Part shown: positions 1-42,066 of the stretch, one piece after another
Position numbering within the stretch: position 1 is the stretch's first letter
How the letters are laid out: each line of letters starts with the position of its first letter
Virus record (IMG/VR): IMGVR_UViG_2541047679_000006
Coordinates: 1 to 42,066 of that record
Source: a virus
Taxonomy: Duplodnaviria > Heunggongvirae > Uroviricota > Caudoviricetes
Strand: one strand, 5' to 3'
Length of the DNA: 42,066 bases
Translations under genes and position numbers: made by a program
The notes under the pieces: generated by a model
Databases searched by the model: none
Seen by the model: the letters and a program-made list of their open reading frames with translations, nothing else
What the model was told of the DNA's origin: nothing

Positions 1-1284
1 CTACTTCTTCGCCTCTGCAACCACTTTGCTACCCACGCCGCGGTTATTGTATTCCCACATGCGGTTGTAGTTAGTGTCATTCAGATTGCGCTGTACTTCG
101 TCGTTATCATCAACGCTGCCGGTGTTACCCGCAAATGGACGATTAGAGATCACCGCATCAGCCCACGGTTTGGCTGTGTTAAAACCTTCGTTGATGGCGC
201 TATCACGGATCACTACCTGACCGTTGGTATTGGCATCAACATCCAGCGAGCGGCCCAGTTGCGCCACGCCATCACCGGAAGCATTGAAACGGCTGTTTAC
301 GGCGAGGAAACCGTAGTAAATGTTGGACAGCGTAGCCGGTGCAAACACATACGCTTCTTGCTGGGTACGGGAGTTCACCACGCGGAATTCGGTGTTATCG
401 AACACCACTGCGCCGCGACCAGAAACGATATCCACATCCCCTTCAATATAGCTGTTGGTCACCAGCGTACGCGGCTGACGATTCGTTTCCAGACGGTTCT
501 GCACACCGCTGTTGGTGACAAAGAAGGTGTTCTGACGACCGAGAATGTTGACGTTATTGATCTGCACTTTGTCGCCATCAGTACGCAGTGCCACCGCCGG
601 ATGGTTACCCGCATCTACGCTATCGCCCAGCGTGTTTTCGATGGTCAGGTTTTGCAGTTGCAGGCCATTGTTTTGTGACCAGAAGACCGCAGAGCAGAGA
701 ACACCGATACTGTCGCTGCGTTTACTCTGGCAGCTATCGTACATATACCACGCCGGTTTACCTGGCATATATTTGCCGCGCGGGTTGACGTCGTGACGCC
801 AGTCGGCAGGGCTCATGCCACCATCAAGGGAAAGCCCAATCTTCACATCAATCGGTTTTTCACCCGTACCGTACAGAGTAATTCCACCCGGAGCGGCAGG
901 GACATACACCGTTCCCTGATACTCACCAGGCATCACGGCAATATACTGGCGCTTGTTGGTACGCTTGATAATTGCCGCATCTACCGCCGCCTGAATCGTG
1001 GTATGCGTTACACCTTGAGTACCCGCCGGGCCGACAACAAAGTCAGGTTGCGCAGGCAGGGTAATCGGGGAAGGATTCCACGCTGCCGCACCTGGTGTCA
1101 GGGATGCAAAATAGTGTTGAGCATCGAAATTCTGCGCTTCTTTTGCCGACAGAATCGGGCGCGAAGAGGTACCAGGCGCGGTTTGATCAGAAGGACGTTG
1201 ATCGGGCGGTGTTGAGCTACAGGCGGTCAGCGTCACGCCAAAAGCCAATGCCAGCGCCAGACGGGAAACTGAAAATGTGTTCAC
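1..1284 (-). CDS. ybhC: YbhC, pectinesterase-family outer-membrane lipoprotein (host gene flanking lambda attB); complete, stop codon at 1-3
   Basis: 427-aa ORF with lipoprotein-type signal (…LTACSS…); translation recognised as E. coli YbhC; sits immediately left of the att core as in the gal-attB-bio region. Confidence 0.8.
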   Translation of the reverse strand: MNTFSVSRLALALAFGVTLTACSSTPPDQRPSDQTAPGTSSRPILSAKEAQNFDAQHYFASLTPGAAAWNPSPITLPAQPDFVVGPAGTQGVTHTTIQAAVDAAIIKRTNKRQYIAVMPGEYQGTVYVPAAPGGITLYGTGEKPIDVKIGLSLDGGMSPADWRHDVNPRGKYMPGKPAWYMYDSCQSKRSDSIGVLCSAVFWSQNNGLQLQNLTIENTLGDSVDAGNHPAVALRTDGDKVQINNVNILGRQNTFFVTNSGVQNRLETNRQPRTLVTNSYIEGDVDIVSGRGAVVFDNTEFRVVNSRTQQEAYVFAPATLSNIYYGFLAVNSRFNASGDGVAQLGRSLDVDANTNGQVVIRDSAINEGFNTAKPWADAVISNRPFAGNTGSVDDNDEVQRNLNDTNYNRMWEYNNRGVGSKVVAEAKK

Positions 1285-1330
1285 AGGTTGCTCCGGGCTA
1301 TGAAATAGAAAAATGAATCCGTTGAAGCCT

Positions 1331-1418
1331 GCTTTTTTATACTAAGTTGGCATTATAAAAAAGCATTGCTTATCAATTTGTTGCAACGAACAGGTCACTA
1401 TCAGTCAAAATAAAATCA
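1331..1418. repeat. attL: 15-bp common core GCTTTTTTATACTAA (1331-1345) plus lambda-type P' arm
   Basis: Core sequence read directly; downstream sequence (…AGTTGGCATTATAAAAAAGCATTGCTTATCAATTTGTTGCAACGAACAGGTCACTATCAGTCAAAATAAAATCATTATTTGATTTC…) matches the lambda attP P' arm as I recall it. Confidence 0.85.
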
Positions 1419-2489
1419 TTATTTGATTTCAATTTTGTCCCACTCCCTGCCTCTGTCATCACGATACTGTGATGCCATGGTGTCCGACTTATGCCCGAGA
1501 AGATGTTGAGCAAACTTATCGCTTATCTGCTTCTCATAGAGTCTTGCAGACAAACTGCGCAACTCGTGAAAGGTAGGCGGATCCCCTTCGAAGGAAAGAC
1601 CTGATGCTTTTCGTGCGCGCATAAAATACCTTGATACTGTGCCGGATGAAAGCGGTTCGCGACGAGTAGATGCAATTATGGTTTTTCCACCAAGAATCTC
1701 TTTGCATTTATCAAGTGTTTCCTTCATTGATATCCCGAGAGCATCAACATGCAATGCTGTTGGGATGGCAATTTTTACGCCTGTTTTGCTTTGCTCGACA
1801 TAAAGATATCCATCTACGATATCAGACCACTTCATTTCGCATAAATCCCCAACTCGCTGCCCGGTAACAACAGCCAGTTCCATTGCAAGTCTGAGCCAAC
1901 ATGGTGATGATTCTGCTGCTTGATAAATTTTCAGGTATTCGTCAGCCGTAAGTCTTGATCTCCTCACCTCTGATTTTGCTGCGCGAGTGGCAGCGACCGG
2001 GTTTGTTGTTATATGGCCTTCAGCTATTGCCTCTCGGAATGCATCGCTCAGTGTTGATCTGATTAACTTGGCTGATGCCGCCTTGCCCTCGTCTATGTAT
2101 CCATTGAGCATTGCCGCAATTTCTTTTGTGGTGATGTCTTCAAGTGGAACATCAGGTAGACCCCTCCTTATTGCTTTAATTTTGCTCATGTAATTTATGA
2201 GTGTTTTCTGCTTGATTCCTCTACTGGCGAGTATTTTTTCGTAGCGATCAAGCCATGAATGTAACGTAACAGAATTATCACTGTTGATTCTCGCTGTCAG
2301 AGGCTTGTGTTTGAGTCCTGAAAATAACTCAATGTTTGCCTGTATTGCTTCAGTAATTGCTATCCTCCTGTCTCTGCCTAATCCGAACTCTTTACCCGTC
2401 CTTGGGTCCCTGTAGCAGTAATATCCATTGTTTCTTATATAAAGGTTAGGGGGTAAATCCCGGCGCTCATGACTTCGCCTTCTTCCCAT
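1419..2489 (-). CDS. int: Integrase, tyrosine recombinase (lambda Int type)
   Basis: 356-aa translation MGRRRSHERRDLPPNLYIRNNGYYCYRDPRTGKEFGLGRDRRIAITEAIQANIELF… is essentially lambda Int; ATG verified at 2489-2487. Confidence 0.95.
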   Translation of the reverse strand: MGRRRSHERRDLPPNLYIRNNGYYCYRDPRTGKEFGLGRDRRIAITEAIQANIELFSGLKHKPLTARINSDNSVTLHSWLDRYEKILASRGIKQKTLINYMSKIKAIRRGLPDVPLEDITTKEIAAMLNGYIDEGKAASAKLIRSTLSDAFREAIAEGHITTNPVAATRAAKSEVRRSRLTADEYLKIYQAAESSPCWLRLAMELAVVTGQRVGDLCEMKWSDIVDGYLYVEQSKTGVKIAIPTALHVDALGISMKETLDKCKEILGGKTIIASTRREPLSSGTVSRYFMRARKASGLSFEGDPPTFHELRSLSARLYEKQISDKFAQHLLGHKSDTMASQYRDDRGREWDKIEIK

Positions 2490-2685
2490 TTCTGATCCTC
2501 TTCAAAAGGCTACCTGTTACTGGTCGATTTAAGTCAACCTTTACCGCTGATTCGTGGAACAGATACTCTCTTCCATCCTTAACCGGAGGAGGGAATATCC
2601 TGCATTCGCGCACCCATCGACGAACTGTTTCAAGGCTTCTTGGGCGCCGCTGGCGTGCGTTCCACTCCTGAAGTGTTAAGTACAT
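2467..2685 (-). CDS. xis: Excisionase (lambda Xis type), overlapping the int start
   Basis: 72-aa translation MYLTLQEWNARQRRPRSLETVRRWVRECRIFPPPVKDGREYLFHESAVKVDLNRP… matches lambda Xis; overlap with int as in lambda. Confidence 0.9.
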   Translation of the reverse strand: MYLTLQEWNARQRRPRSLETVRRWVRECRIFPPPVKDGREYLFHESAVKVDLNRPVTGSLLKRIRNGKKAKS

Positions 2686-2704
2686 CGCAAAGTCTCCGCA
2701 ATTA

Positions 2705-2733
2705 CACGCAAGAAAAAACCGCCATCAGGCGGC
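2705..2733 (-). terminator. Candidate intrinsic terminator upstream of xis (hairpin GCCGCC-TGAT-GGCGGT followed by a T-run on the minus strand)
   Basis: Inverted repeat with G-U wobble plus TTTTTTCTT read on the minus strand; overlaps the stop of the 55-aa ORF. Confidence 0.35.
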
Positions 2734-2892
2734 TTGGTGTTCTTTCAGTTCTTCAATTCGAATATTGGTTACGTCTGCATGTGCTATCTGCGCCCATATC
2801 ATCCAGTGGTTATAGCAGTCGTTGATGTCCTCTGCTTCGATAACCCTGTTGAATGGCTCTCCGTTCCATTCACCTGTGACTCGGAAGTGCAT
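2725..2892 (-). CDS. Hypothetical small protein (55 aa) upstream of xis
   Basis: ATG at 2892-2890 preceded by GGAGA; translation MHFRVTGEWNGEPFNRVIEAEDINDCYNHWMIWAQIAHADVTNIRIEELKEHQAA; below the ORF-track size cut-off. Confidence 0.4.
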   Translation of the reverse strand: MHFRVTGEWNGEPFNRVIEAEDINDCYNHWMIWAQIAHADVTNIRIEELKEHQAA

Positions 2893-3240
2893 TTATCATC
2901 TCCATAAAACAAAACTCGCCGTAGCGAGTTCAGATAAAAGAAAACCCGCACTCGGCGGGTTCGCATTCGTTCAAATTGCGTTTACTTCTTGGCGTTCTGT
3001 TCATCCATATCGATATACCATGGGTTGCTTCCCTTGGGCATGTTTAACGACTGCTCGCGATAGTATCTGATGCGCTCCATGAAATACTCGCGTGAGTGCT
3101 CAGGTTGCTCTCATGCTACCTGCTCAGTGATAACAGGTATATTAAGGCGCTCTCTGTACTCCATGCCTGATGCTGCAAGGTCAACGTTTACCTTGTTCTG
3201 TTTTTCTTTCGATTTCTCGGCGATGTTATGCCTGACATTG

Positions 3241-3483
3241 TCAACCAGCCTCCTTCTGAACATAACGGTTATAAATCAGTCCCTGAGGGCCATAAGGAAG
3301 CGGGATGTGCAACTCCTCTGGTTCAGAAACTATCCATTCCCCGGCCATCTCCGCTGGAGAGGTAATGATAAGTTGTTTGCTAATAAAAGGACCACTCCTC
3401 TCAACAACAAGCTTACCATCTTCATTAATAAAAGCTTGGATGTCAGGTGTGCTTCCACACTTGGTGATGCAGCGTTTGAACAT
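3241..3483 (-). CDS. Hypothetical protein (80 aa)
   Basis: ORF with ATG start at 3483-3481; an unusual C7 tract (3491-3497) lies just upstream; no recognisable family. Confidence 0.3.
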   Translation of the reverse strand: MFKRCITKCGSTPDIQAFINEDGKLVVERSGPFISKQLIITSPAEMAGEWIVSEPEELHIPLPYGPQGLIYNRYVQKEAG

Positions 3484-3610
3484 TTTGTGTCCCCCCCATT
3501 TTATGTACGGGGTAATTATAACACATTGAAATATAGTAATATTTGACGTAGATTTCTTTTGATCTATAAGCGATTTTTTAATGCTTTTAAGTTATAAATA
3601 CTTGTTTTCA

Positions 3611-4219
3611 TCACCCATCTTGCTGCGGTGCTACTATTGAAAAGTACTCACACCCTTTAGCCCAAATAGTTTTGATAGTTGTCCAACTGACTGGAACCTT
3701 GATTTCGATTCTCCCGCTGCCGTCACAAGTTTCGCAATCATCATCACCAAAGCATTCCGGGCAGCTTATAAACGTAGTTTCTGAAAATTCACCGGATAGC
3801 ACACCCTTAGCGCCGTTCTCAGCGGTTAGTTTCTTCGGCACTATAACCCAACCATCCGGAGTTACCGGAGAGTTGCCCGATGGCTCGTTCAACTTGCAAG
3901 TTTGGCTTACAGGTTCAGCTTCCAGTTCTGCTATGCGCTTTTTTGCTGCTTCCAGCTCGCCAAGCAGCGCCAAGACGGTAGCCGGATTGGCTGCGGCGAT
4001 GAATTCAGCATTGGCCTGCTGTTCCATTTGGAAATCTTCATCGAAACCGCTTTCTGGATGCGCTCCTTCAATTCTGCAAATGGGAAGATATCCAACAACT
4101 TCACGATGAATTAGCGCATCACCAGCATCAAATCTCTCCTCTCCATATTCGAGCGACCACACACCACACGTTGCTTTTTCTGCTGCCTCACGCAGTGCCT
4201 GATAGTCAATCTTGTTCAT
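3611..4219 (-). CDS. Ea22/Ead-like early protein (coiled-coil N-terminus, Cys-rich C-terminus)
   Basis: 202-aa ORF, ATG with GGTGATG RBS; composition (…LLGELEAAKKRIAELEA… then CPECFGDDDCETCDGSG) resembles the Ea22 family of lambdoid b2/early regions. Confidence 0.5.
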   Translation of the reverse strand: MNKIDYQALREAAEKATCGVWSLEYGEERFDAGDALIHREVVGYLPICRIEGAHPESGFDEDFQMEQQANAEFIAAANPATVLALLGELEAAKKRIAELEAEPVSQTCKLNEPSGNSPVTPDGWVIVPKKLTAENGAKGVLSGEFSETTFISCPECFGDDDCETCDGSGRIEIKVPVSWTTIKTIWAKGCEYFSIVAPQQDG

Positions 4220-4220
4220 G

Positions 4221-4520
4221 TCACATCACCCTGAATCCGTTGCATTTACGTAAGAAATCGCAGATATAGCCCTTCATTTTTTCATGCCAATCTCGATCAT
4301 TCCCATTGCACCAACCATCAGGTGGAGTCCAGTTTTCTATCAGAGCAGCCATTTTCTTTGCTTTCGCCGGAGTAGCTGTTGCGGTATCGCAGTAATGACG
4401 AGTGTCAACCAACGCATCCATACCATCGATATCAAGTACGCAAAACCATGTGTGATTCGGAATTCCTACAGGTGGTATTTGTTGCCCACGTCGACGTTTA
4501 TCAATAAGATATACACTCAC
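4221..4520 (-). CDS. Hypothetical early-left protein (99 aa, GTG start)
   Basis: ORF with GTG start preceded by GAGG; stop abuts the next gene; unrecognised. Confidence 0.45.
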   Translation of the reverse strand: MSVYLIDKRRRGQQIPPVGIPNHTWFCVLDIDGMDALVDTRHYCDTATATPAKAKKMAALIENWTPPDGWCNGNDRDWHEKMKGYICDFLRKCNGFRVM

Positions 4521-4939
4521 TGCTTGCCTCCTTTACGTAGCTCGGCGGCAAAAGCTACTGCGTGATCATGATGTTCAAGTGTGTATGCACACTCCGCAAA
4601 CATCTCCACCCCCTGCGCCCGTACTTCAGCCAGGAAAGCATCGGTAGCTGGAGTTTCAGTAACATCATCTTCCCATTCGCTAAACTCCTCACGACAAAAG
4701 TCATTAAATTCCTTCTCAGATTGCTTAAGCGATGTATTTTCAGCAGCCATCTTCGCGCATTTAGCCTCAAGGTTATCAATCGTGATTCCAGCAGAACGAC
4801 ACTCCCGCAACGCCGTTTCCAGTTTTGATTCAAGCTCACCGAACTTACGCACCAGATATTCAGCGTTTGTTTCGTTAACCTTTAAATCTCGTGGAATGCA
4901 TTTACCTTTCAGAAAACCATCCATCTCAATTAGTGACAT
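4517..4939 (-). CDS. Hypothetical early-left protein (140 aa), Ead/Ea22-like acidic coiled-coil
   Basis: ATG at 4939-4937; start overlaps the stop of the upstream 59-aa ORF. Confidence 0.45.
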
Positions 4940-5109
4940 TTGTTTAATTTCTTCCCACTCCGCAACATCGCATTCAGATATTTGTTTTGATTCACTGATG
5001 GAAAAGAATTTCTCTTAAGCAATTCCTCTCTCGATGGCATTGGCTTTACGCGTTGGCGAATAATCATTTCTGCCGGAAGAATGCCGGGATTGTATGCAAG
5101 TCCTCTCAT
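4930..5109 (-). CDS. Hypothetical small protein (59 aa)
   Basis: ATG at 5109-5107 with GGAG RBS 7 nt upstream; just below the track cut-off; no family recognised. Confidence 0.3.
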
Positions 5110-5125
5110 GGTAAACTCCTCTTTG

Positions 5126-5440
5126 TTAATTTATTCGTATGCCCGCTCTTTCTTCATCGAGTTTTTTTAGCTTGTATCTCATAGCTCTTACTGAATAAAT
5201 TGAGCGGCAGGTTGCAATTGCTATTTCTTCTGCGGAGAACTTACCGAAAAGTGATACTTCGGCTCTTGTCCATCGTCTTCCACGAAGTCGGCTAACAATG
5301 TCAGCGCCAATCCTTGTTGCTTTCGCCATTACTGCTTTTTCAGTCCTTTCCAGTTTTTCAGCGATAACTTCAACTGGCATTGTCGCCGCTACTTCGCGCA
5401 AGAAATCGACTTCCCATTTCTCCCAAGGAGTCTTTTTCAT
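5126..5440 (-). CDS. Hypothetical early-left protein (104 aa)
   Basis: ATG-initiated ORF in the same operon orientation; unrecognised. Confidence 0.45.
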
Positions 5441-5451
5441 AGTCGATACCG

Positions 5452-5940
5452 TTATTTGATAAGAAGTGAAGGTTTCCCAACTTTGAGTTGAGCGCCGGGG
5501 ATATTTATTCCTGCTTTTAGTTGGTGTTTGATTGCCAGTTTGTCGGCTTTAATTGTCGTTTCAAACTCAACGTATTCAGGAGGAAGGGCGCTTGAGTCGA
5601 TGATTTCTACAATTTCTGACGGTTTGCGGATTGTTACCTGGTGAATACCTGCTCGAATCTTTTTCTTGCCAACCATTTCAAGCGATGACGCTATATATGA
5701 TTTGATGCTGTCAATCTTATTTTGAATTACTGCGGCTCGCTCATTCAGCGACTTTGCCTCTTCCTTGAGGCGTTCAGCATAACCAGATTCATTTTTAATG
5801 ACGGAAAGAAGTTGCTCTATTTTATCGGTAAATTCTCCTTCCATGCCTTCTATTGTGTCAGCAATCATCTCTGGCTCTAAATCTGAATCCATCAGCTTTG
5901 CGTATTCATTGGCTATTTCATACAGTTTGCTCACTGGCAA
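5452..5940 (-). CDS. Gp157-family protein (recombination-module accessory); probable real start GTG at 5934
   Basis: Translation (…KLYEIANEYAKLMDSDLEPEMIADTIEGMEGEF…KSLNERAAVIQNKIDSIKSYI…) resembles the siphovirus Gp157 family usually found next to recT/erf; GGAGG RBS 6 nt before the GTG. Confidence 0.55.
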   Translation of the reverse strand: MPVSKLYEIANEYAKLMDSDLEPEMIADTIEGMEGEFTDKIEQLLSVIKNESGYAERLKEEAKSLNERAAVIQNKIDSIKSYIASSLEMVGKKKIRAGIHQVTIRKPSEIVEIIDSSALPPEYVEFETTIKADKLAIKHQLKAGINIPGAQLKVGKPSLLIK

Positions 5941-6829
5941 CCTCCAGTTTCGCTTTGCATTCTATGTAAATGGCTTGTACGTTCTGCTGCAATTTCATTC
6001 CAGATGTCAGGCGATATGCTTCTGCAAAATATCGCTTCAAATCATCCATGTTTTCAGCCTGAGCCATTTCATCACAAAGAAGTTGTGCTTTATCCGTTAT
6101 TTCCTGCTGGCGTTTCCGTTCATCTTCGCGGATATCTTCCTCTGATTTGTGCGGCATAACTGGTTCAGTCCACACACCTTCTTCTTCGTTTAGTACGTGA
6201 ATAGCACTATCAAGACGTGATGCCTTAGGCCAATACTTGCTTGCACGCTTTACGACCGTCTTTCGCGCCATCTCATTCCAGTGATTTACCCATGGTCCTT
6301 TATCGCTGAATGCTGCCTTGCTTGTTTTCCTTACAGCCTCAATTTCAGCCAGACTCATCTCTTCCGTTAGATAATCACCTGCTGGCGTCTTAACTGTGCA
6401 GTAAACGCCAACGATATCACCACGATCACCGAAGGCGTTGTATTTATGGGTTGGTGCTTTATCAAGCCCGTTTGACTCATAGGTATCGTTAGCATGAACA
6501 AGTTTTGCCTGACCCCATGAGATAACACCAGACTCCATTGCAATATGGAGCAATCCCATATAACTGATATCAAGGCAAACCATGCCGTCGCGCGGAACCA
6601 GATAAGCCAGTTTGCTGGCCGGGTTTAAGGTGATGCCGATCGCCGCAACATTGATGATGGCGTTCTGTGCGCTGGTTGGATTTGCCAGTGCCGTTTTAGC
6701 CAGGTAATCGTTTTTCTGGAAATACTGAATTGCAAACTGGCTTTCCTTAGCCCATGTCACCGTCTGTTCAGTCAATGCTCCGCAGAATAACTGCTCTTGC
6801 TGTTTAACGAATTCAACGATATTGCTCAT
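5918..6829 (-). CDS. recT: RecT-family single-strand annealing recombinase
   Basis: 303-aa translation recognised as RecT/Bet-superfamily; ATG verified at 6829-6827. Confidence 0.8.
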   Translation of the reverse strand: MSNIVEFVKQQEQLFCGALTEQTVTWAKESQFAIQYFQKNDYLAKTALANPTSAQNAIINVAAIGITLNPASKLAYLVPRDGMVCLDISYMGLLHIAMESGVISWGQAKLVHANDTYESNGLDKAPTHKYNAFGDRGDIVGVYCTVKTPAGDYLTEEMSLAEIEAVRKTSKAAFSDKGPWVNHWNEMARKTVVKRASKYWPKASRLDSAIHVLNEEEGVWTEPVMPHKSEEDIREDERKRQQEITDKAQLLCDEMAQAENMDDLKRYFAEAYRLTSGMKLQQNVQAIYIECKAKLEVASEQTV

Positions 6830-7137
6830 GCAGCTTCTCCAAAAATGTGTCTGCGTTTGAATATTGCGAAGGCATATTCAGCCTTAACTCTTTCGGTTAT
6901 TGCATCCCAGAACCATTCAGCGGCTTTTTCCTGATAGTTACAATCATCATCTTCCAGCCAGTCGATAGCATCCTTAGTATGTTCATCTGGTTTATATGAG
7001 CGAAGCATTTCGCTTATTGGGTCGCAACGTTTGCAGAGGCGATCAACTTCACTGTTGATTCGTTCGTAATCTTCATCAGTAAAACTTGCGATTATTTGCG
7101 ATATTTCACGCTTATCATTCAGAGTCAGAATCATCAT
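6826..7137 (-). CDS. Hypothetical acidic protein (103 aa) immediately upstream of recT
   Basis: ATG-ATG start at 7137; overlaps the recT start by 4 nt; no nuclease motifs recognised. Confidence 0.45.
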   Translation of the reverse strand: MMILTLNDKREISQIIASFTDEDYERINSEVDRLCKRCDPISEMLRSYKPDEHTKDAIDWLEDDDCNYQEKAAEWFWDAITERVKAEYAFAIFKRRHIFGEAA

Positions 7138-7565
7138 CTTTCTCCTGTTCTTTGTGCTGATTGAGCATTTTGTTCATCTGACGAATGAATTCTTCGTCTG
7201 ACCAGTTATCTGTAAAACTCATTTCCTGCGATACCACGGAAGGTTGATAGCTGATTTCATCGCTTTATTTGCTTCAAGCCACATTTTTGAATCACCAATA
7301 AATCTGGCTATTACTGCTTTGTTCTGTGCAGCACGAAGCATCTGGTGATTAATGGCTATTTCATTGCGCATAACGCCTCCAGTTGTTTCTTTGCTGCTCT
7401 GATTAATTGTTTAACTCGGCGTGATAATTCAGATTCGTGCGGGTAGAAAGCGGACATGACGCCGCTACCCGCGAGCTGAAAGTGCATCATGGGTAACTCC
7501 TTATATTTGATTGCATAACGAAAACGCCTCGAGTGAAGCGTAATTGGTATGCGGTAACGCCGCGC

Positions 7566-7934
7566 TCAGGCGGCCTTGATAGTCATATCATCTGAATCAA
7601 ATATTCCTGATGTGTCGATATCGGTAATTCTTATTCCTTCGCTACCATCCATTGAAGGCCATCCTTCCTGACCATTTCCATCATTCCAGTCGAACTCACA
7701 CACAACACCATATGCATTTAAGTCGCTTGAAATTGCTATAAGCAGAGCATGTTGCGCCAGCATGATTAATACAGCATTTAATACAGAGCCGTGTTTATTG
7801 AGTCGGTATTCAGAGTCTGACCAGAAATTATTAATCTGGTGAAGTTTTTCCTCTGTCATTACGTCATGGTCAATTTCAATTTCTATTGATGCTTTCCAGT
7901 CGTAATCAATGATGTATTTTTTGATGTTTGACAT
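7566..7934 (-). CDS. Hypothetical acidic early protein (122 aa), possibly DUF2528-like
   Basis: ATG with GAGGAT RBS; family assignment is from memory only. Confidence 0.45.
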   Translation of the reverse strand: MSNIKKYIIDYDWKASIEIEIDHDVMTEEKLHQINNFWSDSEYRLNKHGSVLNAVLIMLAQHALLIAISSDLNAYGVVCEFDWNDGNGQEGWPSMDGSEGIRITDIDTSGIFDSDDMTIKAA

Positions 7935-7953
7935 CTGTTCATATCCTCACAGA

Positions 7954-7980
7954 TAAAAAATCGCCCTCACATTGGAGGGC
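7954..7980 (-). terminator. Intrinsic terminator (GCCCTC-N6-GAGGGC hairpin plus U-run on the minus strand) downstream of the AT-rich cassette
   Basis: Perfect 6-bp stem followed on the minus strand by TTTTTTAT; read directly. Confidence 0.5.
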
Positions 7981-8084
7981 AAAGAAGATTTCCAATAATC
8001 AGAACAAGTCGGCTCCTGTTTAGTTACGAGCGACATTGCTCCGTGTATTCACTCGTTGGAATGAATACACAGTGCTTATTCGTA

Positions 8085-8555
8085 CTAATAAAATACCCAA
8101 TTTTCTGTTTCTTGGTTGTGTCCAAAGTTATATTCAATATCTGGTGTTGATGTATCAATATTTTTCATCCCATCAACAAGAGTTGATACAACAGCCAAAT
8201 CTTGTTTTATTCTCATTAAATGGTATTTCTTCCGGCGCAATAAACTTTCAATGGCAAGTTTCTTCGTTGGGAATGCAAAAGATCTTTCTGCATTTTTTGC
8301 TACTTTCTTAATTGCATATCTATTTCTCCTTTGTTTCCATTCCTGTAACCACTGATTTGGTGCTGGTTTAAAATTAACAATCCAATGCGCAGGAACCAAC
8401 CATGCATAATGCTCTGTCTGATGAAAAGCTATATATTGAAGTGCGAATATTTTGATTCCATCTTCTTCAACTGTCGCCTGGAATCTCCAGAAAACAGGCA
8501 TTCCATCATGTTCAGTTTCTGATTCAGGAAAAGGTACGCTCCATGATTTTGTCAT
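8085..8555 (-). CDS. Hypothetical protein (156 aa), AT-rich accessory gene, second gene of a two-gene cassette
   Basis: ATG at 8555 with GAGGTGA RBS; visibly AT-rich relative to neighbours; perfect 9-bp inverted repeat (8043-8051 / 8062-8070) just downstream of the stop; no family recognised. Confidence 0.55.
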   Translation of the reverse strand: MTKSWSVPFPESETEHDGMPVFWRFQATVEEDGIKIFALQYIAFHQTEHYAWLVPAHWIVNFKPAPNQWLQEWKQRRNRYAIKKVAKNAERSFAFPTKKLAIESLLRRKKYHLMRIKQDLAVVSTLVDGMKNIDTSTPDIEYNFGHNQETENWVFY

Positions 8556-8618
8556 ATATCACCTCAAATAATTCAGTACAGTGTTTATTCTCTTGTTTAT
8601 GCCAAAAATAAAGGCCGA

Positions 8619-9242
8619 CTATGAGGCCTCGGAAGGAAGTCCAATCATCTTATTCAAATCTTCTACCCGTAAAGCAGGAAGTGCTGTACTTGCTTTATCT
8701 GCTTCTTTTGGTAGCAATTCTTTGCTTTCAGGCCAAACTTCAATAAGTCGCTTAACTGTTGTGACTGAGTTCAAAGCAGCCCATACATTTGATTCGATAT
8801 CCTTTTTCTTGGCTTCAAGTTTTTGTTGCAATGCGCAGATTTCATCAAACCTTTTTGTTATTTCGTGTTCTGCGTCAAACATGCATTTATCTTTTTCTGG
8901 GGTGGGGAGCAATATATCTTCACCGTTGCCGTCTTTTCCGTATGAATGCCAGCCAACCCTTCTTCCAGATACAATCAGATAAATCGAAGTAGAACGAACA
9001 TCGTATGAGTAAAATGAACATCCCATCTTTTCAAGTTCTTCACTTATAGCTACCAACTTGGATGATAACTGATCCACTTCCTCAGTTTTCTTTTTACCTC
9101 CAAACGCAATAACTCTGGCGTCAAGTGCAAGCTGGTTCTTTAACTTTGTTACTTCTTCAAGTTCAGTGAAAACCCCAGACTTAATTAAAGCGTTACGAGC
9201 GATTTCCTCTTTCATTCTCGTAGTTAAGCGGATTGATGACAT
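8619..9242 (-). CDS. Hypothetical protein (207 aa from the ATG at 9242), AT-rich accessory gene, first gene of the cassette
   Basis: ATG at 9242-9240 with GAGAGG RBS (the track's longer ORF begins at a TTG); AT-rich; no family recognised. Confidence 0.55.
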   Translation of the reverse strand: MSSIRLTTRMKEEIARNALIKSGVFTELEEVTKLKNQLALDARVIAFGGKKKTEEVDQLSSKLVAISEELEKMGCSFYSYDVRSTSIYLIVSGRRVGWHSYGKDGNGEDILLPTPEKDKCMFDAEHEITKRFDEICALQQKLEAKKKDIESNVWAALNSVTTVKRLIEVWPESKELLPKEADKASTALPALRVEDLNKMIGLPSEAS

Positions 9243-9356
9243 ATTAATTCCTCTCAAATAAGTGGTTTGCTGCCTAATTTCATTTTCTGGCGACCAACAC
9301 AAGTCACACCCATTTCACTGCGTGGCTTGCGGTAGTAAATTAGGTTTGTTCAGACA

Positions 9357-9378
9357 ATAAAAAACCCACCGAAGTGGG
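9357..9378 (-). terminator. tL1-like intrinsic terminator (CCCACTTCGGTGGG hairpin plus U-run) downstream of N and the 112-aa gene
   Basis: Perfect 5-bp GC stem with TTCG loop, followed on the minus strand by TTTTTTAT. Confidence 0.55.
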
Positions 9379-9717
9379 CTATGACCATTTTTTATTTGGA
9401 TTTCGTTGGTGAGCGTGATTAACAACTCTGTGCATTACATCCTCATATTTTTCATCTTCAATTTTTTCGACATCGCGAGGAAATGGTGTTGCTAATGCTT
9501 TGTCAACTTTGTCCATTGGTTCTTCATTAATCTTATATTCAGGACCGTCATCTATAGCATTAAATCCAGGTGTTACACCGTTTTTTAATGCATATGCTAT
9601 CCTTTTTTCCCATCTCGCTATTCTCCTCCTGTCTCGAGATGTAAGACCTCTATCAGATACTTTTCTGTTTTGTCCTCGGTCAGGATTAACATAAATAGTC
9701 TTTTTCACCATAAGCAT
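9379..9717 (-). CDS. Hypothetical basic protein (112 aa from ATG at 9717) immediately downstream of N
   Basis: Starts 3 nt after the N stop (TGA-GT-ATG) and ends at the tL1-like hairpin; unrecognised. Confidence 0.45.
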   Translation of the reverse strand: MLMVKKTIYVNPDRGQNRKVSDRGLTSRDRRRIARWEKRIAYALKNGVTPGFNAIDDGPEYKINEEPMDKVDKALATPFPRDVEKIEDEKYEDVMHRVVNHAHQRNPNKKWS

Positions 9718-9719
9718 AC

Positions 9720-10025
9720 TCAATAAGCACCGTACGGTAGTTTACTGTACAATTTTATTTTTTGGACTGCATGTATTTTGTTTCCTAACGGGTTTGAATC
9801 TTTGTAATAAATACTTCTATTTTTTCGAACGACTTCTTCTTTCTTCTTGCAGCAAAGGCTTCCGAGTGATGCTGCTTTGTCTGCTCTGACGCAACCAGAG
9901 AGCTTTAGCGCAATTTTTCGCGCCAGTGCTTCATTACTGCGTCGCTCGGCAATAAGTTCTGCTCTGCGAGCTTTGTAGCGGCTTTTTGCCGTACCTTTGG
10001 ATTCTTTCCAGACAATGGTTACCAT
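9720..10025 (-). CDS. N: Antitermination protein N (phage-21-type arginine-rich motif)
   Basis: Translation contains GTAKSRYKARRAELIAERR, which I recognise as the phi21 N boxB-binding ARM peptide; position between pL/nutL and tL1; AGGAGA RBS. Confidence 0.8.
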   Translation of the reverse strand: MVTIVWKESKGTAKSRYKARRAELIAERRSNEALARKIALKLSGCVRADKAASLGSLCCKKKEEVVRKNRSIYYKDSNPLGNKIHAVQKIKLYSKLPYGAY

Positions 10026-10135
10026 GATGGTCTCCTTTCAGTGGCTTTGGCGCATGACGCGTCGAGGTGCTTATCTTCTCGATCGCTGTCTTGCAGCTGC
10101 AATTCGCGCCATCCCCAAAACCACTCAAGTTCTGG

Positions 10136-10177
10136 TCTCAACGGTTAGGTTGAGAGTCCGTCGATGTTAAAGAGCCT
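10136..10177 (-). promoter_or_regulatory. nutL: boxA (GGCTCTTTAACA, 10166-10177) and boxB hairpin (UCUCAAC-CUAACC-GUUGAGA, 10136-10156)
   Basis: boxA matches the CGCTCTTTAACA consensus at 11/12; boxB is a 7-bp stem with a 6-nt loop read on the minus strand; correctly placed between pL and N. Confidence 0.6.
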
Positions 10178-10222
10178 GCCAATCTGTTCCGTTTGGCTTC
10201 CAGCGTCCTGCTGATGGCTTAA

Positions 10223-10250
10223 ATTTAAGACTTCTTAATTTATTGGTCAA
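10223..10250 (-). promoter_or_regulatory. Candidate pL promoter (-35 TTGACC, -10 TTAAAT) with operator palindrome TTAAGA-N2-TCTTAA (10225-10238)
   Basis: Sigma-70-like hexamers on the minus strand with ~16-bp spacing; the operator half-site is the same as in the oR region. Confidence 0.4.
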
Positions 10251-10315
10251 GTGCATTTTTGAAGAAAACTTAATTTTATGGGCGTGAATTTAGTTTGTCT
10301 TTGATTTTTAACGGG

Positions 10316-10339
10316 AAATAAAAAAGGGGCGAAAGCCCC
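10316..10339 (-). terminator. Intrinsic terminator at the end of cI (GGGGC-GAAA-GCCCC hairpin plus U-run on the minus strand)
   Basis: Perfect 5-bp GC stem abutting the cI stop codon, followed on the minus strand by TTTTTTATTT. Confidence 0.55.
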
Positions 10340-10990
10340 TTAAGGAAGGTTTGCTAGCTTGGCATCAACGACAACGCCAATGATTTTACAGTTCCCATTG
10401 ATTTCAATCATTGGGTATTGTGGATTGAGTGGTTTCAGGAATTTTCTACCGGCATCAATAACTAACTTTTTGAATGTCGCCTCGTTTTCTCCTTCAAGTT
10501 TGGCGACTACCAGCTTTCCATTACGTGGTTCGACTTCTGGGTCGACGAGAATAATCATCCCCTCAGGAATACTCAGTCCTGCCGGGGCAGTCATTGAATC
10601 GCCTTTAACGTCGAGCCAAAAAGAGTCTTCAGAACAATCTACCGTTGTGTCGTACCAGTTATCTATTGCACGCCTATGATATGGCTCTACAGCTTCCATC
10701 CAACATCCTGCGCTTACCCAACTAATTAGAGGATACGAACCTCTTGGATCATGCCTGCTGTGATAGGCAATGTTTGAAAGACTATCCTCTCCTTTCAACA
10801 GGTAATCAGGGGAGCACTGCAAAGCCTTGGCTAAGGCCAATAGGTTTTCACCATTGGGCTCAGTTTCAGATCGCTCCCATTGGGAAATAGCAACATTAGA
10901 CACGCCAACCATCTTGCCAAGGGCAGCCTGCCTAATCTTGAGTTCTTTTCTGCGAGCGCGAATACGCTCACCCATCAGTTGTGTATTCAT
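10340..10990 (-). CDS. cI: CI-type prophage repressor (N-terminal HTH, C-terminal LexA/S24-like autopeptidase)
   Basis: 216-aa translation with HTH (…QAALGKMVGVSNVAISQWERSE…), an Ala-Gly site (SAG) and GDSM…KK Ser/Lys dyad motifs; divergent from cro across operator palindromes. Confidence 0.85.
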   Translation of the reverse strand: MNTQLMGERIRARRKELKIRQAALGKMVGVSNVAISQWERSETEPNGENLLALAKALQCSPDYLLKGEDSLSNIAYHSRHDPRGSYPLISWVSAGCWMEAVEPYHRRAIDNWYDTTVDCSEDSFWLDVKGDSMTAPAGLSIPEGMIILVDPEVEPRNGKLVVAKLEGENEATFKKLVIDAGRKFLKPLNPQYPMIEINGNCKIIGVVVDAKLANLP

Positions 10991-10992
10991 AG

Positions 10993-11055
10993 TTAAGACA
11001 TCTTAAATAAACTTGACTTAAGATTCCTTTGGTGGATAATTTAAGTGTTCTTTAA
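10993..11055 (+). promoter_or_regulatory. oR/pR region: operator palindrome TTAAGACATCTTAA (10993-11006), pR -35 TTGACT (11013-11018) and -10 GATAAT (11035-11040), second operator-like repeat 11041-11055
   Basis: Palindrome and hexamers read directly; 16-bp spacer; located between divergent cI and cro. Confidence 0.55.
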
Positions 11056-11070
11056 TTTCGGAGCAAGTCT

Positions 11071-11256
11071 ATGTACAAAAAAGATGTTATTGACCACTTC
11101 GGAACCCAGCGTGCTGTTGCTAAAGCACTAGGCATTAGCGATGCAGCAGTCTCTCAGTGGAAAGAAGTTATCCCAGAGAAAGACGCCTATCGATTGGAAA
11201 TCGTTACAGCTGGCGCCCTGAAGTATCAAGAAAGTGCTTACCGCCAAGCGGCATAA
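11071..11256 (+). CDS. cro: Cro-like repressor (61 aa, HTH)
   Basis: Small HTH protein (…GTQRAVAKALGISDAAVSQW…) first in the pR operon, divergent from cI. Confidence 0.7.
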   Translation: MYKKDVIDHFGTQRAVAKALGISDAAVSQWKEVIPEKDAYRLEIVTAGALKYQESAYRQAA

Positions 11257-11262
11257 GCAAAT

Positions 11263-11303
11263 TGCTCTTTAACAGTTCTGGCCTTTCACCTCTAACCGGG
11301 TGA
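11263..11303 (+). promoter_or_regulatory. nutR: boxA (TGCTCTTTAACA, 11263-11274) and boxB hairpin (UCACCU-CUAACC-GGGUGA, 11286-11303)
   Basis: boxA matches consensus at 11/12; boxB loop CUAACC is identical to the nutL boxB loop. Confidence 0.6.
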
Positions 11304-11371
11304 GCAAACATCAGCGGCAAATCCATTGGGTGTGCCGCTATAACTCAATATCAATATAGGAAAATTAACAA

Positions 11372-11668
11372 ATGGCACAAGCAAGCTACAGCAAGCCAAC
11401 ACAGCGAGAAATTGATCGCGCTGAAACTGATTTACTCATCAACCTGTCAACGCTTACCCAGCGCGGTCTGGCAAAGATGATTGGCTGTCATGAATCGAAG
11501 ATAAGCAGAACGGACTGGAGATTTATTGCTTCGGTCTTGTGTGCTTTCGGAATGGCATCAGACATCAGTCCGATTAGCAGGGCTTTTAAGTATGCGCTTG
11601 ATGAAATCACAAAGAAAAAATCCCCGGCCGCCACCGAGGATTTTAAGCAAATTGATATGCAATTCTGA
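11372..11668 (+). CDS. cII: CII-like transcriptional activator
   Basis: 98-aa translation; C-terminus …KKKSPAATEDFKQIDMQF parallels lambda CII …KKRPAATERSEQIQMEF; position after cro and nutR. Confidence 0.75.
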   Translation: MAQASYSKPTQREIDRAETDLLINLSTLTQRGLAKMIGCHESKISRTDWRFIASVLCAFGMASDISPISRAFKYALDEITKKKSPAATEDFKQIDMQF

Positions 11669-11700
11669 GGGAATTACTGGATCAATCCACAGGAGTAATT

Positions 11701-11862
11701 ATGACAAAACGTCGTAAGAAATACCAGGAAAAAGAAGAGATTCGACACCCTGATTCACCTGAGGGATTAGTGGTAGCCGCAGCAAATAACAGGGCGTTCG
11801 CAGAGCGCCTTGTTGGTGTTTACAGACTAGCCAAAGCAGGAGTGAAACATGGGCGTCGTTAA
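11701..11862 (+). CDS. Hypothetical small basic protein (53 aa) between cII and O
   Basis: ATG at 11701 with AGGAGT RBS; overlaps the O start; below the track cut-off; uncertain. Confidence 0.3.
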   Translation: MTKRRKKYQEKEEIRHPDSPEGLVVAAANNRAFAERLVGVYRLAKAGVKHGRR

Positions 11863-12679
11863 GTTAGCTGATTACAGGCCTCAACTGGAGGTCGTGGAGC
11901 ATCGCGTGGCAGAACTCGAAGATGGCTACACTCGGACTGCAAACACACTGTTAGAAGCCGCCATGCTTTCTGGACTTACTCTACATCAGTTACTGATTGT
12001 TATGGCTGTGTGGCGCAAGACATACGGTTACAACAAAAAAATAGATTGGATCGGAAACGAACAGTTCGCTGAACTCACTGGCATGGCACCAACCAAATGT
12101 TCTACCGCCAAAAACGAGCTTATCAGAATGGGAGTTCTCATTCAGGTGGGGCGTCAAGTTGGTATGAATACAAACATTTCAGAGTGGAAAACGAAAGTTA
12201 ACGGATTTGGTAAAACATTTACCAAATCGGTAAAACAAACCTTCACTAAATCGGTAAAAAGCAATTTACCGAATCAGTCAAACACAAAAGACAATATACA
12301 AAAGACAATAAATACAAATACCCCCTTACCCCCTAACGGGGGCGGCGATGGGCAGGTTAAACCTGAACGTCGCAAGGCAGAACGAATCGACTACGAATCC
12401 TTCCTGAACGCCTACAACGCCGAAGTCGGTGACAGACTGCCACACGCTGTTGCGGTCAACGAGAAACGCAAACGCCGCCTGAAGAAAATCATCCCGCAAC
12501 TGAAAACGCCAAATGTGGACGGTTTCAGAGCGTATGTCAGGGCGTTTGTGCATCAGGCCAAACCGTTTTACTTCGGAGACAACGACACGGGCTGGACGGC
12601 TGATTTTGATTACCTGCTGAGAGAAGACTCGTTAACGGGAGTTCGGGAAGGGAAGTTTGCAGACAGGGGGATTGCATGA
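11849..12679 (+). CDS. O: Replication initiator O-like protein (contains the origin iterons)
   Basis: N-terminus …[17 protein letters not shown]…KTYGYNK… parallels lambda O; internal repeated peptide ([18 protein letters not shown]) encoded by the iterons. Confidence 0.8.
12200..12325 (+). repeat. Putative replication origin inside O: palindromic iterons (…TTTACCAAATCGGTAAAA…, repeated) followed by an AT-rich tract
   Basis: Repeated/inverted GGTAAA-containing units at ~12203-12277, then an A-rich stretch; analogous to ori-lambda architecture. Confidence 0.5.
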
Positions 12680-14052
12680 GACAGGATATCGAAGCGAGCG
12701 TTATCGGTGGCCTGCTGATTGGTGGATTAACTCCAACCGCCAGCGACGTTCTGGCAACGCTGGAACCTGAAGCGTTTTCAATTCCGCTCTACCGGAAAGC
12801 CTTCGAGGTTATCCGCAAGCAGGCGCGAAACAGAAACCTAATCGACGCGCTGATGGTTGCCGAGGCGTGTGGAGAGGAGCATTTCACGTCAATCCTGATG
12901 ACCAGCAAAAACTGCCCGAGTGCCGCAAACCTGAAGGGATATGCCGGAATGGTCGCGGATAACTATCACCGCCGTCTGGTGCTGGAAATCATGGATGAAA
13001 TGCGTGAACCAATTCAGAGCGGAACCATCGACGCATCGAGTCAGGCGATGGATGAACTTGTAAAGCGTCTTTCAGCCATCAGAAAGCCCCGTGACGAGGT
13101 CAAACCTGTACGGTTAGGGGAAATCATCACCGACTACACTGACACGCTTGACAGGCGTCTGAGGAACGGAGAAGAGTCCGATACCCTGAAGACCGGAATC
13201 GAAGAACTTGATGCCATCACCGGAGGGATGAACGCGGAAGACCTGGTGATAATCGCCGCTCGTCCTGGTATGGGTAAAACCGAGCTGGCGCTGAAGATTG
13301 CCGAAGGCGTGGCAAGTCGTGTTATTCCTGGTTCTGACGTCCGGCGCGGAGTATTGATTTTCTCGATGGAAATGAGCGCATTGCAGATTGCAGAGCGGAG
13401 CATTGCCAACGCCGGGAGGATGTCGGTTAGCGTGCTGCGAAATCCTGCATCGATGGATGACGAAGGCTGGGCGCGTGTTGCTAACGGCATGAGTCAGCTT
13501 GCAGATTTGGATGTATGGGTAGTCGATGCCTCGCGGTTATCGGTCGAAGAAATACGCTCAATCGCAGAACGGCACAAACAGGAAAATCCAAACCTGTCAC
13601 TCATCATGGCGGATTATCTTGGCCTGATTGAGAAGCCGAAAGCAGACCGCAACGACCTCGCAATTGCTCACATCTCCGGAAGTCTAAAAGCGATGGCGAA
13701 AGACCTGAAAACGCCTGTTATCTCCCTGAGTCAGCTTTCGCGCGATGTTGAGAAGCGACCAAACAAACGCCCGACAAACGCAGATTTGCGTGATTCAGGA
13801 AGCATTGAACAGGACGCAGACTCAATCATCATGCTCTATCGGGAAGCGGTATATGACGAGAACAGTAGCGCCGCGCCATTTGCTGAAATCATCGTGACGA
13901 AAAACCGTTTTGGCTCACTTGGTACGGTTTACCAGCGGTTCTGTAACGGACACTTTGTTGCATGTGACCAGGATGAAGCCAGACAGATTTGCACAGCATC
14001 AAATGCGCCTGCTGCGCGTGGCAGACGATATGCACAAGGGGCTGACGTATGA
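12676..14052 (+). CDS. DnaB-family replicative DNA helicase (P22 gp12-like)
   Basis: 458-aa translation with Walker A (ARPGMGKT) and DnaB C-terminal domain motifs; ATGA overlap with O. Confidence 0.85.
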
Positions 14053-14141
14053 CCATCTACATCACTGAGCTAATAACAGGCCTGCTGGTAATCGCAGGCC
14101 TTTTAATATGGGGGAGAGTAATTGGAGGATTTAAGAAATGA
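14049..14141 (+). CDS. Possible 30-aa hydrophobic micro-protein, translationally coupled on both sides
   Basis: ATG overlaps the helicase stop (ATGA) and its stop overlaps the next ATG; sequence [30 protein letters not shown] is a single predicted transmembrane segment; speculative. Confidence 0.25.
14078..14107 (+). terminator. tR2-like intrinsic terminator after the replication genes (AGGCCTGC-N8-GCAGGCCT plus T-run)
   Basis: Perfect 8-bp inverted repeat followed by TTTTAAT. Confidence 0.5.
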
Positions 14142-14353
14142 GTACGATAGCTGAGCTTGTCAGGGCTAATTTTCGTGAAGAGTTGGTGCGTTGGTATCGG
14201 TATCGTTCATCGTCAAGTTTGCCGCTTGATGAGTTGTATGAGCATTCACCTGCCGCACGACGCTATCCGCGTGACCGTGTTCTTCGACGGTTGTTCAAAC
14301 TCAACAATGAGTTTCAGCGCAACAGAATAATCCGGAGTCTGGATTTAAAGTGA
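14138..14353 (+). CDS. Hypothetical Arg-rich protein (71 aa)
   Basis: ATG with GGAGGA RBS; unrecognised. Confidence 0.45.
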   Translation: MSTIAELVRANFREELVRWYRYRSSSSLPLDELYEHSPAARRYPRDRVLRRLFKLNNEFQRNRIIRSLDLK

Positions 14354-14357
14354 AGGA

Positions 14358-14549
14358 GTGAGCATGAGTCGACGAAGTAGCTTTTTGGGGTTTGTAATAT
14401 TCCTGTTCTGCACTGGTTACATCGTAATCTGGTCAATTTCGAACATTGACCGTGGCGGGGAATATCTCATTGTAATGTTCTTTCCTTTGTTTCTTGGGTG
14501 GTACGCCGCAAGGTTGCTGGAAGAATGGGGTTACAGGCATAAAAAATAA
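14358..14549 (+). CDS. Hypothetical small membrane protein (63 aa, two predicted TM segments)
   Basis: AAGGAGTG RBS; hydrophobic stretches. Confidence 0.45.
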   Translation: MSMSRRSSFLGFVIFLFCTGYIVIWSISNIDRGGEYLIVMFFPLFLGWYAARLLEEWGYRHKK

Positions 14550-14608
14550 AGGAGTGTTCAGTGACGCAAACCATTTTTTATTGGATTAAGAGCGAGTGGT
14601 AAGTACCG

Positions 14609-14791
14609 ATGGTAAATGCATTTATTTGTAGTTTATTTCTTGTCGCGATTTTTCATGGATTCCTTTTGATGATGAGTTTTGTTCTCTGGAATAATGGATA
14701 TCGCATATTGGGAGTAGGTTTTGTTTTACGGTTTTCAGTTCTCTGCGCGTTGCTACCGATAATTATGGCGACTATCAAATATTATTGGTAA
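14609..14791 (+). CDS. Hypothetical small membrane protein (60 aa, two predicted TM segments)
   Basis: Hydrophobic ORF with a weak RBS. Confidence 0.35.
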   Translation: MVNAFICSLFLVAIFHGFLLMMSFVLWNNGYRILGVGFVLRFSVLCALLPIIMATIKYYW

Positions 14792-14806
14792 CCCAAAAAA
14801 TCATCG

Positions 14807-15175
14807 ATGGAGAGTGATATGGACGAATCAAGAAAGCAGTTTGAGGAATACGTTGCCAAAAAATTGAGATTACCATTCGAGATGATAACCGAGGCAAGAA
14901 ATGGTGATAGGTACTTCGCATTTTCAAGCATGGATATTCGTCACTCCTTAAATGAGTGGTGGACTTTATGGCAGGCATCGCGAGCAGCTATTGAACTGGA
15001 TATCGACTGGCCAGAATCGAATGACGACTTTTGGAAAGATGGTGAAGAAGGTGCTTATGCGATGGGTTATGAGGATGGGCGTGACAAAACGGTAATTGCA
15101 GTAATGAAAGCTATCAGAGCCGCTGGAATTAAAGAGAAGAATTTCGATGAAGCAAACAATCTTCCTCCGAAGTAA
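14807..15175 (+). CDS. Hypothetical acidic nin-region protein (more likely starting at the ATG at 14819)
   Basis: ORF with GGAGAG RBS ahead of the second ATG. Confidence 0.45.
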   Translation: MESDMDESRKQFEEYVAKKLRLPFEMITEARNGDRYFAFSSMDIRHSLNEWWTLWQASRAAIELDIDWPESNDDFWKDGEEGAYAMGYEDGRDKTVIAVMKAIRAAGIKEKNFDEANNLPPK

Positions 15176-15557
15176 GCAACAACAGCAAGCCGCAATCAAC
15201 GCCATCCTCGCAACACCACTCGATAAAGACAAGCCAGTTACCATCCGCATTACTGACTACAAGCGCAACCTTGACCAGAACGCAAAATTTCACGCGATGC
15301 TGGCGGATATCGCACGTCAGGTTCAATGGTGCGGAAAATGGTTAAAACCGGAACAATGGAAGGTTTTGTTGATCAGCGGTCATGCAGTGGCAACAAAACA
15401 GGAAGCTGATGTTTTGCCCGGGCTTGAAGGCGAATACGTCAACATTCGCGAAAGTAGCGCGCAGATGAGTGTGAAGCGTATGGCAAGTCTGATTGAGTAC
15501 ACGACAGCATGGGCTATTGGTCAGGGTGTCAGATTTACCGACAGGAGGTACGAATGA
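15147..15557 (+). CDS. ninB: NinB-like recombination protein
   Basis: 136-aa translation (…[26 protein letters not shown]…) parallels lambda NinB (…SLDQNRKLWACLGDVSRQVEWHGRWL…). Confidence 0.75.
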
Positions 15558-15730
15558 GACGACAGCGACGAAGTATCACCGACATCATCTGCGAAAACTG
15601 CAAATACCTTCCAACGAAACGCACCAGAAATAAACGCAAGCCAATCCCGAAAGAATCTGACGTAAAAACCTTCAACTACACGGCTCACCTGTGGGATATC
15701 CGGTGGCTAAGACATCGTGCGAGGAAATGA
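15554..15730 (+). CDS. ninE: NinE-like protein
   Basis: 58-aa translation [58 protein letters not shown] closely matches my recollection of lambda NinE; AGGAGG RBS; ATGA overlap with ninB. Confidence 0.7.
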
Positions 15731-15732
15731 CG

Positions 15733-16677
15733 ATGACTGCGTATTACAACGAAATAGATCCGTATGCAGCGCAATGGCTGCGTAACTTAATTGACGCTGG
15801 AGAAATTGCCCCCGGTTATGTAGATGAAAGGAGTATTGAAGATGTCACACCAGGTGATTTGCGAGGATTTACCCAGCCCCACTTTTTTGCAGGAATCGGA
15901 GTTTGGAGCTATGCACTTAGAAAAGCAGGATGGCCAGACAACAAGAGTATCTGGACAGGAAGTTGCCCATGCCAACCTTTCAGCTCGGCAGGCAAAGGAA
16001 AAGGGGTTGATGACGAGCGGCACTTATGGCCGGCATTCTTCTGGCTTATTGAAAAATGCAATCCTGGCATCGTTATTGGCGAACAGGTTGCAAGCGCAGA
16101 CGGCCTCGCTTGGCTCGACCTTGTACAAACTGACTTGGAAGGTGCGAACTACACCTCTGCAGGTACCGATATTTGCGCTGCGGGCTTCGGTTCTCCGCAC
16201 ATCAGGCAGCGATTGTATTGGGTGGCCTACTCCAACGACAAATATCAACTTTCAGCCAGAAACGCGCAGGGGAATTCAGAACCTATCTGGATGCGTGAGA
16301 CTAGCGGGATGGCAAACTCCTTTAGCGAACGATGCAACAGGTTCAACGCATTGCTACAGCGGAAAAGACAAGAGCGGAACCCCAAGAATCTGCTTGAAAC
16401 TTCCAGGGACGGTGAAGCCATGTACTCATTACCGGTTAACGGCTTCTGGAGAGATGCAGACTGGCTTTACTGTAGAGATGAAAAATATCGTCCAGTTAGA
16501 CCCGGCTCATTCCCGATGGTTAATGGCATTGCCAAAAGCTTGGGACGAGGCAAGTCCACACTGGGAGGAATGGCAAAGCGCAATCAAGATCAGCGAATTA
16601 TTGGATATGGAAACGCAATCAATGCAGAAGTAGCAACGGCATTCGTGAAAGTTTGTATGGAGGTTGTTAATGCTTAG
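15733..16677 (+). CDS. DNA (cytosine-5)-methyltransferase, orphan (no adjacent restriction endonuclease)
   Basis: Translation contains the C5-MTase catalytic PCQ motif (GSCPCQPFSSAGKGKG) and an ENV-like region; RBS GAGGAA positions the ATG at 15733. Confidence 0.8.
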   Translation: MTAYYNEIDPYAAQWLRNLIDAGEIAPGYVDERSIEDVTPGDLRGFTQPHFFAGIGVWSYALRKAGWPDNKSIWTGSCPCQPFSSAGKGKGVDDERHLWPAFFWLIEKCNPGIVIGEQVASADGLAWLDLVQTDLEGANYTSAGTDICAAGFGSPHIRQRLYWVAYSNDKYQLSARNAQGNSEPIWMRETSGMANSFSERCNRFNALLQRKRQERNPKNLLETSRDGEAMYSLPVNGFWRDADWLYCRDEKYRPVRPGSFPMVNGIAKSLGRGKSTLGGMAKRNQDQRIIGYGNAINAEVATAFVKVCMEVVNA

Positions 16678-16846
16678 CCTATCCCAATCCCTTCAATACC
16701 AGAAAGAAAGCGTCGAGCGAGCTTTAACGTGCGCTAACTGCGGTCAGAAACTGCATGTGCTGGAAGTTCACGTGTGTGAGCACTGCTGCGCAGAACTGAT
16801 GAGCGATCCGAATAGCTCAATGTACGAGGAAGAAGACGATGAGTGA
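16670..16846 (+). CDS. ninF: NinF-like zinc-ribbon protein
   Basis: 58-aa translation MLSLSQSLQYQKESVERALTCANCGQKLHVLEVHVCEHCCAELMSDPNSSMYEEEDDE matches my recollection of lambda NinF; GGAGG RBS before the ATG at 16670. Confidence 0.7.
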   Translation: MLSLSQSLQYQKESVERALTCANCGQKLHVLEVHVCEHCCAELMSDPNSSMYEEEDDE

Positions 16847-17051
16847 TTACCTGAAATGGTATCTCTGCCACCGCTGGTTAATTAAGTTTGCTGTAAAAGA
16901 CTGGATGACAGCGGATGCCAACAAGCTTAAGCAAAGAAAGGACTATTACTACGCCAGAATGAAGGAAAACTACTGCTCAATTCGCACTCGCATATTTATT
17001 AAAAAAGACCTTCAGTCAATTCTTCAATTGCGAGGGAAGGTAAATGGCTAA
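16839..17051 (+). CDS. Hypothetical nin-region protein (70 aa)
   Basis: ATG with GAGGA RBS; overlaps the ninF stop; unrecognised. Confidence 0.4.
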   Translation: MSDYLKWYLCHRWLIKFAVKDWMTADANKLKQRKDYYYARMKENYCSIRTRIFIKKDLQSILQLRGKVNG

Positions 17052-17334
17052 CCTACGCAAAGAAGCGCGCGGCAGAGAATGCCAGGTACGTATTTACGGC
17101 GTATGCAATGGTAATCCTGAAACTACAGTTCTGGCACATTACCGGATGGCTGGAATTTGCGGAACGGGAATGAAGCCTGACGACCTGATCGGCGCATGGG
17201 CTTGTAGCGCGTGTCACGATGAAATCGACCGACGCACCCATAATCTCGACAACAAAGACGCCAGACTTTACCACCTCGAAGGCGTGATCAGGACGCAGGC
17301 GATACTGCTGAAGGAGGGAAAGATTAAGCCATGA
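17044..17334 (+). CDS. DUF1364-like Cys/His-rich nin-region protein (YbcO-like)
   Basis: 96-aa translation with multiple Cys/His; recalled as similar to DLP12 YbcO, which lies next to rusA. Confidence 0.55.
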   Translation: MANLRKEARGRECQVRIYGVCNGNPETTVLAHYRMAGICGTGMKPDDLIGAWACSACHDEIDRRTHNLDNKDARLYHLEGVIRTQAILLKEGKIKP

Positions 17335-17693
17335 ACGAATATCAGTTTGTGCTTCCATACCCGCCGTCGGTGAATACCTACTGGCGAAGACGAGGAAGCC
17401 AATACTACATCAGCGATAAAGGCCAGAAATACCGAAAAGACGTTCAGCAAATCATCCGCCAACTTAAGTTAGACATTTTCACCAAATCACGACTCCGCAT
17501 CAAAGTAATCGCAGACGTTCCAGACTCCCGCCGCCGCGACCTCGATAACATCCTGAAAGGTTTACTCGACTCCCTTATCCACGCCGGATTTGCGGAAGAC
17601 GACGAGCAATTCGATGACATTCGCGTAATTCGTGGTGTGAAAGTACCAGGCGGACGGCTTGGAATAAAAATCACCGAACTGGAGAACGTATGA
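17331..17693 (+). CDS. rusA: RusA Holliday-junction resolvase
   Basis: 120-aa translation (…LPYPPSVNTYWRR…PDSRRRDLDNILKGLLDSL…GGRLGIKITELE…) parallels E. coli RusA including the DxD active-site region. Confidence 0.85.
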   Translation: MNEYQFVLPYPPSVNTYWRRRGSQYYISDKGQKYRKDVQQIIRQLKLDIFTKSRLRIKVIADVPDSRRRDLDNILKGLLDSLIHAGFAEDDEQFDDIRVIRGVKVPGGRLGIKITELENV

Positions 17694-17878
17694 ACGCCAC
17701 AATTCAAACGATACCAGAGCTTCTTATCCAGACACGAGGCAATCAGACCGAAGTGGCGAGGATGCTTTCCTGCGCAAGAGGAACAGTGCTCAAGTACAAC
17801 CGAGACAGCAAAGGTGAGCGTCACGTAATAGTTAACGGCGTCCTGATGGTCAAACAAGGCAAGAGGGGAAGACGATGA
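17690..17878 (+). CDS. ninH: NinH-like protein
   Basis: 62-aa translation (…IPELLIQTRGNQTEVARMLSCARGTVLKY…HVIVNGVLMV…) parallels lambda NinH. Confidence 0.7.
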   Translation: MNATIQTIPELLIQTRGNQTEVARMLSCARGTVLKYNRDSKGERHVIVNGVLMVKQGKRGRR

Positions 17879-18393
17879 GCATAAGAGAACTAAACCTCAC
17901 CAAAGAGCAGCACGAGTGGCTGAATGGCTGGCTTGAACTGTGGGGCGCATGGGTTTATTCAGGTCGTCTGGAAAAGCGCATGAGCAGCGTAATAGCGAAG
18001 TTCATGGAGAGCGTAGAGCCGGGAAGAGTTATGACAAGGCCAATGTGTAATGATGATGATGGAATGTTGATTTCTCAGGTCGTCGATTCCGTCATGTGCA
18101 TTGACAAGAAAGCCTTTGGAATCCTCCTCAGCTACTACGCTCATGGTTCATCTAAGCGAGCAATTGCATCCTACTATCACGCGACTGCAAAGCCACGCAA
18201 GATGTGTGGACGTGGTGGCGAGGGATGGAGAAAGCCTTCACTGGCAACCTGTAGAAACGAAATTGACGACATCCTGAAAGCGTCGTTATTTGTTTTGTAC
18301 CAACCAATGCAAAATGCTTTCAAAATGCGTAAACGTGTTGAGAAAGTTAAGCATGTTGCTGTTAAAAGCCTTGACATGCAATTAGCCATTTAG
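17875..18393 (+). CDS. Q: Late-gene antiterminator Q (phage 82/21-type family)
   Basis: 172-aa protein with LELWGAW and RPMCNDDDGMLIS motifs resembling 82-type Q proteins; last nin gene before the late promoter and lysis genes. Confidence 0.7.
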   Translation: MSIRELNLTKEQHEWLNGWLELWGAWVYSGRLEKRMSSVIAKFMESVEPGRVMTRPMCNDDDGMLISQVVDSVMCIDKKAFGILLSYYAHGSSKRAIASYYHATAKPRKMCGRGGEGWRKPSLATCRNEIDDILKASLFVLYQPMQNAFKMRKRVEKVKHVAVKSLDMQLAI

Positions 18394-18400
18394 CCATAAT
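18371..18400 (+). promoter_or_regulatory. Candidate late promoter pR' overlapping the 3' end of Q (-35 TTGACA 18371-18376; -10 CATAAT 18395-18400)
   Basis: Consensus -35 hexamer with 18-bp spacer to a -10-like hexamer. Confidence 0.4.
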
Positions 18401-18407
18401 TAGAGGG

Positions 18408-18455
18408 TAAGCTGCCGTTAGTGACTCTTAAGTTGCAACGGTGGCTTTTTTTATT
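18408..18455 (+). terminator. Candidate tR'-like terminator (imperfect hairpin plus T7 run) immediately downstream of the pR' candidate
   Basis: GCTGCCGTT…AACGGTGGC imperfect stem followed by TTTTTTTATTT; would give a short pR' transcript, the expected Q target. Confidence 0.35.
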
Positions 18456-18456
18456 T

Positions 18457-18531
18457 GGGTCAGTCGTATAAAGGTCATTACGGAAGGCTGTTAACCTTCT
18501 TATCGTGGTTCGAGTCCACGCTGTCCCGCCA
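18457..18531 (+). tRNA. tRNA-Asn-like (anticodon GUU); possibly partly degenerate
   Basis: Hand-folded cloverleaf: acceptor GGGTCAG/CTGTCCC with one T-T mismatch, anticodon stem GAAGG/CCTTC with loop CTGTTAA, T-arm CGTGG-TTCGAGT-CCACG, discriminator G, encoded CCA; D-stem has one mismatch. Confidence 0.5.
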
Positions 18532-18536
18532 AATAT

Positions 18537-18612
18537 GCTGGTTTAGCTCCAATGGTAGAGCAGTCGCCTTGTAAGCGAATGGGTAGCGGTTCAAGTCCGT
18601 TAACCAGCACCA
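18537..18612 (+). tRNA. tRNA-Thr (anticodon UGU)
   Basis: Canonical 76-nt cloverleaf by hand: acceptor GCTGGTT/AACCAGC, D-arm GCTC-CAATGGTA-GAGC, anticodon loop CTTGTAA, T-arm AGCGG-TTCAAGT-CCGTT, discriminator A, encoded CCA. Confidence 0.7.
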
Positions 18613-18854
18613 TAACTGAGCCGTAGCCACTGGCTATCCTGGATTCATCAGTGATAGTTACGCTGCGGCCTTCTACACATGACCTTCGTGAAAGCGGGTG
18701 GCAAGAGGTTGCGCTAACAACCTCCTGCCGTTTTGCCCGTGCATATCGGTCACGAACAAATCTGATTACTAAACACAGTAGCCTGGATTTGTTCTATCAG
18801 TAATCGACCTTATTCCTAATTAAATAGAGCAAATCCCCTTATTGGGGGTAAGAC

Positions 18855-19178
18855 ATGAAGATGCCAGAAAAACATGACCTGTTAGCCGCCATTCTCGCGG
18901 CAAAGGAACAAGGCATCGGGGCAATCCTTGCGTTTGCAATGGCGTACCTTCGCGGCAGATATAATGGCGGTGCGTTTACAAAAACAGTAATCGACGCAAC
19001 GATGTGCGCCATTATCGCCTGGTTCATTCGTGACCTTCTCGACTTCGCCGGACTAAGTAGCAATCTCGCTTATATAACAAGCGTGTTCATCGGCTACATC
19101 GGTACTGACTCGATTGGTTCGCTTATCAAACGCTTCGCTGCTAAAAAAGCCGGAGTAGAAGATGGTGGAAATCAATAA
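18855..19178 (+). CDS. S: Holin S (lambda class I holin with dual-start motif)
   Basis: 107-aa translation [39 protein letters not shown]… is near-identical to lambda S; Met1-Lys2-Met3 starts present; upstream sequence matches the lambda S leader. Confidence 0.95.
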
Positions 19179-19638
19179 TCAACGTAAGGCGTTCCTCGAT
19201 ATGCTGGCGTGGTCAGAAGGAACAGATAACGGACGGCAGAAAACCAGAAATCACGGTTATGATGTTATTGTCGGTGGCGAGCTGTTCACTGATTACTCCG
19301 ATCACCCCCGCAAACTTGTCACGCTAAATCCGAAACTCAAATCAACAGCCGCCGGACGTTACCAGCTTCTTTCCCGTTGGTGGGATGCCTATCGTAAGCA
19401 GCTTGGCCTGAAAGACTTCTCTCCGAAAAGCCAGGACGCTGTGGCACTGCAACAGATTAAAGAGCGTGGCGCTTTACCGATGATTGATCGCGGTGATATT
19501 CGTCAGGCTATCGACCGTTGCAGCAATATCTGGGCTTCACTGCCTGGCGCTGGTTATGGTCAGTTCGAGCATAAGGCTGACAGCCTGATTGCAAAATTCA
19601 AAGAGGCTGGCGGAACGGTCAGAGAGATTGAGGTATGA
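19162..19638 (+). CDS. R: Endolysin R (lytic transglycosylase)
   Basis: 158-aa translation [49 protein letters not shown]… matches lambda R. Confidence 0.95.
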
Positions 19639-20072
19639 GCAGAGTCGCCGCGATTATTTATGCTCTGGTTATCTGCATCATCGTCTGCCTGTCATGGGCT
19701 GTTAATCATTACCGTGATAACGCCACCGCCTACAAAGAGCAGCGCGATAAAGCCATATCCATCATCGCTGATATGCAGAAGCGGCAACGTGATGTAGCAG
19801 AACTCGACGCCAGATACACAAAGGAGCTTGCTGATGCTAACGCGACTATCGAAAGTCTCCGTGCTGATGTTTCTGCTGGGCGTAAGCGCCTGCAAGTCGC
19901 CGCCACCTGTGCAAAGTCAACGACCGGAGCCAGCGGCATGGGCGATGGAGAAAGCCCAAGACTTACAGCAGATGCTGAACTCAATTATTACCGTCTCCGA
20001 AGTGGAATCGACAAGATAACCGCGCAGGTTAACTACCTGCAGGAGTACATCAGGACGCAATGCCTGAAATAA
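19635..20072 (+). CDS. Rz: i-spanin Rz
   Basis: 145-aa translation [30 protein letters not shown]… parallels lambda Rz; N-terminal TM segment. Confidence 0.9.
19834..20019 (+). CDS. Rz1: o-spanin Rz1 (lipoprotein, embedded in the +1 frame of Rz)
   Basis: Embedded ORF with lipobox (LLGVSAC) and proline-rich mature region; AAGGAG RBS 7 nt before the ATG at 19834. Confidence 0.8.
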
Positions 20073-20104
20073 TTTTTTTGCAAATCACAAAGTCAATTTA
20101 ATGA

Positions 20105-20128
20105 GCCTCGCGATGCGGGGCTTTTTTA
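20105..20128 (+). terminator. Intrinsic terminator after the lysis cassette (GCCTCGC-GAT-GCGGGGC plus T6)
   Basis: 7-bp stem with one G-U wobble, followed by TTTTTT. Confidence 0.5.
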
Positions 20129-20274
20129 TGTCCGCAGTAAACGCGCTTCACACGCGCGACTTATGAACACAGAACCTTTCAGGATGACCCTTGAGGATGC
20201 CGGTTTGGTGATCGGTGCCTTTCTGTGGGCCGGAATCCTGTGTGACAAGGTTCATCACTAAAAGGTGAACACTG

Positions 20275-20817
20275 ATGAATTATCCAACTATCGTTAACGG
20301 CATCGATTTCCGAGATCTGATTTTTGTGGCAAACAACGATCCGGTTACAGATTCTTTTATGGTGGCAAAAGCATTTGGAAAGCTGCCGAAGAACGTGGTT
20401 CGTGACATTGAACGAACCATAGAAGCTTGCCCTCCTGAGTTTGATACAAAGCTCAACTTTGAGCTTTGCTATAAAAACAATGAGTTACAGAATGGTAAGC
20501 CGCAAAAATTCTACCGTCTCCGCAAGGATGGGTTGATGCTTTTGGTTATGTCCTACACCAAAAAAGAAGCAATGCGTATCAAAATTGCTTACATCAACGC
20601 ATTCAACTGGATGTACGCCATGCTTCAGGTTGGTCATCGTCAATTTGAAGAAGAGAGAAATGCCGTAATGCTGGAGTACATGAAAGAGAAGGATGTTGCC
20701 AGCATGTCAGGCCGCCTGCTTAATCGCTGGGGAAAAATTAAGAAGCCTCAGCTACTGGCGAGAATTGAACGCCTTGAACAGCACGGGCAAACCGTAATCC
20801 CCGGACTCACCAATTAA
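20275..20817 (+). CDS. rha: Rha-family phage regulatory protein
   Basis: N-terminal motif …PVTDSFMVAKAFGKLPKNVVRDIERTI… and …DGLMLLVMSYTKKEAMRIKIAYINAF… fit the Rha family signature as I recall it. Confidence 0.6.
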   Translation: MNYPTIVNGIDFRDLIFVANNDPVTDSFMVAKAFGKLPKNVVRDIERTIEACPPEFDTKLNFELCYKNNELQNGKPQKFYRLRKDGLMLLVMSYTKKEAMRIKIAYINAFNWMYAMLQVGHRQFEEERNAVMLEYMKEKDVASMSGRLLNRWGKIKKPQLLARIERLEQHGQTVIPGLTN

Positions 20818-21044
20818 CGGCAGTACAGCGAAACAACCCAAGCCAGAAAGTGGGGAAATAACACTGGCAGCCACTGAAAGATGAACCTCCTGCCTTATGG
20901 CAAGAAAGATTCTTTGTGGTGGCGGACTGATGGAAAGACATCGGTTATTGCAGAGGTCATTCAATGAGTGGTCTCGACAATGGCTTATACCCTACACGGG
21001 ATAACTTAACTGATATCCCTTTTAACGGATAAACGGAGCCAACA

Positions 21045-21287
21045 ATGGCAGAGATTATTCCCATGACTGAAGAACAGAAATTCCAGTTAGAGATTTACAA
21101 GCTGGTCATGAACCAGAACGCAGCCGCAGAAGAAGCATTTCAATTCATTGGCACTGACGAGCTGAAGCTTGAGCTATTCAAAATTCACTTCCAGTCAGGC
21201 GGCGCTAATTCAGATATCACGACCCGCACTATCGAAGCGGTACGTAAATCGAAGGAGGCGTTAGACCTGTTCACTACCGGAGCATAA
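21045..21287 (+). CDS. Hypothetical protein (80 aa) upstream of the small terminase
   Basis: ATG with ACGGAG RBS; unrecognised. Confidence 0.4.
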   Translation: MAEIIPMTEEQKFQLEIYKLVMNQNAAAEEAFQFIGTDELKLELFKIHFQSGGANSDITTRTIEAVRKSKEALDLFTTGA

Positions 21288-21289
21288 AC

Positions 21290-21730
21290 ATGGCGCGCCC
21301 AACAAAGTATCAAGAGGCGTATGCCGAACAGGCACGCAAACTGTGCTTGCTGGGCTACACCGATGCAGAGCTTGCTGATTTCTTCGAAGTCAGTGAGTCA
21401 ACTATTAACAAGTGGAAGCTTGATTATCCTGAGTTTTCGGAGTCCATAAAAAAGGGTAAGGCCGTCGCTGATGCAGAAGTTAGTGATCGTCTTTATCAAC
21501 GCGCTATGGGCTTCGTGGCTCCAGACATCGATATTCGTGTTATTGAAAACAGAATTGTCGAAACTCCGCTTGAGAAGTATTACCCGCCTGATACAACCGC
21601 CGCCATCTTCTGGCTTAAGAACCGACAGAAGGATAAATGGCGCGATAAGGTTGATCACGAGCTAACAGGCAAAGACGGCGGCGCAATCCAGATTGAAACA
21701 TCACCGATGAGCACTCTATTCGGAAAATGA
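21290..21730 (+). CDS. Terminase small subunit (HTH-containing)
   Basis: 146-aa protein immediately upstream of and overlapping the large terminase; N-terminal HTH-like region typical of TerS. Confidence 0.65.
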   Translation: MARPTKYQEAYAEQARKLCLLGYTDAELADFFEVSESTINKWKLDYPEFSESIKKGKAVADAEVSDRLYQRAMGFVAPDIDIRVIENRIVETPLEKYYPPDTTAAIFWLKNRQKDKWRDKVDHELTGKDGGAIQIETSPMSTLFGK

Positions 21731-23142
21731 CCTCGATTAATCCTATCTTTGAACCGTTCATTGAGGCGCATCGCTATAAAGTCGCCAAAGGCGGTCGAGG
21801 TAGCGGTAAGTCATGGGCAATCGCGAGGCTGCTTGTTGAAGCGGCGCGTCGGCAGCCGGTGCGTATTCTCTGCGCTCGTGAACTGCAAAACAGTATCAGC
21901 GATTCGGTAATCCGGTTGCTTGAAGACACCATAGAGCGGGAAGGGTATTCGGCTGAGTTTGAAATTCAGCGTTCAATGATTCGTCATCTCGGAACGAATG
22001 CTGAGTTCATGTTCTACGGCATCAAAAACAACCCGACGAAGATTAAATCGCTCGAAGGCATTGATATCTGCTGGGTGGAGGAAGCGGAAGCGGTAACGAA
22101 GGAATCATGGGATATCCTGATACCAACCATCCGCAAGCCATTTTCCGAAATATGGGTGAGCTTCAACCCGAAAAACATCCTCGACGATACCTATCAGCGA
22201 TTCGTAGTAAACCCTCCCGATGATATTTGTCTGCTGACGGTGAACTACACCGACAACCCGCACTTTCCTGAAGTTCTCCGTCTGGAGATGGAAGAGTGCA
22301 AACGCAGAAATCCGACACTGTATCGTCACATCTGGCTTGGTGAGCCGGTAAGCGCAAGTGATATGGCAATCATCAAACGTGAATGGCTTGAAGCCGCAAC
22401 CGATGCGCACAAGAAACTCGGATGGAAAGCGAAAGGTGCGGTTGTTTCTGCGCATGACCCGTCAGATACAGGGCCAGATGCTAAAGGTTACGCATCGCGT
22501 CACGGTTCGGTGGTTAAGCGCATTGCCGAAGGTCTGCTGATGGACATCAACGAGGGTGCTGACTGGGCTACTTCGCTGGCGATTGAAGACAGCGCTGACC
22601 ATTACCTGTGGGATGGTGATGGCGTCGGTGCGGGGCTACGCAGACAGACAACGGAAGCATTCTCCGGTAAGAAAATCACCGCCACGATGTTCAAGGGCAG
22701 TGAATCGCCATTCGATGAAGATGCGCCGTATCAGGCCGGAGCATGGGCTGATGAAGTCGTACAGGGCGACAACGTTCGCACTATTGGTGATGTGTTCCGC
22801 AATAAGCGAGCGCAATTCTATTACGCGCTGGCTGACAGGCTGTATCTGACATATCGGGCGGTTGTCCACGGTGAGTATGCAGACCCCGACGACATGCTGA
22901 GCTTCGACAAAGAAGCGATAGGCGAGAAGATGCTGGAGAAGCTGTTTGCAGAACTGACGCAGATTCAGCGCAAATTCAATAATAACGGGAAGCTGGAGCT
23001 TATGACTAAGGTCGAAATGAAGCAGAAGCTCGGTATCCCATCTCCTAACCTGGCTGATGCGCTGATGATGTGTATGCATTGCCCGGAGTCGGCTGCGCAA
23101 CCCGACTATTCCAGTTACTCAATTCCTTGTGGTGTAGGTTGA
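21727..23142 (+). CDS. Terminase large subunit (ATPase/nuclease)
   Basis: 471-aa translation with Walker A (GGRGSGKS) and acidic Walker B-like (CWVEEAE) motifs; directly upstream of the portal gene. Confidence 0.9.
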   Translation: MTSINPIFEPFIEAHRYKVAKGGRGSGKSWAIARLLVEAARRQPVRILCARELQNSISDSVIRLLEDTIEREGYSAEFEIQRSMIRHLGTNAEFMFYGIKNNPTKIKSLEGIDICWVEEAEAVTKESWDILIPTIRKPFSEIWVSFNPKNILDDTYQRFVVNPPDDICLLTVNYTDNPHFPEVLRLEMEECKRRNPTLYRHIWLGEPVSASDMAIIKREWLEAATDAHKKLGWKAKGAVVSAHDPSDTGPDAKGYASRHGSVVKRIAEGLLMDINEGADWATSLAIEDSADHYLWDGDGVGAGLRRQTTEAFSGKKITATMFKGSESPFDEDAPYQAGAWADEVVQGDNVRTIGDVFRNKRAQFYYALADRLYLTYRAVVHGEYADPDDMLSFDKEAIGEKMLEKLFAELTQIQRKFNNNGKLELMTKVEMKQKLGIPSPNLADALMMCMHCPESAAQPDYSSYSIPCGVG

Positions 23143-23143
23143 T

Positions 23144-25342
23144 ATGGCAGAAAAAAAGATGACTGACTGGCATCGCAAGGTGCTGTGCAACTTTGATAAT
23201 GCCTGGTCAGCAACGCAGGATATGCGTGAGCAGATTATTGAGGCTCAACGTTTCGTCCGGGTGTCCGGCGCACAGTGGGAAGGCAGCACAAACGCTGGTT
23301 ACTCATTTGATGAAGGCAGGTTTGAGCATTACCCGCGCTTTGAACTGAATAAGATTGCCCGTGAATGTGATCGCATCATTGGCGAGTATCGACAGAATCG
23401 CATCAGCGTTAAATTCAGGCCGAAGGACGATAAGGCATCGGAAGCGTTAGCCGAAAAGATGAACGGCAAATTCCGCGCTGACTATCAGGAAACATCCGGT
23501 GGCGAAGCGTGTGATAACGCATTTGATGATGCTGTAACGGGCGGATTCGGTTGTTTCCGCATGTGTGCCGATTACGAAGATGAAATGGATCCGAGTAACG
23601 AGCAGCGCCGCATCAGCCTTCTTCCTGTTTACGACCCAGCGACATGCGTCTTCTTCGATCAGGACAGCAAGCAATATGACCGTTCTGATGCTATGTGGGC
23701 TATGGAAATGTTCTCCATGACGCCTAAAGCGTTCGAGACTGAATACCCTGATTCCATCGCGGCAAGCCTTTCTCGTGATGACACTGGCACTCAGTATGAC
23801 TGGTCAACGCCCGATGCCATCTATGTTGGACGCTACTACGAAGTTCGCATAGAGAAGGTGAAGCTCACGGCGTGGCGCAACCCTGTTAGCGGAGAAACGG
23901 CAATCTATGATGAAGAGCAAATCAAAGATATTGTTGACGAGCTGACCGATGGCGCATTCGAACTGATTGGCGAGCGGACAGTGAAGAAACGCCGCGTTTA
24001 TTGCGGCCTTCTGTCTGGCGCTGAATGGCTGGAAGAACCGAAGCGTATTCCGGGCGAACATATTCCTCTCATCCCGGTATATGGGCGTCGCTCATTTGTT
24101 GATAATCAGGAGCGAATCGAAGGCCACGCTGCAAAAGCGATGGATGCACAGCGTCTTGAGAACCTGATGGTTTCCATGATTGCAGATAACGCTACTCAGG
24201 CTGGCGGTGATGGCATTCCTATCGTGGATGTTGATTTCATTCCCGGTCCATTAATGAATCACTGGGCAGAGAGGAATAAGAAAAGACCAGCAGTTCTTCC
24301 CATGACCAGCAAGAAGGACAAAAACGGAACGGTCATTTCAGAGGCTCAGGTTGCTGGCTGGACGCCTCCGACACAAATGCCTCCAGCTCTTGCCGGGCTA
24401 TTGCAGTACACCGGAACGGCTATTCAGCAAATTACAGGTGCTTCGCAGCTTGAGAACATGCCGAGCAACGTCGCCACCGATACCGTTGATAGCATTTTTA
24501 ACCGGATGGACACGCAGTCCTATATCTACATGGACAACATGGCTAAATCCATGCGTCGCGCTGGCGTTGTGTGGCTTTCTATGGCGCGTGAAGTCTATGG
24601 CAGCGATACGCCGATGCGTATCGTTAATGAGGACGGCAGCGATGACGTGGCGCTGATGACTGGTGAAGTGGTTGACCGTCAGACAGGGCAGGTTATCGCG
24701 CTTAACGACCTTTCGCAGGGTAACTATGAAGTGACTGTCGATGTCGGTCAGTCGTTCGCTACTCGCCGTGATGCAACGGTTAAGTCGTTACTTTCCATGC
24801 TGGCACTTATCCCGCCAGGAACGCCGAAGCATGACCTTGTATCGTCGATGATTCTCGACAATATGGACGGCGAAGGGATGGACGACCTGAAAGAATACAA
24901 CCGCAATCAGTTGCTTCTGTCTGGCGTTATCAAGCCGAGAACGCCTGAAGAACAGCAAATGGTTGAGCAGGCGAAACAACAACAGGCCAGTCAGCCAGAT
25001 CCGGCTATGGTTGCTGCGCAAGGTCAGCTTCTTGCTGGTCAGGCTGAATTGCAGAAAGCGCAGAACGAACAAGCAGCCATTCAGGTTAAAGCATTCCAGG
25101 CACAGACGGATGCTCAGGTTGCTGCGGCAAATGTTGTGAAAATCCTCGCATCTGCCGATAGCCAGCAAAAATCTGATATCCGTGAGGCGCTGAAACTGCT
25201 CGGACAGTTCCAGCAACAGCAAGGAGATAATGCCCGTGCTGATGCAGAGCTTGTCCTGAAGAGTCAGGCGCAGGGCCATGCGCAGCGCATGGACATCAAC
25301 AGCATCCTGCAAAAATCAACTCAGCAACAACCACAGCAGTAA
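23144..25342 (+). CDS. Portal protein (P22 gp1-like)
   Basis: 732-aa translation co-linear with P22 portal as I recall it (…KRRRVY…GEHIPLIPVYG…PETPEEQQ…AQGQLLAGQAELQKAQNEQ…). Confidence 0.9.
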   Translation: MAEKKMTDWHRKVLCNFDNAWSATQDMREQIIEAQRFVRVSGAQWEGSTNAGYSFDEGRFEHYPRFELNKIARECDRIIGEYRQNRISVKFRPKDDKASEALAEKMNGKFRADYQETSGGEACDNAFDDAVTGGFGCFRMCADYEDEMDPSNEQRRISLLPVYDPATCVFFDQDSKQYDRSDAMWAMEMFSMTPKAFETEYPDSIAASLSRDDTGTQYDWSTPDAIYVGRYYEVRIEKVKLTAWRNPVSGETAIYDEEQIKDIVDELTDGAFELIGERTVKKRRVYCGLLSGAEWLEEPKRIPGEHIPLIPVYGRRSFVDNQERIEGHAAKAMDAQRLENLMVSMIADNATQAGGDGIPIVDVDFIPGPLMNHWAERNKKRPAVLPMTSKKDKNGTVISEAQVAGWTPPTQMPPALAGLLQYTGTAIQQITGASQLENMPSNVATDTVDSIFNRMDTQSYIYMDNMAKSMRRAGVVWLSMAREVYGSDTPMRIVNEDGSDDVALMTGEVVDRQTGQVIALNDLSQGNYEVTVDVGQSFATRRDATVKSLLSMLALIPPGTPKHDLVSSMILDNMDGEGMDDLKEYNRNQLLLSGVIKPRTPEEQQMVEQAKQQQASQPDPAMVAAQGQLLAGQAELQKAQNEQAAIQVKAFQAQTDAQVAAANVVKILASADSQQKSDIREALKLLGQFQQQQGDNARADAELVLKSQAQGHAQRMDINSILQKSTQQQPQQ

Positions 25343-25432
25343 TTAACCCATAACGTGCAATGGCTGTCTTTATGAGGCCTGGCACCCTATTGCCTTCCGA
25401 TGGGCTGAACATCGAGTAAACAGGGGTAAAAA

Positions 25433-26326
25433 ATGGACCAGATGGCAGAAAACACACCAGAAGTTGAAATCGAAACCGACGCGTCAGAGCAGATTCCTGA
25501 TGATGTCGAACTGGCTGAAGAAGTCGAAACAGCAGATGGCAGTGAGTCCTCAGGAAATGATGCAGAGGAAGCTACTGACACTGATGACGACGAATCAGAA
25601 CAGGAATTCTACTTTGGTGACGAAAAGCTGGATTCGCCAACCAGCGAAGATGGAGCTGAGCATGGACTGGTAAAACACTTGCGCAAGACGATTAAAGAGA
25701 AAGACCGCGAGCTGAAAGAGCTGATGCGTCAGTCTCAGAAACCCGTCGAGCAGCAGCCGGTAATCACTCAACCACCGCGAATGCCAAAACTGGACGATGA
25801 GGACATCGGTTTCGATGAAGAAATCTACCAGCAACGCATGGCTAAGTGGGCAGAGGATAACGGCAAATACCAGGAGCAAGTACGAGAGCGGAAACGAGAG
25901 GAAGAGGCGCGTACCGCAACGCTTCAGCAGAAAGCAGCCAATTACATGCAGAGAGTAAAAGCACTGAAAGTGGCTGGCTACCAGGATGCAGAGCAGGCTG
26001 TACGCGAAGATGTTCCTGTTCATATTCAGGACATGATCCTTCTTGAGTCAGAGAAGCCGGAAATCGTTGTTCTGGCGCTCGGTCGCAACGCTGAACTGCG
26101 CAAGCAACTGGCAGAAGCTACCAACCCCGTAGCAATTGGTCGTCTGCTGGAACGTATCGAATCGAAGGCCAGAATCATGCCAAAAGCAAAAACCACGGCA
26201 GCCACAACCCCGACAGTTAAGGGGAGCAACGGCGCAGTAATCAACAACCTCGACAAATTGAAAGCCAAGGCGCTGGAAACTGGTGACTGGACGCCGTATT
26301 TCGCCGCTAAAAAGGCAAAAAAATAA
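25433..26326 (+). CDS. Scaffolding protein (P22 gp8-like)
   Basis: 297-aa acidic, helical protein between portal and coat genes. Confidence 0.75.
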   Translation: MDQMAENTPEVEIETDASEQIPDDVELAEEVETADGSESSGNDAEEATDTDDDESEQEFYFGDEKLDSPTSEDGAEHGLVKHLRKTIKEKDRELKELMRQSQKPVEQQPVITQPPRMPKLDDEDIGFDEEIYQQRMAKWAEDNGKYQEQVRERKREEEARTATLQQKAANYMQRVKALKVAGYQDAEQAVREDVPVHIQDMILLESEKPEIVVLALGRNAELRKQLAEATNPVAIGRLLERIESKARIMPKAKTTAATTPTVKGSNGAVINNLDKLKAKALETGDWTPYFAAKKAKK

Positions 26327-26344
26327 CCTATCGGAGCATTAAGC

Positions 26345-27598
26345 ATGGCTAACCAATTAGCAAAAGACCTTGAAATCATGTTCGAAAACTACGTTGAAGG
26401 CTTTGAGGCCGCCTGCGTAGTTTCCCGTAACGCTAAAAAATTCCGTCCCGGTGATACAGCAATGCAGCGAGCAGGTGATGTTCTGTATCGTCCGCAGCAT
26501 TACCACATGAACATTGAGGAAGGCCTCGATCTCAGCAGCAAAACGCCTACAGCACTGGTTCAGCGCCTTGTTCCTTCTGTGTTCAAGGAGCCGAAAAACA
26601 TTCTGTACACTCTGGATGCGCGTGAAATGCGTGACCCTGAGCATAAAACTGAAGCTGGTCGCGCCGCAGGTATGCGCCTTGCTGCACAGATTGACTCTGA
26701 CCTGATTTCCATGGTTACGCAGCGTGCTACTAACGTGATCACAATGTCTGACTCAACCACAGGTACACAGGGCCGTGATTTGTGGAACTGTGCGGCAGGT
26801 ATTGATGCCACCATGACGGCGATTGGTGTACCGCAGGGTATCAACCGTCGCTCTTTCTGGAACCCCTTCAACTACAAAGACCTTGCTGGCGAGCTTGGTC
26901 ACCGTGCCTACGCTCAGGGCGCAACCCTGACAGCATACGAAAAAGCGCAGATCCCTCCGGTTGCTTCCTTTGATAGCTACAAGACCGATATTTCTGGTCG
27001 ATTACCGAAAGGAAGCGCTGAATCCTTGACAGTATCAGGCCAACCTGAACACAAGGTTGAAGCGAAAGATTCAAATGGTATGCCAGTTGATAACCGACAG
27101 GGGACTATTACGGTATCTGCATCTGGCTTGCAGGTTGGTGATGCGTTCACCATTGCCGGTGTGAATTCCGTACACCAGATCACAAAAGATACCACCGGGC
27201 AACCGCAGGTATTCCGTGTTCTGGCTGTTAGCGGAACTACCGTAACAATCTCTCCAAAGATTCTCCCTGTTGAAAATACCGATGTTGCGAGTCGTCCATA
27301 TGCAAACGTCGATGCCAAACCGGCAGAATCAGCAGCAATCACCATTCTCAACAAGAACGCAGCACCTGCTAACCTGTTCTGGGCTGATGGTTCTGTTGAG
27401 CTGATGTACGGCAAACTAGCGTTCCCGACTGGTCAGGGTCCACAGGTAATGACAGCAACCACCGAGCAGGGCGCTACGCTGATCATGTCTTACGCCTTCG
27501 ACCACATCAAAGGCGTAACCACTGCTCGTTTCACCACTCTGTACGGTTGCTCTGTACTTGTTCCTGAATATACGGGCATCGTTATTGCCGGGCAGTAA
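26345..27598 (+). CDS. Major capsid (coat) protein (P22/Sf6 gp5-like)
   Basis: 417-aa ORF after the scaffold gene, followed by a strong terminator; size and position match P22-like coat proteins. Confidence 0.85.
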   Translation: MANQLAKDLEIMFENYVEGFEAACVVSRNAKKFRPGDTAMQRAGDVLYRPQHYHMNIEEGLDLSSKTPTALVQRLVPSVFKEPKNILYTLDAREMRDPEHKTEAGRAAGMRLAAQIDSDLISMVTQRATNVITMSDSTTGTQGRDLWNCAAGIDATMTAIGVPQGINRRSFWNPFNYKDLAGELGHRAYAQGATLTAYEKAQIPPVASFDSYKTDISGRLPKGSAESLTVSGQPEHKVEAKDSNGMPVDNRQGTITVSASGLQVGDAFTIAGVNSVHQITKDTTGQPQVFRVLAVSGTTVTISPKILPVENTDVASRPYANVDAKPAESAAITILNKNAAPANLFWADGSVELMYGKLAFPTGQGPQVMTATTEQGATLIMSYAFDHIKGVTTARFTTLYGCSVLVPEYTGIVIAGQ

Positions 27599-27605
27599 TT
27601 TTGGT

Positions 27606-27628
27606 GGGGCTTCGGCCCCATTTTTATT
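27606..27628 (+). terminator. Intrinsic terminator after the coat gene (GGGGC-TTCG-GCCCC plus T-run)
   Basis: Perfect GC stem with TTCG tetraloop followed by ATTTTTATT. Confidence 0.6.
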
Positions 27629-27639
27629 GGGAGAAGACA

Positions 27640-27828
27640 ATGGCACGAACAATGCTCTATAAGCCTGGCAACATGATCACCTGTGGTCAGTTTGCTGTCG
27701 ATTACATCATTGTTGATGACGAAGAAGTTAAATCTCACCTGAAAAAAGGTTGGGTAAAAACTCCTGAAGAAACCGCAACGAAGCAAAAAGTGGCTAAGGC
27801 GGAAGAAGATGGCGAAAACGAAGGGTGA
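27640..27828 (+). CDS. Hypothetical small protein (62 aa) between the coat and gp4-like genes
   Basis: ATG with GGGAGAAG RBS; unrecognised. Confidence 0.4.
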   Translation: MARTMLYKPGNMITCGQFAVDYIIVDDEEVKSHLKKGWVKTPEETATKQKVAKAEEDGENEG

Positions 27829-28270
27829 TCTCGTTCTAAAGGCTTTACGAAAAGCCGGGCTGTATTCCAATGCCACGTTGACAGATGCCGACCCTCAGGC
27901 AATTGAAGATGCCATTAATGACCTTGAAGACATGATGGCAGCATGGCAGGCGAAAGGTATCGAGCTTGGATATCAGTTTGCGGATACAGAAAACGGCATC
28001 ATGCCGTTACCTGACGATGATTCAGGTATCCCTGCATGGGCAAATGATGGCGTCGCTTTGAAGCTCGCTGTGCAAGTGTGCATGGATAACGTCATTCAGC
28101 CGTCGGATGCTCTCCTGACCGCTGCTGACAGTGCATATCAGACAATCTGTATCGCTTTAACAAAAATACCACCACTTGAGCGGCGAAATGACATGCCTCG
28201 CGGTAGTGGTAACAAAAGCGCGTTTACGTGGAATCGGTTTTACATCGAGAAAGATGATCCGAGTACGTGA
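27809..28270 (+). CDS. Head-completion / DNA-stabilisation protein (P22 gp4-like)
   Basis: 153-aa ORF in the gp4 position of the conserved P22 order 5-4-10-26. Confidence 0.65.
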   Translation: MAKTKGDLVLKALRKAGLYSNATLTDADPQAIEDAINDLEDMMAAWQAKGIELGYQFADTENGIMPLPDDDSGIPAWANDGVALKLAVQVCMDNVIQPSDALLTAADSAYQTICIALTKIPPLERRNDMPRGSGNKSAFTWNRFYIEKDDPST

Positions 28271-28279
28271 GGTGAATAA

Positions 28280-29698
28280 ATGCCGATTCAGCAACTTCCG
28301 CTCATGAAAGGTGTCGGCAAAGACTTCCGAAATGCCGACTATATCGACTATCTACCAGTGAATATGTTGGCTACACCCAAAGAAATCCTTAACAGCAGCG
28401 GATATCTTCGCTCATTCCCGGGCATTGCCAAACGCTCTGATGTAAACGGTGTATCGCGCGGAGTCGAGTACAACATGGCGCAGAATGCTGTTTATCGCGT
28501 GTGTGGTGGGAAGCTTTACAAAGGCGAAAGCGAAGTCGGTGACGTCGCCGGAAGTGGTCGCGTATCAATGGCGCATGGTCGGACATCTCAGGCTGTAGGT
28601 GTTAATGGTCAACTGGTCGAGTATCGCTATGATGGCACGGTTAAAACCGTCTCAAACTGGCCTACAGACAGCGGATTCACACAGTACGAGTTAGGTTCAG
28701 TTCGCGACATTACGCGCTTACGTGGGCGTTATGCGTGGTCAAAAGACGGAACTGATTCATGGTTTATCACTGACCCTGAAGACGAATCGCACCCTGACCG
28801 ATACAGTGCACAATATCGTGCCGAGTCTCAGCCTGACGGTATTATCGGCATCGGAACATGGCGAGACTTCATCGTCTGCTTTGGTTCATCGACGATTGAA
28901 TATTTCTCCCTGACTGGTGCAACCACAGTTGGTGCTGCTTTGTATGTCGCACAGCCATCGCTGATGGTGCAAAAAGGCATCGCCGGGACTTACTGCAAAA
29001 CGCCGTTTGCTGATTCCTATGCGTTTATCAGCAATCCGGCAACAGGTGCGCCGTCTGTATACATCATCGGCTCCGGTCAGGTGTCACCAATCGCCAGCGC
29101 GAGCATTGAGAAAATCCTCCGCTCCTACACTGCTGATGAACTGGCTGATGGCGTGATGGAATCGTTGCGCTTTGATGCGCATGAGTTGCTGATTATCCAT
29201 CTTCCGCGCCACGTACTCGTGTACGACGCATCTTCAAGCGCCAATGGTCCGCAATGGTGTGTGTTGAAAACAGGCCTGTATGACGATGTGTACCGCGCTA
29301 TCGACTTCATTTACGAAGGCAATCAGATAACGTGCGGCGATAAGCTGGAATCTGTTACCGGGAAACTGCAGTTCGATATCAGCAGCCAGTACGACAAGCA
29401 ACAGGAACACCTGCTGTTTACTCCACTCTTCAAAGCAGATAACGCCAGAGTTTTCGACCTTGAAGTTGAATCTTCAACTGGCGTTGCGCAGTATGCTGAC
29501 CGCCTTTTTCTCTCTGCAACCACTGACGGCATCAATTACGGGCGTGAGCAGATGATTGAGCAGAATGAACCGTTCGTTTACGACAAGCGCGTTTTGTGGA
29601 AGCGAGTCGGGCGCATCAGGAAAAATGTTGGCTTCAAATTGCGCGTTATCACGAAGTCACCTGTAACTCTGTCTGGTGCTCAGATAAGGATTGAGTAA
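28280..29698 (+). CDS. Tail hub / DNA-stabilisation protein (P22 gp10-like)
   Basis: 472-aa ORF, the same length and position as P22 gp10. Confidence 0.75.
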
Positions 29699-30546
29699 TG
29701 GCGGATTCATCACTGAATAATCCTGTCGCGGTTCAGGCTACGCGCCTTGATACTTCAATTTTGCCACGCAATATATTTAGCCAGTCTTACCTGCTGTATG
29801 TCATAAATCAAGGTGCTGATGTCGGCGCAATTGCCGGGAAGGCAAATCAGGCCGGACAGGGCGCTTATGATGCACAGGTCAGGAACGATGAGCAGGATGT
29901 GATTCTCGCTGACCATGAGCAGCGAATTTCTGCTGCGGAAGCAACGCTTGTTAATCATGAGGAGCGAATCAGCCAGGCAGAATCAACTCTTCAGGAACAT
30001 GAAACACGAATATCTCAGAATGAAAGCGATATTGCGTCGCTTGATACCAGAGTTCAGTCGCTGGAGTCGCAGGTTTCAGATCATGAATCGCGCATTGATG
30101 CTCTGGAGTATGCAACCACGCGCAAGAAGTCAGAGGTTGTTTACTCTGGCGTATCAGTAACCATTCCGACAGCGCCGACCAACCTTGTTAGCCTACTGAA
30201 AACGCTCACGCCGTCATCCGGCTCGTTGGCACCATTCTTCGACACCGTTAACAACAAGATGGTTGTGTTCAACGAGAACAAAACCTTGTTCTTCAAGCTG
30301 TCGATCGTCGGGACGTGGCCCAGCGGAACCGCCAACAGGTCAATGCAGCTAACCTTTTCCGGCTCTGTCCCTGACACACTGGTAAGCAGTCGCAACTCGG
30401 CGACAACAACCGACAACATCCTGTTAGCTACGTTCTTCAGCGTGGATAAAGACGGCTTTCTTGCCACAAATGGCAGCACGTTAACCATTCAGTCTAATGG
30501 TGCGGCGTTTACTGCCACAACCATCAAAATCATTGCGGAGCAGTGA
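29698..30546 (+). CDS. Tail needle (P22 gp26-like) with heptad-repeat coiled coil and a C-terminal knob extension
   Basis: Repeated …[12 protein letters not shown] / [12 protein letters not shown] / [12 protein letters not shown] / [10 protein letters not shown]… heptads typical of gp26 trimeric coiled coil; ~110-aa C-terminal extra domain. Confidence 0.75.
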
Positions 30547-31013
30547 TGGAAATAAAGCTCATCGATAATCCGGTGAAGCTTGCAGAATTCCTCAACAATC
30601 CAGAAAACACGGGAAATATCGTAGACAGTGGAGACAAATACTACATCAAGCCTGATGCGGTATATCTCGGCATCTACGAAGGATTAGTGCTGGCTGGCGT
30701 TCATGAAGTTCGTAACTTCTGGCATAGCGTTGTGGAATGCCATGCGGTGTATGACCCCGGATTCCGTGGCGAATATGCACTACAAGGGCATCGATTATTC
30801 TGCAAATGGCTTCTCGAAAACTCACCATTCCTTAACAGCATCACCATGGTTCCTGACACAACGAAATACGGACGGTCAATTATCCGTTTGCTTGGCGCTA
30901 CCCGTGTTGGTCACCTTGATGATGCGTACATGAGTAACGGAAAACCGGTAGGAATCACCCTCTATCAATTACCTCGTTCGAAATATGAGGAGCTAATAAA
31001 TGTTAGTACTTAG
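30546..31013 (+). CDS. P22 gp14-like ejection/assembly protein
   Basis: Position after the needle gene in the conserved P22 order; ATG at 30546 overlaps the needle stop. Confidence 0.55.
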   Translation: MEIKLIDNPVKLAEFLNNPENTGNIVDSGDKYYIKPDAVYLGIYEGLVLAGVHEVRNFWHSVVECHAVYDPGFRGEYALQGHRLFCKWLLENSPFLNSITMVPDTTKYGRSIIRLLGATRVGHLDDAYMSNGKPVGITLYQLPRSKYEELINVST

Positions 31014-31680
31014 CGAAAGCTTCAAGAATAAATTGCTTCCCATGAATGGGTATATGAAAGGCGGCAGCGACTCCGGATCTAAAGCCCAGGCACGCGCAAC
31101 TGAAAAGGGCATCGAACTGCAGCGTGAAATGTGGCAAACGAACATGCAGAACCTTGCACCGTTCACGCCACTCGCTCAGCAGTACGTATCACAGTTGCAA
31201 AATCTTTCCTCTCTTCAGGGGCAAGGTCAGGCGCTTAACCAGTATTACAACTCCCAGCAGTACAAAGACCTTGCAGGGCAGGCGCGTTACCAGAGTCTGG
31301 CAGCAGCAGAGGCAACGGGTGGATTAGGCTCTACAGCAACAGGAAACCAGTTAGCAGCAATCGCACCTACACTCGGTCAAAACTGGCTGTCAGGTCAGAT
31401 GAACAACTACAACAATCTGGCAAATATCGGCCTTGGTGCTCTTACAGGTCAGGCAAATGCCGGACAGAACTACGCTAACAACGTCAGCCAATTGTATCAA
31501 CAGCAGGCAGCAGCAGTCGCAGCAAATGCGAATAAGCCTTCAGGCCTACAGAGTTTTGCTACAGGTGCCATTGGTGGGGCCGCATCAGGTGCAATGATTG
31601 GTAGTGCAGTTCCTGTTATTGGGACTGGTATTGGTGCTCTTGCTGGCGGTGTTATCGGTGGTCTTGGATCATTGTTTTAA
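31000..31680 (+). CDS. Ejection protein (P22 gp7-like), Gln/Ala/Gly-rich
   Basis: 226-aa low-complexity protein with glycine-rich hydrophobic C-terminus; first of three ejection genes; GAGGAG RBS. Confidence 0.6.
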   Translation: MLVLSESFKNKLLPMNGYMKGGSDSGSKAQARATEKGIELQREMWQTNMQNLAPFTPLAQQYVSQLQNLSSLQGQGQALNQYYNSQQYKDLAGQARYQSLAAAEATGGLGSTATGNQLAAIAPTLGQNWLSGQMNNYNNLANIGLGALTGQANAGQNYANNVSQLYQQQAAAVAANANKPSGLQSFATGAIGGAASGAMIGSAVPVIGTGIGALAGGVIGGLGSLF

Positions 31681-31689
31681 GGTGGGAAT

Positions 31690-33075
31690 ATGGCTACTTG
31701 GCAACAAGGAATCAACTCAGGCGGTTTTCTTGCTGGTATCGGTGGGCAAAACTCAAATGCGCCAAAGGCAAGTGATGTAAGTGAGGCGTTGGCCTATATT
31801 CGCCAGAACAACGAAATGGAGCGTTCAGGTCGCAATAACATCGGCCTTCAGGCGTTGCAGGGACTTGGTAGTGTCGCTCAAACATATCAAGCCGCAAAGC
31901 AACAGGAAGTGGATGCTGCATTCCAAAAAGAATATGCGGCAGCCATCCAGTCAGGTGATCGACAGCAGGTGCGAGATCTGATGACCAAATATCCTGGTCA
32001 ATTAGAGAAGATTCAGTCTGGTATGAAATGGGCAGACGAAGACCAGCGTGATGAAATTGGCAATCTAGCGGCAGGCGGTCAAATTGCCTCCATGATGGGG
32101 GGTGATGCATTTAGCAAGTGGATTGGAAACAATGCAACCAGATTGTCTAATCAGGGGGTAGACCCACAACAACTCCTCAGCATGTATCAAAAAGACCCAC
32201 AAGCAACATCACAACTTATCGGACAATATGGTCAGTTTGCATTAGGCCACGAAAAGTATTGGGATTTACAGGACAAGATGGTTGGTCGCCAGCAGGAGCA
32301 GCAAAGAATTAACGAAACCATTCGCAATAATGACATGACGAATGCGAGGGCTATTAGGGGGCAAAACCTTTCCTATCAGTCTGCAATGACCGGACACGGA
32401 CTTGCAGCAGAAAGACTGGCACTTGATAAGCAGAAATTCGGTTTTGAAGTGCAACAGGCACAAAAAAAGGCCGAGGAACTTATTAATGCTGCGCCAAAAT
32501 TATCAGTGAACATGGAAAAGGCTATAGAAAAATCAGCAGGTGATGCGGCAGCTAGTCGTAATGCTGCCGATTCAATGACAACGCTCGCTGACACGCTGGA
32601 GAAGGAGAAGCCAACTCCTGGTTTGTTCGGTAACGCTGAAAATATGTTCTCTAAGCTTACGGGGCAAGATAACTACCTCCGAGATATGCGGATTAGATTC
32701 AACCAACTAGCCAATGCGCAGGCAACCAAGCTTCTCCCTCCCGGCCCTGCATCAGATAAGGATATTGAGTTTGCAAGGAAAGGCATTCCAAGCGAAACGG
32801 ATAATCCAATGGTCATGGCTCGATGGTTAAGGGGTATGGCAAAAATGGAAAGTAATAACGCGAAGTTCAACGAGTTTAGGTCAGAGTGGATGAGTGCAAA
32901 CGGCAGCCCAGGACAATCTGATCGCAACCGAAACATCATGGGGATGGATGTTAAGAAGGGTGAATCATTGAACTCTGCGGCAAAACGTTTTCTTTCCTCA
33001 AGTTATGGCGATAGCCAACCTCAACAGCAATTGTCCGATGACGAATTAATTAGCAAATATCTCGGAGGGCAGTAA
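31690..33075 (+). CDS. Ejection protein (P22 gp20-like)
   Basis: 461-aa ORF in the gp20 position. Confidence 0.6.
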   Translation: MATWQQGINSGGFLAGIGGQNSNAPKASDVSEALAYIRQNNEMERSGRNNIGLQALQGLGSVAQTYQAAKQQEVDAAFQKEYAAAIQSGDRQQVRDLMTKYPGQLEKIQSGMKWADEDQRDEIGNLAAGGQIASMMGGDAFSKWIGNNATRLSNQGVDPQQLLSMYQKDPQATSQLIGQYGQFALGHEKYWDLQDKMVGRQQEQQRINETIRNNDMTNARAIRGQNLSYQSAMTGHGLAAERLALDKQKFGFEVQQAQKKAEELINAAPKLSVNMEKAIEKSAGDAAASRNAADSMTTLADTLEKEKPTPGLFGNAENMFSKLTGQDNYLRDMRIRFNQLANAQATKLLPPGPASDKDIEFARKGIPSETDNPMVMARWLRGMAKMESNNAKFNEFRSEWMSANGSPGQSDRNRNIMGMDVKKGESLNSAAKRFLSSSYGDSQPQQQLSDDELISKYLGGQ

Positions 33076-34985
33076 TGGCCTATAGTCGTGAACAGTTGAT
33101 GACAGCATTAAGGAACGCTGATGCGGCAGGCGATACAGAAGGAGCGCGTCGCATTGCTCAGATTCTGTCCTCCAGTAATCAACCAACTCAAAACCAAAAG
33201 CAGCCTGTAGAACAGCAAGATGGATTTATGTCTGACCTCGGCGAAGCAGTAAAAGAAACTGGTCGCGGACTGGTGCAGGCTGGTGTAAATGTGGCAAATA
33301 TACCAGCATCAGTTGCCGATGCTGTAACAAGCGCGGCGGCATGGGCTGGCGGCAAACTCGGTATTGGTGATGGAACATATCAACCAGCGCCACGAGTAAC
33401 AACTCAGGGATTAGAGCAGGCGTTTGGACTTCAGCAAGGTGCTCTGACTCCACAAACGACAGAAGGTAGGGTGTTTGCGGAGGCATTGCCTTACCTGGCT
33501 ACTGTTGGCGTTGGCGGCGCTTCAACTCAGGCGCCAACACTTGCTGGTCGAATTACTCAAGGCGCAGCCCGTCTTCTGGCAGAAAACGCAGTCGGATCAC
33601 TCGCCGCAAACAGTGAGAAAAATGATGCGGGAAAACTGGCAACAGATATAGGTGTTGGCATGCTAACAGGTGGTGCTGTTAATACTGTTGCAAAAGGACT
33701 TGAGCGTGGAATAACTGCCTTTAAAGGTGATATTGCACCAGAAGTGGCGAAGAAAATTGCCATATCAGAATCGATGGGCGTGACACCAATGACATCTGAT
33801 GTTATCCCGCCGAAAAATGCTTTCACTCGCGGCCTTACTCAGGATGCCGAGGGGGCTTTGCTCGGGACAGGCTCAAAGCGAGCTGAGCAGTATGCAAAGA
33901 GAAGTCAGCTAGTTAAAAAACAGCTTGAGAAATATGGTGAATATAGTCCATCAGTTGTTGTTGATGATCTGTATGGTTCTCTGAAGTCAAGGAAGGATTC
34001 GGCCGGAAGCGTTATTGAAGACATTACAACCAAAATGGGAGACACACCTGTTGACACATCAAAATCTATTAAGGTTATCGACAACGTACTTACCAGAGCT
34101 AACAGGCTTGGGAAAGTGGCAAATAAGGATTTGATTCGCGGGTTATCCGATTTGCGAGAAGAACTTGCTAAACCAGATATAGATTTTGGTCTATTGAGAG
34201 AGTTGCGGTCAGCCTTGAGGGAAAGTATTCAGGGAGATGCCATGGTTTTTCCTAATAGCGCGAAAGCCGCAACTGATGCCGTGGAGAGGGCAATGGGGGC
34301 AGATTTGAGGAATAACGCAGCGCGGTATTTGGGGGCTGGAGAGGCCGCCAGATACGTCAAAGCAAACTCTGACTACTCCAACGTCTTCAATAAAGTTCTC
34401 AATAAAAGGATTGCGAATAATCTCAACAAAGCTAAAAAAGAGTTTACTCCAGAGCTAATAAACAGCGTTGTATTCAGCAGAAAACCATCAGATATTAAGA
34501 GGATATGGCCTGCTCTTAGTGAAGATGGAAAGAACGCTATGCGTGCTGCTTATATCAGCAAGATTGCAGAAAAAGCAGGAGACTCACCAACAAAATTTCT
34601 TACCGAGTTAAATAAGTTGAAGTCGCAATCTGACGGTCAGATCTATAACACGATATTCAGTGGGAGACACATGAAAGAGCTTGATGCTCTTCATGAAGTT
34701 CTACAGCAAACAGCAAGGTCGGACGCCGCAAATGTAGTAACACAGACAGGACAATCGCAAGCTAACAGGATTAGAACGATTGGCGCAACTGCGACTCTTG
34801 GGGCAACACTGGCGCTTGAAGCTGGTTTCGGTGCAATCATGCGCTTGTACGAGTCCAAAGCAGCAAGGAATGCGCTCTTACGTCTGGCAAACACTAAAGC
34901 TGGAACGCCAGCCTATGAAAGAGCGTTAAGTAACGCTGCAAATGCCATCAGGCCGCTGCTTGCCACTGAGGCAACACAGCAGTAA
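33075..34985 (+). CDS. Ejection protein (P22 gp16-like)
   Basis: 636-aa ORF in the gp16 position; ATG overlaps the upstream stop. Confidence 0.6.
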   Translation: MAYSREQLMTALRNADAAGDTEGARRIAQILSSSNQPTQNQKQPVEQQDGFMSDLGEAVKETGRGLVQAGVNVANIPASVADAVTSAAAWAGGKLGIGDGTYQPAPRVTTQGLEQAFGLQQGALTPQTTEGRVFAEALPYLATVGVGGASTQAPTLAGRITQGAARLLAENAVGSLAANSEKNDAGKLATDIGVGMLTGGAVNTVAKGLERGITAFKGDIAPEVAKKIAISESMGVTPMTSDVIPPKNAFTRGLTQDAEGALLGTGSKRAEQYAKRSQLVKKQLEKYGEYSPSVVVDDLYGSLKSRKDSAGSVIEDITTKMGDTPVDTSKSIKVIDNVLTRANRLGKVANKDLIRGLSDLREELAKPDIDFGLLRELRSALRESIQGDAMVFPNSAKAATDAVERAMGADLRNNAARYLGAGEAARYVKANSDYSNVFNKVLNKRIANNLNKAKKEFTPELINSVVFSRKPSDIKRIWPALSEDGKNAMRAAYISKIAEKAGDSPTKFLTELNKLKSQSDGQIYNTIFSGRHMKELDALHEVLQQTARSDAANVVTQTGQSQANRIRTIGATATLGATLALEAGFGAIMRLYESKAARNALLRLANTKAGTPAYERALSNAANAIRPLLATEATQQ

Positions 34986-35009
34986 CGTATGGGAAATTGG
35001 ATTCAATCG

Positions 35010-35399
35010 CTAACATTTTCTTTTTACTTTTCCAACAAAAGCTTTGGTTGAATCCATATTTCCATAACCGGAAATGGTTTTTGACATTAAAACTGTTCCA
35101 GTAGGATGTATTACCCATGAGTCGATAACGCGTTGAGTTTCGCCATTCGCGCCGATTCCTATGATGGAGTTTTTAGACAATGCTTTGTAAGCCATGCCGC
35201 CCGCATCTGTCCCAGAATATGTGATGCTGGCATCTTCACCGTTTGTCTTAATGATGAATGTTCCACTAAAACCATCTTCTTCCGGATGGAAATTATTTCG
35301 TTCTGAATAGCTTATTCCGCGCATATCTCCAACGACCCAGCACTCTGCTGTAGCCCCAAAAGATATGAATAAGAACATAGCAGTAAGAAATTGCTTCAC
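35010..35399 (-). CDS. Hypothetical secreted/periplasmic protein (129 aa, N-terminal signal peptide), moron candidate in the immI-equivalent region
   Basis: N-terminus MKQFLTAMFLFISFGATA-E is a typical Sec signal; convergent with the ejection genes; AT-rich. Confidence 0.55.
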   Translation of the reverse strand: MKQFLTAMFLFISFGATAECWVVGDMRGISYSERNNFHPEEDGFSGTFIIKTNGEDASITYSGTDAGGMAYKALSKNSIIGIGANGETQRVIDSWVIHPTGTVLMSKTISGYGNMDSTKAFVGKVKRKC

Positions 35400-35539
35400 A
35401 CCAACCTCCTTAGTTTTGAGCAGGATACCAGATGATACTGTATTGGTGGAGTGGTGTGTGAAAACGTGTCAACGACAAGCCATCCACAACTTGGACGAAT
35501 GATTTAGCAAAAAGTGCTATTTTTGGTGTTTAGTGTCAT

Positions 35540-35562
35540 AGAAAAGTGAATAGCTCACTTTT
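35540..35562. promoter_or_regulatory. Perfect palindrome GAAAAGTGA-ATAGC-TCACTTTTC in the divergent intergenic region (candidate operator)
   Basis: 9-bp perfect inverted repeats with 5-bp spacer read directly; lies between the divergently oriented secreted-protein gene and the GepA-like gene. Confidence 0.35.
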
Positions 35563-35773
35563 CAACATTGCATGAAACTTGCAGGAAATGTGACATTACC
35601 TTATAGGTAACTTCGGCGAAAATGCAGTAAATGTGAAACGTAATGATTTAAACGTGTCGAGAAAGTGGTTGTAAGTTAGCCTCTGAAGGATTGATGACAG
35701 CTTTGTTATGGTATTAAATGCAACTTGACACAGTTGTATACATAGCTGCGGCTATCAAGATGGAGGTATGTTT

Positions 35774-36217
35774 ATGCTCACTTGTTTTGATGTCGCCGAC
35801 TACTTCTTGGCGCATTGCGATGAAGAAAGTGGCGACATTATCTCTAACCTAAAAATTCAGAAGTTGACGTATTATGCCCAAGGGTTTTCTCTGGTTCTTC
35901 TGGGTAAGCCGCTATTTAATGAGAAAATTGAAGCCTGGATGCATGGGCCAGTAGTTCCTGAATTGTATCGTAAATATAGGGACTGTGGTAACGGAGCTTT
36001 ACCTGCGCCAGAAAACTTTGACGCTAAAAAATTCAGTGAAGATGAAATTGAATTGCTGGATGAGGTGTATAAAGTTTATGGTCAGTTTTCTGCCTGGAAA
36101 CTGCGCAATATGACTCACGAAGAGCAGCCATGGAAAGATGCTTACATTGAGGGTGCGGTTAGCCAAGAAATCACACTTGATTCTATGAAAGGTTTTTTCA
36201 AAACGTTAATTAACTGA
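35774..36217 (+). CDS. GepA/Panacea-like (DUF4065-like) phage-associated protein, candidate antitoxin-type component
   Basis: Translation (…DVADYFLAHCDEESGDIISNLKIQKLTYYAQGFSLVLLGKPLF…WMHGPVVPELY…) fits my recollection of the GepA/Panacea family; GGAGG RBS 6 nt before the ATG at 35774. Confidence 0.65.
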   Translation: MLTCFDVADYFLAHCDEESGDIISNLKIQKLTYYAQGFSLVLLGKPLFNEKIEAWMHGPVVPELYRKYRDCGNGALPAPENFDAKKFSEDEIELLDEVYKVYGQFSAWKLRNMTHEEQPWKDAYIEGAVSQEITLDSMKGFFKTLIN

Positions 36218-36222
36218 CGTGT

Positions 36223-36645
36223 ATGTCTAGAGTTAAGGGAAGAATAAAACAGAGGGATAAAGAGAGCTCTGCTACTGTTGGCCTCTCTATCCATCACGAA
36301 TCTCATGATGTAGAAAAAAGTCCGCCTGTATTTTCTCTTAGATACCTACAAAAGGGGTATTGCCTGGATTGCTGCCAAAAGCATGAAAAGGCAGCATTTG
36401 CAGATAGGCTGTTCAGGTTAAGTCAGATGTCATGGGATGAGATACGAAAATCTGATAAACACGGGCTTGGGACGGAAAAAATTGCCAGAAACGCGATAAA
36501 GGCTCCGATTCCTAAGCATGTTACTCAAGATGTGGATTTCATTGCGTTCAGATTTTGCTCTAAGGCACCTATGGTTGGTTATAAGATAGGAGCCACTTTT
36601 TATGTCTTATGGCTCGACAGGGAGTTCAAGCTATACAAGCACTAA
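36223..36645 (+). CDS. Hypothetical protein (140 aa) tightly linked downstream of the GepA-like gene, candidate partner/toxin
   Basis: ATG 5 nt after the upstream stop with no SD of its own, suggesting translational coupling; basic N-terminus and CxxCC motif; unrecognised. Confidence 0.5.
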   Translation: MSRVKGRIKQRDKESSATVGLSIHHESHDVEKSPPVFSLRYLQKGYCLDCCQKHEKAAFADRLFRLSQMSWDEIRKSDKHGLGTEKIARNAIKAPIPKHVTQDVDFIAFRFCSKAPMVGYKIGATFYVLWLDREFKLYKH

Positions 36646-36672
36646 TAAAACCCACCGTCAGGTGGGTTTTTT
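36645..36672. terminator. Bidirectional intrinsic terminator between the 140-aa gene and mnt (AAACCCACC-GTCA-GGTGGGTTT flanked by A/T runs)
   Basis: 9-bp perfect stem with T-run on the plus strand and A-run on the other side; overlaps the mnt stop. Confidence 0.6.
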
Positions 36673-36918
36673 GTACAAATCCTTCAGCGTATCAAACACC
36701 ATCTTCTTAACAAGATCTGACTGCTCATCAGCGAGTCGTTCTGCATCGTCACGATACCCGCTTACAGGTGATGGTTTGGAGAGTGATTCTTCCATCGTAG
36801 CCACAATTTCGGAATTGATAGACCTGTTATTCATTTTTGCACGCTGCTTAATCTTAGCGTGCAACTCGTGCGTAAGCCTCAAGTGGAACTGCGCCTCATC
36901 GTATTTGCTGTACATCAT
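36658..36918 (-). CDS. mnt: Mnt-like repressor (P22 immI ribbon-helix-helix family), without arc or ant
   Basis: C-terminal 86 aa (…AKMNNRSINSEIVATMEESLSKPSPVSGYRDDAERLADEQSDLVKKMVFDTLKDLYKKPT) closely match P22 Mnt as I recall it; ATG at 36918 with GGTGAGG RBS; the longer track ORF is an upstream read-through. Confidence 0.8.
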   Translation of the reverse strand: MMYSKYDEAQFHLRLTHELHAKIKQRAKMNNRSINSEIVATMEESLSKPSPVSGYRDDAERLADEQSDLVKKMVFDTLKDLYKKPT

Positions 36919-37050
36919 CAATGCCTCACCAAATGGGTGGAATGGCATCGTAAAACCTACTGTACAAATCAACAATCGTACCATTTCGGTATGTAACAAA
37001 TTCCAACCGTAGCCATGCTTCGGTGATTCCTTGTATCTGGAGCAAATTAA

Positions 37051-39756
37051 ATGACAGACATTACAGCCAATGTTGTAGTGAGTATGCCTTCGCAACTCTT
37101 CACTATGGCGCGTTCTTTTAAAGCCGTAGCCAATGGCAAAATTTATATCGGTAAAATTGACACTGACCCGGTAAATCCTGAAAACCAGATTCAGGTTTAT
37201 GTAGAGAACGAAGACGGTTCTCACATTCCTGTTTCGCAACCAATAATCATTAACGCTGCTGGATATCCGGTATATAACGGACAGATTGCCAAATTCGTAA
37301 CCGTGCAAGGCCATTCTATGGCTGTTTACGATGCTTATGGCACTCAGCAGTTTTATTTTCCAAATGTATTAAAATACGATCCAGATCAGTTTGGCCCAGA
37401 CTTCAAAGAGCAGTTATCTCAATCAGGAGCATACATTAATGATGATTCAAAAGGTGATGCATTAATTGGGGTAAGGCAGCCATTTACCGGGGCTGTAACT
37501 ATAACTCAGCATGAAAACAATGCTCTTTTCTTAAATGTAAAACAATTCGGAGCAATTGGGGATGGGAAATATCATCCATTATCTGAGAGGTTTTCTTCAA
37601 TTTCTGAAGCAAAATCCTTATATCCTTTTGTTGACTCATTATCTCAGTCAATAGACTGGGCCGCGTGGCAAGCTGCCCTTAACACAGGAAAGGTTATTTA
37701 TGGTACTGATAATGCGTATGTAATAACGGATACGTTAACACCTGTTTCTGGTGGTGGGATAATTGGTCTTGGTGTGGGCAAATGGGTCTCCGGATATACT
37801 GCAACATTTGCTCCTGATATTACCACAGGGACCACATTCCTGATGTACGGGGTAGGAAATAAAAAATATACTGTAGATTGTGTTTCTAATATGGATGTTA
37901 GTGGTGGTGTGGTTTCTAATCCATCTTCCGAAGACCCGTATACAACAACAGCACCTGCGTCATCATATGATTTATTGGATTTTACTAACGGTGATGCTAA
38001 TGGGACTACAAGAGCCACGCTTAAACCATTCTCTGCCGCAATATTGATGCCTGAGACAGGATGTGTTCGCCTTGAGAACTTTCGTGTTGTTCCATATTTC
38101 AATGGGCTGGATGGTTATAAAGACATTGCAAATACCGGTCTTGGCGATGAGTGGGATGTAGGTATTTGGTCACGTGCGTCTTTTGGCAATGAATACCGCA
38201 ATTTGCAGGTGGTTGGATACTGGCGCAAGACGGCACTTTTAAAAACGAACATTCCTGTATCTGGCACGCTGGCTGCTCAGGGCGAGGATGAAAACTATTA
38301 TCACTGTAGATTCCAGGGATTCAAGGGTGTTTCGATCCGCGCCAATGATGTATTCCGAATTACAGCGGTAACGTCCAGCACTATCGAAATCCCATGGTCA
38401 GCAAGCCACACCTTCGAAACGTCCGGAGTTTTAAGATCTGGAGGCAGGAATTTCACTTATTCAGGATTATCCGTATCCGGTGATAAGTTAGTATTTACTG
38501 GAGTGTCTAACGCTTCTGAGGCAACAGTAGGTTCTACTATACGGCGAAATGACATAGATAACTTTGGTATGGCGGGAACGCAATTTTTCGATTGCTACAT
38601 TACCAGCCTGTATCACCACACACATCTGCTTGCCACATCGCAATACCTGTCTCAACCATTCAGCCGACCATCAGAGTGTATGGAGGTTTCAGGGGAACCA
38701 GTTCGCGGTGTACAGGTACATGCAGGAACCATTCAGGGATGGGATGATGTTCTTATTCATCTGCATGACTGTGGAAATATGAACTTTTACAGTACATATT
38801 TCGAAAGCCAGCAAGCATATGTAACTATAAATGGTGGTAATGCTATTGGTTATGGAGCACGTATGATAGCTTCCCGGCAATCAACAAGCTCATTACCATA
38901 TGCAGCAGGGAATACACGAGTGCTTAGAATGGTCGGGTGCTCTGAAGGCAATGGCGTTGACTGGGGTCCTGTATTTAACAACTATACAGGAGGAAGATAT
39001 AATTCTGGAGACGGTGTATTTAACCCCCGCGATGCATTTATAGACCATAAATCTCTTCCTGAGCAGTCAGGAGGTGAGTCAAGACTCGTATCACAAAAAG
39101 GAAATGCCAGAGTAGTATGTGGTGTTGGTAAAACTGTACTGCTTGGACCAACGTCAGGAGATTGTAATTTACAGAGTAATACCGGAAGTTTAAATATTAG
39201 AAGTGGGATAAGAGTAAGAGTCGGTCACGCTGATGGAACAGACTGGTGGTTGGCAGATGCTAATAAAATAGCTCCTGTTGATGATAATGTTAAAGCTATT
39301 GGACAGCCATCAAACAGATGCTCTGTTATCTATGCAGGAACCGGGTCAATCAATACATCAGATGAAACTCTTAAAACAAGATATGATATTCTTAATGCAG
39401 AGCGTGATGCCGCTATTGAAATAAAGTCAGTCATCTATAAATTTAAATTTAATGACTCAATTAATCACAAAGGAATTGAGTCGTCCAGGTATCATTTTGG
39501 CGTTGGCGCTCAAACCGTAGGGGATATTCTTAGAAAGCATGGTTTAAATCCTGAGCAATATGCTTTTTGGTGTTACGATGAATGGCCTGACGTATGGGAT
39601 GAAGAGGTGATAACTGAAGAGAGCACAGATCCTGATACAGGTGAGAAAATTTATTCTCAATATAAAACAGGAGATATGATTCTTGTAAAAAAAGCAGGAG
39701 GACGCTACGGAATTCGTTATGACGAATTGGCTATGTTTATATTAATGGCAATGTAG
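37051..39756 (+). CDS. Tailspike: P22-type N-terminal head-binding domain, divergent central receptor-binding domain, C-terminal S74-like intramolecular chaperone domain
   Basis: N-terminus [47 protein letters not shown]… matches the P22 gp9 head-binding domain; remainder unlike P22; C-terminus has an S-D-x-x-L-K motif (…[15 protein letters not shown]…). Confidence 0.85.
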
Positions 39757-39774
39757 TTGCAATAAATGCAGTAT

Positions 39775-39805
39775 ATCCCGCATAAAAATGCGGGATTGTT
39801 TTTAT
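39775..39805 (+). terminator. Intrinsic terminator after the tailspike gene (ATCCCGCAT-AAAA-ATGCGGGAT plus T-run)
   Basis: Perfect 9-bp stem followed by TGTTTTTAT. Confidence 0.6.
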
Positions 39806-40058
39806 CTGGTGTATTTATGAATTTTAAGTAAATTTTAGTATTGATTACTGCATCGCAGTTAAAGCCTCATTACCTATGAGGCAAAACTGAGACACACAAG
39901 GCTTTGCACTGGATTGCAAGGCTTTGTGCTATCTGAGATATAGCAATGTTGGTTGCTCCACCTTTTCATCAAGCCAGTCCGCCCACCACTGCATCATTTC
40001 TCTGCGCTTATCGAGATACTGAGCATGGTTGTAAATTCAACTAACCCAGTGAGTTGAC

Positions 40059-40099
40059 AAAAAATTAGCGCAAGAAGAAAAAAAATCACCTTGCGCTAA
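40059..40099 (-). terminator. sib/tI-like retroregulatory hairpin of the att P arm (TTAGCGCAAG…CTTGCGCTAA with U-run on the minus strand)
   Basis: 10-bp perfect inverted repeat (40065-40074 / 40090-40099) followed on the minus strand by TTTTTTG; sequence matches my recollection of the lambda sib region left of attP. Confidence 0.5.
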
Positions 40100-40260
40100 T
40101 GCTCTGTTACAGGTCACTAATACCATCTAAGTAGTTGATTCATAGTGACTGCACATGCTGTGTTTTGCAGTATTATGTAGTCTATTATTTAGACCAAAAC
40201 CATCATAACACATTGATATTGATGATTTTTCTTGTTTCTCATTCAGCTTTTTTATACTAA
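40100..40260. repeat. attR: lambda-type P arm plus the 15-bp common core (40246-40260)
   Basis: Core GCTTTTTTATACTAA identical to the attL core; preceding sequence (…CTGTTACAGGTCACTAATACCATCTAAGTAGTTGATTCATAGTGACTGCA…) resembles the lambda P arm; host B' sequence (CTTGAGCGAAACGGG…) follows. Confidence 0.85.
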
Positions 40261-40350
40261 CTTGAGCGAAACGGGAAGGTAAAAAGACAAAAAGTTGTTT
40301 TTAATACCTTTAAGTGATACCAGATGGCATTGCGCCATCTGGCAGAGTGA

Positions 40351-40827
40351 TTAACTAAACATCGCAGTAATCGAGGCACTCGCCAGAGAGTGAAAATGAA
40401 CGTTAAACCCGACCATCGCGCCGCTGGCACCTTCATCGACATCAATACGTTCTACATCCAGCGCGTGAACGGTAAAAATGTAGCGATGGGTTTCGCCTTT
40501 CGGCGGCGCTGCGCCATCGTACCCGGTTTTACCAAAGTCGGTACGCGTCTGCAAAACGCCGTCTGGCATAGCTACCAGACCAGAGCCAAACCCTTGCGGT
40601 AATACGCGGGTATCAGCGGGTAAATTAACAACTACCCAGTGCCACCAGCCGGAGCCGGTTGGCGCATCCGGGTCATAGCAGGTGACAACAAAACTTTTCG
40701 TTCCCACAGGAACATCATCCCACGCCAGATGCGGTGAAATATTATCGCCATCGTAACCCATGCCGTTAAAGACATGACGATGCGGCAGCTTATCGCCATC
40801 GCGCAGATCGTTACTGATGAGTTTCAT
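40351..40827 (-). CDS. ybhB: YbhB, PEBP/kinase-inhibitor-like family protein (host gene flanking attB on the bio side)
   Basis: 158-aa translation recognised as E. coli YbhB; immediately right of attR. Confidence 0.8.
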   Translation of the reverse strand: MKLISNDLRDGDKLPHRHVFNGMGYDGDNISPHLAWDDVPVGTKSFVVTCYDPDAPTGSGWWHWVVVNLPADTRVLPQGFGSGLVAMPDGVLQTRTDFGKTGYDGAAPPKGETHRYIFTVHALDVERIDVDEGASGAMVGFNVHFHSLASASITAMFS

Positions 40828-40935
40828 TAGAATGCCTCCGGGAAACCTCGGCCTTCAGACCGGGGAGGAAAGGAGGCGGTTTTCCGACTAACTGTACTTT
40901 GCATAATCACATTTTCCTCTTTAGTATGTGAACAC

Positions 40936-42066
40936 ATGAAACGCGCATATAAATACCGGTTTTACCCGACAACTGAGCAGGCTGAGCTTTTAGCTCAGAC
41001 GTTTGGCTGTGTGCGCTTCGTCTACAATTCCATCCTTCGTTGGCGTACCGATGCGTACTACGAGCGAAAAGAAAAGATCGGTTATCTACAGGCCAACGCT
41101 CGCCTTACGGCGCTCAAAAAAGAGCCTGAATACATATGGCTGAATGATGTTTCCTGCGTTCCCCTCCAGCAGTCGTTGCGCCACCAACAAGCCGCCTTTG
41201 CTAACTTCTTTGCCGGACGAGCTGCATATCCGGCTTTCAAAAGCAAACGGCACAAACAGGTGGCTGAGTTCACTGCCAGCGCGTTTAAACACCGTGACGG
41301 CGAGTTGTATATAGCAAAGAGCAAGTCGCCGCTGGATGTTCGCTGGAGTCGAGAATTACCATCTGCGCCGTCAACCGTTACCATTTCCAGAGATAGCGCT
41401 GGCAGGTACTTTGTTTCCTGCCTGTGTGAGTTTGAACCTGTATCAATGCCTGTTACCGCTAAAACGGTCGGCATTGATGTGGGCTTAAAAGATTTATTCG
41501 TCACCGATACCGGATTCAAAACCGACAATCCCCGCCACACCGCTAAATATGCGAAGCGATTAACGCTGCTACAGCGACGTTTAAGCAGGAAGCAAAAAGG
41601 CTCAAGAAACCGTATTAAAGCCCGCTTAAAGGTCGCCCGACTCCACGCGAAAATCGCCGATTGCCGGATGGACAATCTGCACAAGTTGTCCCGCAAACTG
41701 ATTAACGAAAACCAAGTTGTTTGCGTCGAATCCCTCAAGGTGAAAAACATGATCCGCAACCCGAAGCTGTCTAAAGCAATAGCTGACGCAGGCTGGAGCG
41801 AACTTGTTCGCCAGCTCCAGTACAAAGGCAAATGGGCCGGGCGGTCAGTGGTCGCCATTGACCAGTATTTACCGTCCTCAAAATGCTGTAGTTGCTGCGG
41901 TTTCACCATGCAAAAAATGCCTCTTAATGTTCGTAAATGGCACTGCCCTGAATGCGGCGCAGACCATGATCGCGACATTAACGCGGCACGTAATATTAAA
42001 GCTGCCGGGCTGGCAGTGTTAGCCCACGGAGAGCCTGTAAACCCTGAATCGCAGCACGCGGCTTAG
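40936..42066 (+). CDS. tnpB: IS200/IS605-family TnpB (OrfB) RNA-guided nuclease-type accessory protein, standalone (no tnpA in window)
   Basis: 376-aa translation with OrfB_IS605 features: N-terminal HTH-like region, RuvC-like core, C-terminal zinc finger (CCSCCG…CPECG); stop codon is the last triplet of the window. Confidence 0.85.
   Translation: MKRAYKYRFYPTTEQAELLAQTFGCVRFVYNSILRWRTDAYYERKEKIGYLQANARLTALKKEPEYIWLNDVSCVPLQQSLRHQQAAFANFFAGRAAYPAFKSKRHKQVAEFTASAFKHRDGELYIAKSKSPLDVRWSRELPSAPSTVTISRDSAGRYFVSCLCEFEPVSMPVTAKTVGIDVGLKDLFVTDTGFKTDNPRHTAKYAKRLTLLQRRLSRKQKGSRNRIKARLKVARLHAKIADCRMDNLHKLSRKLINENQVVCVESLKVKNMIRNPKLSKAIADAGWSELVRQLQYKGKWAGRSVVAIDQYLPSSKCCSCCGFTMQKMPLNVRKWHCPECGADHDRDINAARNIKAAGLAVLAHGEPVNPESQHAA

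Follow-up and report, generated by a model that had tools for sequence, protein, structure and literature searches.

A mosaic lambdoid prophage with lambda-type integration, phage 21-type N/nut and P22-like virion genes in the lambda attachment site of Escherichia coli

The DNA analysed here (the window, 42,066 nucleotides) contains, between positions 1331 and 40260, an element whose ends are the outer edges of two exact 15-bp lambda att cores situated between ybhC and ybhB. Its gene map follows the canonical lambdoid order (int-xis, early left region, N, cI-cro-cII, O-P, nin, Q, lysis, virion genes), and each core function is present in a single copy. With 38.9 kb the element lies within the size range of Sf6 (39.0 kb), JEP4 (39.2 kb) and CUS-3 (40.2 kb), and identity of at least 90% to lambda, phage 21, Sf6, CUS-3 and P22 is distributed patchwise along it. 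The attachment sites and the integration module, which occupy both ends, comprise the following features:

1331-1345, no strand: attL core (B-O-P'), 15 bp, same as the lambda core
1346-1430, no strand: P' arm with arm-type Int sites, lambda-identical in the alignment
1419-2489, minus strand: int, lambda/434-type tyrosine integrase of 356 aa, 99% aa identity to lambda Int; arm-binding domain PF09003 and PF00589
2467-2685, minus strand: xis, lambda-type excisionase, 99% aa to lambda; PF07825
2725-2892, minus strand: homologue of lambda orf55 (lambdap35), 96% aa
39895-39928, no strand: hairpin homologous to lambda 27473-27510 (alignment)
39937-40054, no strand: leftover 3' end of an Sf6/CUS-3 (IntS)-type integrase gene, 97.4% to Sf6 and 85% to CUS-3, also in JEP4 and phage 434
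40055-40245, no strand: P arm, 87.7% to lambda, with the tI/sib hairpin (40065-40099) and the Int sites P1 (40109-40121) and P2 (40142-40151)
40246-40260, no strand: attR core (P-O-B'), exact 15-bp lambda core

The core sequence, GCTTTTTTATACTAA, is exact at 1331-1345 and 40246-40260 with E. coli attB flanks outside, and the window holds only these two copies, both at the outer ends. From the P' arm through int and xis to orf55 (1331-2947), the element is 97.4% identical to lambda 27724-29340. The hallmarks of lambda-type integration were all found, i.e. the arm-binding N-terminal domain of Int, the arm sites P1, P2 and P'1-3, Xis, and tI/sib across att from int. A preliminary description of this DNA had called int, xis, the att arms and the sib hairpin near-identical to lambda, which holds for Int, Xis, the P' arm and the sib stems (alignment and fold reveal two differences in the loop), but not for the P arm. 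The latter has diverged strongly where lambda has its sites X2 (for Xis), Fis and H2 (for IHF), and of these the H2 core alone is recognisable by eye; besides this core, P1, P2, the P' sites and the tI/sib stem are retained. By analogy with known members of the family, Int and IHF would recombine attP with attB at the 15-bp core, and Xis would direct excision.

The early left region is composed of accessory and conserved genes:

2948-3610, minus strand: accessory stretch without match in five canonical phages (phrog_9613 is cited for it)
3111-3263, minus strand: theta (HolE)-like pseudogene, annotated in UPEC_U013 as 'DNA polymerase III subunit theta, internal stop'
3241-3483, minus strand: 80-aa ORF within the accessory stretch
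3611-7137, minus strand: early-left genes for Ea22-like, DUF7739, orf140, DUF2737, orf104, Gp157-like, RecT and orf103 (Pfam; partial Sf6/CUS-3 identity)
7219-7371, minus strand: kil, 100% aa to Sf6/CUS-3
7356-7490, minus strand: cIII (ORF reading and annotation)
7566-7934, minus strand: lambda ea10 homologue (DUF2528), 99% aa
7963-8075, no strand: conserved boundary sequence, Sf6 bsq4 (tL2A region), 99.1% over 113 bp
8085-8555, minus strand: orf156 (phrog_1636, PHROG match), no assigned function
8619-9302, minus strand: Nmad5-family protein, PF18757 (E 7e-71), 98% aa to mEp235

Lambda matches this region only in 7514-8075, at 98.4%, and the RecT block is common to the element and phage Kapi1. 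The adjacent immunity region was compared with phage 21 via the lambda imm21 record OM418625, which matches positions 9803-11708 at 97.7%:

9253-9350, minus strand: 3'-terminal remnant of a phage 21-type N gene, 94.9% to imm21 34353-34451, also in mEp235 and Kapi1
9379-9723, minus strand: nun, HK022-type transcription arrest factor, 111/114 aa to HK022 and 114/114 to mEp235; PDB 6ALG chain N, E 9e-71
9720-10025, minus strand: N antiterminator with phage 21 ARM and variant C-terminus; aa 1-57 equal N21, 100/100 to mEp235 N
10136-10176, minus strand: nutL (boxA 10167-10176, boxB 10136-10155), boxA and boxB identical to phage 21
10340-10990, minus strand: cI repressor, phage 21 type (HTH and S24 peptidase, Pfam), 100% aa to imm21 cI
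11071-11256, plus strand: cro, phage 21 type, 100% aa to imm21
11263-11303, plus strand: nutR (boxA 11263-11272, boxB 11286-11303), boxA and boxB identical to phage 21
11372-11668, plus strand: cII, phage 21-like, 89% aa
11676-11708, no strand: boundary sequence, Sf6 bsq5, the exact overlap where imm21 homology ends and Sf6 homology begins

Residues 8-29 of N are exactly the phi21 N peptide of PDB 1NYB, and together with the boxA and boxB identities this confirms that the ARM of N and the boxB loops are 21-like, as first described. Taken as a whole protein, N is 80% identical to phage 21 N, whose C-terminal 45 residues are different; the last ~45 residues of the two diverge. In lambda N, the C-terminal third contacts RNA polymerase. 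The earlier phage 21-type label needs a correction: the protein is entirely identical to the N of mEp235 and is followed by an HK022-type nun, which the lambda imm21 record lacks after N. Nun, too, is 100% identical in mEp235 and 97% identical in HK022, where nun is preceded by a mere leftover piece of N. Its ARM (lambda boxB-binding type) and C-terminal ...KKWS motif are the same as in HK022 Nun (PDB matches 6ALG and 1HJI). If these proteins act like their relatives, the imm21 repressor would keep pL and pR off until its RecA-stimulated self-cleavage, and N acting on phage 21 boxB RNA would then let early transcription pass terminators.

To the right of cII lie the replication genes, the nin region, the late antiterminator and two tRNA genes:

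11849-12679, plus strand: O-like replication initiator (P22 gp18 type, chimeric), 79% aa to P22, 93% to CUS-3 in the C-terminal half; PF04492
12676-14052, plus strand: DnaB-type replicative helicase (P22 gp12 type, Pfam), 100% aa to CUS-3/JEP4, 90% to P22, 31% to Sf6
14049-14118, no strand: ninA/tR2 boundary sequence, Sf6 bsq6, 95.7%
14138-15175, plus strand: small accessory ORFs of 71, 63, 60 and 122 aa (phrog_1785, phrog_343)
15147-15730, plus strand: ninB and ninE; PF05772
15691-16677, plus strand: C5 cytosine DNA methyltransferase cassette in the nin region; PF00145 (E 5e-14), PADLOC methyltransferase models
16664-17878, plus strand: ninF, orf70, DUF1364, rusA and ninH, 97-100% aa to CUS-3
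17875-18393, plus strand: Q, phage 21-type late antiterminator, PDB 6JNX/6P18 (Q21, E 1.5e-90), 98% aa to Sf6/CUS-3
18457-18612, plus strand: tRNA-Asn(GTT) and tRNA-Thr(TGT), the same pair as in Sf6, where it is labelled similar to phage 21

Two membrane-like ORFs among the small ORFs of 14138-15175 are without a PHROG family. The helicase had been described as P22/Sf6-like, of which only the P22 half stands, given its low identity to the Sf6 protein. Q and both tRNAs are also of phage 21 type and add to the modules listed earlier. Following the biology of the family, Q would switch on the late operon after N-driven early transcription. The lysis cassette comes next on the map:

18855-19638, plus strand: S holin and R endolysin, lambda type, 99% aa to lambda
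19635-20072, plus strand: Rz i-spanin, P22/Sf6 type, 94% to P22/Sf6 vs 57% to lambda
19834-20019, plus strand: Rz1 o-spanin embedded in Rz, 58/61 positions to P22/Sf6 vs 22/63 to lambda

Here, the supposed near-identity of S-R-Rz/Rz1 to lambda applies to the S and R proteins only, and even for these the DNA (18614-19883) is just 91.7% identical to lambda. A crossover from lambda to P22/Sf6 sequence lies inside Rz at Sf6 bsq7 (19704-19751). We therefore reject a full lambda S-R-Rz-Rz1 cassette, since only half of it is of lambda type. Two further genes (Rha family and DUF2560) and the virion genes follow:

20275-20817, plus strand: Rha-family regulator, PF09669 and PF10549, 99% aa to CUS-3
21045-21287, plus strand: DUF2560 protein (hkbM, Pfam)
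21290-23142, plus strand: small and large terminase subunits, 100% aa to CUS-3; PF04466
23144-27598, plus strand: portal, scaffold and coat, CUS-3 subtype of the P22-like procapsid module; PF16510, PF11651
27601-30546, plus strand: small ORF, gp4, gp10 and gp26 tail needle with Sf6-type knob; PF11650, PF11134, PF16532; needle 94% aa to Sf6
30543-34985, plus strand: gp14-like protein and ejection proteins gp7, gp20 and gp16 (divergent alleles); PF11039, PF25688, PF16928; 22-72% aa to P22
37051-39756, plus strand: tailspike with P22 head-binding domain (PF09008, E 1e-66), central part and C-terminal S74 chaperone (PF13884); PDB matches

Every virion gene of P22 has one full-length counterpart and the P22 order is kept (terminase, portal, scaffold, coat, gp4, gp10, gp26, gp14, gp7, gp20, gp16, tailspike). 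The families that characterise a P22-like (Lederbergvirus) virion were likewise recovered (PF16510, PF11651, PF11650, PF11134, PF16532, PF25688, PF16928, PF09008). Within this framework the capsid genes represent the CUS-3 subtype: portal, scaffold and coat are 97%, 89% and 99% identical to CUS-3 (aa), vs 35%, no match and 30% for P22, and in Sf6 the coat has no match and the portal 56%. Hence, the characterisation of the whole morphogenesis module as P22/Sf6-like is correct with respect to gene order and protein families, but imprecise for the capsid genes. The four genes from gp14 to gp16 are distant from every well-studied allele, and the best DNA match to their segment is Salmonella phage Emek (95%); gp16 is without a Pfam match and shows 52% identity to P22 gp16 over 89% of its length. 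The tailspike DNA is 98% identical to prophage YDC107_2 and 99.9% to UPEC_U013, and a PDB search returned no solved homologue of the central part of the protein. By family biology, headful DNA packaging would fill a T=7 capsid with a short tail, whose tailspike would bind a surface polysaccharide.

Between gp16 and the tailspike the element carries a group of accessory genes:

35010-35399, minus strand: 129-aa protein at the sieA position (phrog_2651), hydrophobic N-terminus by eye, putative signal peptide
35768-36217, plus strand: Panacea-domain protein, putative antitoxin, PF13274 (E 2e-24)
36223-36645, plus strand: 140-aa putative RelE/ParE-fold toxin (structure model and Foldseek)
36658-36915, minus strand: mnt (Arc/Mnt family, sequence comparison), without adjacent arc or ant

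Foldseek matches of the 140-aa protein model are RelE/YoeB/HigB-like but weak (best E-value 0.012). The gene pair of Panacea and 140-aa partner is also found in a cyanobacterium and in Serratia.

How strongly this prophage is composed of different lineages is evident from the share matched at 90% identity or more, which is 10% for lambda, 15% for imm21, 4% for P22, 18% for Sf6, 44% for CUS-3 and 57% for Kapi1; the five canonical phages combined likewise account for 57%. Lambda identity is restricted to a few patches (1331-2947, 7514-8075, 18614-19883 and 40055-40264). The module junctions had been regarded as likely recombination seams on the grounds that they coincide with accessory islands. 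That the junctions are seams is supported, and the annotated boundary sequences suggest it on a better basis than the islands do: nine of these have counterparts in the window (Sf6 bsq3-7 and CUS-3 bsq1, 3, 4 and 5), most of them at module junctions or homology breakpoints, and the prophage of UPEC_U013 differs mainly by cassette swaps. The coincidence with islands, by contrast, argues partly in a circle, as loss of homology is what defines an island, and several seams are intragenic (N, O, Rz, gp26 needle) with no adjoining island. The mosaic very probably arose by recombination among co-resident lambdoid phages, partly at short conserved boundary linkers and partly inside homologous genes, and accessory cassettes (nun, Nmad5, the methyltransferase, the putative Panacea toxin-antitoxin pair) are slotted between core modules.

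The closest relative is the prophage in the complete chromosome of E. coli UPEC_U013 (NZ_CP058596.1, about 3,445,700-3,486,000), which occupies the same insertion site (ybhC - prophage - ybhB-TnpB) and has 83% of the element in common at 90% identity or more. Window positions 1-14080 (int through helicase, including imm21, N, nun and Nmad5) match it at 99.76%, and 36998-41028 (tailspike, attR, ybhB and the start of tnpB) at 99.90%, while the virion genes are 94.5% identical. Inside, the two differ mainly by cassette swaps in discrete blocks. UPEC_U013 has NinX at the position of the C5 methyltransferase, has arc and an antirepressor in place of the Panacea pair and the 129-aa protein, and differs in the Rz/Rz1 tail, the Rha region, the small terminase subunit and parts of gp20/gp16; replaced or unmatched are 14081-14338, 15736-16667, 19844-21641 (except for three short matches) and 33215-36997 (except for a single match, short and weak). 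The isolated, plaque-forming Escherichia phage JEP4 (MT740315, Lederbergvirus) likewise combines a lambda core, an Int of lambda type (99% aa), Xis, the IntS-gene leftover and this very variant of the P arm with a CUS-3-type coat (95% aa), an identical helicase and lambda-type S and R. However, just 35% of the element is common to JEP4 at 90% identity or more, and N, recombination genes, terminase, spanins, immI region and tailspike differ.

The best single phage match, vB_EcoP_Kapi1 (MT813197), has the Nmad5-nun-N and cI/cro blocks, helicase, tRNA pair and CUS-3-type virion genes in addition to the RecT block, but possesses another integrase and attachment site (homology starts at 2698) and differs in Q, immI region and tailspike. 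CUS-3 (CP000711) matches 20104-29918, a segment running from the Rha region past the terminase as far as gp10 and the beginning of gp26, at 95.3%, and the helicase, rusA-ninH-Q and S-R-Rz at 97%, but has an IntS-type integrase, another N ARM, an endosialidase tailspike and mnt/ant genes. Lambda and 434 are 95-97% identical to the window in core, P' arm, int and xis; the 118-bp IntS-gene leftover adjoins tI in 434 too and is missing from lambda, and the virion genes of both are those of a siphovirus, unlike the P22-like ones of the window.

Judged from sequence comparison, positions 1331-40260 very probably represent the genome of one temperate phage, 38,930 bp long and apparently complete, that is inserted in E. 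coli attB-lambda between ybhC and ybhB and falls on the P22-like branch of the lambdoids (genus Lederbergvirus, with the capsid subtype of CUS-3). The evidence supports a mosaic lambdoid prophage with lambda-type att/int/xis, phage 21-type N/nut and a virion module of the short-tailed, P22-like type, and the predicted podovirus-type particle using lambda attB is supported by the P22-order virion genes and the exact cores with their E. coli flanks.

Some features might point to a defective (cryptic) prophage, incapable of excision or particle production and kept for its accessory genes (nun, putative toxin-antitoxin pair, methyltransferase). The solitary mnt and the theta-like pseudogene do indicate that some decay or rearrangement occurred, and the P arm departs from lambda in its X2/Fis part. 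We nevertheless consider such a state unlikely, as every core gene has its full length when set against CUS-3, Sf6 and P22 and the att cores are intact at both ends. Moreover, arc and ant are dispensable accessory genes missing from several P22-like phages, e.g. Sf6, and JEP4 forms plaques with the same P arm and leftover, so that such an att region does not preclude a functional phage.

It is very unlikely that this apparently complete genome is a copy of an already sequenced phage, even with UPEC_U013 and Kapi1 as close as they are. Across 50,697 phage records, coverage of either half always stayed below 80%, among complete E. coli genomes there is neither an end-to-end match nor one that takes in both halves, and the four blocks listed above are replaced or unmatched even in UPEC_U013, save for the few short matches. 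A single phage matching end to end had been named beforehand as decisive against the mosaic reading, which stands, as the search found none. Phage species are delimited at about 95% nucleotide identity over the full genome (ICTV); the element does not belong to an already sequenced species, no sequenced phage covering more than 57% of it. A pair of elements lying side by side or one within the other, or a chimeric assembly of a lambda-like remnant (int/att, lysis) and a separate P22-like prophage, might account for the confinement of lambda identity to few patches, but this is extremely improbable in view of the two att cores at the outer ends, the absence of duplicated core functions, the canonical single lambdoid gene order and the same layout in JEP4, 720R6 and UPEC_U013 (99.8-99.9% across both prophage-host junctions).

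The single mosaic prophage preferred here, with modules known from lambda/434, phage 21, mEp235/HK022, Sf6 and CUS-3, represents the normal lambdoid state and not a new type of element; it is an ordinary new mosaic, whose architecture is already known in JEP4, record 720R6 and the UPEC_U013 prophage. The prophage record 720R6 has ybhB and the bio operon on its flank and couples a lambda-type integrase to a P22-like virion. That the early regions of P22-like phages are mosaic is well established (PMC2629481), and the P22-like phage phiHS3 is reported to lysogenise beside ybhC (bioRxiv preprint 10.64898/2026.05.19.726188).

Whether the combination of attB-lambda, phage 21-type N/nut and HK022-type Nun was selected rather than assembled by accident is a further question, and selection seems doubtful to us. 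On the selection reading, as the nut sites of the prophage are of phage 21 type and Nun should arrest only phages with lambda-type nut, the prophage itself would be untouched and its integration site defended. If this were true and nun were expressed from the prophage, a lysogen would block lambda-nut phages, including lambda itself, which uses the same attachment site. A search for a nun promoter between pL and nun found none. Intrinsic terminators follow both nun (9363-9380) and cI.

No single phage matches the prophage at 1331-40260, a CUS-3-type Lederbergvirus-like element, from end to end, either among the INPHARED phages or in any complete RefSeq E. coli genome, and no record in the phage collection covers at least 80% of either of its halves, as befits the mosaic proposed in the preliminary description. 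Local BLASTN and TBLASTN comparisons were made with lambda, the hybrid lambda imm21, P22, Sf6, CUS-3 and the isolated Lederbergvirus JEP4.

Portion of the prophage matched at an identity of at least 90%
lambda: 10%
lambda imm21: 15%
P22: 4% (22% at an identity of at least 70%)
Sf6: 18%
CUS-3: 44%
JEP4: 35%
720R6: 45%
Kapi1: 57%
the five canonical phages (lambda, lambda imm21, P22, Sf6, CUS-3) combined: 57%
all eleven references combined: 73%

The closest relative is a prophage at the same locus in UPEC_U013 (NZ_CP058596.1), with 83% shared at an identity of at least 90%. The two are 99.76% identical over 1-14080 and 99.90% over 36998-41028, but only 94.5% identical in the virion genes, and several blocks are replaced. 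Since the sibling agrees to 99.8-99.9% at both ends and yet differs in internal cassettes, some of the exchanges are recent. The architecture itself is already known. In JEP4 a lambda core and int accompany a coat gene of CUS-3 type, with S and R of lambda type; the 720R6 record is that of a P22-like prophage and includes its ybhB-bio flank; and P22-type virion genes are joined to this host flank in 8 of the 15 best complete-genome matches to the right half. The P22-like phage phiHS3 is reported to lysogenise adjoining ybhC (2026 preprint, bioRxiv 10.64898/2026.05.19.726188), and it is textbook knowledge that the early regions of P22-like phages are highly mosaic and exchange across the lambdoid group (PMC2629481). 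The element is an ordinary fresh combination from a well-documented pool of lambdoid modules. The earlier observation was largely right and its interpretation is supported; we correct it for the spanins, the P arm, the capsid subtype, Q21 and the N-nun region.

At each limit of the element lies the outer edge of an exact copy of the 15-bp lambda att core GCTTTTTTATACTAA (1331-1345 and 40246-40260), the left one in the order host-core-P' and the right one in the order P-core-host. The sequences adjoining them, …GAAGCCT before the left core and CTTGAGCG… after the right one, are the flanks of E. coli attB-lambda. The neighbouring genes are:

1-1284, minus strand: ybhC, upstream of the element
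40351-40827, minus strand: ybhB, downstream of the element
40936-42066, plus strand: TnpB/InsQ RNA-guided endonuclease gene with OrfB_IS605 and Cas12f1-like TNB domains

Cores and ybhC/ybhB flanks together place an insertion of 38,930 bp at the classic lambda site, and P22-order virion genes are indeed enclosed by exact lambda cores, as had been proposed. The predicted attP junction would read …TTCTCATTCA-GCTTTTTTATACTAA-GTTGGCATTA…. The right-flank ORF at 40936-42066 is wrongly read as bioA: the TnpB/InsQ gene is inserted between ybhB and bioA, as it is in UPEC_U013. It lies just outside attR, and its stop codon is the end of the window.

Within the element, int, xis, the att arms and the sib hairpin had been described as near-identical to lambda. 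Local BLASTN puts 1331-2947 at 97.4% identity with lambda 27724-29340, Int and Xis are 99% identical as proteins (TBLASTN), and the P' arm aligns without a difference. The P arm (40055-40264) departs from that account, with only 87.7% identity: P1, P2, the H1 region, the start of X1, the IHF H2 core and the tI/sib hairpin (40065-40099, with lambda stems and two differences in the loops) are retained, and the X2/Fis stretch is rewritten. A second lambda-like hairpin, of the b-region, lies at 39895-39928, and between it and the P arm we found a 118-bp remnant (39937-40054) of an IntS gene, the 3' end of a Sf6/CUS-3-type integrase gene. This remnant is absent from lambda and, like the variant P arm, common to JEP4 and phage 434. 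We rejected the idea that it is a scar specific to the joining of a P22-like genome with lambda int, as phage 434, whose record bears no Lederbergvirus assignment, has it beside tI. The remnant is an old scar of an earlier IntS-type integrase gene, and lambda/434 type is the best name for the att-int cassette. A truncated homologue of theta (HolE, DNA polymerase III) lies on the minus strand at 3111-3263; the UPEC_U013 annotation lists its counterpart there as a pseudogene on account of an internal stop.

The immunity region (9803-11708) is 97.7% identical to that of phage 21, which was represented by the lambda imm21 hybrid, PDB peptides and notes in the Sf6 annotation only. CI and Cro are 100% identical to imm21 and CII 89%, and nutL (10136-10176) and nutR (11263-11303) have the boxA and boxB of phage 21. 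The arginine-rich motif (ARM) of N was likewise rightly called 21-like: residues 8-29 are those of the phi21 N peptide in its co-crystal with boxB RNA (PDB 1NYB). The C-terminal ~45 residues are unlike N21, and the full protein matches mEp235 N at 100%. The genes of this block are:

9253-10025, minus strand: N with the phage 21 ARM and a variant C-terminus, nun, and an N21-type leftover
8085-9302, minus strand: Nmad5-family protein and a 156-aa protein (phrog_1636), downstream of nun

Directly downstream of N, nun encodes a protein identical to HK022 Nun at 111 of 114 positions (97%) and 100% identical to that of mEp235, and matching PDB 6ALG as well; the gene is followed by an intrinsic terminator, the leftover 3' end of an N21-type gene (9253-9350) and the Nmad5-family gene ('nucleotide modification associated domain 5', E 7e-71). 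Over 8574-9802 the identity to mEp235, in which N and a Nun-like factor are annotated, is 97.8%; in Kapi1 and UPEC_U013 the N-nun block is present with its genes annotated as hypothetical only, and in HK022 nun is preceded by a remnant of this C-terminal variant of N. The nun cassette looks as if it had entered by recombination inside N. In a consensus promoter scan, pL was the only candidate promoter for nun. The Nmad5/156-aa stretch is low in G+C (38-39%).

The O-like replication gene is chimeric. The DnaB-type helicase, previously termed P22/Sf6-like, is 100% identical to those of CUS-3 and JEP4 and 90% to P22 gp12, but only 31% to the Sf6 helicase, so that only the P22 half of the comparison stands. 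Two features follow on the plus strand:

14358-14791, plus strand: two small ORFs (63 and 60 aa), both hydrophobic
15691-16677, plus strand: C5 cytosine DNA methyltransferase, in the nin region

Neither small ORF has a PHROG family, and both belong to a block for which the UPEC_U013 prophage, near-identical otherwise, carries a replacement. The methyltransferase, in whose place UPEC_U013 has NinX, is probably an orphan, phage-protective methylase. Q matches solved Q21 structures (E 1.5e-90) and is followed, as in Sf6, by tRNA-Asn and tRNA-Thr, a pair termed phage 21-like in the Sf6 annotation; an Rfam scan returned nothing beyond these two. The lysis genes had been assigned to lambda as a whole, which holds for S and R (99% identical as proteins, 91.7% as DNA) but not for the spanins: Rz is lambda-like for ~30 residues and P22-like thereafter, and Rz1 matches P22 and Sf6 at 58 of 61 positions as against only 22 of 63 for lambda.

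The virion genes follow the P22 order (terS-terL-portal-scaffold-coat-orf-gp4-gp10-gp26-gp14-gp7-gp20-gp16-(immI-like region)-tailspike) and carry Pfam domains of the P22 family throughout. The assignment of this module to P22/Sf6 has to be narrowed for the capsid, as the procapsid genes belong to the CUS-3 subtype (coat protein 99% identical to CUS-3 and 30% to P22; window 20104-29918 95.3% to CUS-3). The tail needle carries a Sf6-type knob, and the ejection proteins are divergent alleles nearest to those of Salmonella phage Emek. In the tailspike (901 aa), a P22 head-binding domain is linked, through a central region for which there is no solved homologue, to an S74 self-cleaving chaperone of endosialidase type at the C-terminus. 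The region used by P22 for immI holds:

35768-36645, plus strand: putative Panacea-domain antitoxin (PF13274) and a 140-aa protein

Homologues of the 140-aa protein number 259 and range from enterobacteria to cyanobacteria and archaea, but it has no Pfam family and no match in a sequence search of the PDB. The pairing is also kept in Aerosakkonema and in a Serratia prophage, and the AlphaFold model of the 140-aa protein (pLDDT 79) matches almost only RelE/YoeB/HigB/ParE toxins, weakly (best E 0.012); we regard the two genes as a candidate toxin-antitoxin pair. A PADLOC defence scan of the accessory proteins gave only methyltransferase matches and one weak NsnC match. In the region 36658-39756, mnt is present without arc or ant, so that its usual target operon is missing.

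Because each core gene is present in a single full-length copy, the element is most likely an intact, inducible phage; the identification we rate as very likely, its actual viability somewhat lower. By the established biology of these phage families, Int and IHF would recombine attP with attB at the core, with Xis steering excision, and lysogeny would be held by the imm21 repressor (HTH and S24 peptidase). On induction, N21 with its own boxB RNA would antiterminate the early operons and Q21 would switch on the late operon, the terminase would fill a P22-like capsid by a headful mechanism, and S, R, Rz and Rz1 would lyse the cell. A lysogen should be immune to imm21 phages, the element may exclude lambda through Nun, and the methyltransferase and the candidate toxin-antitoxin pair could alter the phage sensitivity of the host. 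The main practical value of these results lies in annotation, with little importance beyond bookkeeping.

They also offer a worked example of breakpoints falling on boundary sequences (bsq) that were annotated years ago in Sf6 and CUS-3, which we mapped onto the window:

4188-4214: Sf6 bsq3; CUS-3 homology starts at 4178
7963-8075: Sf6 bsq4; lambda ea10 homology stops and the orf156/Nmad5/nun block starts
10164-10273: CUS-3 bsq5 (partial match), pL-nutL region within the imm21 block; not a breakpoint
11676-11708: Sf6 bsq5; exact 33-bp overlap of imm21 and Sf6 homology
14049-14118: Sf6 bsq6; end of the helicase gene, then small accessory ORFs
18394-18451: CUS-3 bsq4, immediately 3' of Q
18616-18854: CUS-3 bsq3; start of lambda-type lysis homology
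19704-19751: Sf6 bsq7; lambda-to-P22 switch within Rz
37006-37051: CUS-3 bsq1, immediately ahead of the tailspike

This mapping gives direct support to a model in which recombination would occur at short conserved linkers. Further seams lie within genes, in N (~9803), O (~12302) and gp26 (~29918). The proposal that module junctions coincide with accessory islands applies to roughly half of the main seams (2947, 8075, 9803, 14118) and to three of the five blocks that separate the element from its UPEC_U013 sibling:

14081-14338: small ORFs
15736-16667: methyltransferase versus NinX in UPEC_U013
33215-36997: Panacea pair and a 129-aa protein versus arc and antirepressor in UPEC_U013

The claim of coincidence is partly circular. 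The islands are lower in G+C, with 38-42% at 8-10 kb, 35-38 kb and 39-40 kb.

Follow-up and report, generated by a model that had tools for sequence, protein, structure and literature searches.

The window, 42,066 nt of viral DNA, carries two small AT-rich genes (ORF207 and ORF156, named for the lengths of their products) between two intrinsic terminators in the leftward early operon of a prophage, and the question raised by this locus is whether the two form a unit carried for the benefit of the lysogen. The original prediction took them for a moron cassette insulated by terminators and expressed from the prophage, providing lysogen defence, restriction alleviation or superinfection exclusion. 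Our analysis favours, with moderate confidence, another reading: two unrelated mobile one-gene modules that share the slot between N and cIII and serve as early lytic accessory genes dependent on pL and N.

The window is filled by a complete P22-like lambdoid prophage whose insertion point is ybhC/ybhB, and E. coli UPEC_U013 is 100% identical to it over the 1551 nt searched (positions 7900-9450). Both ORFs lie in the N-to-cIII interval of the pL operon, together with N and a gene for a Nun-like factor (Table 1). The pL-like promoter is found downstream of a cI-like repressor gene and its terminator, at the position of pL in mEp235 and HK97, and the mEp235 record annotates a Nut boxA at the place homologous to the nutL-like site. 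In mEp235, the DNA of which is 98% identical across 10100-8574, the counterparts of the next two genes are annotated as antitermination protein N and Nun; the Nun-like product has an arginine-rich N-terminus and a C-terminal end reading KKWS. In lambda, the slot in question holds ral and sieB. The predicted correspondence with the ral/sieB/ea10 place of lambda was borne out, the next gene encoding an Ea10-like DUF2528 protein; in the 933W record its counterpart carries the annotation "similar to Ssb, Ea10 of lambda". Here as in lambda, the region belongs to the same operon at the same position, has variable and non-essential content and is directly followed by the Ea10 homolog. That gene is a module of its own (7952-7553), which 933W and Stx1a phages carry and HK97 and mEp235 lack. 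An Rfam scan of 7000-10500 gave no match.

Table 1. Features of the N-to-cIII region of the prophage, in the order of leftward transcription
Feature	Position	Strand	Evidence or detail
pL-like promoter	10222..10250	-	TTGACC, 17 nt, TAAATT; consensus scan, 9/12 matches
nutL-like site	10136..10175	-	boxA-like GCTCTTTAAC (10175-10166) and boxB-like hairpin TCTCAAC/GTTGAGA (10155-10136); sequence inspection
N antiterminator gene, 101 aa	9720..10025	-	Pfam N_peptide, weak match, E 0.003
HK022 Nun-like transcription termination factor gene, 112 aa	9379..9717	-	phrog_5632 "Nun-like", E 9e-71
tL1-like intrinsic terminator	9354..9380	-	7-bp GC-rich stem, UUCG loop (9380-9363), T-run; -11 kcal/mol
55-nt leader	9253..9307	-	100% identical to the sequence 5' of gp45 in HK97 and 933W (pairwise blastn)
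ORF207, stand-alone Nmad5-family protein	8619..9242	-	PF18757; module ~9252-8574
Weak terminator-like hairpin	8611..8630	-	6-bp stem, interrupted T-run, -9.4 kcal/mol; overlaps the Nmad5 stop codon
ORF156, HK97 gp45 family protein	8085..8555	-	phrog_1636; module 8571-8076
AT-rich hairpin	8038..8075	-	17-nt arms, 4-nt loop; at the junction of gp45 module and backbone (8076)
Downstream intrinsic terminator	7953..7982	-	8-bp stem (7982-7961), T-run; scan
Ea10-like gene, DUF2528, 122 aa	7566..7934	-	PF10800, E 2e-47

Both minus-strand ORFs were confirmed at the predicted lengths (207 aa from the ATG and 156 aa), as were their good ribosome-binding sites (GAGAGG, 7 nt from the ATG, and GAGGTGA, 3 nt from the ATG, respectively). 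The statement that neither protein resembles anything that can be named did not hold for either one. ORF207 matches the Pfam family Nmad5 (PF18757) with 239.4 bits against a cut-off of 27 (E 5e-71), its residues 4-203 spanning positions 1-206 of the 206-position profile, above the curated gathering threshold. It also matches phrog_1965, is represented in RefSeq as WP_021511839.1 ("Nmad5 family putative nucleotide modification protein") and is the same gene as mEp235 gp37 (97.6% identical). ORF156 is HK97 gp45 (AAF31125), with 99.4% amino acid identity over 100% of the length, and 933W ST933Wp19; the protein is 100% identical in 933W, phi24B (vb_24B_11c) and BP-4795, and the gene is also present in H-19B and many other Stx phages. 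Its RefSeq accession is WP_000167595.1 and its match to phrog_1636 covers positions 1-156 of 156 (E 2.7e-112). The tblastn comparison with phage records (HK97 gp45, mEp235 gp37) therefore gives clear homology to ordinary lambdoid early proteins, an outcome that the original prediction had itself named as counting against it. Judged from sequence comparison, both are real genes under purifying selection (dN/dS 0-0.06 for gp45 and 0.14-0.18 for Nmad5).

The Nmad5 family extends well beyond the lambdoid phages. It is found in HK542 and Stx1a phages and, as distant homologs, in Pseudomonas phage M6 (a Yuavirus; ORF056), the Schitoviridae phage Shigella B2 (gp19) and Dhillonvirus, in each of these three in early or replication regions, as in further prophages of Klebsiella, Proteus and Salmonella. 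All 120 listed homologs carry PF18757. The most conserved element of the family is the C-terminal motif T-x-K-R-L-I-x-x-W-P-E, kept in ORF207; the conserved polar residues are mostly basic, and the invariant ones are mostly Arg, Lys, Asn and Glu. The AF2 model of ORF207 (pLDDT 85.7) suggests a helical-bundle protein. No catalytic-type motif was found in the conservation pattern, and no enzyme-like fold was matched.

For the gp45 family, Pfam gave no match with any of 42 members, including distant relatives from a search of 1.84 billion representatives, and family records list no function for any member. The centre of the protein is strongly basic (net +13, residues ~61-120), whereas its ends are acidic. 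Its AF2 model is poor (pLDDT 60), which leaves both the fold and any binding of nucleic acid conjectural. Searches for either protein in NCBIfam were negative, and against PDB chains both gave only chance matches (E at least 0.13), the profile of the 42 gp45 members likewise matching none. In the literature no mention was found of the accessions or PHROG identifiers of either protein; the papers retrieved with HK97 "gp45" concern the gp45 proteins of other phages.

The two genes move independently. Pairwise blastn against mEp235, HK97, 933W, an Stx1a phage and VR50 gave a module map in which Nmad5 occurs without gp45 (mEp235, Stx1a phages) and gp45 without Nmad5 (HK97, 933W, VR50), each gene being absent in otherwise near-identical phages. 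The junctions consist of 7-9 nt overlaps at the RBS-like sequence TTATTTGAG together with the shared leader, which marks the upstream junction of the slot, and the shared terminator segment. HK97 and 933W encode a gp45 of the same length as ORF156, in the corresponding position between N and the shared terminator, but there it follows N by 58 nt, whereas here the Nun-like gene, a terminator and the Nmad5 gene intervene. Among 5426 complete E. coli genomes, gp45 is present in 598 (~11%) and Nmad5 in 211 (~4%), with the adjacent pair in only 48. What had been described as a two-gene cassette is thus a set of independent single-gene modules with their own junctions.

We also considered that adjacency might be selected, the two proteins being one functional pair such as toxin and antidote or sensor and effector. 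The genes are neighbors here and in the 48 E. coli genomes, and in the Vibrio phage vB_Vp_PvVp04_M distant homologs of both families are encoded about 1 kb apart in one operon. Each gene is, however, several-fold commoner without the other, and the separate mosaic junctions also speak against a pair. Co-occurrence within the slot is near chance level: of 2253 genomes with a match to part of the 7900-9450 query, 48 have both genes, against an expected number of about 56. Even the count of 48 may be inflated by clonal descent, as many of the listed matches are human clinical isolates with an identical match (93% coverage, 97.6% identity). A profile scan of 25 fetched loci detected both families together only in this window and in the Vibrio phage, with no partner within 4-6 kb in seven independent Nmad5 and six gp45 contexts, and the 750-bp gap preceding the Cronobacter gp45 homolog revealed no hidden Nmad5 gene. 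Taken together, this makes a functional pair extremely unlikely.

The claim of foreign composition stood in part. Both ORFs fall within the lowest-GC stretch of the prophage. The mean over its 63 genes is 45.9% GC; ORF156, with 35.5%, ranks second from the bottom (z = -2.4) and ORF207, with 39.7%, fifth (z = -1.4). The Nun-like gene (36.6%) and the Ea10-like gene (38.5%) on either side are equally AT-rich, however, and the low-GC block therefore reaches beyond the two ORFs, covering 7566-9717 (38.2%, versus 47.0% in the remainder of the prophage).

Two intrinsic terminators, each with a hairpin and a T-run, do bracket the ORF pair as predicted, yet neither belongs to it as a property of cargo. 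The upstream one ends the N/Nun-like unit. The downstream one lies inside a 124-nt backbone segment (8076-7953) that HK97, mEp235 and 933W have in common, regardless of the gene in front of it; at the homologous site the HK97 GenBank record lists a putative terminator, which our scan of HK97 recovered. A terminator moving with the insert was not observed, the site at 7982-7961 being common to phages with either gene alone. In 7000-11500 we counted nine terminator-like sites versus 4.5 +/- 2.8 in shuffled sequences; this number by itself is weak evidence, and the weight lies with conserved position. Between the two ORFs there is also the weak hairpin at 8630-8611, missing from the earlier account of the locus, which is the sole terminator-like element that travels with the Nmad5 module.

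An own promoter is a defining feature of morons. A minus-strand sigma-70 scan of 9362-9243 and 8618-8556 detected no site with at least 9/12 matches before either gene, a result at the level of a consensus scan, which could miss promoters that are weak or not of the sigma-70 type, as well as read-through in the lysogen. With no promoter-like site upstream of either ORF, expression in the lysogen is unlikely. Both genes would be transcribed from pL only, polymerase modified by N at nutL reading through the terminator after the Nun-like gene, and they would accordingly be delayed-early lytic genes, silent in the lysogen. For HK97 and 933W, gp45 would be immediate-early because the 58-nt spacer between N and gp45 contains no terminator-like site; the scan of HK97 gave no strong site from N to gp45, and from pL to the gp45 terminator the sole terminator-like match was a weak 5-bp one within N. 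A term search for the phi24B homolog vb_24B_11c did not find it in a paper on proteins detected in phi24B lysogens, a weak negative.

These results bear directly on the moron and defence reading. In its favor, the genes are accessory and variable, present or absent between conserved flanks in mEp235, HK97, 933W, an Stx1a phage and VR50; they are part of the most AT-rich region of the prophage, a combination of composition and distribution also expected of defence cargo; they occupy the place of ral and sieB; and a terminator follows them. For lambdoid morons, such as HK97 gene 15, the definition is reportedly that of Juhala, Hendrix and colleagues (2000). Like the genes studied here, morons are extra DNA missing from close relatives, with a GC content below the average of their neighborhood. 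They are autonomous units inside the late operon, however, whereas direction and context are here those of the early operon, the terminators are those of N/Nun and of a backbone shared with phages that lack these genes, HK97 gp45 follows N without a strong terminator-like site between them, and no promoter was detected. The relatives of Nmad5 in early or replication modules of non-lambdoid phages also argue against lysogen defence.

Comparison with known exclusion and anti-restriction proteins gave no support for such a role. SieB is a membrane protein, and lambda sieB has its own promoter. Neither ORF product matched the Ral or SieB family in Pfam, where Nmad5 is the only significant family for ORF207 and none was found for ORF156. 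Unlike SieB, the products have no membrane segment, as would be expected of a SieB- or Rex-type protein (maximal Kyte-Doolittle hydropathy over 19 residues, 0.64 and 0.56), and unlike sieB the genes have no detected promoter of their own. The acidity of DNA mimics such as Ocr and ArdA was not found (pI 5.9, with 34 acidic and 32 basic residues, and 9.1). Against the defence models of PADLOC-DB 2.0, ORF207 had no match and ORF156 only a chance-level one with Cas1_II (E 0.018, 12 bits). Neither protein is in the set of 200 accessory genes that Silas et al. screened; the orf184 of that set, a ral-region gene of mEp237, encodes a different protein of 107 aa. What remains of the original interpretation is an accessory, AT-rich N-to-cIII slot with content absent in near relatives, together with a possible role in counter-defence, and we regard an insulated moron expressed for the protection of the lysogen as unlikely.

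The family name suggests another function, namely that Nmad5 helps to modify nucleotides or DNA bases of the phage genome, possibly with gp45 as a partner. The M6 homolog ORF056 is indeed encoded inside a thymidine-hypermodification gene cluster, the Shigella phage B2 gene adjoins thymidylate synthase, and a validated bacterial defence system joins NMAD, 5-hmdU kinase and thymidylate synthase domains (PMC13092281). ORF207, in contrast, is a stand-alone gene of a temperate phage: the prophage has 68 annotated features, none of them a hydroxymethylase, kinase, aGPT-Pplase, methyltransferase or PAPS reductase, and so Nmad5 would have no place in a base-hypermodification pathway here. Base-modification enzymes were likewise not found within the flanks examined in mEp235, Klebsiella and Proteus, an association of Nmad5 with modification enzymes being seen only in M6-type phages. 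Since neither a conserved catalytic-type motif nor a match to an enzyme-like fold was found, we consider this function very unlikely, and the name Nmad5 looks misleading for the lambdoid members.

Within the preferred reading of two separate early lytic modules, an accessory role in binding nucleic acid or protein is probable for both products. Much less certainly, both would be non-enzymatic and would promote lytic growth through contacts with nucleic acid or with a protein of the host or the phage, in host takeover or counter-defence; a role in lysogen protection is not apparent. In Dhillonvirus, the nmad5 mutation K296E escapes Tmn immunity and deletion of the gene does not, and cloning of the gene is toxic (PMC11846954). 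We found that K296 aligns with R165 of ORF207, within the conserved motif. The Dhillonvirus protein is longer than ORF207 (254 aa in phage bob, 334 aa as annotated in SM_S22), and its gene lies beside head genes. It is possible, though doubtful, that one or both proteins are early counter-defence factors and that the N-to-cIII slot of lambdoid and Stx phages is an anti-defence island. Non-enzymatic Nmad5 would then engage DNA or a Tmn-type (KAP NTPase) immune protein via T162-x-K164-R165-L-I-x-x-W-P-E, which would explain how charge reversal at the equivalent lysine lets Dhillonvirus defeat Tmn, and the basic centre of gp45 would neutralise another host system.

The arrangement at this locus is ordinary lambdoid mosaicism and not a new defence island, and both genes are already catalogued in RefSeq, Pfam or PHROGs. 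The locus thus offers little as a discovery; its use is to draw attention to a pair of very common early genes without assigned function, one of which, Nmad5, is spread over many unrelated phages besides its occurrence in E. coli genomes. Both proteins are easily testable in HK97, mEp235 or lambda hybrids, and a role in counter-defence, if true, would be relevant to which hosts Shiga-toxin phages can infect.

The two genes ORF207 and ORF156 lie in a P22-like prophage located between ybhC and ybhB in the RefSeq annotation of the corresponding 42-kb stretch of E. coli UPEC_U013 (100% identity over positions 7900-9450 of the window). The ORF207 product matches Pfam PF18757 (Nmad5) over its full length (E = 5e-71) as well as phrog_1965, in agreement with its RefSeq name, and is 97.6% identical to gp37 of mEp235, with further close copies in HK542, Stx1a phages and Stx2a phages. 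The ORF156 product (phrog_1636) has 99.4% identity with HK97 gp45, rising to 100% for its counterparts in 933W, phi24B, BP-4795, Stx2 phage 86 and Min27, but lacks relatives in Pfam, NCBIfam and PDB. A gp45 profile search of 1.84 billion representatives retrieved 87 proteins, most of them uncharacterised and of 130-155 aa, that share a beta region (Y-Y-R...G...H-E-T) and a helix (K-R-x-x-K...R-F-A-F...R-K-x-x-Q-L); no known domain was found in the distant relatives either. Such clear homology to ordinary lambdoid early proteins (mEp235 gp37 and HK97 gp45) is one of the outcomes that the original prediction itself named as refuting it. The good ribosome-binding sites it described are present, as strong Shine-Dalgarno sequences at both ORFs. 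Substitution patterns (gp45 against HK97, 933W and VR50: dN/dS 0-0.06 at dS 0.045-0.069; Nmad5 against mEp235 and an Stx1a phage: dN/dS 0.14-0.18 at dS about 0.098) indicate that both are real genes.

Features of the early-left region and modules bounded by pairwise alignment (window positions unless stated)
Feature	Position	Strand	Remarks
cI-like repressor gene	10340-10990	-	own terminator after
pL-like promoter	10250-10222	-	
nutL-like boxA	10175-10166	-	GCTCTTTAAC; hairpin 10155-10136
N gene	9720-10025	-	
Nun-like gene	9379-9717	-	
Terminator after Nun-like gene	9380-9363 + T-run	-	
ORF207 (Nmad5)	8619-9242	-	
ORF156 (gp45)	8085-8555	-	
Terminator after ORF156	7982-7961 + T-run	-	
Ea10-like DUF2528 gene	7566-7934	-	then cIII and kil; product very acidic (pI 4.3), single hydrophobic stretch (residues 50-68, Kyte-Doolittle 2.05)
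Leader, 55 nt	9307-9253		100% identical to sequence 5' of gp45 in HK97 and 933W
Nmad5 module	about 9252-8574		missing in HK97, 933W, VR50
gp45 module	8571-8076		missing in mEp235 and Stx1a phage
124-nt segment with downstream terminator	8076-7953		common to all phages compared
Ea10-like module	7952-7553		in 933W and Stx1a phage; missing in HK97, mEp235
cIII segment			next after Ea10-like module
Weak terminator-like hairpin	8611-8630	-	6-bp stem, -9.4 kcal/mol, T-run interrupted; overlaps Nmad5 stop codon
AT-rich hairpin	8038-8075		17-nt arms, 82% complementary, 4-nt loop; no T-run
Terminator-like hairpin	7524-7541	-	ACGCTTCACTCGAGGCGT + TTTCGTT; directly 5' of cIII
holE-like DNA polymerase III theta pseudogene (RefSeq)	about 2983-3264		early-left region; internal stop
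tRNA-Thr (RefSeq)	18671-18746		between Q and holin gene
Distant gp45 homologue, vB_Vp_PvVp04_M	3989-4438 of that locus		27.6% identity
Distant Nmad5 homologue, vB_Vp_PvVp04_M	5436-6068 of that locus		38% identity

The junction map resolves the proposed two-gene cassette into separate modules whose junctions show overlaps of 7-9 nt at the RBS-like TTATTTGAG. Of the 5426 complete E. coli genomes, 598 carry gp45 DNA, 211 carry Nmad5 DNA and 48 carry both, as judged by a match to 80% or more of the 1551-nt query. Shared descent may inflate the last count, since many of those listed come from human clinical isolates with one and the same match (93% coverage, 97.6% identity). When 25 fetched loci were scanned with profiles, both families were present in only two, the window and Vibrio phage vB_Vp_PvVp04_M, where the distant homologues share an operon about 1 kb apart. 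Homologues of gp45 without Nmad5 were found in a Salmonella siphovirus, beside xis and int (Pectobacterium) and in the N-cIII interval (Cronobacter). The features are catalogued already, and their arrangement is a textbook case of lambdoid mosaicism.

The AT-richness ascribed to the cassette is real but extends beyond it. ORF156 (35.5% GC) and ORF207 (39.7%) rank second and fifth lowest among the 63 prophage genes, and the adjoining Nun-like (36.6%) and Ea10-like (38.5%) genes rank third and fourth. The block 7566-9717 has 38.2% GC vs 47.0% in the remaining prophage, and just 0.7% of windows of that size have GC this low. Low GC is a feature of the whole first part of the early-left accessory region rather than of these two genes specifically.

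Both predicted flanking terminators fold as expected, but the insulation proposed for them is not a trait of the cargo, as the upstream one ends the N/Nun-like unit and the downstream one belongs to the 124-nt segment common to the compared phages. We detected no sigma-70-like site on the coding strand 5' of either ORF. In HK97 (locus positions 2059-3100) and 933W, gp45 lies 58 nt after N, where our prophage carries the Nun-like gene, its terminator and Nmad5. Together, the lack of a promoter-like site, the upstream terminator closing the N/Nun-like unit and the HK97 layout suggest that both are ordinary pL-operon genes rather than autonomous units expressed in the lysogen. They would be delayed-early here, dependent on N-mediated read-through. 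In HK97, gp45 would be immediate-early because no strong terminator-like site lies between N and gp45; from pL to the post-gp45 terminator the single match is a weak 5-bp one within N. The gp45 homologue was not picked up by a term search of a paper that catalogues the proteins seen in lysogens of phi24B, a weak negative.

Three further hairpins were noted. The one at the Nmad5 stop codon moves with its module. The AT-rich one falls exactly where the gp45 module meets the shared backbone and may be a site of RNA processing or a recombination junction. The third, 5' of cIII, is kept in HK97, and with it several terminator-like sites stand in series across the N-to-cIII interval. N and the HK022 Nun-like factor are encoded in tandem, as in mEp235; the latter (phrog_5632, E = 9e-71) has an arginine-rich N-terminus and ends in ...KKWS. 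In HK022, Nun takes the place of N, hence their presence in one phage is a curious combination.

The reading of these genes as a defence or exclusion moron is not borne out: neither protein matches PADLOC defence models, contains a membrane segment or has DNA-mimic acidity, and neither gene has a promoter-like site of its own. The gp45 protein has seven tryptophans, a strongly basic centre (net +13, about residues 61-120) and acidic ends; its model is poor (pLDDT 60), with no significant fold match. The Nmad5 model is confident (pLDDT 85.7) and comprises a three-helix bundle, a beta-hairpin insert, a long helix and a small C-terminal helical part. Its conserved polar residues are mostly basic, with no catalytic-looking motif among the conserved residues.

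Relatives of Nmad5 occupy early or replication regions in very different phages: within a thymidine-hypermodification cluster (M6), beside thymidylate synthase (Shigella B2, Schitoviridae), in the nin region (SPN3UB), immediately 3' of the repressor or N (Klebsiella and Proteus prophages), and beside genes for a PDDEXK nuclease, an Enc34-type ssDNA-binding protein and DNA polymerase A (Salmonella). RefSeq annotates no base-modification enzymes in our prophage, and therefore the family name is not descriptive of function there. In a Dhillonvirus, the Nmad5 substitution K296E escapes Tmn immunity but deletion does not, and cloning of the gene was toxic (PMC11846954). K296 of SM_S22 (5005-6009 of its locus) aligns with R165 of our protein (codon about 8748-8750), within T-x-K-R-L-I-x-x-W-P-E, the most conserved motif of the family. 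These findings point to an interaction surface, not an enzyme. Our best guess is that Nmad5 and gp45 are non-enzymatic early accessory proteins of lytic growth; we conjecture that they act by binding nucleic acid, a host protein or a phage protein.

Overall, what was observed in the original prediction was largely correct and its interpretation mostly wrong. The remaining interest lies in two very common, functionally unassigned early genes, one of which, gp45, is carried by 933W and many further Stx phage records.

What the first reader, a model, noticed from the sequence alone, without database searches (positions are those of the whole stretch)
15733..16677. Orphan C5-cytosine methyltransferase inserted between ninE and ninF
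In lambda, ninE and ninF are adjacent. Here a 314-aa C5-MTase with the PCQ catalytic motif sits between them, and no restriction endonuclease gene is nearby. Phage orphan MTases typically protect the phage genome from host restriction or act epigenetically; the target specificity is not predictable from sequence alone.
Basis: partly seen in the sequence, partly recalled or inferred. Interest (0 to 1): 0.55.

Follow-up and report, generated by a model that had tools for sequence, protein, structure and literature searches.

The report
Phage cytosine methylase with hidden nested gene
The gene between ninE and ninF is a phage cytosine-methylase gene, but the annotated protein looks like only half the enzyme: a second protein, conserved in relatives, is encoded in another reading frame inside the same DNA and probably supplies target recognition.

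Summary
ORF 15733-16677 (+, 314 aa) lies between ninE and ninF. It matches Pfam PF00145 and phrog_363, carries the PCQ motif, and has no endonuclease gene nearby.

Two things were missed.

1. Motif I (FFAGIG) sits after motifs II and III. Moving residues 44-68 to the N-terminus restores a canonical Pfam match in five family members.

2. The 314-aa protein has no constrained recognition domain and no motif IX. A 263-aa ORF (15842-16633, +1 frame) lies wholly inside the gene.
- In 57 distinct homologues this frame has no stops across the central 60% of the gene, against about 159 expected. 94 neighbouring genes show no depletion.
- It has a conserved Shine-Dalgarno sequence and ATG, kept by synonymous codon choice.
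- Against a 90%-identical relative, 25 of 31 central substitutions are silent only in the +1 frame.
- Its product carries WxTP modules and a motif IX-like tail.

The architecture matches M.EcoHK31I, the one characterised C5 methylase whose beta chain is nested in the alpha gene. Most likely this is an orphan, two-polypeptide phage methylase that protects phage DNA. Activity, subunit assembly and target sequence are untested.

The parts
15733..16677 (+). alpha ORF (frame 0), 314 aa: the annotated 'DNA cytosine methyltransferase'. It is the catalytic large-domain subunit. An alternative start at ATG 15727 overlaps the ninE stop.
   Evidence: the AF2 model has pLDDT >90 for about residues 1-70, 100-170 and 300-310; Foldseek top hits are M.HhaI, M.HaeIII and DNMT1
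15842..16633 (+). beta ORF (+1 frame, same strand), 263 aa, wholly nested in alpha. The longest version starts at ATG 15824 (269 aa). It is the proposed target-recognition / motif IX subunit.
   Evidence: +1-frame stops are absent from deciles 3-8 in 57 homologues against 159 expected; controls give 1256 observed vs 1273 expected; phrog_1008 2e-23 and phrog_31772 2.3e-18; 2783 homologues; annotated as a second CDS in K1ind2, fTaEco01 and PhiXhv-28
15829..15833 (+). AGGAG Shine-Dalgarno sequence, 8 nt upstream of the beta start codon ATG 15842. It is built from the alpha codons R33 (AGG) and S34 (AGT).
   Evidence: Synonymous-codon bias across homologues: R33 is AGG or CGG in 42/58, S34 is AGY in 50/58 (49% gene-wide), D37 is GAT in 48/53 Asp codons (43% gene-wide)
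15748..15759 (+). alpha motif II (NEID, residues 6-9), at the extreme N-terminus
   Evidence: TIGR00675 aligns residues 6-183 to profile positions 27-177; residues are invariant or nearly so in alignments A1 and A2
15835..15846 (+). alpha motif III (IEDV, residues 35-38). It also encodes the beta start codon.
15862..15936 (+). displaced beta1-alphaA unit of alpha (residues 44-68), carrying motif I (FFAGIG, residues 51-56, nt 15883-15900). It lies after motifs II and III instead of before them.
   Evidence: Moving it to the N-terminus raises the PF00145 score from 52.8 to 76.2 bits and extends the match to profile position 6. The same holds for N15 gp58, K1ind2 ORF29, PhiXhv-28 and L083, with gains of 10-24 bits.
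15961..15984 (+). alpha motif IV (SCPCQPFS, residues 77-84) with catalytic Cys80
16078..16089 (+). alpha motif VI (GEQV, residues 116-119), a variant of the ENV motif
   Evidence: E117, Q118 and V119 are invariant; aligned to M.HhaI ENV
16195..16212 (+). alpha motif VIII (PHIRQR, residues 155-160)
16228..16437 (+). central segment. In frame 0 it is an unconstrained linker (alpha residues 166-235). In frame +1 it holds the constrained WxTP modules of beta: WPTP at 16223-16234 and WQTP at 16310-16321.
   Evidence: Against L092, 25 of 31 substitutions are synonymous in +1 only and 2 in frame 0 only; per-frame conservation profile; AF2 pLDDT 45-66 in frame 0
16174..16425 (+). recombinant cassette: 95-98% nucleotide identity to a P2-like prophage gene (L003) whose flanks are only 56-75% identical. 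It coincides with beta's recognition modules.
   Evidence: context
16496..16546 (+). beta motif IX-like tail, LDPAHSRWLMALPKAWD (beta residues 219-235)
   Evidence: It is more conserved than the overlapping frame-0 residues (0.70 vs 0.31). It is nearly invariant in alignment A3. It is the only region hhalign aligns to CheeseTouch gp88 residues 282-309 (E 0.0013, probability 18%), and that region lies inside gp88's PF00145 match.
16438..16512 (+). alpha conserved hairpin region (NGFWRDADWLYCRDEKYRPV..., residues 236-260)
   Evidence: Frame-0 identity is 0.5-0.7 across the family; predicted strands 243-246 and 252-255
16603..16623 (+). alpha motif X (GYGNAIN, residues 291-297)
15554..15730 (+). 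ninE, the upstream neighbour
16670..16846 (+). ninF, the downstream neighbour; its start overlaps the alpha stop by 8 nt

Best explanation
This is an orphan phage DNA C5-cytosine methylase made of two polypeptides encoded in two reading frames of one 945-bp gene.

Frame 0 gives alpha (314 aa). It holds the AdoMet-binding and catalytic large domain, with motifs in the unusual order II, III, I, IV, VI, VIII ... X, catalytic Cys80, and a free-evolving linker in the middle.

Frame +1 gives beta (263 aa), started from its own AGGAG-N8-ATG inside the motif III codons. It carries a helix-hairpin region, two WxTP modules and a motif IX-like tail (LDPAHSRWLMALPKAWD).

By analogy with M.EcoHK31I, alpha and beta would assemble into the active enzyme. 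Beta would supply the small-domain and target-recognition functions that alpha lacks.

The gene sits in the nin region, so by lambda biology it should be transcribed as a delayed-early gene during lytic growth. The enzyme would then methylate replicating phage DNA and protect it from type II restriction in the next host.

Shown here: both ORFs exist, both are kept open, and each is under purifying selection in different segments. Beta has a conserved translation start. The motif order is permuted.

Inferred: beta is translated, alpha and beta associate, beta determines specificity, 5mC is the product, and the expression timing is as in lambda.
For: Alpha is a C5-methylase large domain.

Beta is a real coding frame:
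- A synonymous-codon shuffle gives 17 core +1 stops against 265 expected in 60 homologues.
- Deciles 3-8 have 0 stops against 159 expected, while 94 neighbouring ORFs give 1256 against 1273 and none has an open +1 run of 75% or more.
- The SD and ATG are conserved through biased synonymous codons.
- Beta is more conserved than alpha at GWPTP, across alpha residues 171-200, and at RWLMALPKAW.
- Against L092, 25 of 31 substitutions in codons 166-235 are synonymous only in +1. In codons 1-36, 12 of 15 are synonymous only in frame 0.

Alpha is also kept open through the centre: 0 stops against 104 expected.

The WxTP/PTP modules belong to the methylase. In mycobacteriophage Rebeuca, gp80 is the catalytic domain and gp79 is in the +1 frame with a 50-nt overlap. 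gp79 carries PTP modules, motif IX and motif X in a single frame.

A cassette exchange covers exactly the module region.

[quoted passage not shown] Alpha has motifs I-VIII and X, beta has motif IX, and both are needed. Silent removal of beta's start codons abolishes activity in vivo (PMC2836561; PMC3404938).
Against: There is no expression or activity data.

AF2 models beta poorly, with mean pLDDT 44. Beta has no hit in Pfam, NCBIfam, PADLOC or the PDB.

Grafting beta's modules and tail between alpha's core and motif X added only about 3 bits to the PF00145 score and did not extend the match to motifs IX-X. The motif IX assignment therefore rests on a short hhalign match (probability 18%) and on visual similarity.

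Homology to M.EcoHK31I itself could not be tested, because its sequence is not held. For M.EcoHK31I the literature places the predicted recognition domain in alpha, not beta.

One relative (L092) has a nonsense codon in alpha's linker with beta intact. Continuity of alpha is therefore not universal.
Confidence: 0.65

Rival explanations
1. Alpha alone is a complete monomeric orphan C5 methylase. It would use the conserved hairpin (residues 236-260) as a minimal recognition element. Beta would be a genuine but functionally separate overprinted protein, for example a DNA-binding or anti-defence factor or a regulator.
For: Alpha has all AdoMet-binding and catalytic motifs plus motif X. Its hairpin region is conserved. 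Beta shows no detectable similarity to solved methylase small domains.
Against: The region where every solved C5 methylase has its recognition domain is unconstrained in alpha. In Rebeuca, beta-type modules are in frame with motifs IX and X. The M.EcoHK31I precedent shows such an alpha is inactive alone. In the phage collection, about as many records hold beta as hold a full-length alpha: 243 records match beta against 224 holding most of alpha.
Confidence: 0.14
2. A single polypeptide is made by programmed ribosomal frameshifting: frame 0 to +1 after motif VIII, and possibly back by -1 before motif X. This would recreate a canonical enzyme of core, recognition domain, motif IX and motif X. 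The two full-length ORFs would be by-products.
For: The selective constraint switches from frame 0 to +1 and back to frame 0 along the gene. The beta motif IX-like tail lies 20-36 codons upstream of alpha motif X, which is the canonical spacing.
Against: The +1 frame is open from about codon 30, roughly 130 codons before any useful shift site, and it has its own conserved SD and ATG. +1 stops are frequent just upstream of that start. Frame 0 is kept open through the linker. I saw no slippery heptamer at either junction of the window sequence (by eye on the sequence; no motif scan was run). The junction regions are also poorly conserved and rich in indels.
Confidence: 0.08
3. The enzyme uses the C5-methylase fold but installs something other than a methyl group, or is catalytically inactive. 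This would be a consequence of the rearranged cofactor pocket, with motif I displaced.
For: The motif order is non-canonical. A natural C5-carboxymethyltransferase (PDB 8yf3) is among the closest structural neighbours.
Against: All cofactor-binding motifs (FxGxG, the motif II Glu, the motif III Asp, the motif X GNA) and the catalytic residues are conserved across thousands of homologues. No partner genes for hypermodification lie next to the gene.
Confidence: 0.05
4. The +1 ORF is not translated. Its openness would reflect some nucleotide-level constraint such as RNA structure or codon-pair bias.
For: No expression data exist. AF2 confidence for beta is low.
Against: No depletion is seen in 94 control genes from the same contigs. 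The substitution pattern is codon-periodic in the +1 frame. The SD and ATG are conserved. Amino-acid motifs are conserved down to about 30% identity across phages of many hosts.
Confidence: 0.03

Closest known systems
M.EcoHK31I (E. coli HK31, YGGCCR; Lee, Kam & Shaw 1995, as described in PMC2836561 and PMC3404938)
   Same: It is a C5 methylase made of two polypeptides, with beta encoded entirely inside the alpha gene in another reading frame. [quoted passage not shown] Both are required for activity.
   Different: It is part of a restriction-modification system, whereas this gene is an orphan in a phage nin region. The literature places the predicted recognition domain in alpha; here that region of alpha is unconstrained and the modules are in beta. 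Motif I is displaced here; the order in M.EcoHK31I is not known to me.
M.AquI (alpha/beta; Karreman & de Waard 1990, cited in PMC3404938) and mycobacteriophage Rebeuca gp80/gp79
   Same: Both are natural split C5 methylases. The catalytic half and the recognition half are separate ORFs in different frames that overlap.
   Different: Their overlap is short (50 nt in Rebeuca), and beta carries the recognition domain plus motifs IX and X. Here beta is completely nested (792 nt) and motif X stays in alpha.
Phage N15 gene 58, K1ind ORF29 with ORF28 ('Mte8-like'), epsilon15-like and eiAU methylases (phrog_363 with phrog_1008 and phrog_31772)
   Same: They belong to the same family. They share the N-terminus MxxYYNE..., the displaced motif I and the nested +1 ORF.
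   Different: They are 36-55% identical to this gene and have different numbers and types of WxTP modules. Only a few records annotate the nested ORF. None has been characterised, as far as the searched literature shows.
Monomeric C5 methylases (M.HhaI, M.HaeIII, Dcm; Pfam PF00145)
   Same: They share the catalytic fold and motifs IV, VI and VIII. They are the best structural matches.
   Different: They have the motif order I-X in one chain, with the recognition domain and motif IX in frame.
Permuted methylases (M.BssHII, plant DRM2; from my own knowledge)
   Same: The order of conserved motifs is rearranged within the same fold.
   Different: Those enzymes move blocks VI-X or IX-X. Here only the beta1-alphaA (motif I) unit is moved, to a position between motifs III and IV.
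Multispecific Bacillus phage methylases (SPR, phi3T; from my own knowledge)
   Same: They are phage orphan C5 methylases whose variable region is a tandem array of exchangeable recognition modules.
   Different: Their modules are in frame in a single chain, and no sequence similarity was shown.

Membership tests
DNA C5-cytosine methyltransferase (PF00145) | Motif IV with the catalytic Pro-Cys | tested here: met
   PCQ is at alpha residues 79-81 and aligns to M.HhaI PCQ. It is invariant in 76 homologues.
DNA C5-cytosine methyltransferase (PF00145) | Motifs VI (ENV) and VIII (QxRxR) | tested here: met
   EQV is at 117-119 and HIRQR at 156-160. E117, Q118, V119, R158 and R160 are invariant.
DNA C5-cytosine methyltransferase (PF00145) | AdoMet-binding motifs I (FxGxG), II and III, in N-terminal order I-II-III | tested here: not met
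   All three are present, but the order is II (6-9), III (35-38), I (51-56). The native Pfam match starts at profile position 64. The de-permuted sequence matches from position 6 with 23 more bits.
DNA C5-cytosine methyltransferase (PF00145) | Motif X (GNAV-type) at the C-terminus | tested here: met
   GYGNAIN is at 291-297; Y292, G293 and N294 are nearly invariant in A2 and A295, I296 invariant in A1.
DNA C5-cytosine methyltransferase (PF00145) | Recognition domain and motif IX between motifs VIII and X in the same polypeptide | tested here: not met
   Alpha residues 166-235 are unconstrained at the amino-acid level, poorly conserved and modelled with low confidence. No motif IX is present in frame 0.
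M.EcoHK31I-type two-polypeptide C5 methylase | Beta ORF nested in an alternative frame of the alpha gene | tested here: met
   Beta (15842-16633) lies inside alpha (15733-16677).
M.EcoHK31I-type two-polypeptide C5 methylase | Alpha carries motifs I-VIII and X; beta carries motif IX | tested here: inconclusive
   The alpha part is met. Beta's LDPAHSRWLMALPKAWD aligns to the motif IX region of CheeseTouch gp88 with only E 0.0013 and probability 18%. Pfam does not recognise it.
M.EcoHK31I-type two-polypeptide C5 methylase | Both polypeptides are required for activity and associate | not testable with these tools
   This needs expression and methylation assays. A model of the complex could not be run.
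M.EcoHK31I-type two-polypeptide C5 methylase | Sequence homology to M.EcoHK31I alpha and beta | not tested
   The sequence is not in the held collections, and the original paper (PMC306636) is not held.
Type II restriction-modification system | A cognate restriction endonuclease gene adjacent to the methylase | tested here: not met
   The neighbours are NinB, NinE, NinF, a DUF1364 protein, RusA, NinH and Q. Plasmid and phage relatives showed no endonuclease partner in the annotations under the matches; flanking genes were not examined.
lambda nin-region gene set | Position between ninE and ninF on the rightward delayed-early operon | tested here: met
   Transcription timing is inferred from lambda biology and was not tested.

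The most novel reading that the evidence does not exclude
A whole clade of phage and prophage C5 methylases may be obligatorily encoded in two frames. The clade has thousands of genes in phages of Proteobacteria, and apparently also includes canonical-order enzymes of actinophages such as KBG, CheeseTouch and Rebeuca.

In this reading, the specificity-determining part is a hidden +1-frame protein built from exchangeable WxTP modules. These modules recombine as cassettes between unrelated phages and may confer multiple specificities. Current annotation (PGAP, Pfam, NCBIfam) and specificity prediction would then see only the catalytic half.

This would also be one of the longest and most widely conserved same-strand overlapping gene pairs in dsDNA phages.
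Probability: 0.45. Interest if true: 0.75.

Novelty: new variant of a known kind. Interest (0 to 1): 0.6.

Why it matters
As a plain orphan phage methylase, the finding would be routine. It gains weight for four reasons.

1. **Annotation.** Standard annotation discards nested ORFs, so the likely recognition subunit is missing from nearly all records. PGAP annotates only alpha in the 11 E. coli genomes that carry this gene. Neither Pfam nor NCBIfam has a family for beta.

2. **Specificity prediction.** Predicting target specificity, or cloning such methylases from the annotated CDS with recoded or codon-optimised DNA, would silently destroy beta.

3. **Generality.** The M.EcoHK31I curiosity of 1995 appears to be the visible tip of a large, mostly phage-borne family. 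That family offers a natural system for studying how two proteins share 792 nt under alternating constraint, and a supply of natural split methylases of the kind already used for targeted methylation (PMC2836561).

4. **Fold plasticity.** The displaced motif I adds a new permutation type to the C5-methylase fold.

Tried and rejected
**Chimeras.** I built chimeras of alpha core, beta modules and tail, and alpha motif X. PF00145 gained only about 3 bits and did not reach motifs IX-X. The motif IX call therefore stays unproven.

**Searches with beta.** A profile search of the beta family against the PDB gave no hits. Pfam, NCBIfam and PADLOC gave none either.

**Structure of beta.** The AF2 model has pLDDT 44 and is unusable for a fold search.

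**In-frame fusions.** I looked for a natural in-frame fusion of the catalytic core with WxTP modules. None was found among 269 alpha homologues or among the best 120 homologues of the CheeseTouch +1 product. L072 looked like one, but it is a frameshifted copy in which alpha's linker runs into beta's tail. Rebeuca gp79 gave the useful in-frame case for modules plus motifs IX and X instead.

**Literature.** 'Mte8' leads only to an annotation label. No paper on overlapping frames in phage C5 methylases was found. The original M.EcoHK31I paper and the supplement of PMC2836561 are not held.

**Other attempts.**
- A plasmid search for relatives linked to an endonuclease found none in the annotations under the matches.
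- No sufficiently close relative of CheeseTouch was available for a pairwise substitution test.
- The 3D strand order of the permuted alpha could not be checked, because model coordinates are not exposed.

**Frameshifting.** I rejected programmed frameshifting as the main explanation. The reasons are the conserved internal SD and ATG, and the fact that the +1 frame is open about 130 codons upstream of any useful shift site.

Full report
**1. The observation**

The window has an ORF from ATG 15733 to TAG 16677 (+ strand, 314 aa) whose product contains PCQ at residues 79-81. It matches Pfam PF00145 (5.2e-14), TIGR00675 dcm (6e-11, below its cut-off) and phrog_363 'DNA methyltransferase' (1.7e-90, full length).

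The upstream gene is ninE (15554-15730) and the downstream gene is ninF (16670-16846). Nearly identical DNA occurs in 11 of 5426 complete E. coli genomes. There PGAP calls it 'DNA cytosine methyltransferase', and in the two loci I inspected the order is NinE | methylase | NinF in otherwise mosaic lambdoid prophages.

In many lambdoid phages (HK620, HK97-like, mEp235 and others) the flanks match but the methylase is missing. It is therefore an inserted gene. No endonuclease gene lies nearby.

**2. First departure from a canonical enzyme: motif order**

Pfam matches only profile positions 64-211, and TIGR00675 aligns residue 6 to profile position 27. The protein starts with YYNEID (motif II), followed by IEDV (motif III). 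Only then come FFAGIG and a helix (motif I, residues 51-64), and then PCQ.

Every close homologue and the best 150 of 16,111 cluster representatives start the same way.

Moving residues 44-68 to the N-terminus in silico raises the PF00145 score from 52.8 to 76.2 bits and extends the match to profile position 6. The same operation gains 10-24 bits in N15 gp58, K1ind2 ORF29, Xanthomonas phage PhiXhv-28 and a 66%-GC metagenomic member.

AF2 predicts the same number of strands and helices before PCQ as in M.HhaI, with pLDDT above 90. Foldseek returns M.HhaI, M.HaeIII and DNMT1 as best matches.

The permutation is well supported at the sequence level. The 3D strand order could not be inspected.

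**3. Second departure: a nested gene**

A 269-codon ORF (15824-16633) lies in the +1 frame of the same strand. I fetched 80 homologous loci from IMG/VR (41-99% identity) and applied three tests.

*Stops.* With amino-acid sequence and codon usage held fixed by a synonymous shuffle, 265 +1-frame stops are expected in the gene cores and 17 are seen. By decile of gene length, the observed counts are 131, 9, 0, 0, 0, 0, 0, 0, 3, 75. The expected counts are 102, 41, 13, 50, 29, 21, 25, 22, 28, 49. Among 94 neighbouring ORFs of at least 250 aa from the same contigs, 1256 stops are observed against 1273 expected, and none has an open +1 run covering 75% or more of its length.

*Start site.* The conserved start is ATG 15842, formed by alpha codons D37-V38, with AGGAG eight bases upstream, formed by R33-S34. 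Across homologues R33 is AGG or CGG in 42 of 58. S34 is AGY in 50 of 58, against 49% gene-wide. D37 is GAT in 48 of 53 Asp codons, against 43% gene-wide.

*Substitutions.* I compared the window with a 90%-identical lambdoid prophage (L092). In codons 1-36, 12 of 15 changes are silent only in frame 0. In codons 166-235, 25 of 31 are silent only in the +1 frame and 2 only in frame 0. In codons 236-300, frame 0 dominates again. Family-wide conservation shows the same alternation. The +1 product is better conserved than frame 0 at GWPTP, across alpha residues 171-200, and at RWLMALPKAW.

Frame 0 is nevertheless kept open through the centre: 0 stops against 104 expected when beta's codons are shuffled. 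This carries an ascertainment caveat, because the genes were selected for an intact alpha. One relative, L092, has a nonsense codon there.

I conclude that two proteins are maintained: alpha (frame 0) and beta (+1, 263 aa).

**4. What beta is**

Beta has no Pfam, NCBIfam, PADLOC or PDB match. AF2 models it poorly (pLDDT 44).

It does hit phrog_1008 and phrog_31772, both labelled 'DNA methyltransferase'. It has 2783 database homologues of about 290-300 aa, called 'hypothetical' where a gene caller happened to pick that frame. It is found in about as many phage records as hold a full-length alpha: 243 records match beta against 224 holding most of alpha. These include N15, K1ind, eiAU, and Xanthomonas and Rhodobacter phages.

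A few records annotate both frames, such as K1ind2 ORF29/ORF28 'putative Mte8-like protein'. No paper explains that label.

Beta's conserved parts are a helix-hairpin (…LANRLQ…GSTLYKLTWK…LRASVRRTS), one to five WxTP modules (two here), and a tail RLT..GE…QLNPAHSRWLMGLP..WD.

Indels in alpha's 'variable region' correspond to the gain and loss of beta modules.

The module region (nt 16174-16425) is 95-98% identical to that of a P2-like prophage gene whose flanks are only 56-75% identical. It therefore moves as a cassette.

**5. Link to the methylase function**

KBG gp84 and CheeseTouch gp88 have the canonical motif order, and their +1 frames also contain WPTPTAS…/LPTPTASD modules. In CheeseTouch the motif IX and X region is in frame 0 and lies inside its PF00145 match. 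The CheeseTouch +1 product has 351 database homologues, none of the 120 listed fused to PF00145.

The only region of beta that hhalign aligns to CheeseTouch gp88 is the tail, against the motif IX region. The score is weak (E 0.0013, probability 18%).

The modules therefore belong to the C-terminal, small-domain half of this methylase clade. The motif IX identity of the tail is likely but not proven, because the chimera test with Pfam was negative.

**6. Known precedent**

[quoted passage not shown] Removing beta's start codons by changes silent in alpha abolishes methylation in vivo, and beta in trans restores it (PMC2836561; PMC3404938).

The gene here has the same architecture.

It also differs. 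It is an orphan in a phage nin region. Motif I is displaced. The constrained variable modules are in beta, while alpha's central part is a neutral linker. Sequence homology to M.EcoHK31I could not be tested.

**7. Mechanism proposed**

One delayed-early transcript is translated in two frames. Alpha binds AdoMet and performs catalysis through Cys80. Beta docks on alpha and reads the target sequence. The heterodimer methylates phage DNA before packaging, which protects it from restriction in the next host.

The coding and selection claims are shown here. Assembly, activity, product and timing are inferred.

Rivals:
- alpha is self-sufficient and beta has an unrelated function (0.14);
- a frameshift-fused single chain (0.08), disfavoured by the internal SD and ATG and by the +1 frame being open about 130 codons too early;
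- a non-methyl or inactive enzyme (0.05);
- an untranslated +1 ORF (0.03).

**8. Verdict**

The gene is not a routine Dcm-like singleton. It is a variant of the rare M.EcoHK31I design, and it appears to be the rule for a large phage family that annotation pipelines only half see. Experimental confirmation is simple and is described under the next steps.

Noticed in passing
window 18457-18531 and 18537-18612: tRNA-Asn (GTT) and tRNA-Thr (TGT) genes lie between the Q antiterminator gene and the holin gene. The same pair is annotated in the ST131 prophage L002.
   Followed up: partly
L092 2892-3839 (Logan SRR7170585 contig, lambdoid prophage): This is a 90%-identical copy of the gene. Alpha has a nonsense codon (GAA to TAA) at codon 183 in the unconstrained linker, while beta is intact. 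The gene caller there chose beta. It may be a pseudogene, a sequencing error, or a sign that alpha's continuity is dispensable.
   Followed up: partly
L072 3989-5008 (IMG/VR UViG_2767802154_000001): This copy has a frame switch near the end of the module region. Alpha's linker runs into beta's motif IX-like tail, and beta is truncated. It is probably a frameshift mutation or a sequencing error.
   Followed up: partly
L093 459-1452 (Mycobacterium phage Rebeuca gp80/gp79); L090 1291-2004 (KBG gp84); L091 1309-2343 (Gordonia phage CheeseTouch gp88): Actinophage C5 methylases with the canonical motif order also carry PTP-type modules in the +1 frame. Rebeuca is annotated as a split enzyme with a 50-nt overlap. 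In CheeseTouch the modules are in +1 but motifs IX and X are in frame 0. Nested or split coding may therefore extend far beyond the family studied here.
   Followed up: partly
L003 4572-9419 (P2-like prophage, Logan ERR13166097): The homologous alpha/beta gene sits between a Dam-like (MethyltransfD12) methylase gene plus a small HTH gene and the replication gene A. Its module cassette is nearly identical to the window's, although the catalytic core is only about 65% identical at the DNA level.
   Followed up: partly
window 15727-15735 and 16664-16677: The genes are tightly packed. An in-frame ATG at 15727 overlaps the ninE stop (ATGA), and the ninF start (ATG 16670) overlaps the end of alpha by 8 nt. 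This suggests translational coupling along ninE, alpha and ninF.
   Followed up: no
L001 3298-3825 (APEC O2-211 prophage): In one of the E. coli prophages carrying this gene, a phage N6-adenine methyltransferase gene lies between ninB and ninE, so that phage carries two methylases in the nin region. The window lacks it.
   Followed up: no
fold search of the alpha model: PDB 8yf3, a natural DNA cytosine C5-carboxymethyltransferase bound to Cx-SAM, ranks fourth among structural neighbours. This is a reminder that the fold does not guarantee methyl transfer.
   Followed up: no

Follow-up and report, generated by a model that had tools for sequence, protein, structure and literature searches.

T5 Llp, phi80/N15 Cor, Streptococcus TP-J34 Ltp, and T4 Sp are small exported superinfection-exclusion proteins of phages or prophages, either lipoproteins or periplasmic, that stop DNA entry outside the cytoplasm. 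In P22 the DNA-entry blocker is SieA, which has 3 TM segments in the inner membrane and lacks a signal sequence (PMC10883804). The conduit formed by the ejection proteins gp7, gp20, and gp16 assembles in the periplasm, and P546S in P22 gp16 is one of the changes that allow escape from SieA (PMC10883804). The gene hex takes its name from "heterologous exclusion": Salmonella lysogens of lambda imm434 exclude P22, an ability lost in hex- lysogens, and the genetic definition of Hex is credited to Susskind and Botstein (Virology 1980) in the 2013 paper of Shkilnyj, Colon, and Koudelka, who describe Hex as co-transcribed with cI from PRM in lysogens (PMC3564112).

The window analyzed here is a stretch of 42,066 nucleotides (positions 1 to 42,066 of IMG/VR record IMGVR_UViG_2541047679_000006, a member of the Caudoviricetes) from a P22-like prophage, and in the slot that sieA occupies in P22 it carries a gene whose product belongs to the Hex family. 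This gene lies at 35010..35399 on the minus strand and encodes a pre-protein of 129 aa, with a GTG start at 35399-35397 and a TAG stop at 35012-35010 in the ORF list. A strong Shine-Dalgarno sequence, AAGGAGG (35411-35405, minus strand), stands 5 nt upstream of the GTG. The gene is convergent with that of the gp16 ejection protein (33075..34985, plus strand), which shares 52% identity with its P22 counterpart, at a stop-to-stop distance of 24 nt, and genes matching Pfam P22_gp7 and Inj_translocase (gp20) lie upstream of gp16. The initial annotation had described a 129-aa protein encoded on the opposite strand directly after gp16 and had noted sieA in the matching P22 slot; both statements hold, since in the P22 record 22 nt separate gene 16 from sieA, which is oriented likewise. 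The window gp16 itself has no match in Pfam at E<=0.001, and thus none to Phage_P22_gp16, despite its identity to the P22 protein; it has Ala where P22 has Pro546, and Gly532 of P22 is conserved.

The RefSeq/PGAP form of the protein (WP_001334102.1) is 122 aa long and begins at an internal ATG, codon 8 of the longer frame (35378 rather than 35399). We prefer the 129-aa form because a Shine-Dalgarno sequence is present and because ATG-initiated alleles, which read MKLIIAMAFLVFSFSVSA up to the ECW of the mature protein, are equal to it in length. The shorter start drops the basic n-region, so signal-peptide predictors would be less likely to flag the protein.

The likeness to sieA extends into the nucleotide sequence. 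The 34 nt ending in GTG are tggtatcctgcTcaaaactaaggaggttggtGTG in the window and tggtatcctgcAcaaaactaaggaggttggtGTG at P22 sieA, identical at 33 of 34 positions across leader, Shine-Dalgarno sequence, and GTG; the 31-nt 5' leader common to the two genes occupies 35400..35430 (minus strand). Since two unrelated ORFs stand on one leader, Shine-Dalgarno sequence, and start codon, the arrangement amounts to a cassette swap for sieA, and in the E. coli matches the cassette has sharp borders at ~35011 and ~35430-35435. Upstream of the leader, the contigs that carry the gene fall into ~15 unrelated contexts, and of 15 upstream context types 13 keep the leader in front of the gene, including two (L115 and L151) in which its first 10-14 nt have diverged. 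In another context class (L091), which accounts for 14 of 80 contigs, the match to the region upstream of P22 sieA extends over more than 150 nt and includes the annotated promoter. A tblastn search for P22-type sieA, one of three SieA types, found it absent from the window and from the ~4-kb flanks of the gene in the 80 loci that carry it. The two proteins are unrelated in sequence: SieA has 3 TM segments, and the window protein is all-beta in the structural models, with one N-terminal hydrophobic segment, and is predicted to be soluble and exported.

How the gene is transcribed in the window is less clear. A candidate promoter region at 35432..35472 (minus strand) contains a -10-like TATCAT (35437-35432) and a -35-like TTCACA (35462-35457) separated by a 19-nt spacer, and this TTCACA-N19-TATCAT combination was the best alternative pair in a hexamer scan. 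In an alignment with the promoter annotated for P22 sieA, its -35 end, TTGGTA, falls opposite a TTGACA at 35472-35467 of the window, and 12 extra bases place this TTGACA 29 nt from TATCAT. With such a spacer in the sieA-type promoter, expression in the window context is uncertain and the promoter weak or unclear; a stricter promoter scan of the region reported none. A conserved promoter belonging to the gene itself was also considered, and none was complete, as homology between contexts begins only ~31-40 nt upstream of the GTG. Some phages retain the sieA promoter region, and the gene is presumably expressed from the prophage in the same manner as sieA.

The protein is linked to Hex by several sequence comparisons. 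In BLASTP, it is 27% identical to 434 Hex along the whole protein (E 3e-12), with ECW and STKxFVGxVxxxC common to both, and the two match the same profile, phrog_2651 ("unknown function"), the window protein at 2.9e-61 (positions 1-116 of the 117 in the profile) and 434 Hex at 1.4e-58 from end to end. A permissive tblastn search of the phage collection returned full-length matches of ~27% in 434, lambda imm434, HK446, HK633, Shigella phage Sf6 (gene 38), and Sf101, and in all of these the matched gene overlaps the end of cI. An exhaustive profile search (E<=1e-3) gathered 126 clusters at 50% identity, nearly all of 120-140 aa and one of them a fragment of Hex, and the ~105 full-length representatives have in common a signal peptide, an xCW mature start, and a C-terminal FVGxVxGxC. 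A narrower profile search of the genome contigs returned only two loci, and a profile search of a word-indexed sequence database added few sequences. Pfam, NCBIfam, and PADLOC hold no family that matches the window protein, Hex, or 72 relatives. Judged by these alignments, the window protein is a distant member, a paralogue, of the family of 434 Hex and Sf6 gp38.

The two branches share phrog_2651, a length of 129 versus 134 aa, the order of signal peptide, xCW, and FVGxVxGxC, and, in temperate phages of enterobacteria, a location downstream of a repressor that maintains lysogeny. They differ in that identity is limited to 27% and in that 434 hex belongs to the cI-PRM operon, whereas the window gene sits after gp16 in immI, in the sieA slot, rather than in a placement co-transcribed with cI; the position behind mnt in related phages is its functional analogue. 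The gene at 35010-35399 is alone of its family in the window. On one P22-like IMG/VR contig of 41 kb (UViG_648276644_000012; loci L074 and L113), a 434-type hex beside cI occurs together with a paralogue in the sieA slot, which suggests that the Hex branches are non-redundant. The gene is "hypothetical" in all annotations that carry it, with a link to Sf6 gene 38 noted in the record of Salmonella phage vB_SemP_Emek, and the literature that we searched mentions neither the connection between the window gene and Hex, nor a signal peptide in Hex, nor the cassette swap on the sieA leader.

The initial annotation had also proposed a Sec signal and a Cys near each end of the mature protein, and this reading agrees with the (-3,-1) rules and with family conservation, the 2 grounds on which we call the signal peptide. 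Codons 1-18 (35346..35399, minus strand) encode MKQFLTAMFLFISFGATA, with a basic n-region, a 13-residue hydrophobic core, and A-x-A ahead of the predicted signal peptidase I cut, which falls after ATA and before ECWVV. Of the 105 full-length family representatives, 79 have Ala at -1 and 97 a small residue there (A/S/G/T), 96 have A/S/V/T/L/I at -3, and 95 show a net positive charge over the first eight residues. Directly after the Cys stands W, Y, or F in 99 of these proteins, and directly before it E/S/Q/A/D/N in 85; in 91 the last Cys lies no more than 3 residues from the C-terminus. The predicted mature protein of 111 aa (35013..35345, minus strand) runs from ECWVV to FVGKVKRKC, so that Cys20 is mature position 2 and Cys129 the final residue; both are invariant in the full-length family alignments A2 and A6. 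A lipoprotein was considered and ruled out: A-T-A-E-C is without the lipobox [LVI][ASTVI][GAS]C because Glu precedes the Cys, and the residues before the Cys across the family are mostly incompatible with a lipobox. By their sequences, then, family members are predicted to be signal peptidase I substrates with a terminal Cys pair in the mature form. A terminal Cys pair on an exported protein is typical of periplasmic proteins oxidized by DsbA, and a Cys20-Cys129 disulfide would probably join the first and last strands.

Structure prediction gave a consistent picture once the alignment was deep enough. AF2 with 10 sequences produced 2 confident models of 5, and with 16 sequences all 5 agreed, at an overall pLDDT of 86-88, with 93-97 in the mature part and 52-64 in the leader. 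In these models the fold class is clear, a soluble-type meander beta-barrel of 9-10 strands. Structure searches matched small meander barrels generically, at 3-14% identity and a Foldseek TM of ~0.45, and since the matches are generic, neither function nor target can be deduced from the fold. The C-domain of neisserial NHBA, the calycins and avidins, and MliC/PliC-type proteins (Brucella PhiA) resemble the predicted barrel in fold only, and no motif is common to them and the window protein.

Selection and distribution show that this is more than a chance ORF, since dN/dS is low, occurrence is wide, and the signal-peptide and Cys pattern is family-wide. Comparison with three diverged alleles gives a dN/dS of 0.07-0.10 for the mature part, and the signal-peptide codons are relaxed or wholly replaced among alleles in which the mature part is conserved. 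Such relaxation or replacement of leader codons is usual for a cleaved leader. Of 5426 complete E. coli genomes, 147 (2.7%) carry a copy that is 95-100% identical, in all cases on the chromosome, and at least 80 IMG/VR contigs carry the gene. In Salmonella phages, vB_SemP_Emek has a product (orf129) that is 96.9% identical and encoded in the same slot, and that of ST-35 is 96.1% identical. The ORF is intact in the window-type context in Emek, in 23 E. coli genomes that match the whole 901-nt context, and in one further contig class (L114). Family members outside recognizable prophages were found in Aeromonas and Pectobacterium, beside IS elements.

Upstream contexts of the gene repeatedly contain a repressor. 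In P22, the order going upstream of sieA is orf59a and then mnt, according to the P22 record. Mnt maintains lysogeny in P22, in agreement with the annotation of that record. In the window, mnt (85 aa; Pfam Repressor_Mnt and Arc) lies at 36658..36915 on the same strand as the Hex-like gene. A 218-aa ORF at 36658-37314 (minus strand) over-extends mnt, as homology is confined to its last 85 codons and the extension overlaps the start region of the tailspike gene. That tailspike (37051-39756, plus strand; 901 aa) has a P22-type head-binding domain (residues 1-113), and its C-terminal part carries weak signatures of the endosialidase type (End_tail_spike) and of the Peptidase_S74 intramolecular chaperone; it is a mosaic protein, probably self-cleaving, with a non-P22 receptor domain.

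In a context type represented by 13 contigs (L158), mnt is followed by a gene for a secreted 111-aa protein and then by the Hex-like gene, and mnt-headed operons with the Hex-like gene in last place were also found at L115, L127, and L151. At other loci the head of the operon is a different RHH repressor (L138 and L092) or an HTH repressor (L107 and L145), and in E. coli E7476 the Hex-like gene is likewise distal in a repressor-headed operon. Locus L009, which carries a 50%-identical homologue, has the order mnt, lipoprotein gene, Hex-like gene, and convergent gp16. If the association of Hex with cI is considered together with that of the sieA-slot branch with mnt, both branches are wired to transcription units that maintain lysogeny.

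An obligate partner gene was ruled out, because the upstream neighbor varies by locus: it encodes a lipoprotein in L009, a secreted phrog_3870 protein in L158 and Silvania, and a membrane protein in Aeromonas, and elsewhere there is none. The secreted protein of 111-113 aa that precedes the Hex-like gene is encoded at 3650-3982 of L158 and at 4646-4987 of L173 (Silvania confinis), and the 150-aa lipoprotein at 2002-2454 of L009 (phrog_6067) has an LSGC lipobox and a weak N-terminal match to Cor. With such exported neighbors in mnt operons, the immI slot seems to collect envelope-targeted cargo.

The Hex-like gene and mnt are not neighbors in the window or in Emek, where opposite-strand cargo separates them. 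In the window it consists of a gene with a SocA/Panacea antitoxin domain (35768-36217, plus strand; Pfam 2.2e-24) and a partner gene of 140 aa (36223-36645, plus strand; phrog_8366) with weak matches to the C-terminus of PADLOC NsnC (1.8e-7) and to NCBIfam MAG6450. This Panacea pair (35768-36645) looks like a PanA-type toxin-antitoxin or defense pair and a separate cargo, and the E. coli matches show the pair and the Hex-like cassette moving separately.

We propose, with moderate confidence, that the window gene encodes a Hex-family periplasmic protein that is made in the lysogen and excludes incoming phages at the envelope stage. Sec would export the pre-protein and signal peptidase I would remove its first 18 residues, cutting after Ala18, to leave a 111-residue soluble periplasmic beta-barrel with a probable Cys20-Cys129 disulfide. 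As an interchangeable cassette, the gene occupies the cargo slot of P22 immI and borrows the translation-initiation region of sieA, and it would most likely be expressed in the lysogen, as is Hex, from the cI operon, and as its alleles in mnt operons would be. Action would then most likely be in the periplasm and on incoming phages, and the likeliest mechanism would be interference with the trans-envelope DNA delivery of P22-like phages, either at the ejection-protein conduit or at passage of the cell wall. The mode of action proposed would then be an extracytoplasmic block of DNA entry, as with Llp, Cor, Ltp, and Sp; the window protein differs from these in having neither a lipobox nor any sequence or family match to them, and in a predicted beta-barrel as against the helical fold of Ltp.

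Four points support this exclusion reading. The one characterized relative, Hex, excludes P22, and homology with 434 Hex lends real support to the idea of exclusion; the gene precisely replaces the DNA-entry blocker sieA; the predicted location is the site at which the gp7/gp20/gp16 conduit assembles; and co-transcription with lysogeny repressors recurs. A relative of an exclusion protein in the sieA slot would thus probably protect the lysogen from the periplasm. Against the same reading, identity to Hex is only 27%, so that function may have diverged; the only mechanistic paper on Hex proposes a cytoplasmic role; in the window the divergently oriented Panacea pair parts the gene from mnt and the sieA-type promoter has the 29-nt spacer; family members also occur outside recognizable prophages; and the generic barrel matches point to no target.

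A different role in the envelope has to be weighed against phage exclusion. The protein could serve lysogenic conversion or host fitness and exclude no phage at all, as a calycin-like ligand binder, a periplasmic inhibitor of lysozyme or of another hydrolase (the MliC/PliC kind), or a moron for stress or serum resistance. A fold of a generic ligand-binder or inhibitor-like type would suit such a role, as would the homologues at IS-flanked chromosomal sites in Aeromonas and Pectobacterium. On the other hand, neither the window protein nor its 72 relatives matched such families in Pfam, NCBIfam, or PADLOC, the MliC/PliC lysozyme-inhibitor profile was not matched by the window protein, and the structural matches are generic ones. 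In addition, Hex as the sole member with a phenotype excludes a phage, and sieA has been precisely replaced. We consider a purely host-directed role the main rival, and less likely than exclusion.

The mechanism published for 434 Hex places its action in the cytoplasm, where it would block the RecA-stimulated autocleavage of repressor and so stabilize lysogeny. Deletion of hex raises spontaneous induction ~30-fold in recA+ and not in recA- hosts, and in vitro purified sHex protects the repressors of 434 and P22 from cleavage (PMC3564112). These lysogen-stability genetics remain unaccounted for by the exclusion model. At the level of sequence, the RecA model is hard to reconcile with the predicted export signal, since a signal peptide of the cleavable type and the terminal Cys pair are found family-wide. 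Over-expression toxicity is common among secreted proteins. Full-length Hex is toxic on over-expression, and the stable fragment sHex is E43-N103 of a 158-aa ORF (PMC3564112). By translation, this ORF of 434 (L004, 2429-2905) consists of a 24-residue extension and a 134-aa protein, Glu43 is the first residue past the predicted signal peptidase site of 434 Hex (cut between ANS and ECW), and the end of the fragment is Asn79 of the 134-aa form, so that sHex, which was purified through GuHCl, comprises about half of the predicted barrel. A signal peptide in Hex is not considered in that paper (PMC3564112). The window gene, for its part, is unlinked to cI, and its relatives include loci without any repressor. 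Cytoplasmic action on RecA-stimulated cleavage is therefore improbable for the window protein. A third alternative, an outer-membrane beta-barrel of the Lom/Ail/OmpX kind that is inserted by BAM and alters the cell surface, is very improbable, given only 111 mature residues with most strands of 5-9 residues, a basic C-terminus (KVKRKC) without an aromatic beta-signal, the conserved terminal Cys pair, and no match to the OMP profiles of the OmpX/Ail/Lom, PagP, and OmpW class.

If periplasmic exclusion is taken as the working model for the window protein, it may be extended, tentatively and with low confidence, to the entire Hex family of ~126 clusters. Its members might all form a class not recognized before, that of soluble, disulfide-stapled periplasmic barrels that block the periplasmic DNA delivery of P22-like podophages. 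Temperate phages would deploy them from cI or from mnt/sieA expression slots, and they might attach to the gp20/gp7 conduit, for instance, or to wall-penetrating parts of the virion, in which case the RecA activity of the Hex fragment, a half barrel, would be non-physiological.

The window protein is a new distant member of a poorly understood kind, that of Hex, and not something categorically new. A second and unrelated protein in the sieA expression cassette would offer an independent handle on the trans-periplasmic ejection conduit, this time from its periplasmic side. Periplasmic exclusion would also be a testable mechanism for exclusion of the Hex type, and one that challenges the only published mechanism of Hex. 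If phage exclusion proves true, then host range in phage typing and therapy could be affected, given that the gene is present in 2.7% of complete E. coli genomes and in Salmonella phages.

Follow-up and report, generated by a model that had tools for sequence, protein, structure and literature searches.

A Panacea gene and its abutting RelE-fold partner on a cargo cassette of a P22-like prophage

Results

The panAT locus and its prophage setting

The window analysed here, a stretch of 42,066 nucleotides, is a P22-like (Lederbergvirus-type) prophage in which injection genes, mnt and a tailspike gene are all present. A 1.3-kb query covering positions 35400-36700 is 99-100% identical to E. coli prophages and to phages EC.P3 and E212. 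Between a DNA-injection gene and mnt, this part of the window carries a two-gene cassette, whose members we call panA (ORF1) and panT (ORF2), and the neighbours of the pair are a gene resembling Sf6 gp38 and mnt itself. The features of the locus are as follows.

35397..35767, plus strand: conserved, non-coding cassette leader, 5′ of panA
35762..35766, plus strand: Shine-Dalgarno sequence GGAGG for panA, read from the sequence and also kept in phage Emek
35774..36217, plus strand: panA, 147 aa (149 aa if read from the ATG at 35768), identified by Pfam PF13274, PHROG 1281 and RefSeq
36223..36645, plus strand: panT, 140 aa, assigned by sequence to cluster T1; basic disordered tail (residues 1 to about 32) and BECR core (about 33-140)
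36647..36670, both strands: bidirectional intrinsic terminator hairpin, from RNA folding, which ends panAT
36658-36909, minus strand: mnt, convergent with panAT, its 3′ end overlapped by the hairpin

The interval between gene 16 and mnt of P22 carries sieA, which is responsible for superinfection exclusion, together with orf59a, and it is here that the window has panAT. This slot is a known home of a prophage-expressed superinfection-exclusion gene. SieA and the window panAT have the slot in P22-like prophages in common, although SieA is without homology to the panAT proteins and acts by exclusion at the membrane, whereas the mechanism of panAT would be intracellular RNA cleavage.

ORF1 encodes a stand-alone Panacea protein

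The product of the first gene matches the Pfam family SocA_Panacea (PF13274) over the entire profile (positions 1-113 of 113; E = 2.2e-24; score 87 bits, cut-off 25.7) and PHROG 1281 with E = 1.5e-59, and the identical RefSeq protein (WP_001331791.1) is named “Panacea domain-containing protein”. The original prediction, which placed this gene in the GepA/Panacea family and staked itself on a match to the Panacea/DUF4065 profile, is borne out by a score that lies far above the gathering threshold. PanA is a stand-alone (PanA-type) Panacea protein that is 70% identical to the PanA of phage Emek (YP_006560565.1). No DNA-binding domain was found in it by a Pfam scan, and the PanA of cluster T1 is listed as “noNTD” in Dataset S1 of Kurata et al. 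(PMC8832971). A Panacea domain is also present in SocA of the type VI toxin-antitoxin system SocA-SocB of Caulobacter. However, orthology of PanA to SocA is ruled out by its score against the NCBIfam SocA equivalog NF047745 (61.8 bits, under the cut-off of 190), and SocB is unrelated to PanT.

The gene ends with a TGA at 36215-36217, and its true start is probably the ATG at 35774, as had been proposed, because the GGAGG at 35762-35766 lies 7 nt before this codon, the first ATG (35768) is replaced by GTG in phage Emek, PGAP starts the Emek-type panA at the second ATG, and distant PanA homologues open with MLxC.DV.

ORF2 is a real and strongly conserved gene

The second gene follows the panA stop codon after a spacer of 5 nt (CGTGT). 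Its ATG at 36223 is the sole possible start, since an in-frame TAA stands just before it at 36211-36213, and no GGAG-like core is found in the 20 nt upstream of it; the short distance and the lack of a Shine-Dalgarno sequence of its own, both pointed out originally, can be read directly from the DNA. This lack would also fit a reading of ORF2 as a chance open reading frame downstream of a solitary Panacea gene, as the RefSeq annotation of E. coli implies, in that PGAP leaves 36223-36645 without annotation in E. coli DLL7555, UMNK88 and others that carry the window sequence. Conservation data refute this possibility, to which we assign practically no weight. A protein search recovers 259 homologues of PanT, and among the matches listed nearly all are 130-146 aa long. 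Their hosts include enterobacteria, Pseudomonas, many cyanobacteria, deltaproteobacterial MAGs and a Methanosarcinaceae/ANME MAG, and identity among such distant homologues is still 45-65%. A PanT profile run against 1.84 billion representatives finds 1478 clusters (counted at 50% identity) with a threshold of E <= 1e-3 and still 194 when this is tightened to E <= 1e-30. An alignment of 83 sequences has a mean column identity of 57% and 13 invariant columns, PanT matches PHROG 8366 with E = 1e-75, and AlphaFold2 gives a confident fold. In comparison with the Emek allele, pN of panT is well under pS (0.34 against a saturated 0.83), the corresponding values for panA being 0.20 and 0.79, and PGAP does call the panT gene of the Emek-type allele. 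ORF2 is therefore a real, strongly conserved gene.

panT is found directly downstream of a Panacea gene

For the first five PanT homologues looked up, which are diverse, a Panacea gene of 146-149 aa lies directly 5′ and overlaps panT by 8-17 nt in every case. We then examined 80 panT loci from species-representative genomes, three of which are not evaluable because a contig ends within 360 nt. All 77 evaluable loci, which span cyanobacteria, proteobacteria, acidobacteria and an archaeal MAG, have a Panacea ORF directly upstream on the same strand. The pairing of PanA with PanT is obligate, and its architecture resembles that of toxin-antitoxin systems with the antitoxin gene first.

The start codon of panT could be assigned by a simple rule at 32 loci, where panT overlaps panA in 24 cases and begins within 10 nt of it in another five, with a Shine-Dalgarno-like core at only one locus. 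Given these counts, tight juxtaposition of the two genes without a ribosome-binding site is a trait of the family. It is a reasonable inference that panT is probably translationally coupled to panA, and the coupling originally claimed for the second ORF can be regarded as probable.

A mobile cassette with two old alleles

Homology to relatives with different flanks starts at 35390-35397 and ends at about 36674, which delimits a mobile unit of 1.28 kb that consists of a 368-bp non-coding leader, panA and panT. Two alleles of this cassette, a window type and an Emek type, have leaders that are 94-96% identical. The alleles show 94-100% identity in the leader, over about 40 nt at the start of panA, over about 25 nt at the end of panT and in the hairpin, whereas the remaining coding sequence is saturated at synonymous sites, a contrast of near-identical ends with a saturated interior from which we conclude that two old alleles are exchanged between conserved flanks. 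Of 5426 complete E. coli genomes, 82 (about 1.5%) have the leader at 80% coverage or more, which equals the sum of 34 carriers of window-type and 48 carriers of Emek-type panAT. The leader also lies upstream of the divergent gp38-like gene. Among phage records, only 12 of 50,697 have a PanT homologue: two of the window type, three of the Emek type (with one phage recorded twice) and seven from temperate phages of Pseudomonas. The recognition of a second, anciently diverged cassette allele, whose panT is unannotated in RefSeq E. coli, is modestly new.

The promoter and 5′ UTR of panAT presumably lie within the leader. A scan of the leader for a sigma-70 consensus promoter found none on the plus strand, and the same scan also missed the hairpin at 36647-36670, which was confirmed by folding. 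Rfam has no family matching the leader, and a search of 34900-37200 gave only sub-threshold matches of a terminator-like kind. The hairpin has the sequence AAAACCCACC-GTCA-GGTGGGTTTT and a predicted folding energy of -17.8 kcal/mol (z = -4.5 relative to shuffled sequences), and the equivalent site in Emek is annotated as a terminator. It belongs to the 3′ end of mnt, and its sequence is common with the 3′ end of P22 mnt.

PanT has a RelE-type fold and is homologous to a proposed effector domain of Menshen

The partner protein had been described at the outset as matching nothing recognisable, which the PHROG 8366 match already contradicts. The remote-homology search that had been proposed for it reveals further relatives. 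Residues 40-137 of PanT match positions 185-280 of the 284-position PADLOC model for NsnC (PDLC03891) with E = 1.8e-7, and this C-terminal part of the model is matched by all 83 members of the PanT family, with a best E-value of 1.4e-11. [quoted passage not shown] PanT also reaches 25.1 bits against the NCBIfam model MAG6450 (NF046006), under its cut-off of 40, and 75 of the 83 family members match this model below cut-off, a relation that on the scores is distant and falls short of membership.

The PanT model displays the fold that is characteristic of the RelE/ParE (BECR) superfamily, and the core of PanT thus has the endoribonuclease fold of RelE, HigB, YoeB and YafQ and is homologous to the PB-BECR1 domain of NsnC. 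At the level of sequence, however, PanT has no similarity to these toxins. The window PanT has no Pfam match at E <= 1, none of the 83 family members matches Pfam RelE, ParE, YoeB, YafQ or HigB at E <= 0.1, and a Pfam scan of the 83 members yields only scattered chance matches with no consistent family. Neither PanT on its own nor the profile of its family finds any PDB sequence at E <= 10. Foldseek comparisons with the PDB and with the BFVD viral structures give nothing significant, and the PDB list includes RelE-type chains only at E ~1. When the PanT profile is aligned by hhalign with E. coli YoeB, RelE and YafQ, the probability is under 2%, so catalytic residues of RelE-type enzymes cannot be mapped onto PanT one by one.

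Residues that are conserved in the family, all of which are present in the window copy, are R/K79, H80, E85, R89, R110, Y120, R/K121, D132, R133, Y138 and H140. The candidate catalytic residues among them are H80 (79 of 83 members), R110 (83 of 83) and H140 (82 of 83), which are compatible with the H-R-H triad described for PB-BECR1, together with E85, Y120, D132 and Y138. In relation to RelE-type toxins, PanT is longer by about 45 N-terminal residues, comprising a disordered basic tail, an added strand and the invariant C51, and it is paired with a Panacea protein instead of RelB, HigA, YefM or DinJ. Its conserved basic, His and Tyr residues are grouped on the sheet and, in the case of Y138 and H140, at the very end of the chain. 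Residues H83/Y84 of YoeB, R81/Y87 of RelE and H87 of YafQ are likewise sited at the sheet or the extreme C-terminus, and the C-terminal Y-x-H of PanT is reminiscent of the catalytic His/Tyr with which YoeB and YafQ end.

The N-terminal tail is disordered in the AlphaFold2 model, and the basic character ascribed to it originally holds, with 21% K+R and a net charge of +2 over 33 residues. A CxxCC motif, to which attention had also been drawn, is present in the window protein as C47, C50 and C51 (YCLDCC). However, C47 is found in 54 and C50 in 17 of the 83 family members, and only C51 is invariant (83 of 83), so the three cysteines do not form a conserved metal site and a metal-binding CxxCC motif is ruled out.

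Although PanT is homologous to NsnC across the whole PB-BECR1 domain, the two differ in their architecture and company. NsnC has an N-terminal inactive-PIN domain, whereas PanT is a free-standing protein of 140 aa that lacks PIN; NsnA (ParB-DUF262) and NsnB (an ABC ATPase) adjoin NsnC, whereas the neighbours of panT are not NsnA- or NsnB-like; and the Menshen effector is under an ABC ATPase, whereas PanT would be under the control of PanA. PADLOC gives no match for PanA or for the gp38-like protein. The missing PIN domain and the absence of adjoining NsnA- or NsnB-like genes rule out membership of the window pair in Menshen. The word Panacea does not occur in the text of the Menshen paper (PMC12065111), and the link between PanT cluster T1 and PB-BECR1, which we draw from sequence comparison and which is not drawn in that text, is modestly new.

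The pair belongs to a catalogued class of Panacea systems

A survey of Panacea gene neighbourhoods by Kurata et al. 2022 (PNAS, PMC8832971) defined 88 toxin clusters. In Dataset S1 of that study, PanA (YP_006560565.1) and PanT (YP_006560566.1) of Salmonella phage vB_SemP_Emek are assigned to cluster T1, which also holds a pair from E. coli MOD1, cyanobacterial pairs from Scytonema and Cylindrospermum, and many others (PMC8832971). The window PanT is 52% identical to Emek YP_006560566.1 (E = 2e-48), a match by which it belongs to cluster T1. The Emek pair is found in a Lederbergvirus genome and shares locus, leader and terminator with the window pair, although the two are separate old alleles with saturated synonymous sites. 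In the window pair as in Emek and other T1 pairs, a stand-alone Panacea gene is followed by an overlapping or abutting partner of ~140 aa, and all are predicted mRNases. This type of pair, including the same locus in the sister phage Emek, is already catalogued and is an expected kind of prophage cargo, and the suggestion that the partner might be an undescribed toxin has to be withdrawn. We found no relevant accessions in the NetFlax supplements, and a search of the literature since then on Panacea, PanAT, MAG6450 and PB-BECR1 turned up nothing on the window pair.

The published assays weigh on the view of the locus as a toxin-antitoxin or abortive-infection module. [quoted passage not shown] The T1 PanT of Clostridium cadaveris is toxic, yet its own PanA gave no neutralisation (PMC8832971). 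According to the authors, a protein that is non-toxic in E. coli may still be toxic in its original host; five other PanAT pairs form stable complexes, and PanAT systems are classed as type II (PMC8832971). Thus, the linked pair and its toxin-antitoxin-like layout stand, whereas the reading of PanT as a toxin is weakened by its non-toxic relatives. A lack of toxicity of the partner alone had been named in advance as an outcome that would speak against the module, and the results for these two relatives, although they point in this direction, are not decisive, given the 52% identity, the longer form of the Emek protein and the toxic C. cadaveris member.

The Emek PanT that was assayed is the 161-aa GenBank form, which begins at a TTG codon 22 codons 5′ of the conserved ATG and thereby adds LVVLKLVLRRWQSTLQLGLTNE, and these 22 extra residues are largely hydrophobic. 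PGAP calls the identical Emek panT gene as a protein of 139 aa. The assayed protein was probably mis-started, its 22 N-terminal residues being spurious, and this recognition is modestly new. The “not toxic” result for Emek, probably obtained with a mis-started protein that is 22 residues too long, therefore deserves repeating.

Discussion

That the locus consists of a Panacea protein and a RelE-fold, PB-BECR1-like protein, encoded as an obligate abutting pair on a prophage cargo cassette, we hold with high confidence. What this pair does for its prophage has to be deduced more cautiously. The explanation that we prefer, and which we judge somewhat more probable than all others together, is that panAT constitutes a T1 PanA-PanT module in which PanA restrains a RelE-like RNase and which serves in superinfection defence or prophage addiction. 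Both proteins would be made from one transcript, with translation of panT coupled to the termination of panA, and PanT would never be produced without PanA. PanA would bind PanT directly and keep it inactive, as may be supposed from the complexes of five other PanAT pairs. A cue acting via PanA, or loss of PanA, would free PanT, and the most plausible cue is infection by another phage. Free PanT would then cut RNA, most likely mRNA associated with the ribosome, in the manner of RelE-type enzymes, and the resulting stop of translation would abort the infection or penalise the loss of the prophage. Complex formation, RNase activity, toxicity, trigger and biological role of PanAT are all deduced in this account, and for PanT as an RNase held in check by PanA we consider the chances to be about even. 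An anti-phage role, suggested by the position in the sieA slot and by the effector domain shared with Menshen, is a tentative proposal to which we give rather less credence.

Several observations run against this explanation as a whole. Two T1 relatives are non-toxic, and the toxic C. cadaveris PanT is not neutralised by its own PanA; moreover, no RelE-family match was obtained from Pfam or from PDB sequences, hhalign stayed under 2%, and no promoter was found.

The non-toxic relatives are central to a different view, in which panAT is not a classical toxin-antitoxin system. PanT would be a RelE-fold protein that is harmless to the host, and PanA would be a partner, chaperone or sensor instead of a neutraliser. 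PanT could then be an RNase or an RNA- or ribosome-binding factor directed at a phage substrate, or an enzyme that needs positive activation. The T1 members from E. coli and from the Salmonella phage fit this view, as they were non-toxic when over-expressed in E. coli, and since the conserved residues are intact in Emek PanT, an obviously dead active site is not the reason. Both partners are also ~50-65% identical across an enterobacterial phage, cyanobacteria and an archaeal MAG, which is unusually strong conservation for a toxin-antitoxin system, and a sensory role for Panacea is favoured by Ernits et al. 2023 (PMC10440598). However, the Emek protein was expressed from a doubtful TTG start and so had a largely hydrophobic N-terminal extension of 22 residues, the non-toxicity comes from a single expression condition in a single host, the C. 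cadaveris T1 PanT is toxic, and Menshen is proposed to kill by means of PB-BECR1, the domain to which PanT is homologous. We regard a harmless PanT as unlikely, though it is the main rival of our explanation.

Related to this view is the possibility of a trigger-dependent defence switch, which would explain why the T1 proteins of E. coli and of the Salmonella phage are non-toxic upon over-expression. PanA would recognise some component of a phage that enters the cell, and only this would lead it to release or activate an otherwise silent RelE-fold RNase. PB-BECR1 would be found under two unrelated controllers, PanA in one case and the NsnA/NsnB sensor-ATPase in the other, and the two ancient cassette alleles, which lie between identical flanks in P22-like phages, might be kept by balancing or diversifying selection exerted by different target phages. 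This proposal is speculative, and we rate its chances a little lower still.

A module with a purely addictive function, which stabilises the prophage or the cassette by post-segregational killing and has no part in phage defence, would also agree with the toxin-antitoxin-like layout with its antitoxin gene first. With its different flanks and its presence in many phyla, the cassette has the behaviour of a selfish, mobile element, and its carriage in about 1.5% of complete E. coli genomes points the same way. Nevertheless, addiction needs toxicity, which is not seen in the tested relatives, autoregulation as is typical of type II addiction modules would require a DNA-binding domain, which PanA lacks, and the pair occupies the sieA slot, the place of superinfection exclusion in P22-like phages. 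Classical addiction is thus improbable in our opinion, and a PanA-restrained RNase that may act in superinfection defence or addiction remains the account that we prefer.

The practical gains from this analysis are small but real. They consist of an annotation gap, in that RefSeq does not annotate the window-type panT in at least 34 complete E. coli genomes, and of the probable flaw in the Emek construct. Should the module function in the way proposed here, T1, the largest predicted PanT cluster, would be tied to the RNase effector domain of Menshen, and E. coli with a P22-like phage would offer a tractable model for the question of whether Panacea is a neutraliser or a sensor and for the activation of PanAT (Ernits et al. 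2023).

Sequences flanking panAT

Three features adjoin panAT, the pair formed by the Panacea gene panA and the 140-aa partner ORF panT, in the window:
35010-35399, - strand: gene for a 129-aa protein (PHROG 2651)
35397-35767: cassette leader, non-coding, 368 bp
36658-36909, - strand: mnt, 83 aa

The leader is ~94-96% identical between the window-type allele and the allele of Salmonella phage vB_SemP_Emek (Emek-type), while synonymous sites in the coding sequences are saturated. It is present at a coverage of at least 80% in 82 E. coli genomes, which equals the number of panAT carriers (34 + 48). The leader matches no Rfam family, and neither a convincing ORF nor a consensus promoter on the + strand could be detected in it. 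The neighboring 129-aa protein has a hydrophobic, signal-peptide-like N-terminus, and its similarity to Sf6 gene 38 is described in the Emek record; no match to it was found in Pfam, NCBIfam or PADLOC. Its gene has the same position and orientation as sieA, the superinfection exclusion gene of P22, and could be a further exclusion or moron gene.

On the other side of the cassette, the immI region (36658-37050) is truncated, with the tailspike gene (37051) directly after mnt and neither arc nor ant between them. A near-identical prophage of E. coli DLL7555 carries arc and a frameshifted ant at the corresponding place, and positions 36778-36997 of the window have no homology to that prophage. 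A 218-aa ORF listed at 36658-37314 is mnt over-extended upstream.

Annotation and start codon of panT

The panT copies considered here are as follows, L001 to L003 being comparison loci outside the window:
window 36223-36645: window-type panT
L001 4824-5246: window-type panT
L002 3324-3746: window-type panT
L003 (Emek) 3257-3742: orf161, PanT in its GenBank form

Window-type panT lacks RefSeq/PGAP annotation in the genomes inspected (E. coli DLL7555 and UMNK88), and in most other window-type carriers the Panacea gene is the only one annotated under the match. Logan assemblies are the only sources of the cluster that holds the window PanT at 90% identity. PGAP does call Emek-type panT, as a hypothetical protein of 139 aa (WP_032219545.1).

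The GenBank start of Emek PanT is a TTG inside panA, 22 codons 5′ of the conserved ATG. Kurata et al. 2022 (PMC8832971), who reported their Emek construct to be "not toxic", give for it the accession of this 161-aa form (YP_006560566.1), and the negative result therefore may not extend to native Emek PanT.

PanT beyond enterobacteria

Outside the P22-like group, the only phages in the record collection that encode a PanT homologue are seven temperate Pseudomonas aeruginosa phages (records MK510965-MK510993, including vB_Pae_CF60a, CF67a and BR201a), whose homologue is 41% identical. In four metagenomic or MAG contigs (L007-L010), the neighbors of panAT are small hypothetical genes and a gene with a Bro-N domain, and a helicase lies farther off. 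These surroundings look like those of a mobile element or phage, and panAT may therefore be mobile-element cargo beyond enterobacteria too.

Follow-up and report, generated by a model that had tools for sequence, protein, structure and literature searches.

We propose, as a reading that we judge about evenly poised between right and wrong, that the mnt gene lying next to the tailspike gene of a P22-like E. coli prophage forms with its operator a functional and self-regulating cassette, which corresponds to the left half of the immI region and does not repress a dedicated tailspike promoter. This prophage is found complete within the window, i.e. the whole stretch of DNA that was analysed (42,066 nucleotides). 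In this arrangement, the left half of immI (mnt, the Pmnt homologue and the predicted operator) is joined straight to the conserved leader of the tailspike gene, whereas Pant, arc, sar and ant are missing together with the ant terminator. The retention of mnt by many P22-like phages that lack ant has been a minor puzzle since the genomes of phage L and ST64T. The novelty of a mnt-only layout that was implied by the original prediction did not hold, as 'mnt-only ant morons' are described in the epsilon34 and phage L papers (PMC2629481, PMC8022706) and ST64T, ST104 and Para1 contain only mnt plus one unknown gene according to Villafane et al. (PMC2629481). The locus is thus another case of a described arrangement and no new kind of system. 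The useful addition made here is the pairing of Mnt alleles with operators, together with the selection acting on both an arc/ant-less mnt and its operator, which makes the old puzzle experimentally testable.

The features on which the analysis relies are collected in Table 1. From gene 16, the order is 129-aa ORF, SocA pair, terminator, mnt and tailspike gene, and the 129-aa ORF occupies the position of sieA in P22. The two-gene SocA/Panacea pair (35768-36645, + strand) is probably a toxin-antitoxin or defence moron; an identical pair is present in a relative (L128). The terminator, which was missed by a simple terminator scan and was read from the sequence and its folding (+ strand: -15.8 kcal/mol, z -4.4; - strand: -15.4 kcal/mol, z -4.1), closes the rightward island operon as well as mnt, whose final codons (KKPT and stop) it overlaps. 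The 3' end of mnt and this terminator are also covered by a sub-threshold Rfam match to the Salmonella sRNA STnc420 (36640-36694, - strand, 26 bits versus a gathering score of 70, E 0.033), and STnc420 itself may derive from a prophage terminator of such kind. On the other side of mnt, the tailspike has the head-binding N-terminus of P22, but its receptor-binding body is different and it ends with an S74 chaperone. Beyond the tailspike gene, a YbcL-like ORF (40351-40827, - strand), named from its sequence, and an ORF resembling an IS200/IS605-type TnpB (40936-42066, + strand), which continues past the end of the window, probably mark the host flank of the prophage (40351-42066).

Table 1. Features of the prophage and of the mnt-tailspike region (positions in the window)
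Feature	Position	Strand	Basis or remark
Integrase-like ORF	1419-2489	-	position alone
C2-type repressor	10340-10990	-	Pfam
Q-type antiterminator	17875-18393	+	Pfam
Rha-family regulatory protein	20275-20817	+	Pfam Phage_pRha and ORF11CD3 domains; late region
Gene 16 homologue	33075-34985	+	ORF list
129-aa ORF, secreted-looking (signal-peptide-like N-terminus)	35010-35399	-	no family match
SocA/Panacea-domain antitoxin-like gene	35768-36217	+	Pfam, 2.2e-24
140-aa partner gene of the SocA-like gene	36223-36645	+	weak MAG6450-family match only
Bidirectional intrinsic terminator	36647-36672	both	AAAACCCACC-GTCA-GGTGGGTTTTTT
mnt, 86 aa (85 aa from the second ATG, 36915)	36658-36918	-	Pfam and structure matches
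mnt Shine-Dalgarno, GAGG on the minus strand	36924-36927	-	read from sequence
Putative Pmnt -10, TACGAT on the minus strand	36947-36952	-	alignment; homologous to P22 TATCAT
Putative Pmnt -35, TTGTTG on the minus strand	36970-36975	-	alignment; homologous to P22 TTGAGA
Predicted Mnt operator CGTACCATTTCGGTATG, 17 bp, core TACC-NTNTN-GGTA	36977-36993		comparative; presumed binding site
'Boundary sequence' with weak hairpin	37003-37030	+	upstream of the tailspike ribosome-binding site
Tailspike gene, 901 aa	37051-39756	+	Pfam Head_binding, 1.3e-66; Peptidase_S74, 1e-4

Mnt displays the two expected parts of the P22 repressor, an N-terminal ribbon-helix-helix (RHH) domain (Pfam Arc, PF03869, 1e-14, 54.5 bits versus a cut-off of 20.4) and a C-terminal coiled-coil tetramerisation domain (Pfam Repressor_Mnt, PF11423, 1.6e-17, 63.3 bits versus a cut-off of 20.9), and it matches the solved Mnt structures 1MNT (8.8e-26) and 1QEY (5.2e-12). 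The distance of 132 bp originally given between the starts of mnt and of the tailspike gene is correct from the first ATG of mnt. Homology with relatives indicates that the true start is probably the second ATG, which brings the spacer to 135 bp, as in VSe13, ST64T and SE1. At the mnt Shine-Dalgarno, an ATGCCT block is unchanged across 14 diverged representatives. The 'strong conservation' attributed to this homologue applies to its C-terminal domain, in which 28 of 31 residues are identical to P22 Mnt, but not to its N-terminal part, where identity is 47% (residues 7-55). Residues R2, H6, N8 and R10, which the mutagenesis of Knight and Sauer is said to have established as the base-contact positions of P22 Mnt, have Y, Q, H and R as their counterparts in the protein of the window, three of the four being different. 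The DNA-binding-domain (DBD) allele of the window is designated hereafter by its beta-strand, QFHLRL. Among relatives, a nearly invariant stretch formed by the first ∼45 residues is combined with five or more different C-terminal domains, which places the recombination in the inter-domain linker. Joints of this mosaic are seen around SKPSPVSGYRD (window and relatives L001, L006, L020 and L013). The gene is often difficult to recognize in databases: it is named 'partition protein ATPase' or 'putative chromosome segregation ATPase' in the records of P22 (NC_002371), ST64T, SE1, Sf101 and many other phages, an annotation error that hides it.

The presence of mnt without the genes that it controls in P22 was correctly predicted. 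In the 42-kb window, tblastn searches with P22 Arc and Ant, as well as with Ant, Rha and KilA of related phages, revealed neither arc nor ant, the sole match being mnt, and Rfam yielded no sar, with only sub-threshold terminator-like matches. The divergent control of a Pant-arc-ant operon, which is a trait of P22-type Mnt, is hence not found here, since both the genes and the rightward promoter are missing. Elsewhere in the window, the sole antirepressor-type candidate is the Rha-family gene, which has no Mnt-type operator nearby; a Rha-like gene is, we assume, usual in the late region of P22-like genomes.

The predicted operator is located at the position of P22 Omnt (AGGTCCACGGTGGACCT), one base beyond the -35 hexamer of Pmnt, and its assignment relies on the covariation between protein and site. 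The QFHLRL allele is accompanied by TACC.T.T.GGTA in 85 of 88 loci, the HFNFRM (P22-type) allele by GTCCAC.GTGGAC in 49 of 53 loci, and the QFNLRL allele by GACCAC.GTGGTC in all four; no cross match was observed, the exceptions are mostly single-base variants, and these loci were picked by protein similarity, not by operator. The P22 operator GTCCAC-N-GTGGAC is absent from the window and from all 88 QFHLRL loci, and the presumed specificity of QFHLRL Mnt hence departs from that of P22 Mnt as well as from that of the L/ST64T type. Variants with an improved symmetry are present in relatives (CATACCATTTTGGTATG, TACCGTTTCGGTA and GTACCGTTTAGGTAC). Across the 14 diverged representatives, the mean identity of the operator reaches 0.86 versus 0.63 at the 4-fold silent sites of the adjoining DBD and 0.46 in the sequence to its right; this last contrast is due in part to a recombination boundary and not to selection. 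The search for a symmetric site between 36919 and 37050 that was initially suggested gives a mixed answer. From the window alone no site stands out, as the best one of a de novo palindrome search is symmetric at 5 of 8 positions, the value most often reached by the best site of shuffled sequences and thus chance level; the operator is therefore identified only by comparison with other loci, and this comparison does reveal a conserved and allele-specific site. It is the only cognate operator of the window, and QFHLRL Mnt would most likely bind it as a tetramer. In all ∼160 loci with this allele, the operator adjoins the tailspike gene, or an HNH gene followed by the tailspike gene, and all Mnt-encoding loci among the operator-pattern matches listed are tailspike-adjacent. 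In about ten relatives (among them L024, L035, L062, L072, L078, L084, L088, L095 and L096), 410-730 bp separate the operator from the tailspike gene; the only such insert that was opened (L024, 2827-3369) contains a 180-aa gene in mnt orientation, read as an HNH-type endonuclease from the annotations of related records.

Other occurrences of the operator pattern were set aside. TACC-N5-GGTA at position 12220 lies inside a coding region and has no link to the QFHLRL allele. The same pattern at 35597, in an intergenic region of the island, is not considered as a Mnt target because it is found in loci with a P22-type mnt or without mnt and is missing from 162 QFHLRL loci. The corresponding near-palindrome (ATTACCTTATAGGTAAC, 35594-35610), located between divergent genes of the island, accompanies the island module and is probably the site of another regulator. 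In viral contigs, 44 mnt-less matches to the operator 16-mer are found among those listed, and the total number of matches is near the chance expectation. One family with two promoter-proximal copies looked promising but corresponds to Firmicutes phages of the gut, of Oscillospiraceae and Ruminococcus types.

The mnt-tailspike spacer aligns base for base with the mnt-arc spacer of P22 up to the operator and then switches to the sequence that precedes gene 9 in P22; a few bases right of the operator 17-mer begins AAATTCCAACCGTAGCCATGC, which is homologous to the P22 boundary sequence. Promoters were scored on both strands with a simple sigma-70 position weight matrix (PWM), which recovers the mapped Pant (16.0 bits) and Pmnt (13.6 bits) of P22 as top matches. 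Leftward, the Pmnt homologue is the best minus-strand match in the window (8.5 bits, 17-bp spacer), a weak promoter by consensus (shuffle median 7.2 bits, 90th percentile 9.8), and it is the best or near-best site, with 8-11 bits, in the window and in arc/ant-less relatives. Its -10 hexamer has a mean pairwise identity of 0.93 and CAAT at the -35 is invariant in the 14 representatives, while the spacer between the two hexamers is only 15 bp in Sf101-type relatives. Rightward, the best score is 4.4 bits in the window and 4-7 bits in the mnt-tailspike spacers of all arc/ant-less loci, which is less than the shuffle median, and a promoter consensus scan of the spacer finds nothing on either strand. 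These low rightward scores and the blank consensus scan indicate that Pant has decayed and that no dedicated tailspike promoter is available to Mnt.

The simplest idea, in which a Pant-like promoter would survive, drive gene 9 and be shut by Mnt in the lysogen, is removed by this promoter analysis. The operator would extend from +3 to +19 in a Pant-type promoter, no terminator now stands between it and gene 9, and the hexamer at the old -35 position, ATGGCA, agrees with TTGACA in 4 of 6 bases. However, the old -10 position is occupied by CAAATC, no -10-like hexamer is conserved across relatives, and the best rightward match of the window is far below the score of P22 Pant, which makes a direct repression of the tailspike gene very improbable.

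That the cassette is kept for a function is suggested by its pattern of variation. The pN/pS ratio of the DBD is ∼0.11 over 45 codons, with pS up to 0.97 and silent sites near saturation, which together with the conservation of the operator indicates that gene and site are both kept by selection. In the same vein, the 50 distinct DNA sequences of this domain encode only 16 protein variants, and the ORF is intact in nearly all of the ∼160 loci. Those observations, and the operator and promoter blocks being more conserved than silent sites, contradict the view that mnt is a non-functional remnant left over from an arc-ant deletion and drifting to loss. This possibility was raised for phage L (PMC8022706), and damaged copies do occur, such as that of Klebsiella phage phiKp_30, which lacks the beta-strand, or that of a Citrobacter locus (L014), which has a broken ORF and a mutated operator. 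We consider its probability as next to negligible for the gene described here.

In the self-regulating cassette that we favor, the loss of Pant would limit the cis effects of the operator to a feedback on Pmnt and to a road-block. P22 Mnt is known to favor Pmnt, and operator-bound Mnt of the window may act on its own promoter. The operator is located at about -37 to -53 from the putative Pmnt start and does not overlap the core promoter; a negative autoregulation is therefore not obvious. Recognition of short inverted repeats by a beta-sheet at the repressor's own promoter is shared with Arc and CopG, which are autoregulatory RHH repressors (PMC2724298), but their operators overlap the core promoter, whereas the site of the window is just upstream of the -35 and could influence Pmnt positively or negatively. 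In addition, Arc represses both Pant and Pmnt (PMC2724298). The second effect would be that bound Mnt blocks the sole DNA path by which a rightward RNA polymerase enters the tailspike gene, whether its read-through originates in the late operon or in the island expressed in the prophage. That Mnt and Arc might take part in late read-through into gene 9 has previously been suggested (PMC2629481). The suggestion that Mnt had been rewired to regulate the tailspike or itself thus survives in part: purifying selection and an allele-matched, conserved operator beside its own promoter make the control of its own expression plausible, but the repression of a tailspike promoter is not supported by the rightward scores. 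A repressor targeting only itself has no evident benefit, and a road-block on antiterminated late transcription is speculative.

Alternatively, the target of Mnt might be found in other phages. Mnt would then silence the ant promoter of incoming or co-resident P22-like phages with the same operator and shield the C2-type repressor, the cis operator being only autoregulatory. Repression of ant is the classical role of P22 Mnt, and antirepressors are able to cross-induce other prophages (PMC7380047). In addition, the conserved part of Mnt is precisely the domain that reads DNA, the C-terminal domain being freely swapped, and in the close relative L128, CGTACC half-sites are present in the promoter region of a nearby ant module. 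The survey of ant-carrying phages is against this trans-acting immunity. Among Ant-bearing viral loci, of which the best 80 of 456 were sampled, ant is never associated with QFHLRL or QFNLRL, the divergent RHH repressors being of the HFNFRM, TTVRIP or YSVRMP type, and TACC.T.T.GGTA does not precede arc/ant in these 80 loci, the sole cognate match being a tailspike-side site (L272). Moreover, no operator-bearing ant locus is present among the operator-pattern matches listed, in which mnt-less matches (e.g. those of Firmicutes phages) are at chance level, and arc/ant is never found beside the operator in the ∼160 QFHLRL loci. Finally, genetics cited in PMC8022706 indicate that phage L, which has a mnt-only region, is devoid of a functional immI. 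Since no sampled ant-carrying phage displays the QFHLRL allele or its operator, trans-immunity is unsupported and we regard it as unlikely.

The organization of L128 (7300-10000, on the same contig as L272) deserves a short description. An extra immI-like module is inserted there between the SocA pair and mnt; it contains two leftward RHH genes, an arc-like gene, an Ant 85% identical to that of P22 and a 270-aa gene, and a rightward promoter that looks strong (TTGACT-17-TACTAT) and carries ATGCGTACC as two direct repeats. Lying to the left of mnt, this ant module leaves intact the junction of mnt, operator and tailspike gene.

A further and quite unlikely possibility is that the tailspike-linked alleles (QFHLRL, and QFNLRL in L and ST64T) represent an old and separate Mnt lineage that would never control an antirepressor and would be selected for occupying a conserved operator, thereby gating polymerase read-through at the entrance of the tailspike gene, the DBD/operator pairs being distinct specificity types. 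If true, Mnt gating of read-through would set the tailspike dosage or silence the gene in lysogens. Besides, the three natural Mnt protein-operator pairs could inform on beta-sheet DNA recognition in RHH proteins.

The proposed self-regulating cassette can be placed among known systems as follows. With P22 immI, it shares a two-domain Mnt, the position between genes 16 and 9, a homologous mnt leader with Pmnt, and a 17-bp operator at the same distance from the -35, but it differs by the lack of Pant, Oarc, arc, sar, ant and the ant terminator, by the changed contact residues, and by an operator of the TACC-N5-GGTA type instead of GTCCAC-N-GTGGAC. The mnt-only ant morons of L, ST64T, ST104 and SE1 have the same organization, with mnt as the sole immI gene, divergent from the tailspike gene at ∼135 bp, the same terminal boundary sequence and a decayed Pant. 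They retain a perfect palindromic operator and are distinguished from the window (QFHLRL) by the QFNLRL allele, its operator (AAGACCAC-N-GTGGTCTT) and other island genes. The mnt-only layout with another allele was found in ST64T, SE1, 720R6 and Gally (Lederbergvirus). The layout of the window is also that of the sequenced Lederbergvirus phages JEP4, VSe13, Sf101 and IME10, which have the QFHLRL DBD (80-100% identity over the N-terminal 55 aa), the operator and the adjacency to the tailspike gene. JEP4 and VSe13 nevertheless carry a different Mnt C-terminal domain, whereas Sf101 and IME10 have a shorter mnt-tailspike spacer and a Pmnt spacer that is 2 bp shorter. In the records of these four phages, mnt is called 'regulatory protein', 'Arc family DNA-binding protein' or 'chromosome segregation ATPase', or is left unannotated.

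Several additional elements of the spacer were noticed. The boundary sequence, which is labelled 'bsq1; boundary sequence' in the CUS-3 record, exists in two copies (AAAATTCACCGTAGCCA) in P22 (L005, 5043-5070 and 5153-5205), one after the ant terminator and one before gene 9, with a hairpin-containing segment of 110 bp between them. As a candidate regulatory structure, its hairpin before the tailspike ribosome-binding site was set aside, being weak in the window (z -0.56, versus -3.3 in ST64T). A second hairpin, in the mnt leader (GATGCC...GGCATC), was similarly discarded: its outer arms are the -10 hexamer and the ribosome-binding region, and its inner stem is lost in Serratia-type relatives. 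Lastly, TACTGTACAAATCAACAATC (36958-36977) contains a perfect LexA left half-site, with CAA instead of CAG in the right half; this CTG-N10-CAA motif is shared by most relatives and overlaps with the Pmnt spacer, whose conservation (0.79) is unusually high.

Follow-up and report, generated by a model that had tools for sequence, protein, structure and literature searches.

The tailspike encoded by the final gene of a P22-like prophage is best explained, with moderate confidence, as a three-module protein that carries a self-cleaving chaperone and hydrolyses a group 2 capsule of the K13/K20/K23 family rather than an O antigen. The gene lies in the window, the whole stretch of 42,066 nucleotides that was analysed, and its features are collected in Table 1. 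An earlier sequence-only reading had called the surface polysaccharide target unknown. This target has now been narrowed to the K13/K20/K23 capsule family by the association of lysogens with krkA (11/15). Judged from host association, the probable substrate is a group 2 capsule whose backbone is ->3)-beta-D-Ribf-(1->7)-beta-D-Kdop-(2-> (K13, K20, K23), and the prophage tailspike is a probable depolymerase. The protein would act as a virion-bound capsule depolymerase that is trimerised by its chaperone, which is then released.

Table 1. Features of the tailspike gene, its product and its surroundings (positions in the window)
Feature	Position	Strand	Remarks
Lambda-type integrase	1419-2486	-	
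Inj_translocase (gp20-like)	31690-33072		
Mnt	36658-36915		
Shine-Dalgarno-like GGAG	37039..37042	+	9 nt upstream of ATG; read from sequence
Tailspike gene	37051..39756	+	ATG start, 901 aa, 98.3 kDa precursor, stop codon included; ORF list
Head-binding (virion-attachment) domain, aa 1-113	37051..37389	+	Pfam PF09008, PDB matches
Neck/linker, aa 114-159, with recombination junction	37390..37527	+	Sliding identity, DNA alignment
Central receptor-binding and probable catalytic domain, aa ~160-660	37528..39030	+	Right-handed parallel beta-helix (predicted)
C-terminal stalk of mature protein, aa 661-769, ending at Thr769	39031..39357	+	Holds D745 and R756 of the cleavage site
Intramolecular chaperone/peptidase S74, aa 770-901, 15.3 kDa	39358..39753	+	Predicted scissile bond Thr769-Ser770
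Intrinsic-terminator-like hairpin followed by T-run	39775..39796	+	Terminator scan
attR core (lambda att core GCTTTTTTATACTAA)	40246..40260	+	Partner attL at 1331-1345
Host ybhB	40351-40824		

Capsule types of the lysogens

The core of the module was found in 15 of 5,426 complete E. coli genomes. The exact prophage end seen in the window is present in no complete genome, and the K-type association is read from other lysogens. Counts that ignore common ancestry (independent lysogenisation events among the carriers number fewer than 15) placed kpsC in 15/15 carriers against 1,693 of 5,411 other genomes (31% background, Fisher 3e-8), and krkA in 11/15 carriers against 54/5,411 (1.2% background, Fisher 4e-19, phylogeny ignored). 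When the complete genomes were searched by sensitive blastn for more divergent forms of krkA or the module, the same 68 genomes came up as with megablast.

Lysogen UPEC_U013 encodes WP_001336789.1 in its region 2. The same accession is that of KrkA, the enzyme which polymerises K13 in NCTC9022; the characterisation of KrkA, the K13/K20/K23 ribose-Kdo polymerase, dates only from 2026 (PMC12887879). The 11 krkA lysogens carry either a K13/K23-type locus or a second locus with a 96%-identical KrkA, in which the acetyltransferase differs (38% identity). Common to the two locus types is the capsule backbone.

By default, a tailspike of this class would be read as specific for an O antigen, like those of P22, Sf6, HK620 and most P22-like prophages, and the capsule association would be a clonal by-product. 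P22-like tailspikes more often target O antigens, and prophage tailspikes usually match the O antigen of the host (PMC10408124; PMC3303846). The N-terminal portion here is also closest to that of Sf6 gp14, an O-antigen endorhamnosidase. However, module alleles that are 98.7-100% identical occur in carriers of at least three O serogroups (2/15 O6, 2/15 O1 and 11 neither, from O6 and O1 wzy counts), and kps is a constant companion of the module. An O-antigen target was rejected as a hypothesis on these wzy counts, and the reading as a whole is considered improbable. Pas et al. (2023) independently found the related YZ1 subtype in O102, O6, O1 and O153 strains. The authors left it out of their O-specific types because it occurred in several O serogroups, and proposed a K antigen.

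Among the 15 lysogens, four (XH992, LS45, 23CRST013 and OZ547246) have kps without a KrkA homologue. A single alternative K locus common to these exceptions was rejected: one type is shared by XH992 and LS45 alone, another occurs in 23CRST013, and the locus of OZ547246 is untyped. A tblastn search for a diverged or split KrkA gave no match within region 2 of XH992 or 23CRST013. The four exceptions would be accounted for if the tailspike recognised something that many group 2 capsules share, such as the poly-beta-Kdo linker, or a K range wider than K13/K20/K23. Carriage of kpsC is universal among the carriers and that of krkA is not, and the exceptions hold at least two other region 2 types. 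The beta-Kdo linker is common to group 2 capsules, and the K13 repeat includes beta-Kdo too (PMC12887879). Against such a broader target, krkA is still about 20-fold enriched when only kpsC-positive genomes are compared (11/15 carriers versus 54/1,693, Fisher 1e-13). Replacement of the capsule after lysogenisation is a simpler account of the exceptions, and the reducing-end linker is buried and improbable as a primary receptor. The broader target appears rather unlikely, and the K13/K20/K23 backbone is preferred.

Central beta-helix and its probable activity

The central beta-helix that the sequence-only reading had proposed to look for was found in the predicted structure, with pLDDT above 90 and the motif 'QFGAIGDG' in its N-terminal cap. 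The same reading had described the remainder of the protein as unrelated to the P22 endorhamnosidase. This is correct for the sequence, as homology to the catalytic beta-helix of P22 gp9 was not found and the alignment ends at about residue 121. It does not hold for the fold, since the predicted centre is a right-handed beta-helix like that of the P22 enzyme. The central parts of Sf6 gp14 and P22 gp9 belong to this fold class; they are O-antigen endorhamnosidases, and neither shows detectable sequence likeness to the present centre beyond the beta-helix cap.

The solved structures that match the central domain all do so at 10-15% identity, and the best ones are glycanases or lyases. A family profile compared with PDB sequences matched the beta-helix cap and the C-terminal stalk and chaperone only; no characterised relative of the catalytic body was found among them. 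The domain belongs to an uncharacterised beta-helix family of about 1,400 clusters at 50% identity, which diverges to about 30% identity. Residues D369, R430, H522, E545, R552 and E585 are conserved in this family, and three of them are nearly invariant among 102 members (E585 in 102/102, E545 in 100/102 and D369 in 99/102). Near-invariance at such divergence suggests catalysis, and these residues together with R430, H522 and R552 would fit an enzyme that hydrolyses an acidic sugar polymer. The fold prediction is highly confident, and the domain would bind and, we infer, probably hydrolyse a host surface polysaccharide.

A further possibility, judged unlikely, is that the central beta-helix acts as an adhesin without catalytic function, or as an esterase (deacetylase) and not a glycanase. 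No catalytic residues could be mapped onto any solved homologue, and K13, K20 and K23 are distinguished only by O-acetylation. Non-enzymatic beta-helix fibres also exist, T5 pb1 being one without known activity. Both alternatives are opposed by the near-invariant residues and by the kind of enzymes found among the best structural matches, and hosts with two different acetyltransferases are not expected for an acetyl-specific enzyme.

A database label on a 991-residue form of the protein points to an endosialidase. This reading was dropped because the match is limited to the end of the stalk and the chaperone, whereas the centre is a beta-helix. The Pfam End_tail_spike profile aligned over its final 35 positions only (residues 735-769; 22.8 bits, below the cut-off of 25), and no match to the endosialidase catalytic domain, a beta-propeller, was found in the centre. 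The label 'putative endo-N-acetylneuraminidase' of P0066 most likely derives from the common stalk and chaperone segment and nothing else.

With a Ribf-Kdo substrate of the K13/K20/K23 type, the glycanase reading leads to an enzyme that is therefore probably an endo-glycanase; a cut at the beta-Kdo or the beta-ribofuranosyl linkage is speculative. A phage glycanase cutting beta-Kdo linkages has reportedly been described in older work. To our knowledge, no phage enzyme gene has been assigned to the ribose-Kdo capsule of K13/K20/K23. Tentatively, and with some doubt, the central domain could be the first sequence-identified K13/K20/K23 endo-glycanase, with a phiK20-type activity, and represent an uncharacterised beta-helix glycoside hydrolase family with D369, E545 and E585 as its centre. 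The virion-associated depolymerase of phage phiK20 (Nimmich et al. 1991, as cited in PMC7344395) reportedly breaks down the K20 capsule of E. coli, a member of the capsule family proposed here. As far as it is described in that citing source, this enzyme is known biochemically only, with no sequence found, and it is likened to the present family by its target.

[quoted passage not shown] If the proposed specificity is true, a K13/K20/K23-specific depolymerase gene could provide a typing reagent and an anti-virulence enzyme candidate. It would also be one well-supported addition to the few temperate E. coli phages whose tailspikes read capsule and not O antigen.

C-terminal stalk and chaperone

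The S-D-x-x-L-K motif noted earlier from about position 39358 is SDETLK and starts exactly at Ser770, the first codon of the chaperone. The S74-like character of this C-terminus has also been borne out. Pfam Peptidase_S74 (PF13884) matched residues 770-832 marginally (23.0 bits against a cut-off of 22), and solved chaperone domains were matched with the single sequence (7y5s, E=1e-22; 3gw6, E=2e-14; 4uw8, E=7e-12) and, for 3gw6, at 1e-34 with the family profile. The AF2 model has a pLDDT of about 90 over residues 780-901. Foldseek with the chaperone retrieved 3gw6, 4uw8 and 3gud at E values of 5e-10 to 5e-6, with a TM score of 0.73 on 3gud. The preceding stalk aligns with the pre-cleavage stalk of K1F endoNF, T5 pb1 and Kp7 gp51. 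Its pLDDT of 54-77 comes from a monomer model, and lower values are expected because the chains intertwine in this region of the trimer.

The published autoproteolysis mechanism (PMC4690869) involves five residues, and each has its counterpart here, namely D745, R756, T769, S770 and K775. They correspond with the same spacing to D1239, R1250, T1263, S1264 and K1269 of T5 pb1, and are also found in K1F endoNF. The chaperones of K1F endoNF (3gw6), T5 pb1 (4uw8), phi29 gp12 (3gud) and Klebsiella phage Kp7 gp51 (7y5s) have the same fold, the same Ser-Lys dyad (S/S+5) and the same Arg (-14) and Asp (-25) sensors as the tailspike. They differ from it in sequence (20-35% identity), and self-cleavage is only predicted for the tailspike. 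By analogy with these proteins, the chaperone would drive trimerisation of the C-terminal stalk. Ser770 and Lys775 would then cut the Thr769-Ser770 bond, with Lys775 as the general base and Arg756 supplied by the neighbouring chain. Self-cleavage would yield an 83-kDa mature spike and a freed 15-kDa fragment.

It is very improbable that the C-terminal domain instead stays on the mature spike as a chaperone-like fold without autoproteolysis. The Pfam score barely above its cut-off and the predicted status of the cleavage would agree with retention, but the five mechanistic residues keep the exact spacing of T5 pb1 and K1F endoNF. In addition, the domain is conserved between tailspikes with different centres, the final ~100-150 residues recurring at 97-100% identity in another P22-like tailspike. 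Release of the chaperone is the favoured outcome.

Virion attachment, module exchange and prophage setting

The first ~110 residues had been likened to the head-binding domain of P22 gp9. This likeness is evident (73% ungapped identity to P22 gp9 residues 2-117), and Sf6 gp14 is closer still, at 92% over residues 1-113. The whole Pfam Head_binding profile (PF09008, 113 positions) was matched by residues 1-113 (E=1.3e-66; 222 bits, cut-off 24). Matches in the PDB include Sf6 gp14 (7sg7, E=8e-87), P22 gp9 (E~1e-51), 1lkt and 2vky, and over the N-terminal ~150 residues Sf6 gp14 is the closest. As homology to solved structures shows, this domain docks the trimer on a P22-type tail. Up to roughly residue 120-133, the module is shared with Sf6 and further P22-like tailspikes. 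In sliding identity, likeness to Sf6 drops to 62% over residues 114-150, and the 991-residue protein of YDC107 reaches 100% from about residue 133-150. The recombination junction lies near nt 37449 (residue ~133), where the DNA alignment switches at AAAAGGTGATGCATTAATTGG. Residues 691-901 have no match in Sf6 gp14 or P22 gp9, the Sf6 alignment ending within the first ~190 residues.

The domain swapping that had been proposed is directly visible, as the same cassette is found behind phiV10-type and T7-type anchors. The cassette from about residue 133 to 901 recurs at 97-99% identity behind the phiV10-type anchor. One such protein is the 991-residue 'tail fiber domain-containing protein' of phiV10-like (Uetakevirus-type) E. 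coli prophages, which is 96.7% identical over residues 111-901 and differs in its anchor of 205 residues (phiV10-type, 78% identical to phiV10). The receptor-binding protein of the T7-like Kayfunavirus YZ1 has the same receptor-binding and chaperone cassette (72.5% identity over residues 131-901), but a T7-type N-terminus. Four genomes hold the cassette on two unrelated prophages simultaneously. Among draft assemblies, it occurs on several hundred contigs. If the capsule specificity is true, this would be a ready-made receptor-binding cassette for phage engineering, which nature has already moved among P22-like, phiV10-like and T7-like virions.

The tailspike is composed of three exchangeable modules and is ordinary for its class. 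The three modules had been placed correctly by the sequence-only reading; the chimera that it described is not an unusual one, and CUS-3 has the same layout. The CUS-3 tailspike is the endosialidase of a K1-specific P22-like prophage (review PMC5380687). Compared by description, both proteins have a P22-type N-terminus, a capsule-degrading centre (a probable one here) and an endosialidase-type chaperone, and both phages are P22-like prophages of extraintestinal E. coli with a group 2 capsule target, likewise probable here (PMC5380687). The centre of CUS-3 is an endosialidase for polysialic acid, whereas the present one is a beta-helix without a sequence match to endosialidase catalytic domains. 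The domain architecture on its own offers no new lesson.

The tailspike gene is carried by a P22-like prophage of E. coli, which occupies the lambda attachment site; two exact copies of the lambda att core occur in the window, against 0.01 expected by chance. The tailspike gene belongs to a set of P22-like virion genes and lies downstream of those for the ejection proteins. The protein is 100% identical to WP_021511856.1, a RefSeq 'phage tailspike protein' of E. coli UPEC_U013, in whose prophage gp10, the tail needle knob and ejection proteins are annotated, and it matches PHROG 1171 ('tail spike protein') over its full length. The terminator-like hairpin, with a 9-bp stem of which 5 pairs are GC and the tail TGTTTTTATC, begins 19 nt past the tailspike stop codon.

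Module junctions of the tailspike

Every testable hallmark of the head-binding and S74-chaperone families was found in the 901-residue tailspike. A complete Head_binding domain has been detected at residues 1-113 (Pfam, E=1.3e-66). The sequence-only reading had called this N-terminus P22-type; the domain is present, but Sf6 is the nearer relative, with an ungapped identity of 92% (residues 1-113) against 73% for P22 (residues 2-117). Among solved structures, Sf6 gp14 ranked first (E=8e-87, residues 1-184) and P22 gp9 second (E~1e-51, residues 1-121). A 100% identical gene on the E. coli UPEC_U013 chromosome encodes RefSeq WP_021511856.1, 'phage tailspike protein'. The protein is already deposited under this generic annotation; what is new is a specific, testable receptor assignment.

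The domain swapping proposed in that reading is visible as module junctions in pairwise comparisons. Sf6 gp14 is 87-97% identical as far as residue ~120 and 60% identical at 121-150, with identity at background level afterwards. Against a 991-aa protein of strain YDC107, the first ~110 residues are unrelated and the sequence from residue ~133-150 to the end is 97-100% identical; DNA alignment places the switch near nt 37449, within a conserved segment. The P22-like tailspike of strain 04-00955 is 97-100% identical at residues 1-90 and over the last ~100 residues, with a centre at background level. The receptor-binding centre and chaperone (residues ~133-901) thus form a cassette. The anchor of the phiV10 tail fibre is 78% identical to the first 205 residues of the YDC107 protein, in the Kayfunavirus YZ1 protein the cassette (72.5% identity) follows a T7-type N-terminus, and a Vectrevirus tailspike gives a 42% match to residues 161-849. 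The cassette is found behind differing anchors and so moves between three or more types of virion. Such modular evolution is standard for tailspikes and has been documented for CUS-3, K1F, and P22 (PMC5380687) and for the O-antigen tailspikes of E. coli (PMC10408124). Of the known systems, the CUS-3 tailspike comes closest, being alike in layout and lifestyle but different in its catalytic centre.

The C-terminal chaperone and the central beta-helix

Peptidase_S74 was matched at residues 770-832 barely over the Pfam cut-off (23.0 vs 22 bits), beside a sub-threshold End_tail_spike match at 735-769. This marginal score understates the evidence for a chaperone. Residues 691-901 match the solved chaperones of Klebsiella phage Kp7 gp51 (7y5s, E=1e-22), K1F endosialidase (3gw6, E=2e-14, improving to 1e-34 with the family profile), T5 pb1 (4uw8, E=7e-12), and phi29 gp12 (3gud, E=3e-9). 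The AlphaFold2 model has a pLDDT of about 90 at residues 780-901, and Foldseek recovered 3gw6, 4uw8, and 3gud. In the autoproteolysis proposed for T5 pb1, Thr1263-Ser1264 is the scissile bond, the serine is activated by Lys1269, and Arg1250 from the neighbouring chain, located between Asp1239 and Thr1263, senses whether the trimer has folded correctly (PMC4690869). In alignments, T769, S770, K775, R756, and D745 of the tailspike are the counterparts of these residues, with identical spacing. The SDETLK motif begins at Ser770 (nt 39358), precisely where it had been placed, and mechanism residues and fold bear out the endosialidase/tail-fibre-type chaperone claimed from the sequence. They point to self-cleavage at Thr769-Ser770, which would give a mature chain of 83.0 kDa and a fragment of 15.3 kDa (computed masses).

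The central domain belongs to a large family: searched exhaustively with HMMER, residues 121-769 matched 1,416 representative clusters at E<=1e-3, of which 162 reached E<=1e-30. Structure prediction and conservation were based on an alignment of the query with 101 diverse family members (102 sequences). The AlphaFold2 model reached a mean pLDDT of 83.5, mostly >90 across residues ~160-660; its N-terminus was poorly modelled solely because the alignment lacked head-binding sequences. A Foldseek search of the PDB returned the Sf6, LKA1 gp49, and phi297 tailspikes together with GH110 enzymes. A beta-helix, on which the earlier account had been made to depend, is therefore predicted. With the family profile, solved relatives were matched in the N-terminal cap alone, at the 'DFGAxGDG' motif of the pectate-lyase superfamily, and sequence comparison with solved structures found no close characterised enzyme for this domain. 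Membership tests placed it outside the P22 endorhamnosidase and endosialidase catalytic families. E585 is conserved in all 102 aligned family sequences, R430 and H522 in 101, E545 in 100, and D369 and R552 in 99. Judged from the sequence, the three carboxylates and the basic residues would fit a glycoside hydrolase with an acidic polymer as its substrate.

Capsule association among E. coli carriers

YZ1-subtype prophage proteins have been described in O102, O6, O1, and O153 strains, and a shared receptor, e.g., a K antigen, was proposed (Pas et al. 2023, PMC10408124). The sample comprised 5,426 complete E. coli genomes, the window's own host not among them. Concatenated queries joined the module core (window 37528-39270) to a marker gene, so that carriers rank first and the matched places in each genome reveal the marker. 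The core is present in 15 of these genomes. In the carrier UPEC_U013, region 2 of the kps locus has two genes, one encoding WP_001336789.1. In 2026 this accession was characterised as KrkA, a bifunctional enzyme that transfers Kdo and ribosyl units to build the K13 capsule of reference strain NCTC9022 (PMC12887879). The backbone ->3)-beta-D-Ribf-(1->7)-beta-D-Kdop-(2-> is common to K13, K20, and K23 (PMC12887879; PMC13171606).

krkA was found in 11/15 carriers and 54/5,411 other genomes (Fisher 4e-19), or 54/1,693 when only kpsC-positive genomes are counted (1e-13), in tests that treat genomes as independent where independent lysogenisation events are fewer. The kpsC gene itself occurs in 15/15 carriers and 1,693/5,411 others (3e-8), and O6 wzy in 2/15 and 152/5,411 (0.07); O1 wzy was found in 2/15 carriers. 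Even with non-independent genomes, the carriers include two K-locus variants and two types of prophage and come from three or more O serogroups. The krkA-positive carriers form two groups, one with a K13/K23-type locus and one with a second locus, in which KrkA is 96% identical and a different CatB-type acetyltransferase just 38% identical. The two loci probably correspond to the K13/K23 versus K20 distinction; what these carriers have in common is the backbone, not its acetylation.

Four carriers without krkA are real exceptions. XH992 and LS45 have a common, different region 2 with glf, ugd, and GT2 genes; a third type is present in 23CRST013, and OZ547246 has neither krkA nor the XH992-type region. 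No KrkA homologue was found by tblastn in region 2 of XH992 or 23CRST013. These exceptions may plausibly have arisen when the capsule was replaced after lysogeny. Four genomes (DLL7555, SBF22, 702/18, and OZ547246) contain the cassette twice, in one P22-like and one phiV10-like prophage, as would be expected of two phages that both depended on one receptor for entry. The P22-like copy in 702/18 is split by an IS3 element.

The association supports the K13/K20/K23 capsule as the tailspike substrate. By our own reasoning, a hydrolase is more plausible than a lyase, because 7-linked Kdo gives no uronate-type geometry for beta-elimination; hydrolysis as such and the identity of the cleaved bond are speculative. 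It is possible, although we would not count on it, that the central domain represents the first sequence of a family of beta-helix glycanases directed at ribose-Kdo capsules. Coliphage phiK20 was reported in 1991 to carry a K20 depolymerase, according to the text citing that report (PMC7344395), and no sequence for this enzyme was found.

By homology to K1F and T5, three chains would join and the chaperone would nucleate folding of the stalk and beta-helix. Arg756 of the neighbouring chain would complete the site in which Ser770 and Lys775 cut the bond and free the chaperone. Six trimers dock on the P22-type tail via their N-terminal domains, by homology to the solved Sf6 and P22 tails, and the predicted beta-helix could bind and cut the capsule, allowing the virion to reach the outer membrane.

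Prophage surroundings

Features of the window prophage and of the kps loci in carriers
Feature	Position	Strand	Remarks
att core direct repeats	1331-1345 and 40246-40260		exact; bound ~38.9-kb prophage
Lambda-type integrase	1419-2486	-	lambda Arm-binding domain
128-aa ORF	35010-35396	-	hydrophobic signal-like N-terminus; no Pfam match; between gp16-like ejection gene and Panacea gene
SocA/Panacea antitoxin-domain protein	35768-36214	+	Pfam E=2e-24
140-aa ORF	36223-36642	+	9 nt after Panacea gene; no Pfam match
Tailspike ORF	37051-39756	+	uninterrupted, 901 aa; ATG start; GGAG 9 nt upstream
Terminator-like hairpin	39775-39796
TnpB/InsQ (IS200/IS605 family) RNA-guided endonuclease gene	40936-42066, past window end	+	host side of attR; adjoins ybhB
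krkA-type locus, UPEC_U013	L007 35716-40016		compared with YDC107 locus
krkA-type locus, YDC107	L018 10733-15137		compared with UPEC_U013 locus
kps region 2, XH992	L011 6733-16904		glf, ugd, two GT2 genes, acyltransferase
kps region 2, 23CRST013	L015 27964-41410		galE, ugd, three GT2 genes, small HAD protein

The tailspike gene comes last in the prophage, which lies between upstream host genes and ybhB/bioA and is flanked by the lambda att core GCTTTTTTATACTAA in two exact copies (0.01 expected by chance). P22-type ejection proteins and Mnt are encoded upstream of the tailspike. At the gal-bio attB site, the prophage thus pairs a P22-like virion module with an integration module of the lambda type. 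In P22 and Sf6, gtr-/oac-type serotype-conversion genes follow the tailspike, whereas no such receptor-modifying genes were found here in 39757-40245; apart from the terminator, this stretch contains only ~450 bp before attR that are non-coding or a remnant.

The Panacea gene and the 140-aa ORF, candidates for toxin-antitoxin or defence cargo, occupy the arc-ant position of P22. At this position UPEC_U013 has Arc and a P22AR-domain antirepressor instead. The 128-aa ORF may be a lysogeny-expressed moron. The arrangement of TnpB/InsQ beside ybhB is also seen in UPEC_U013 and strain 04-00955.
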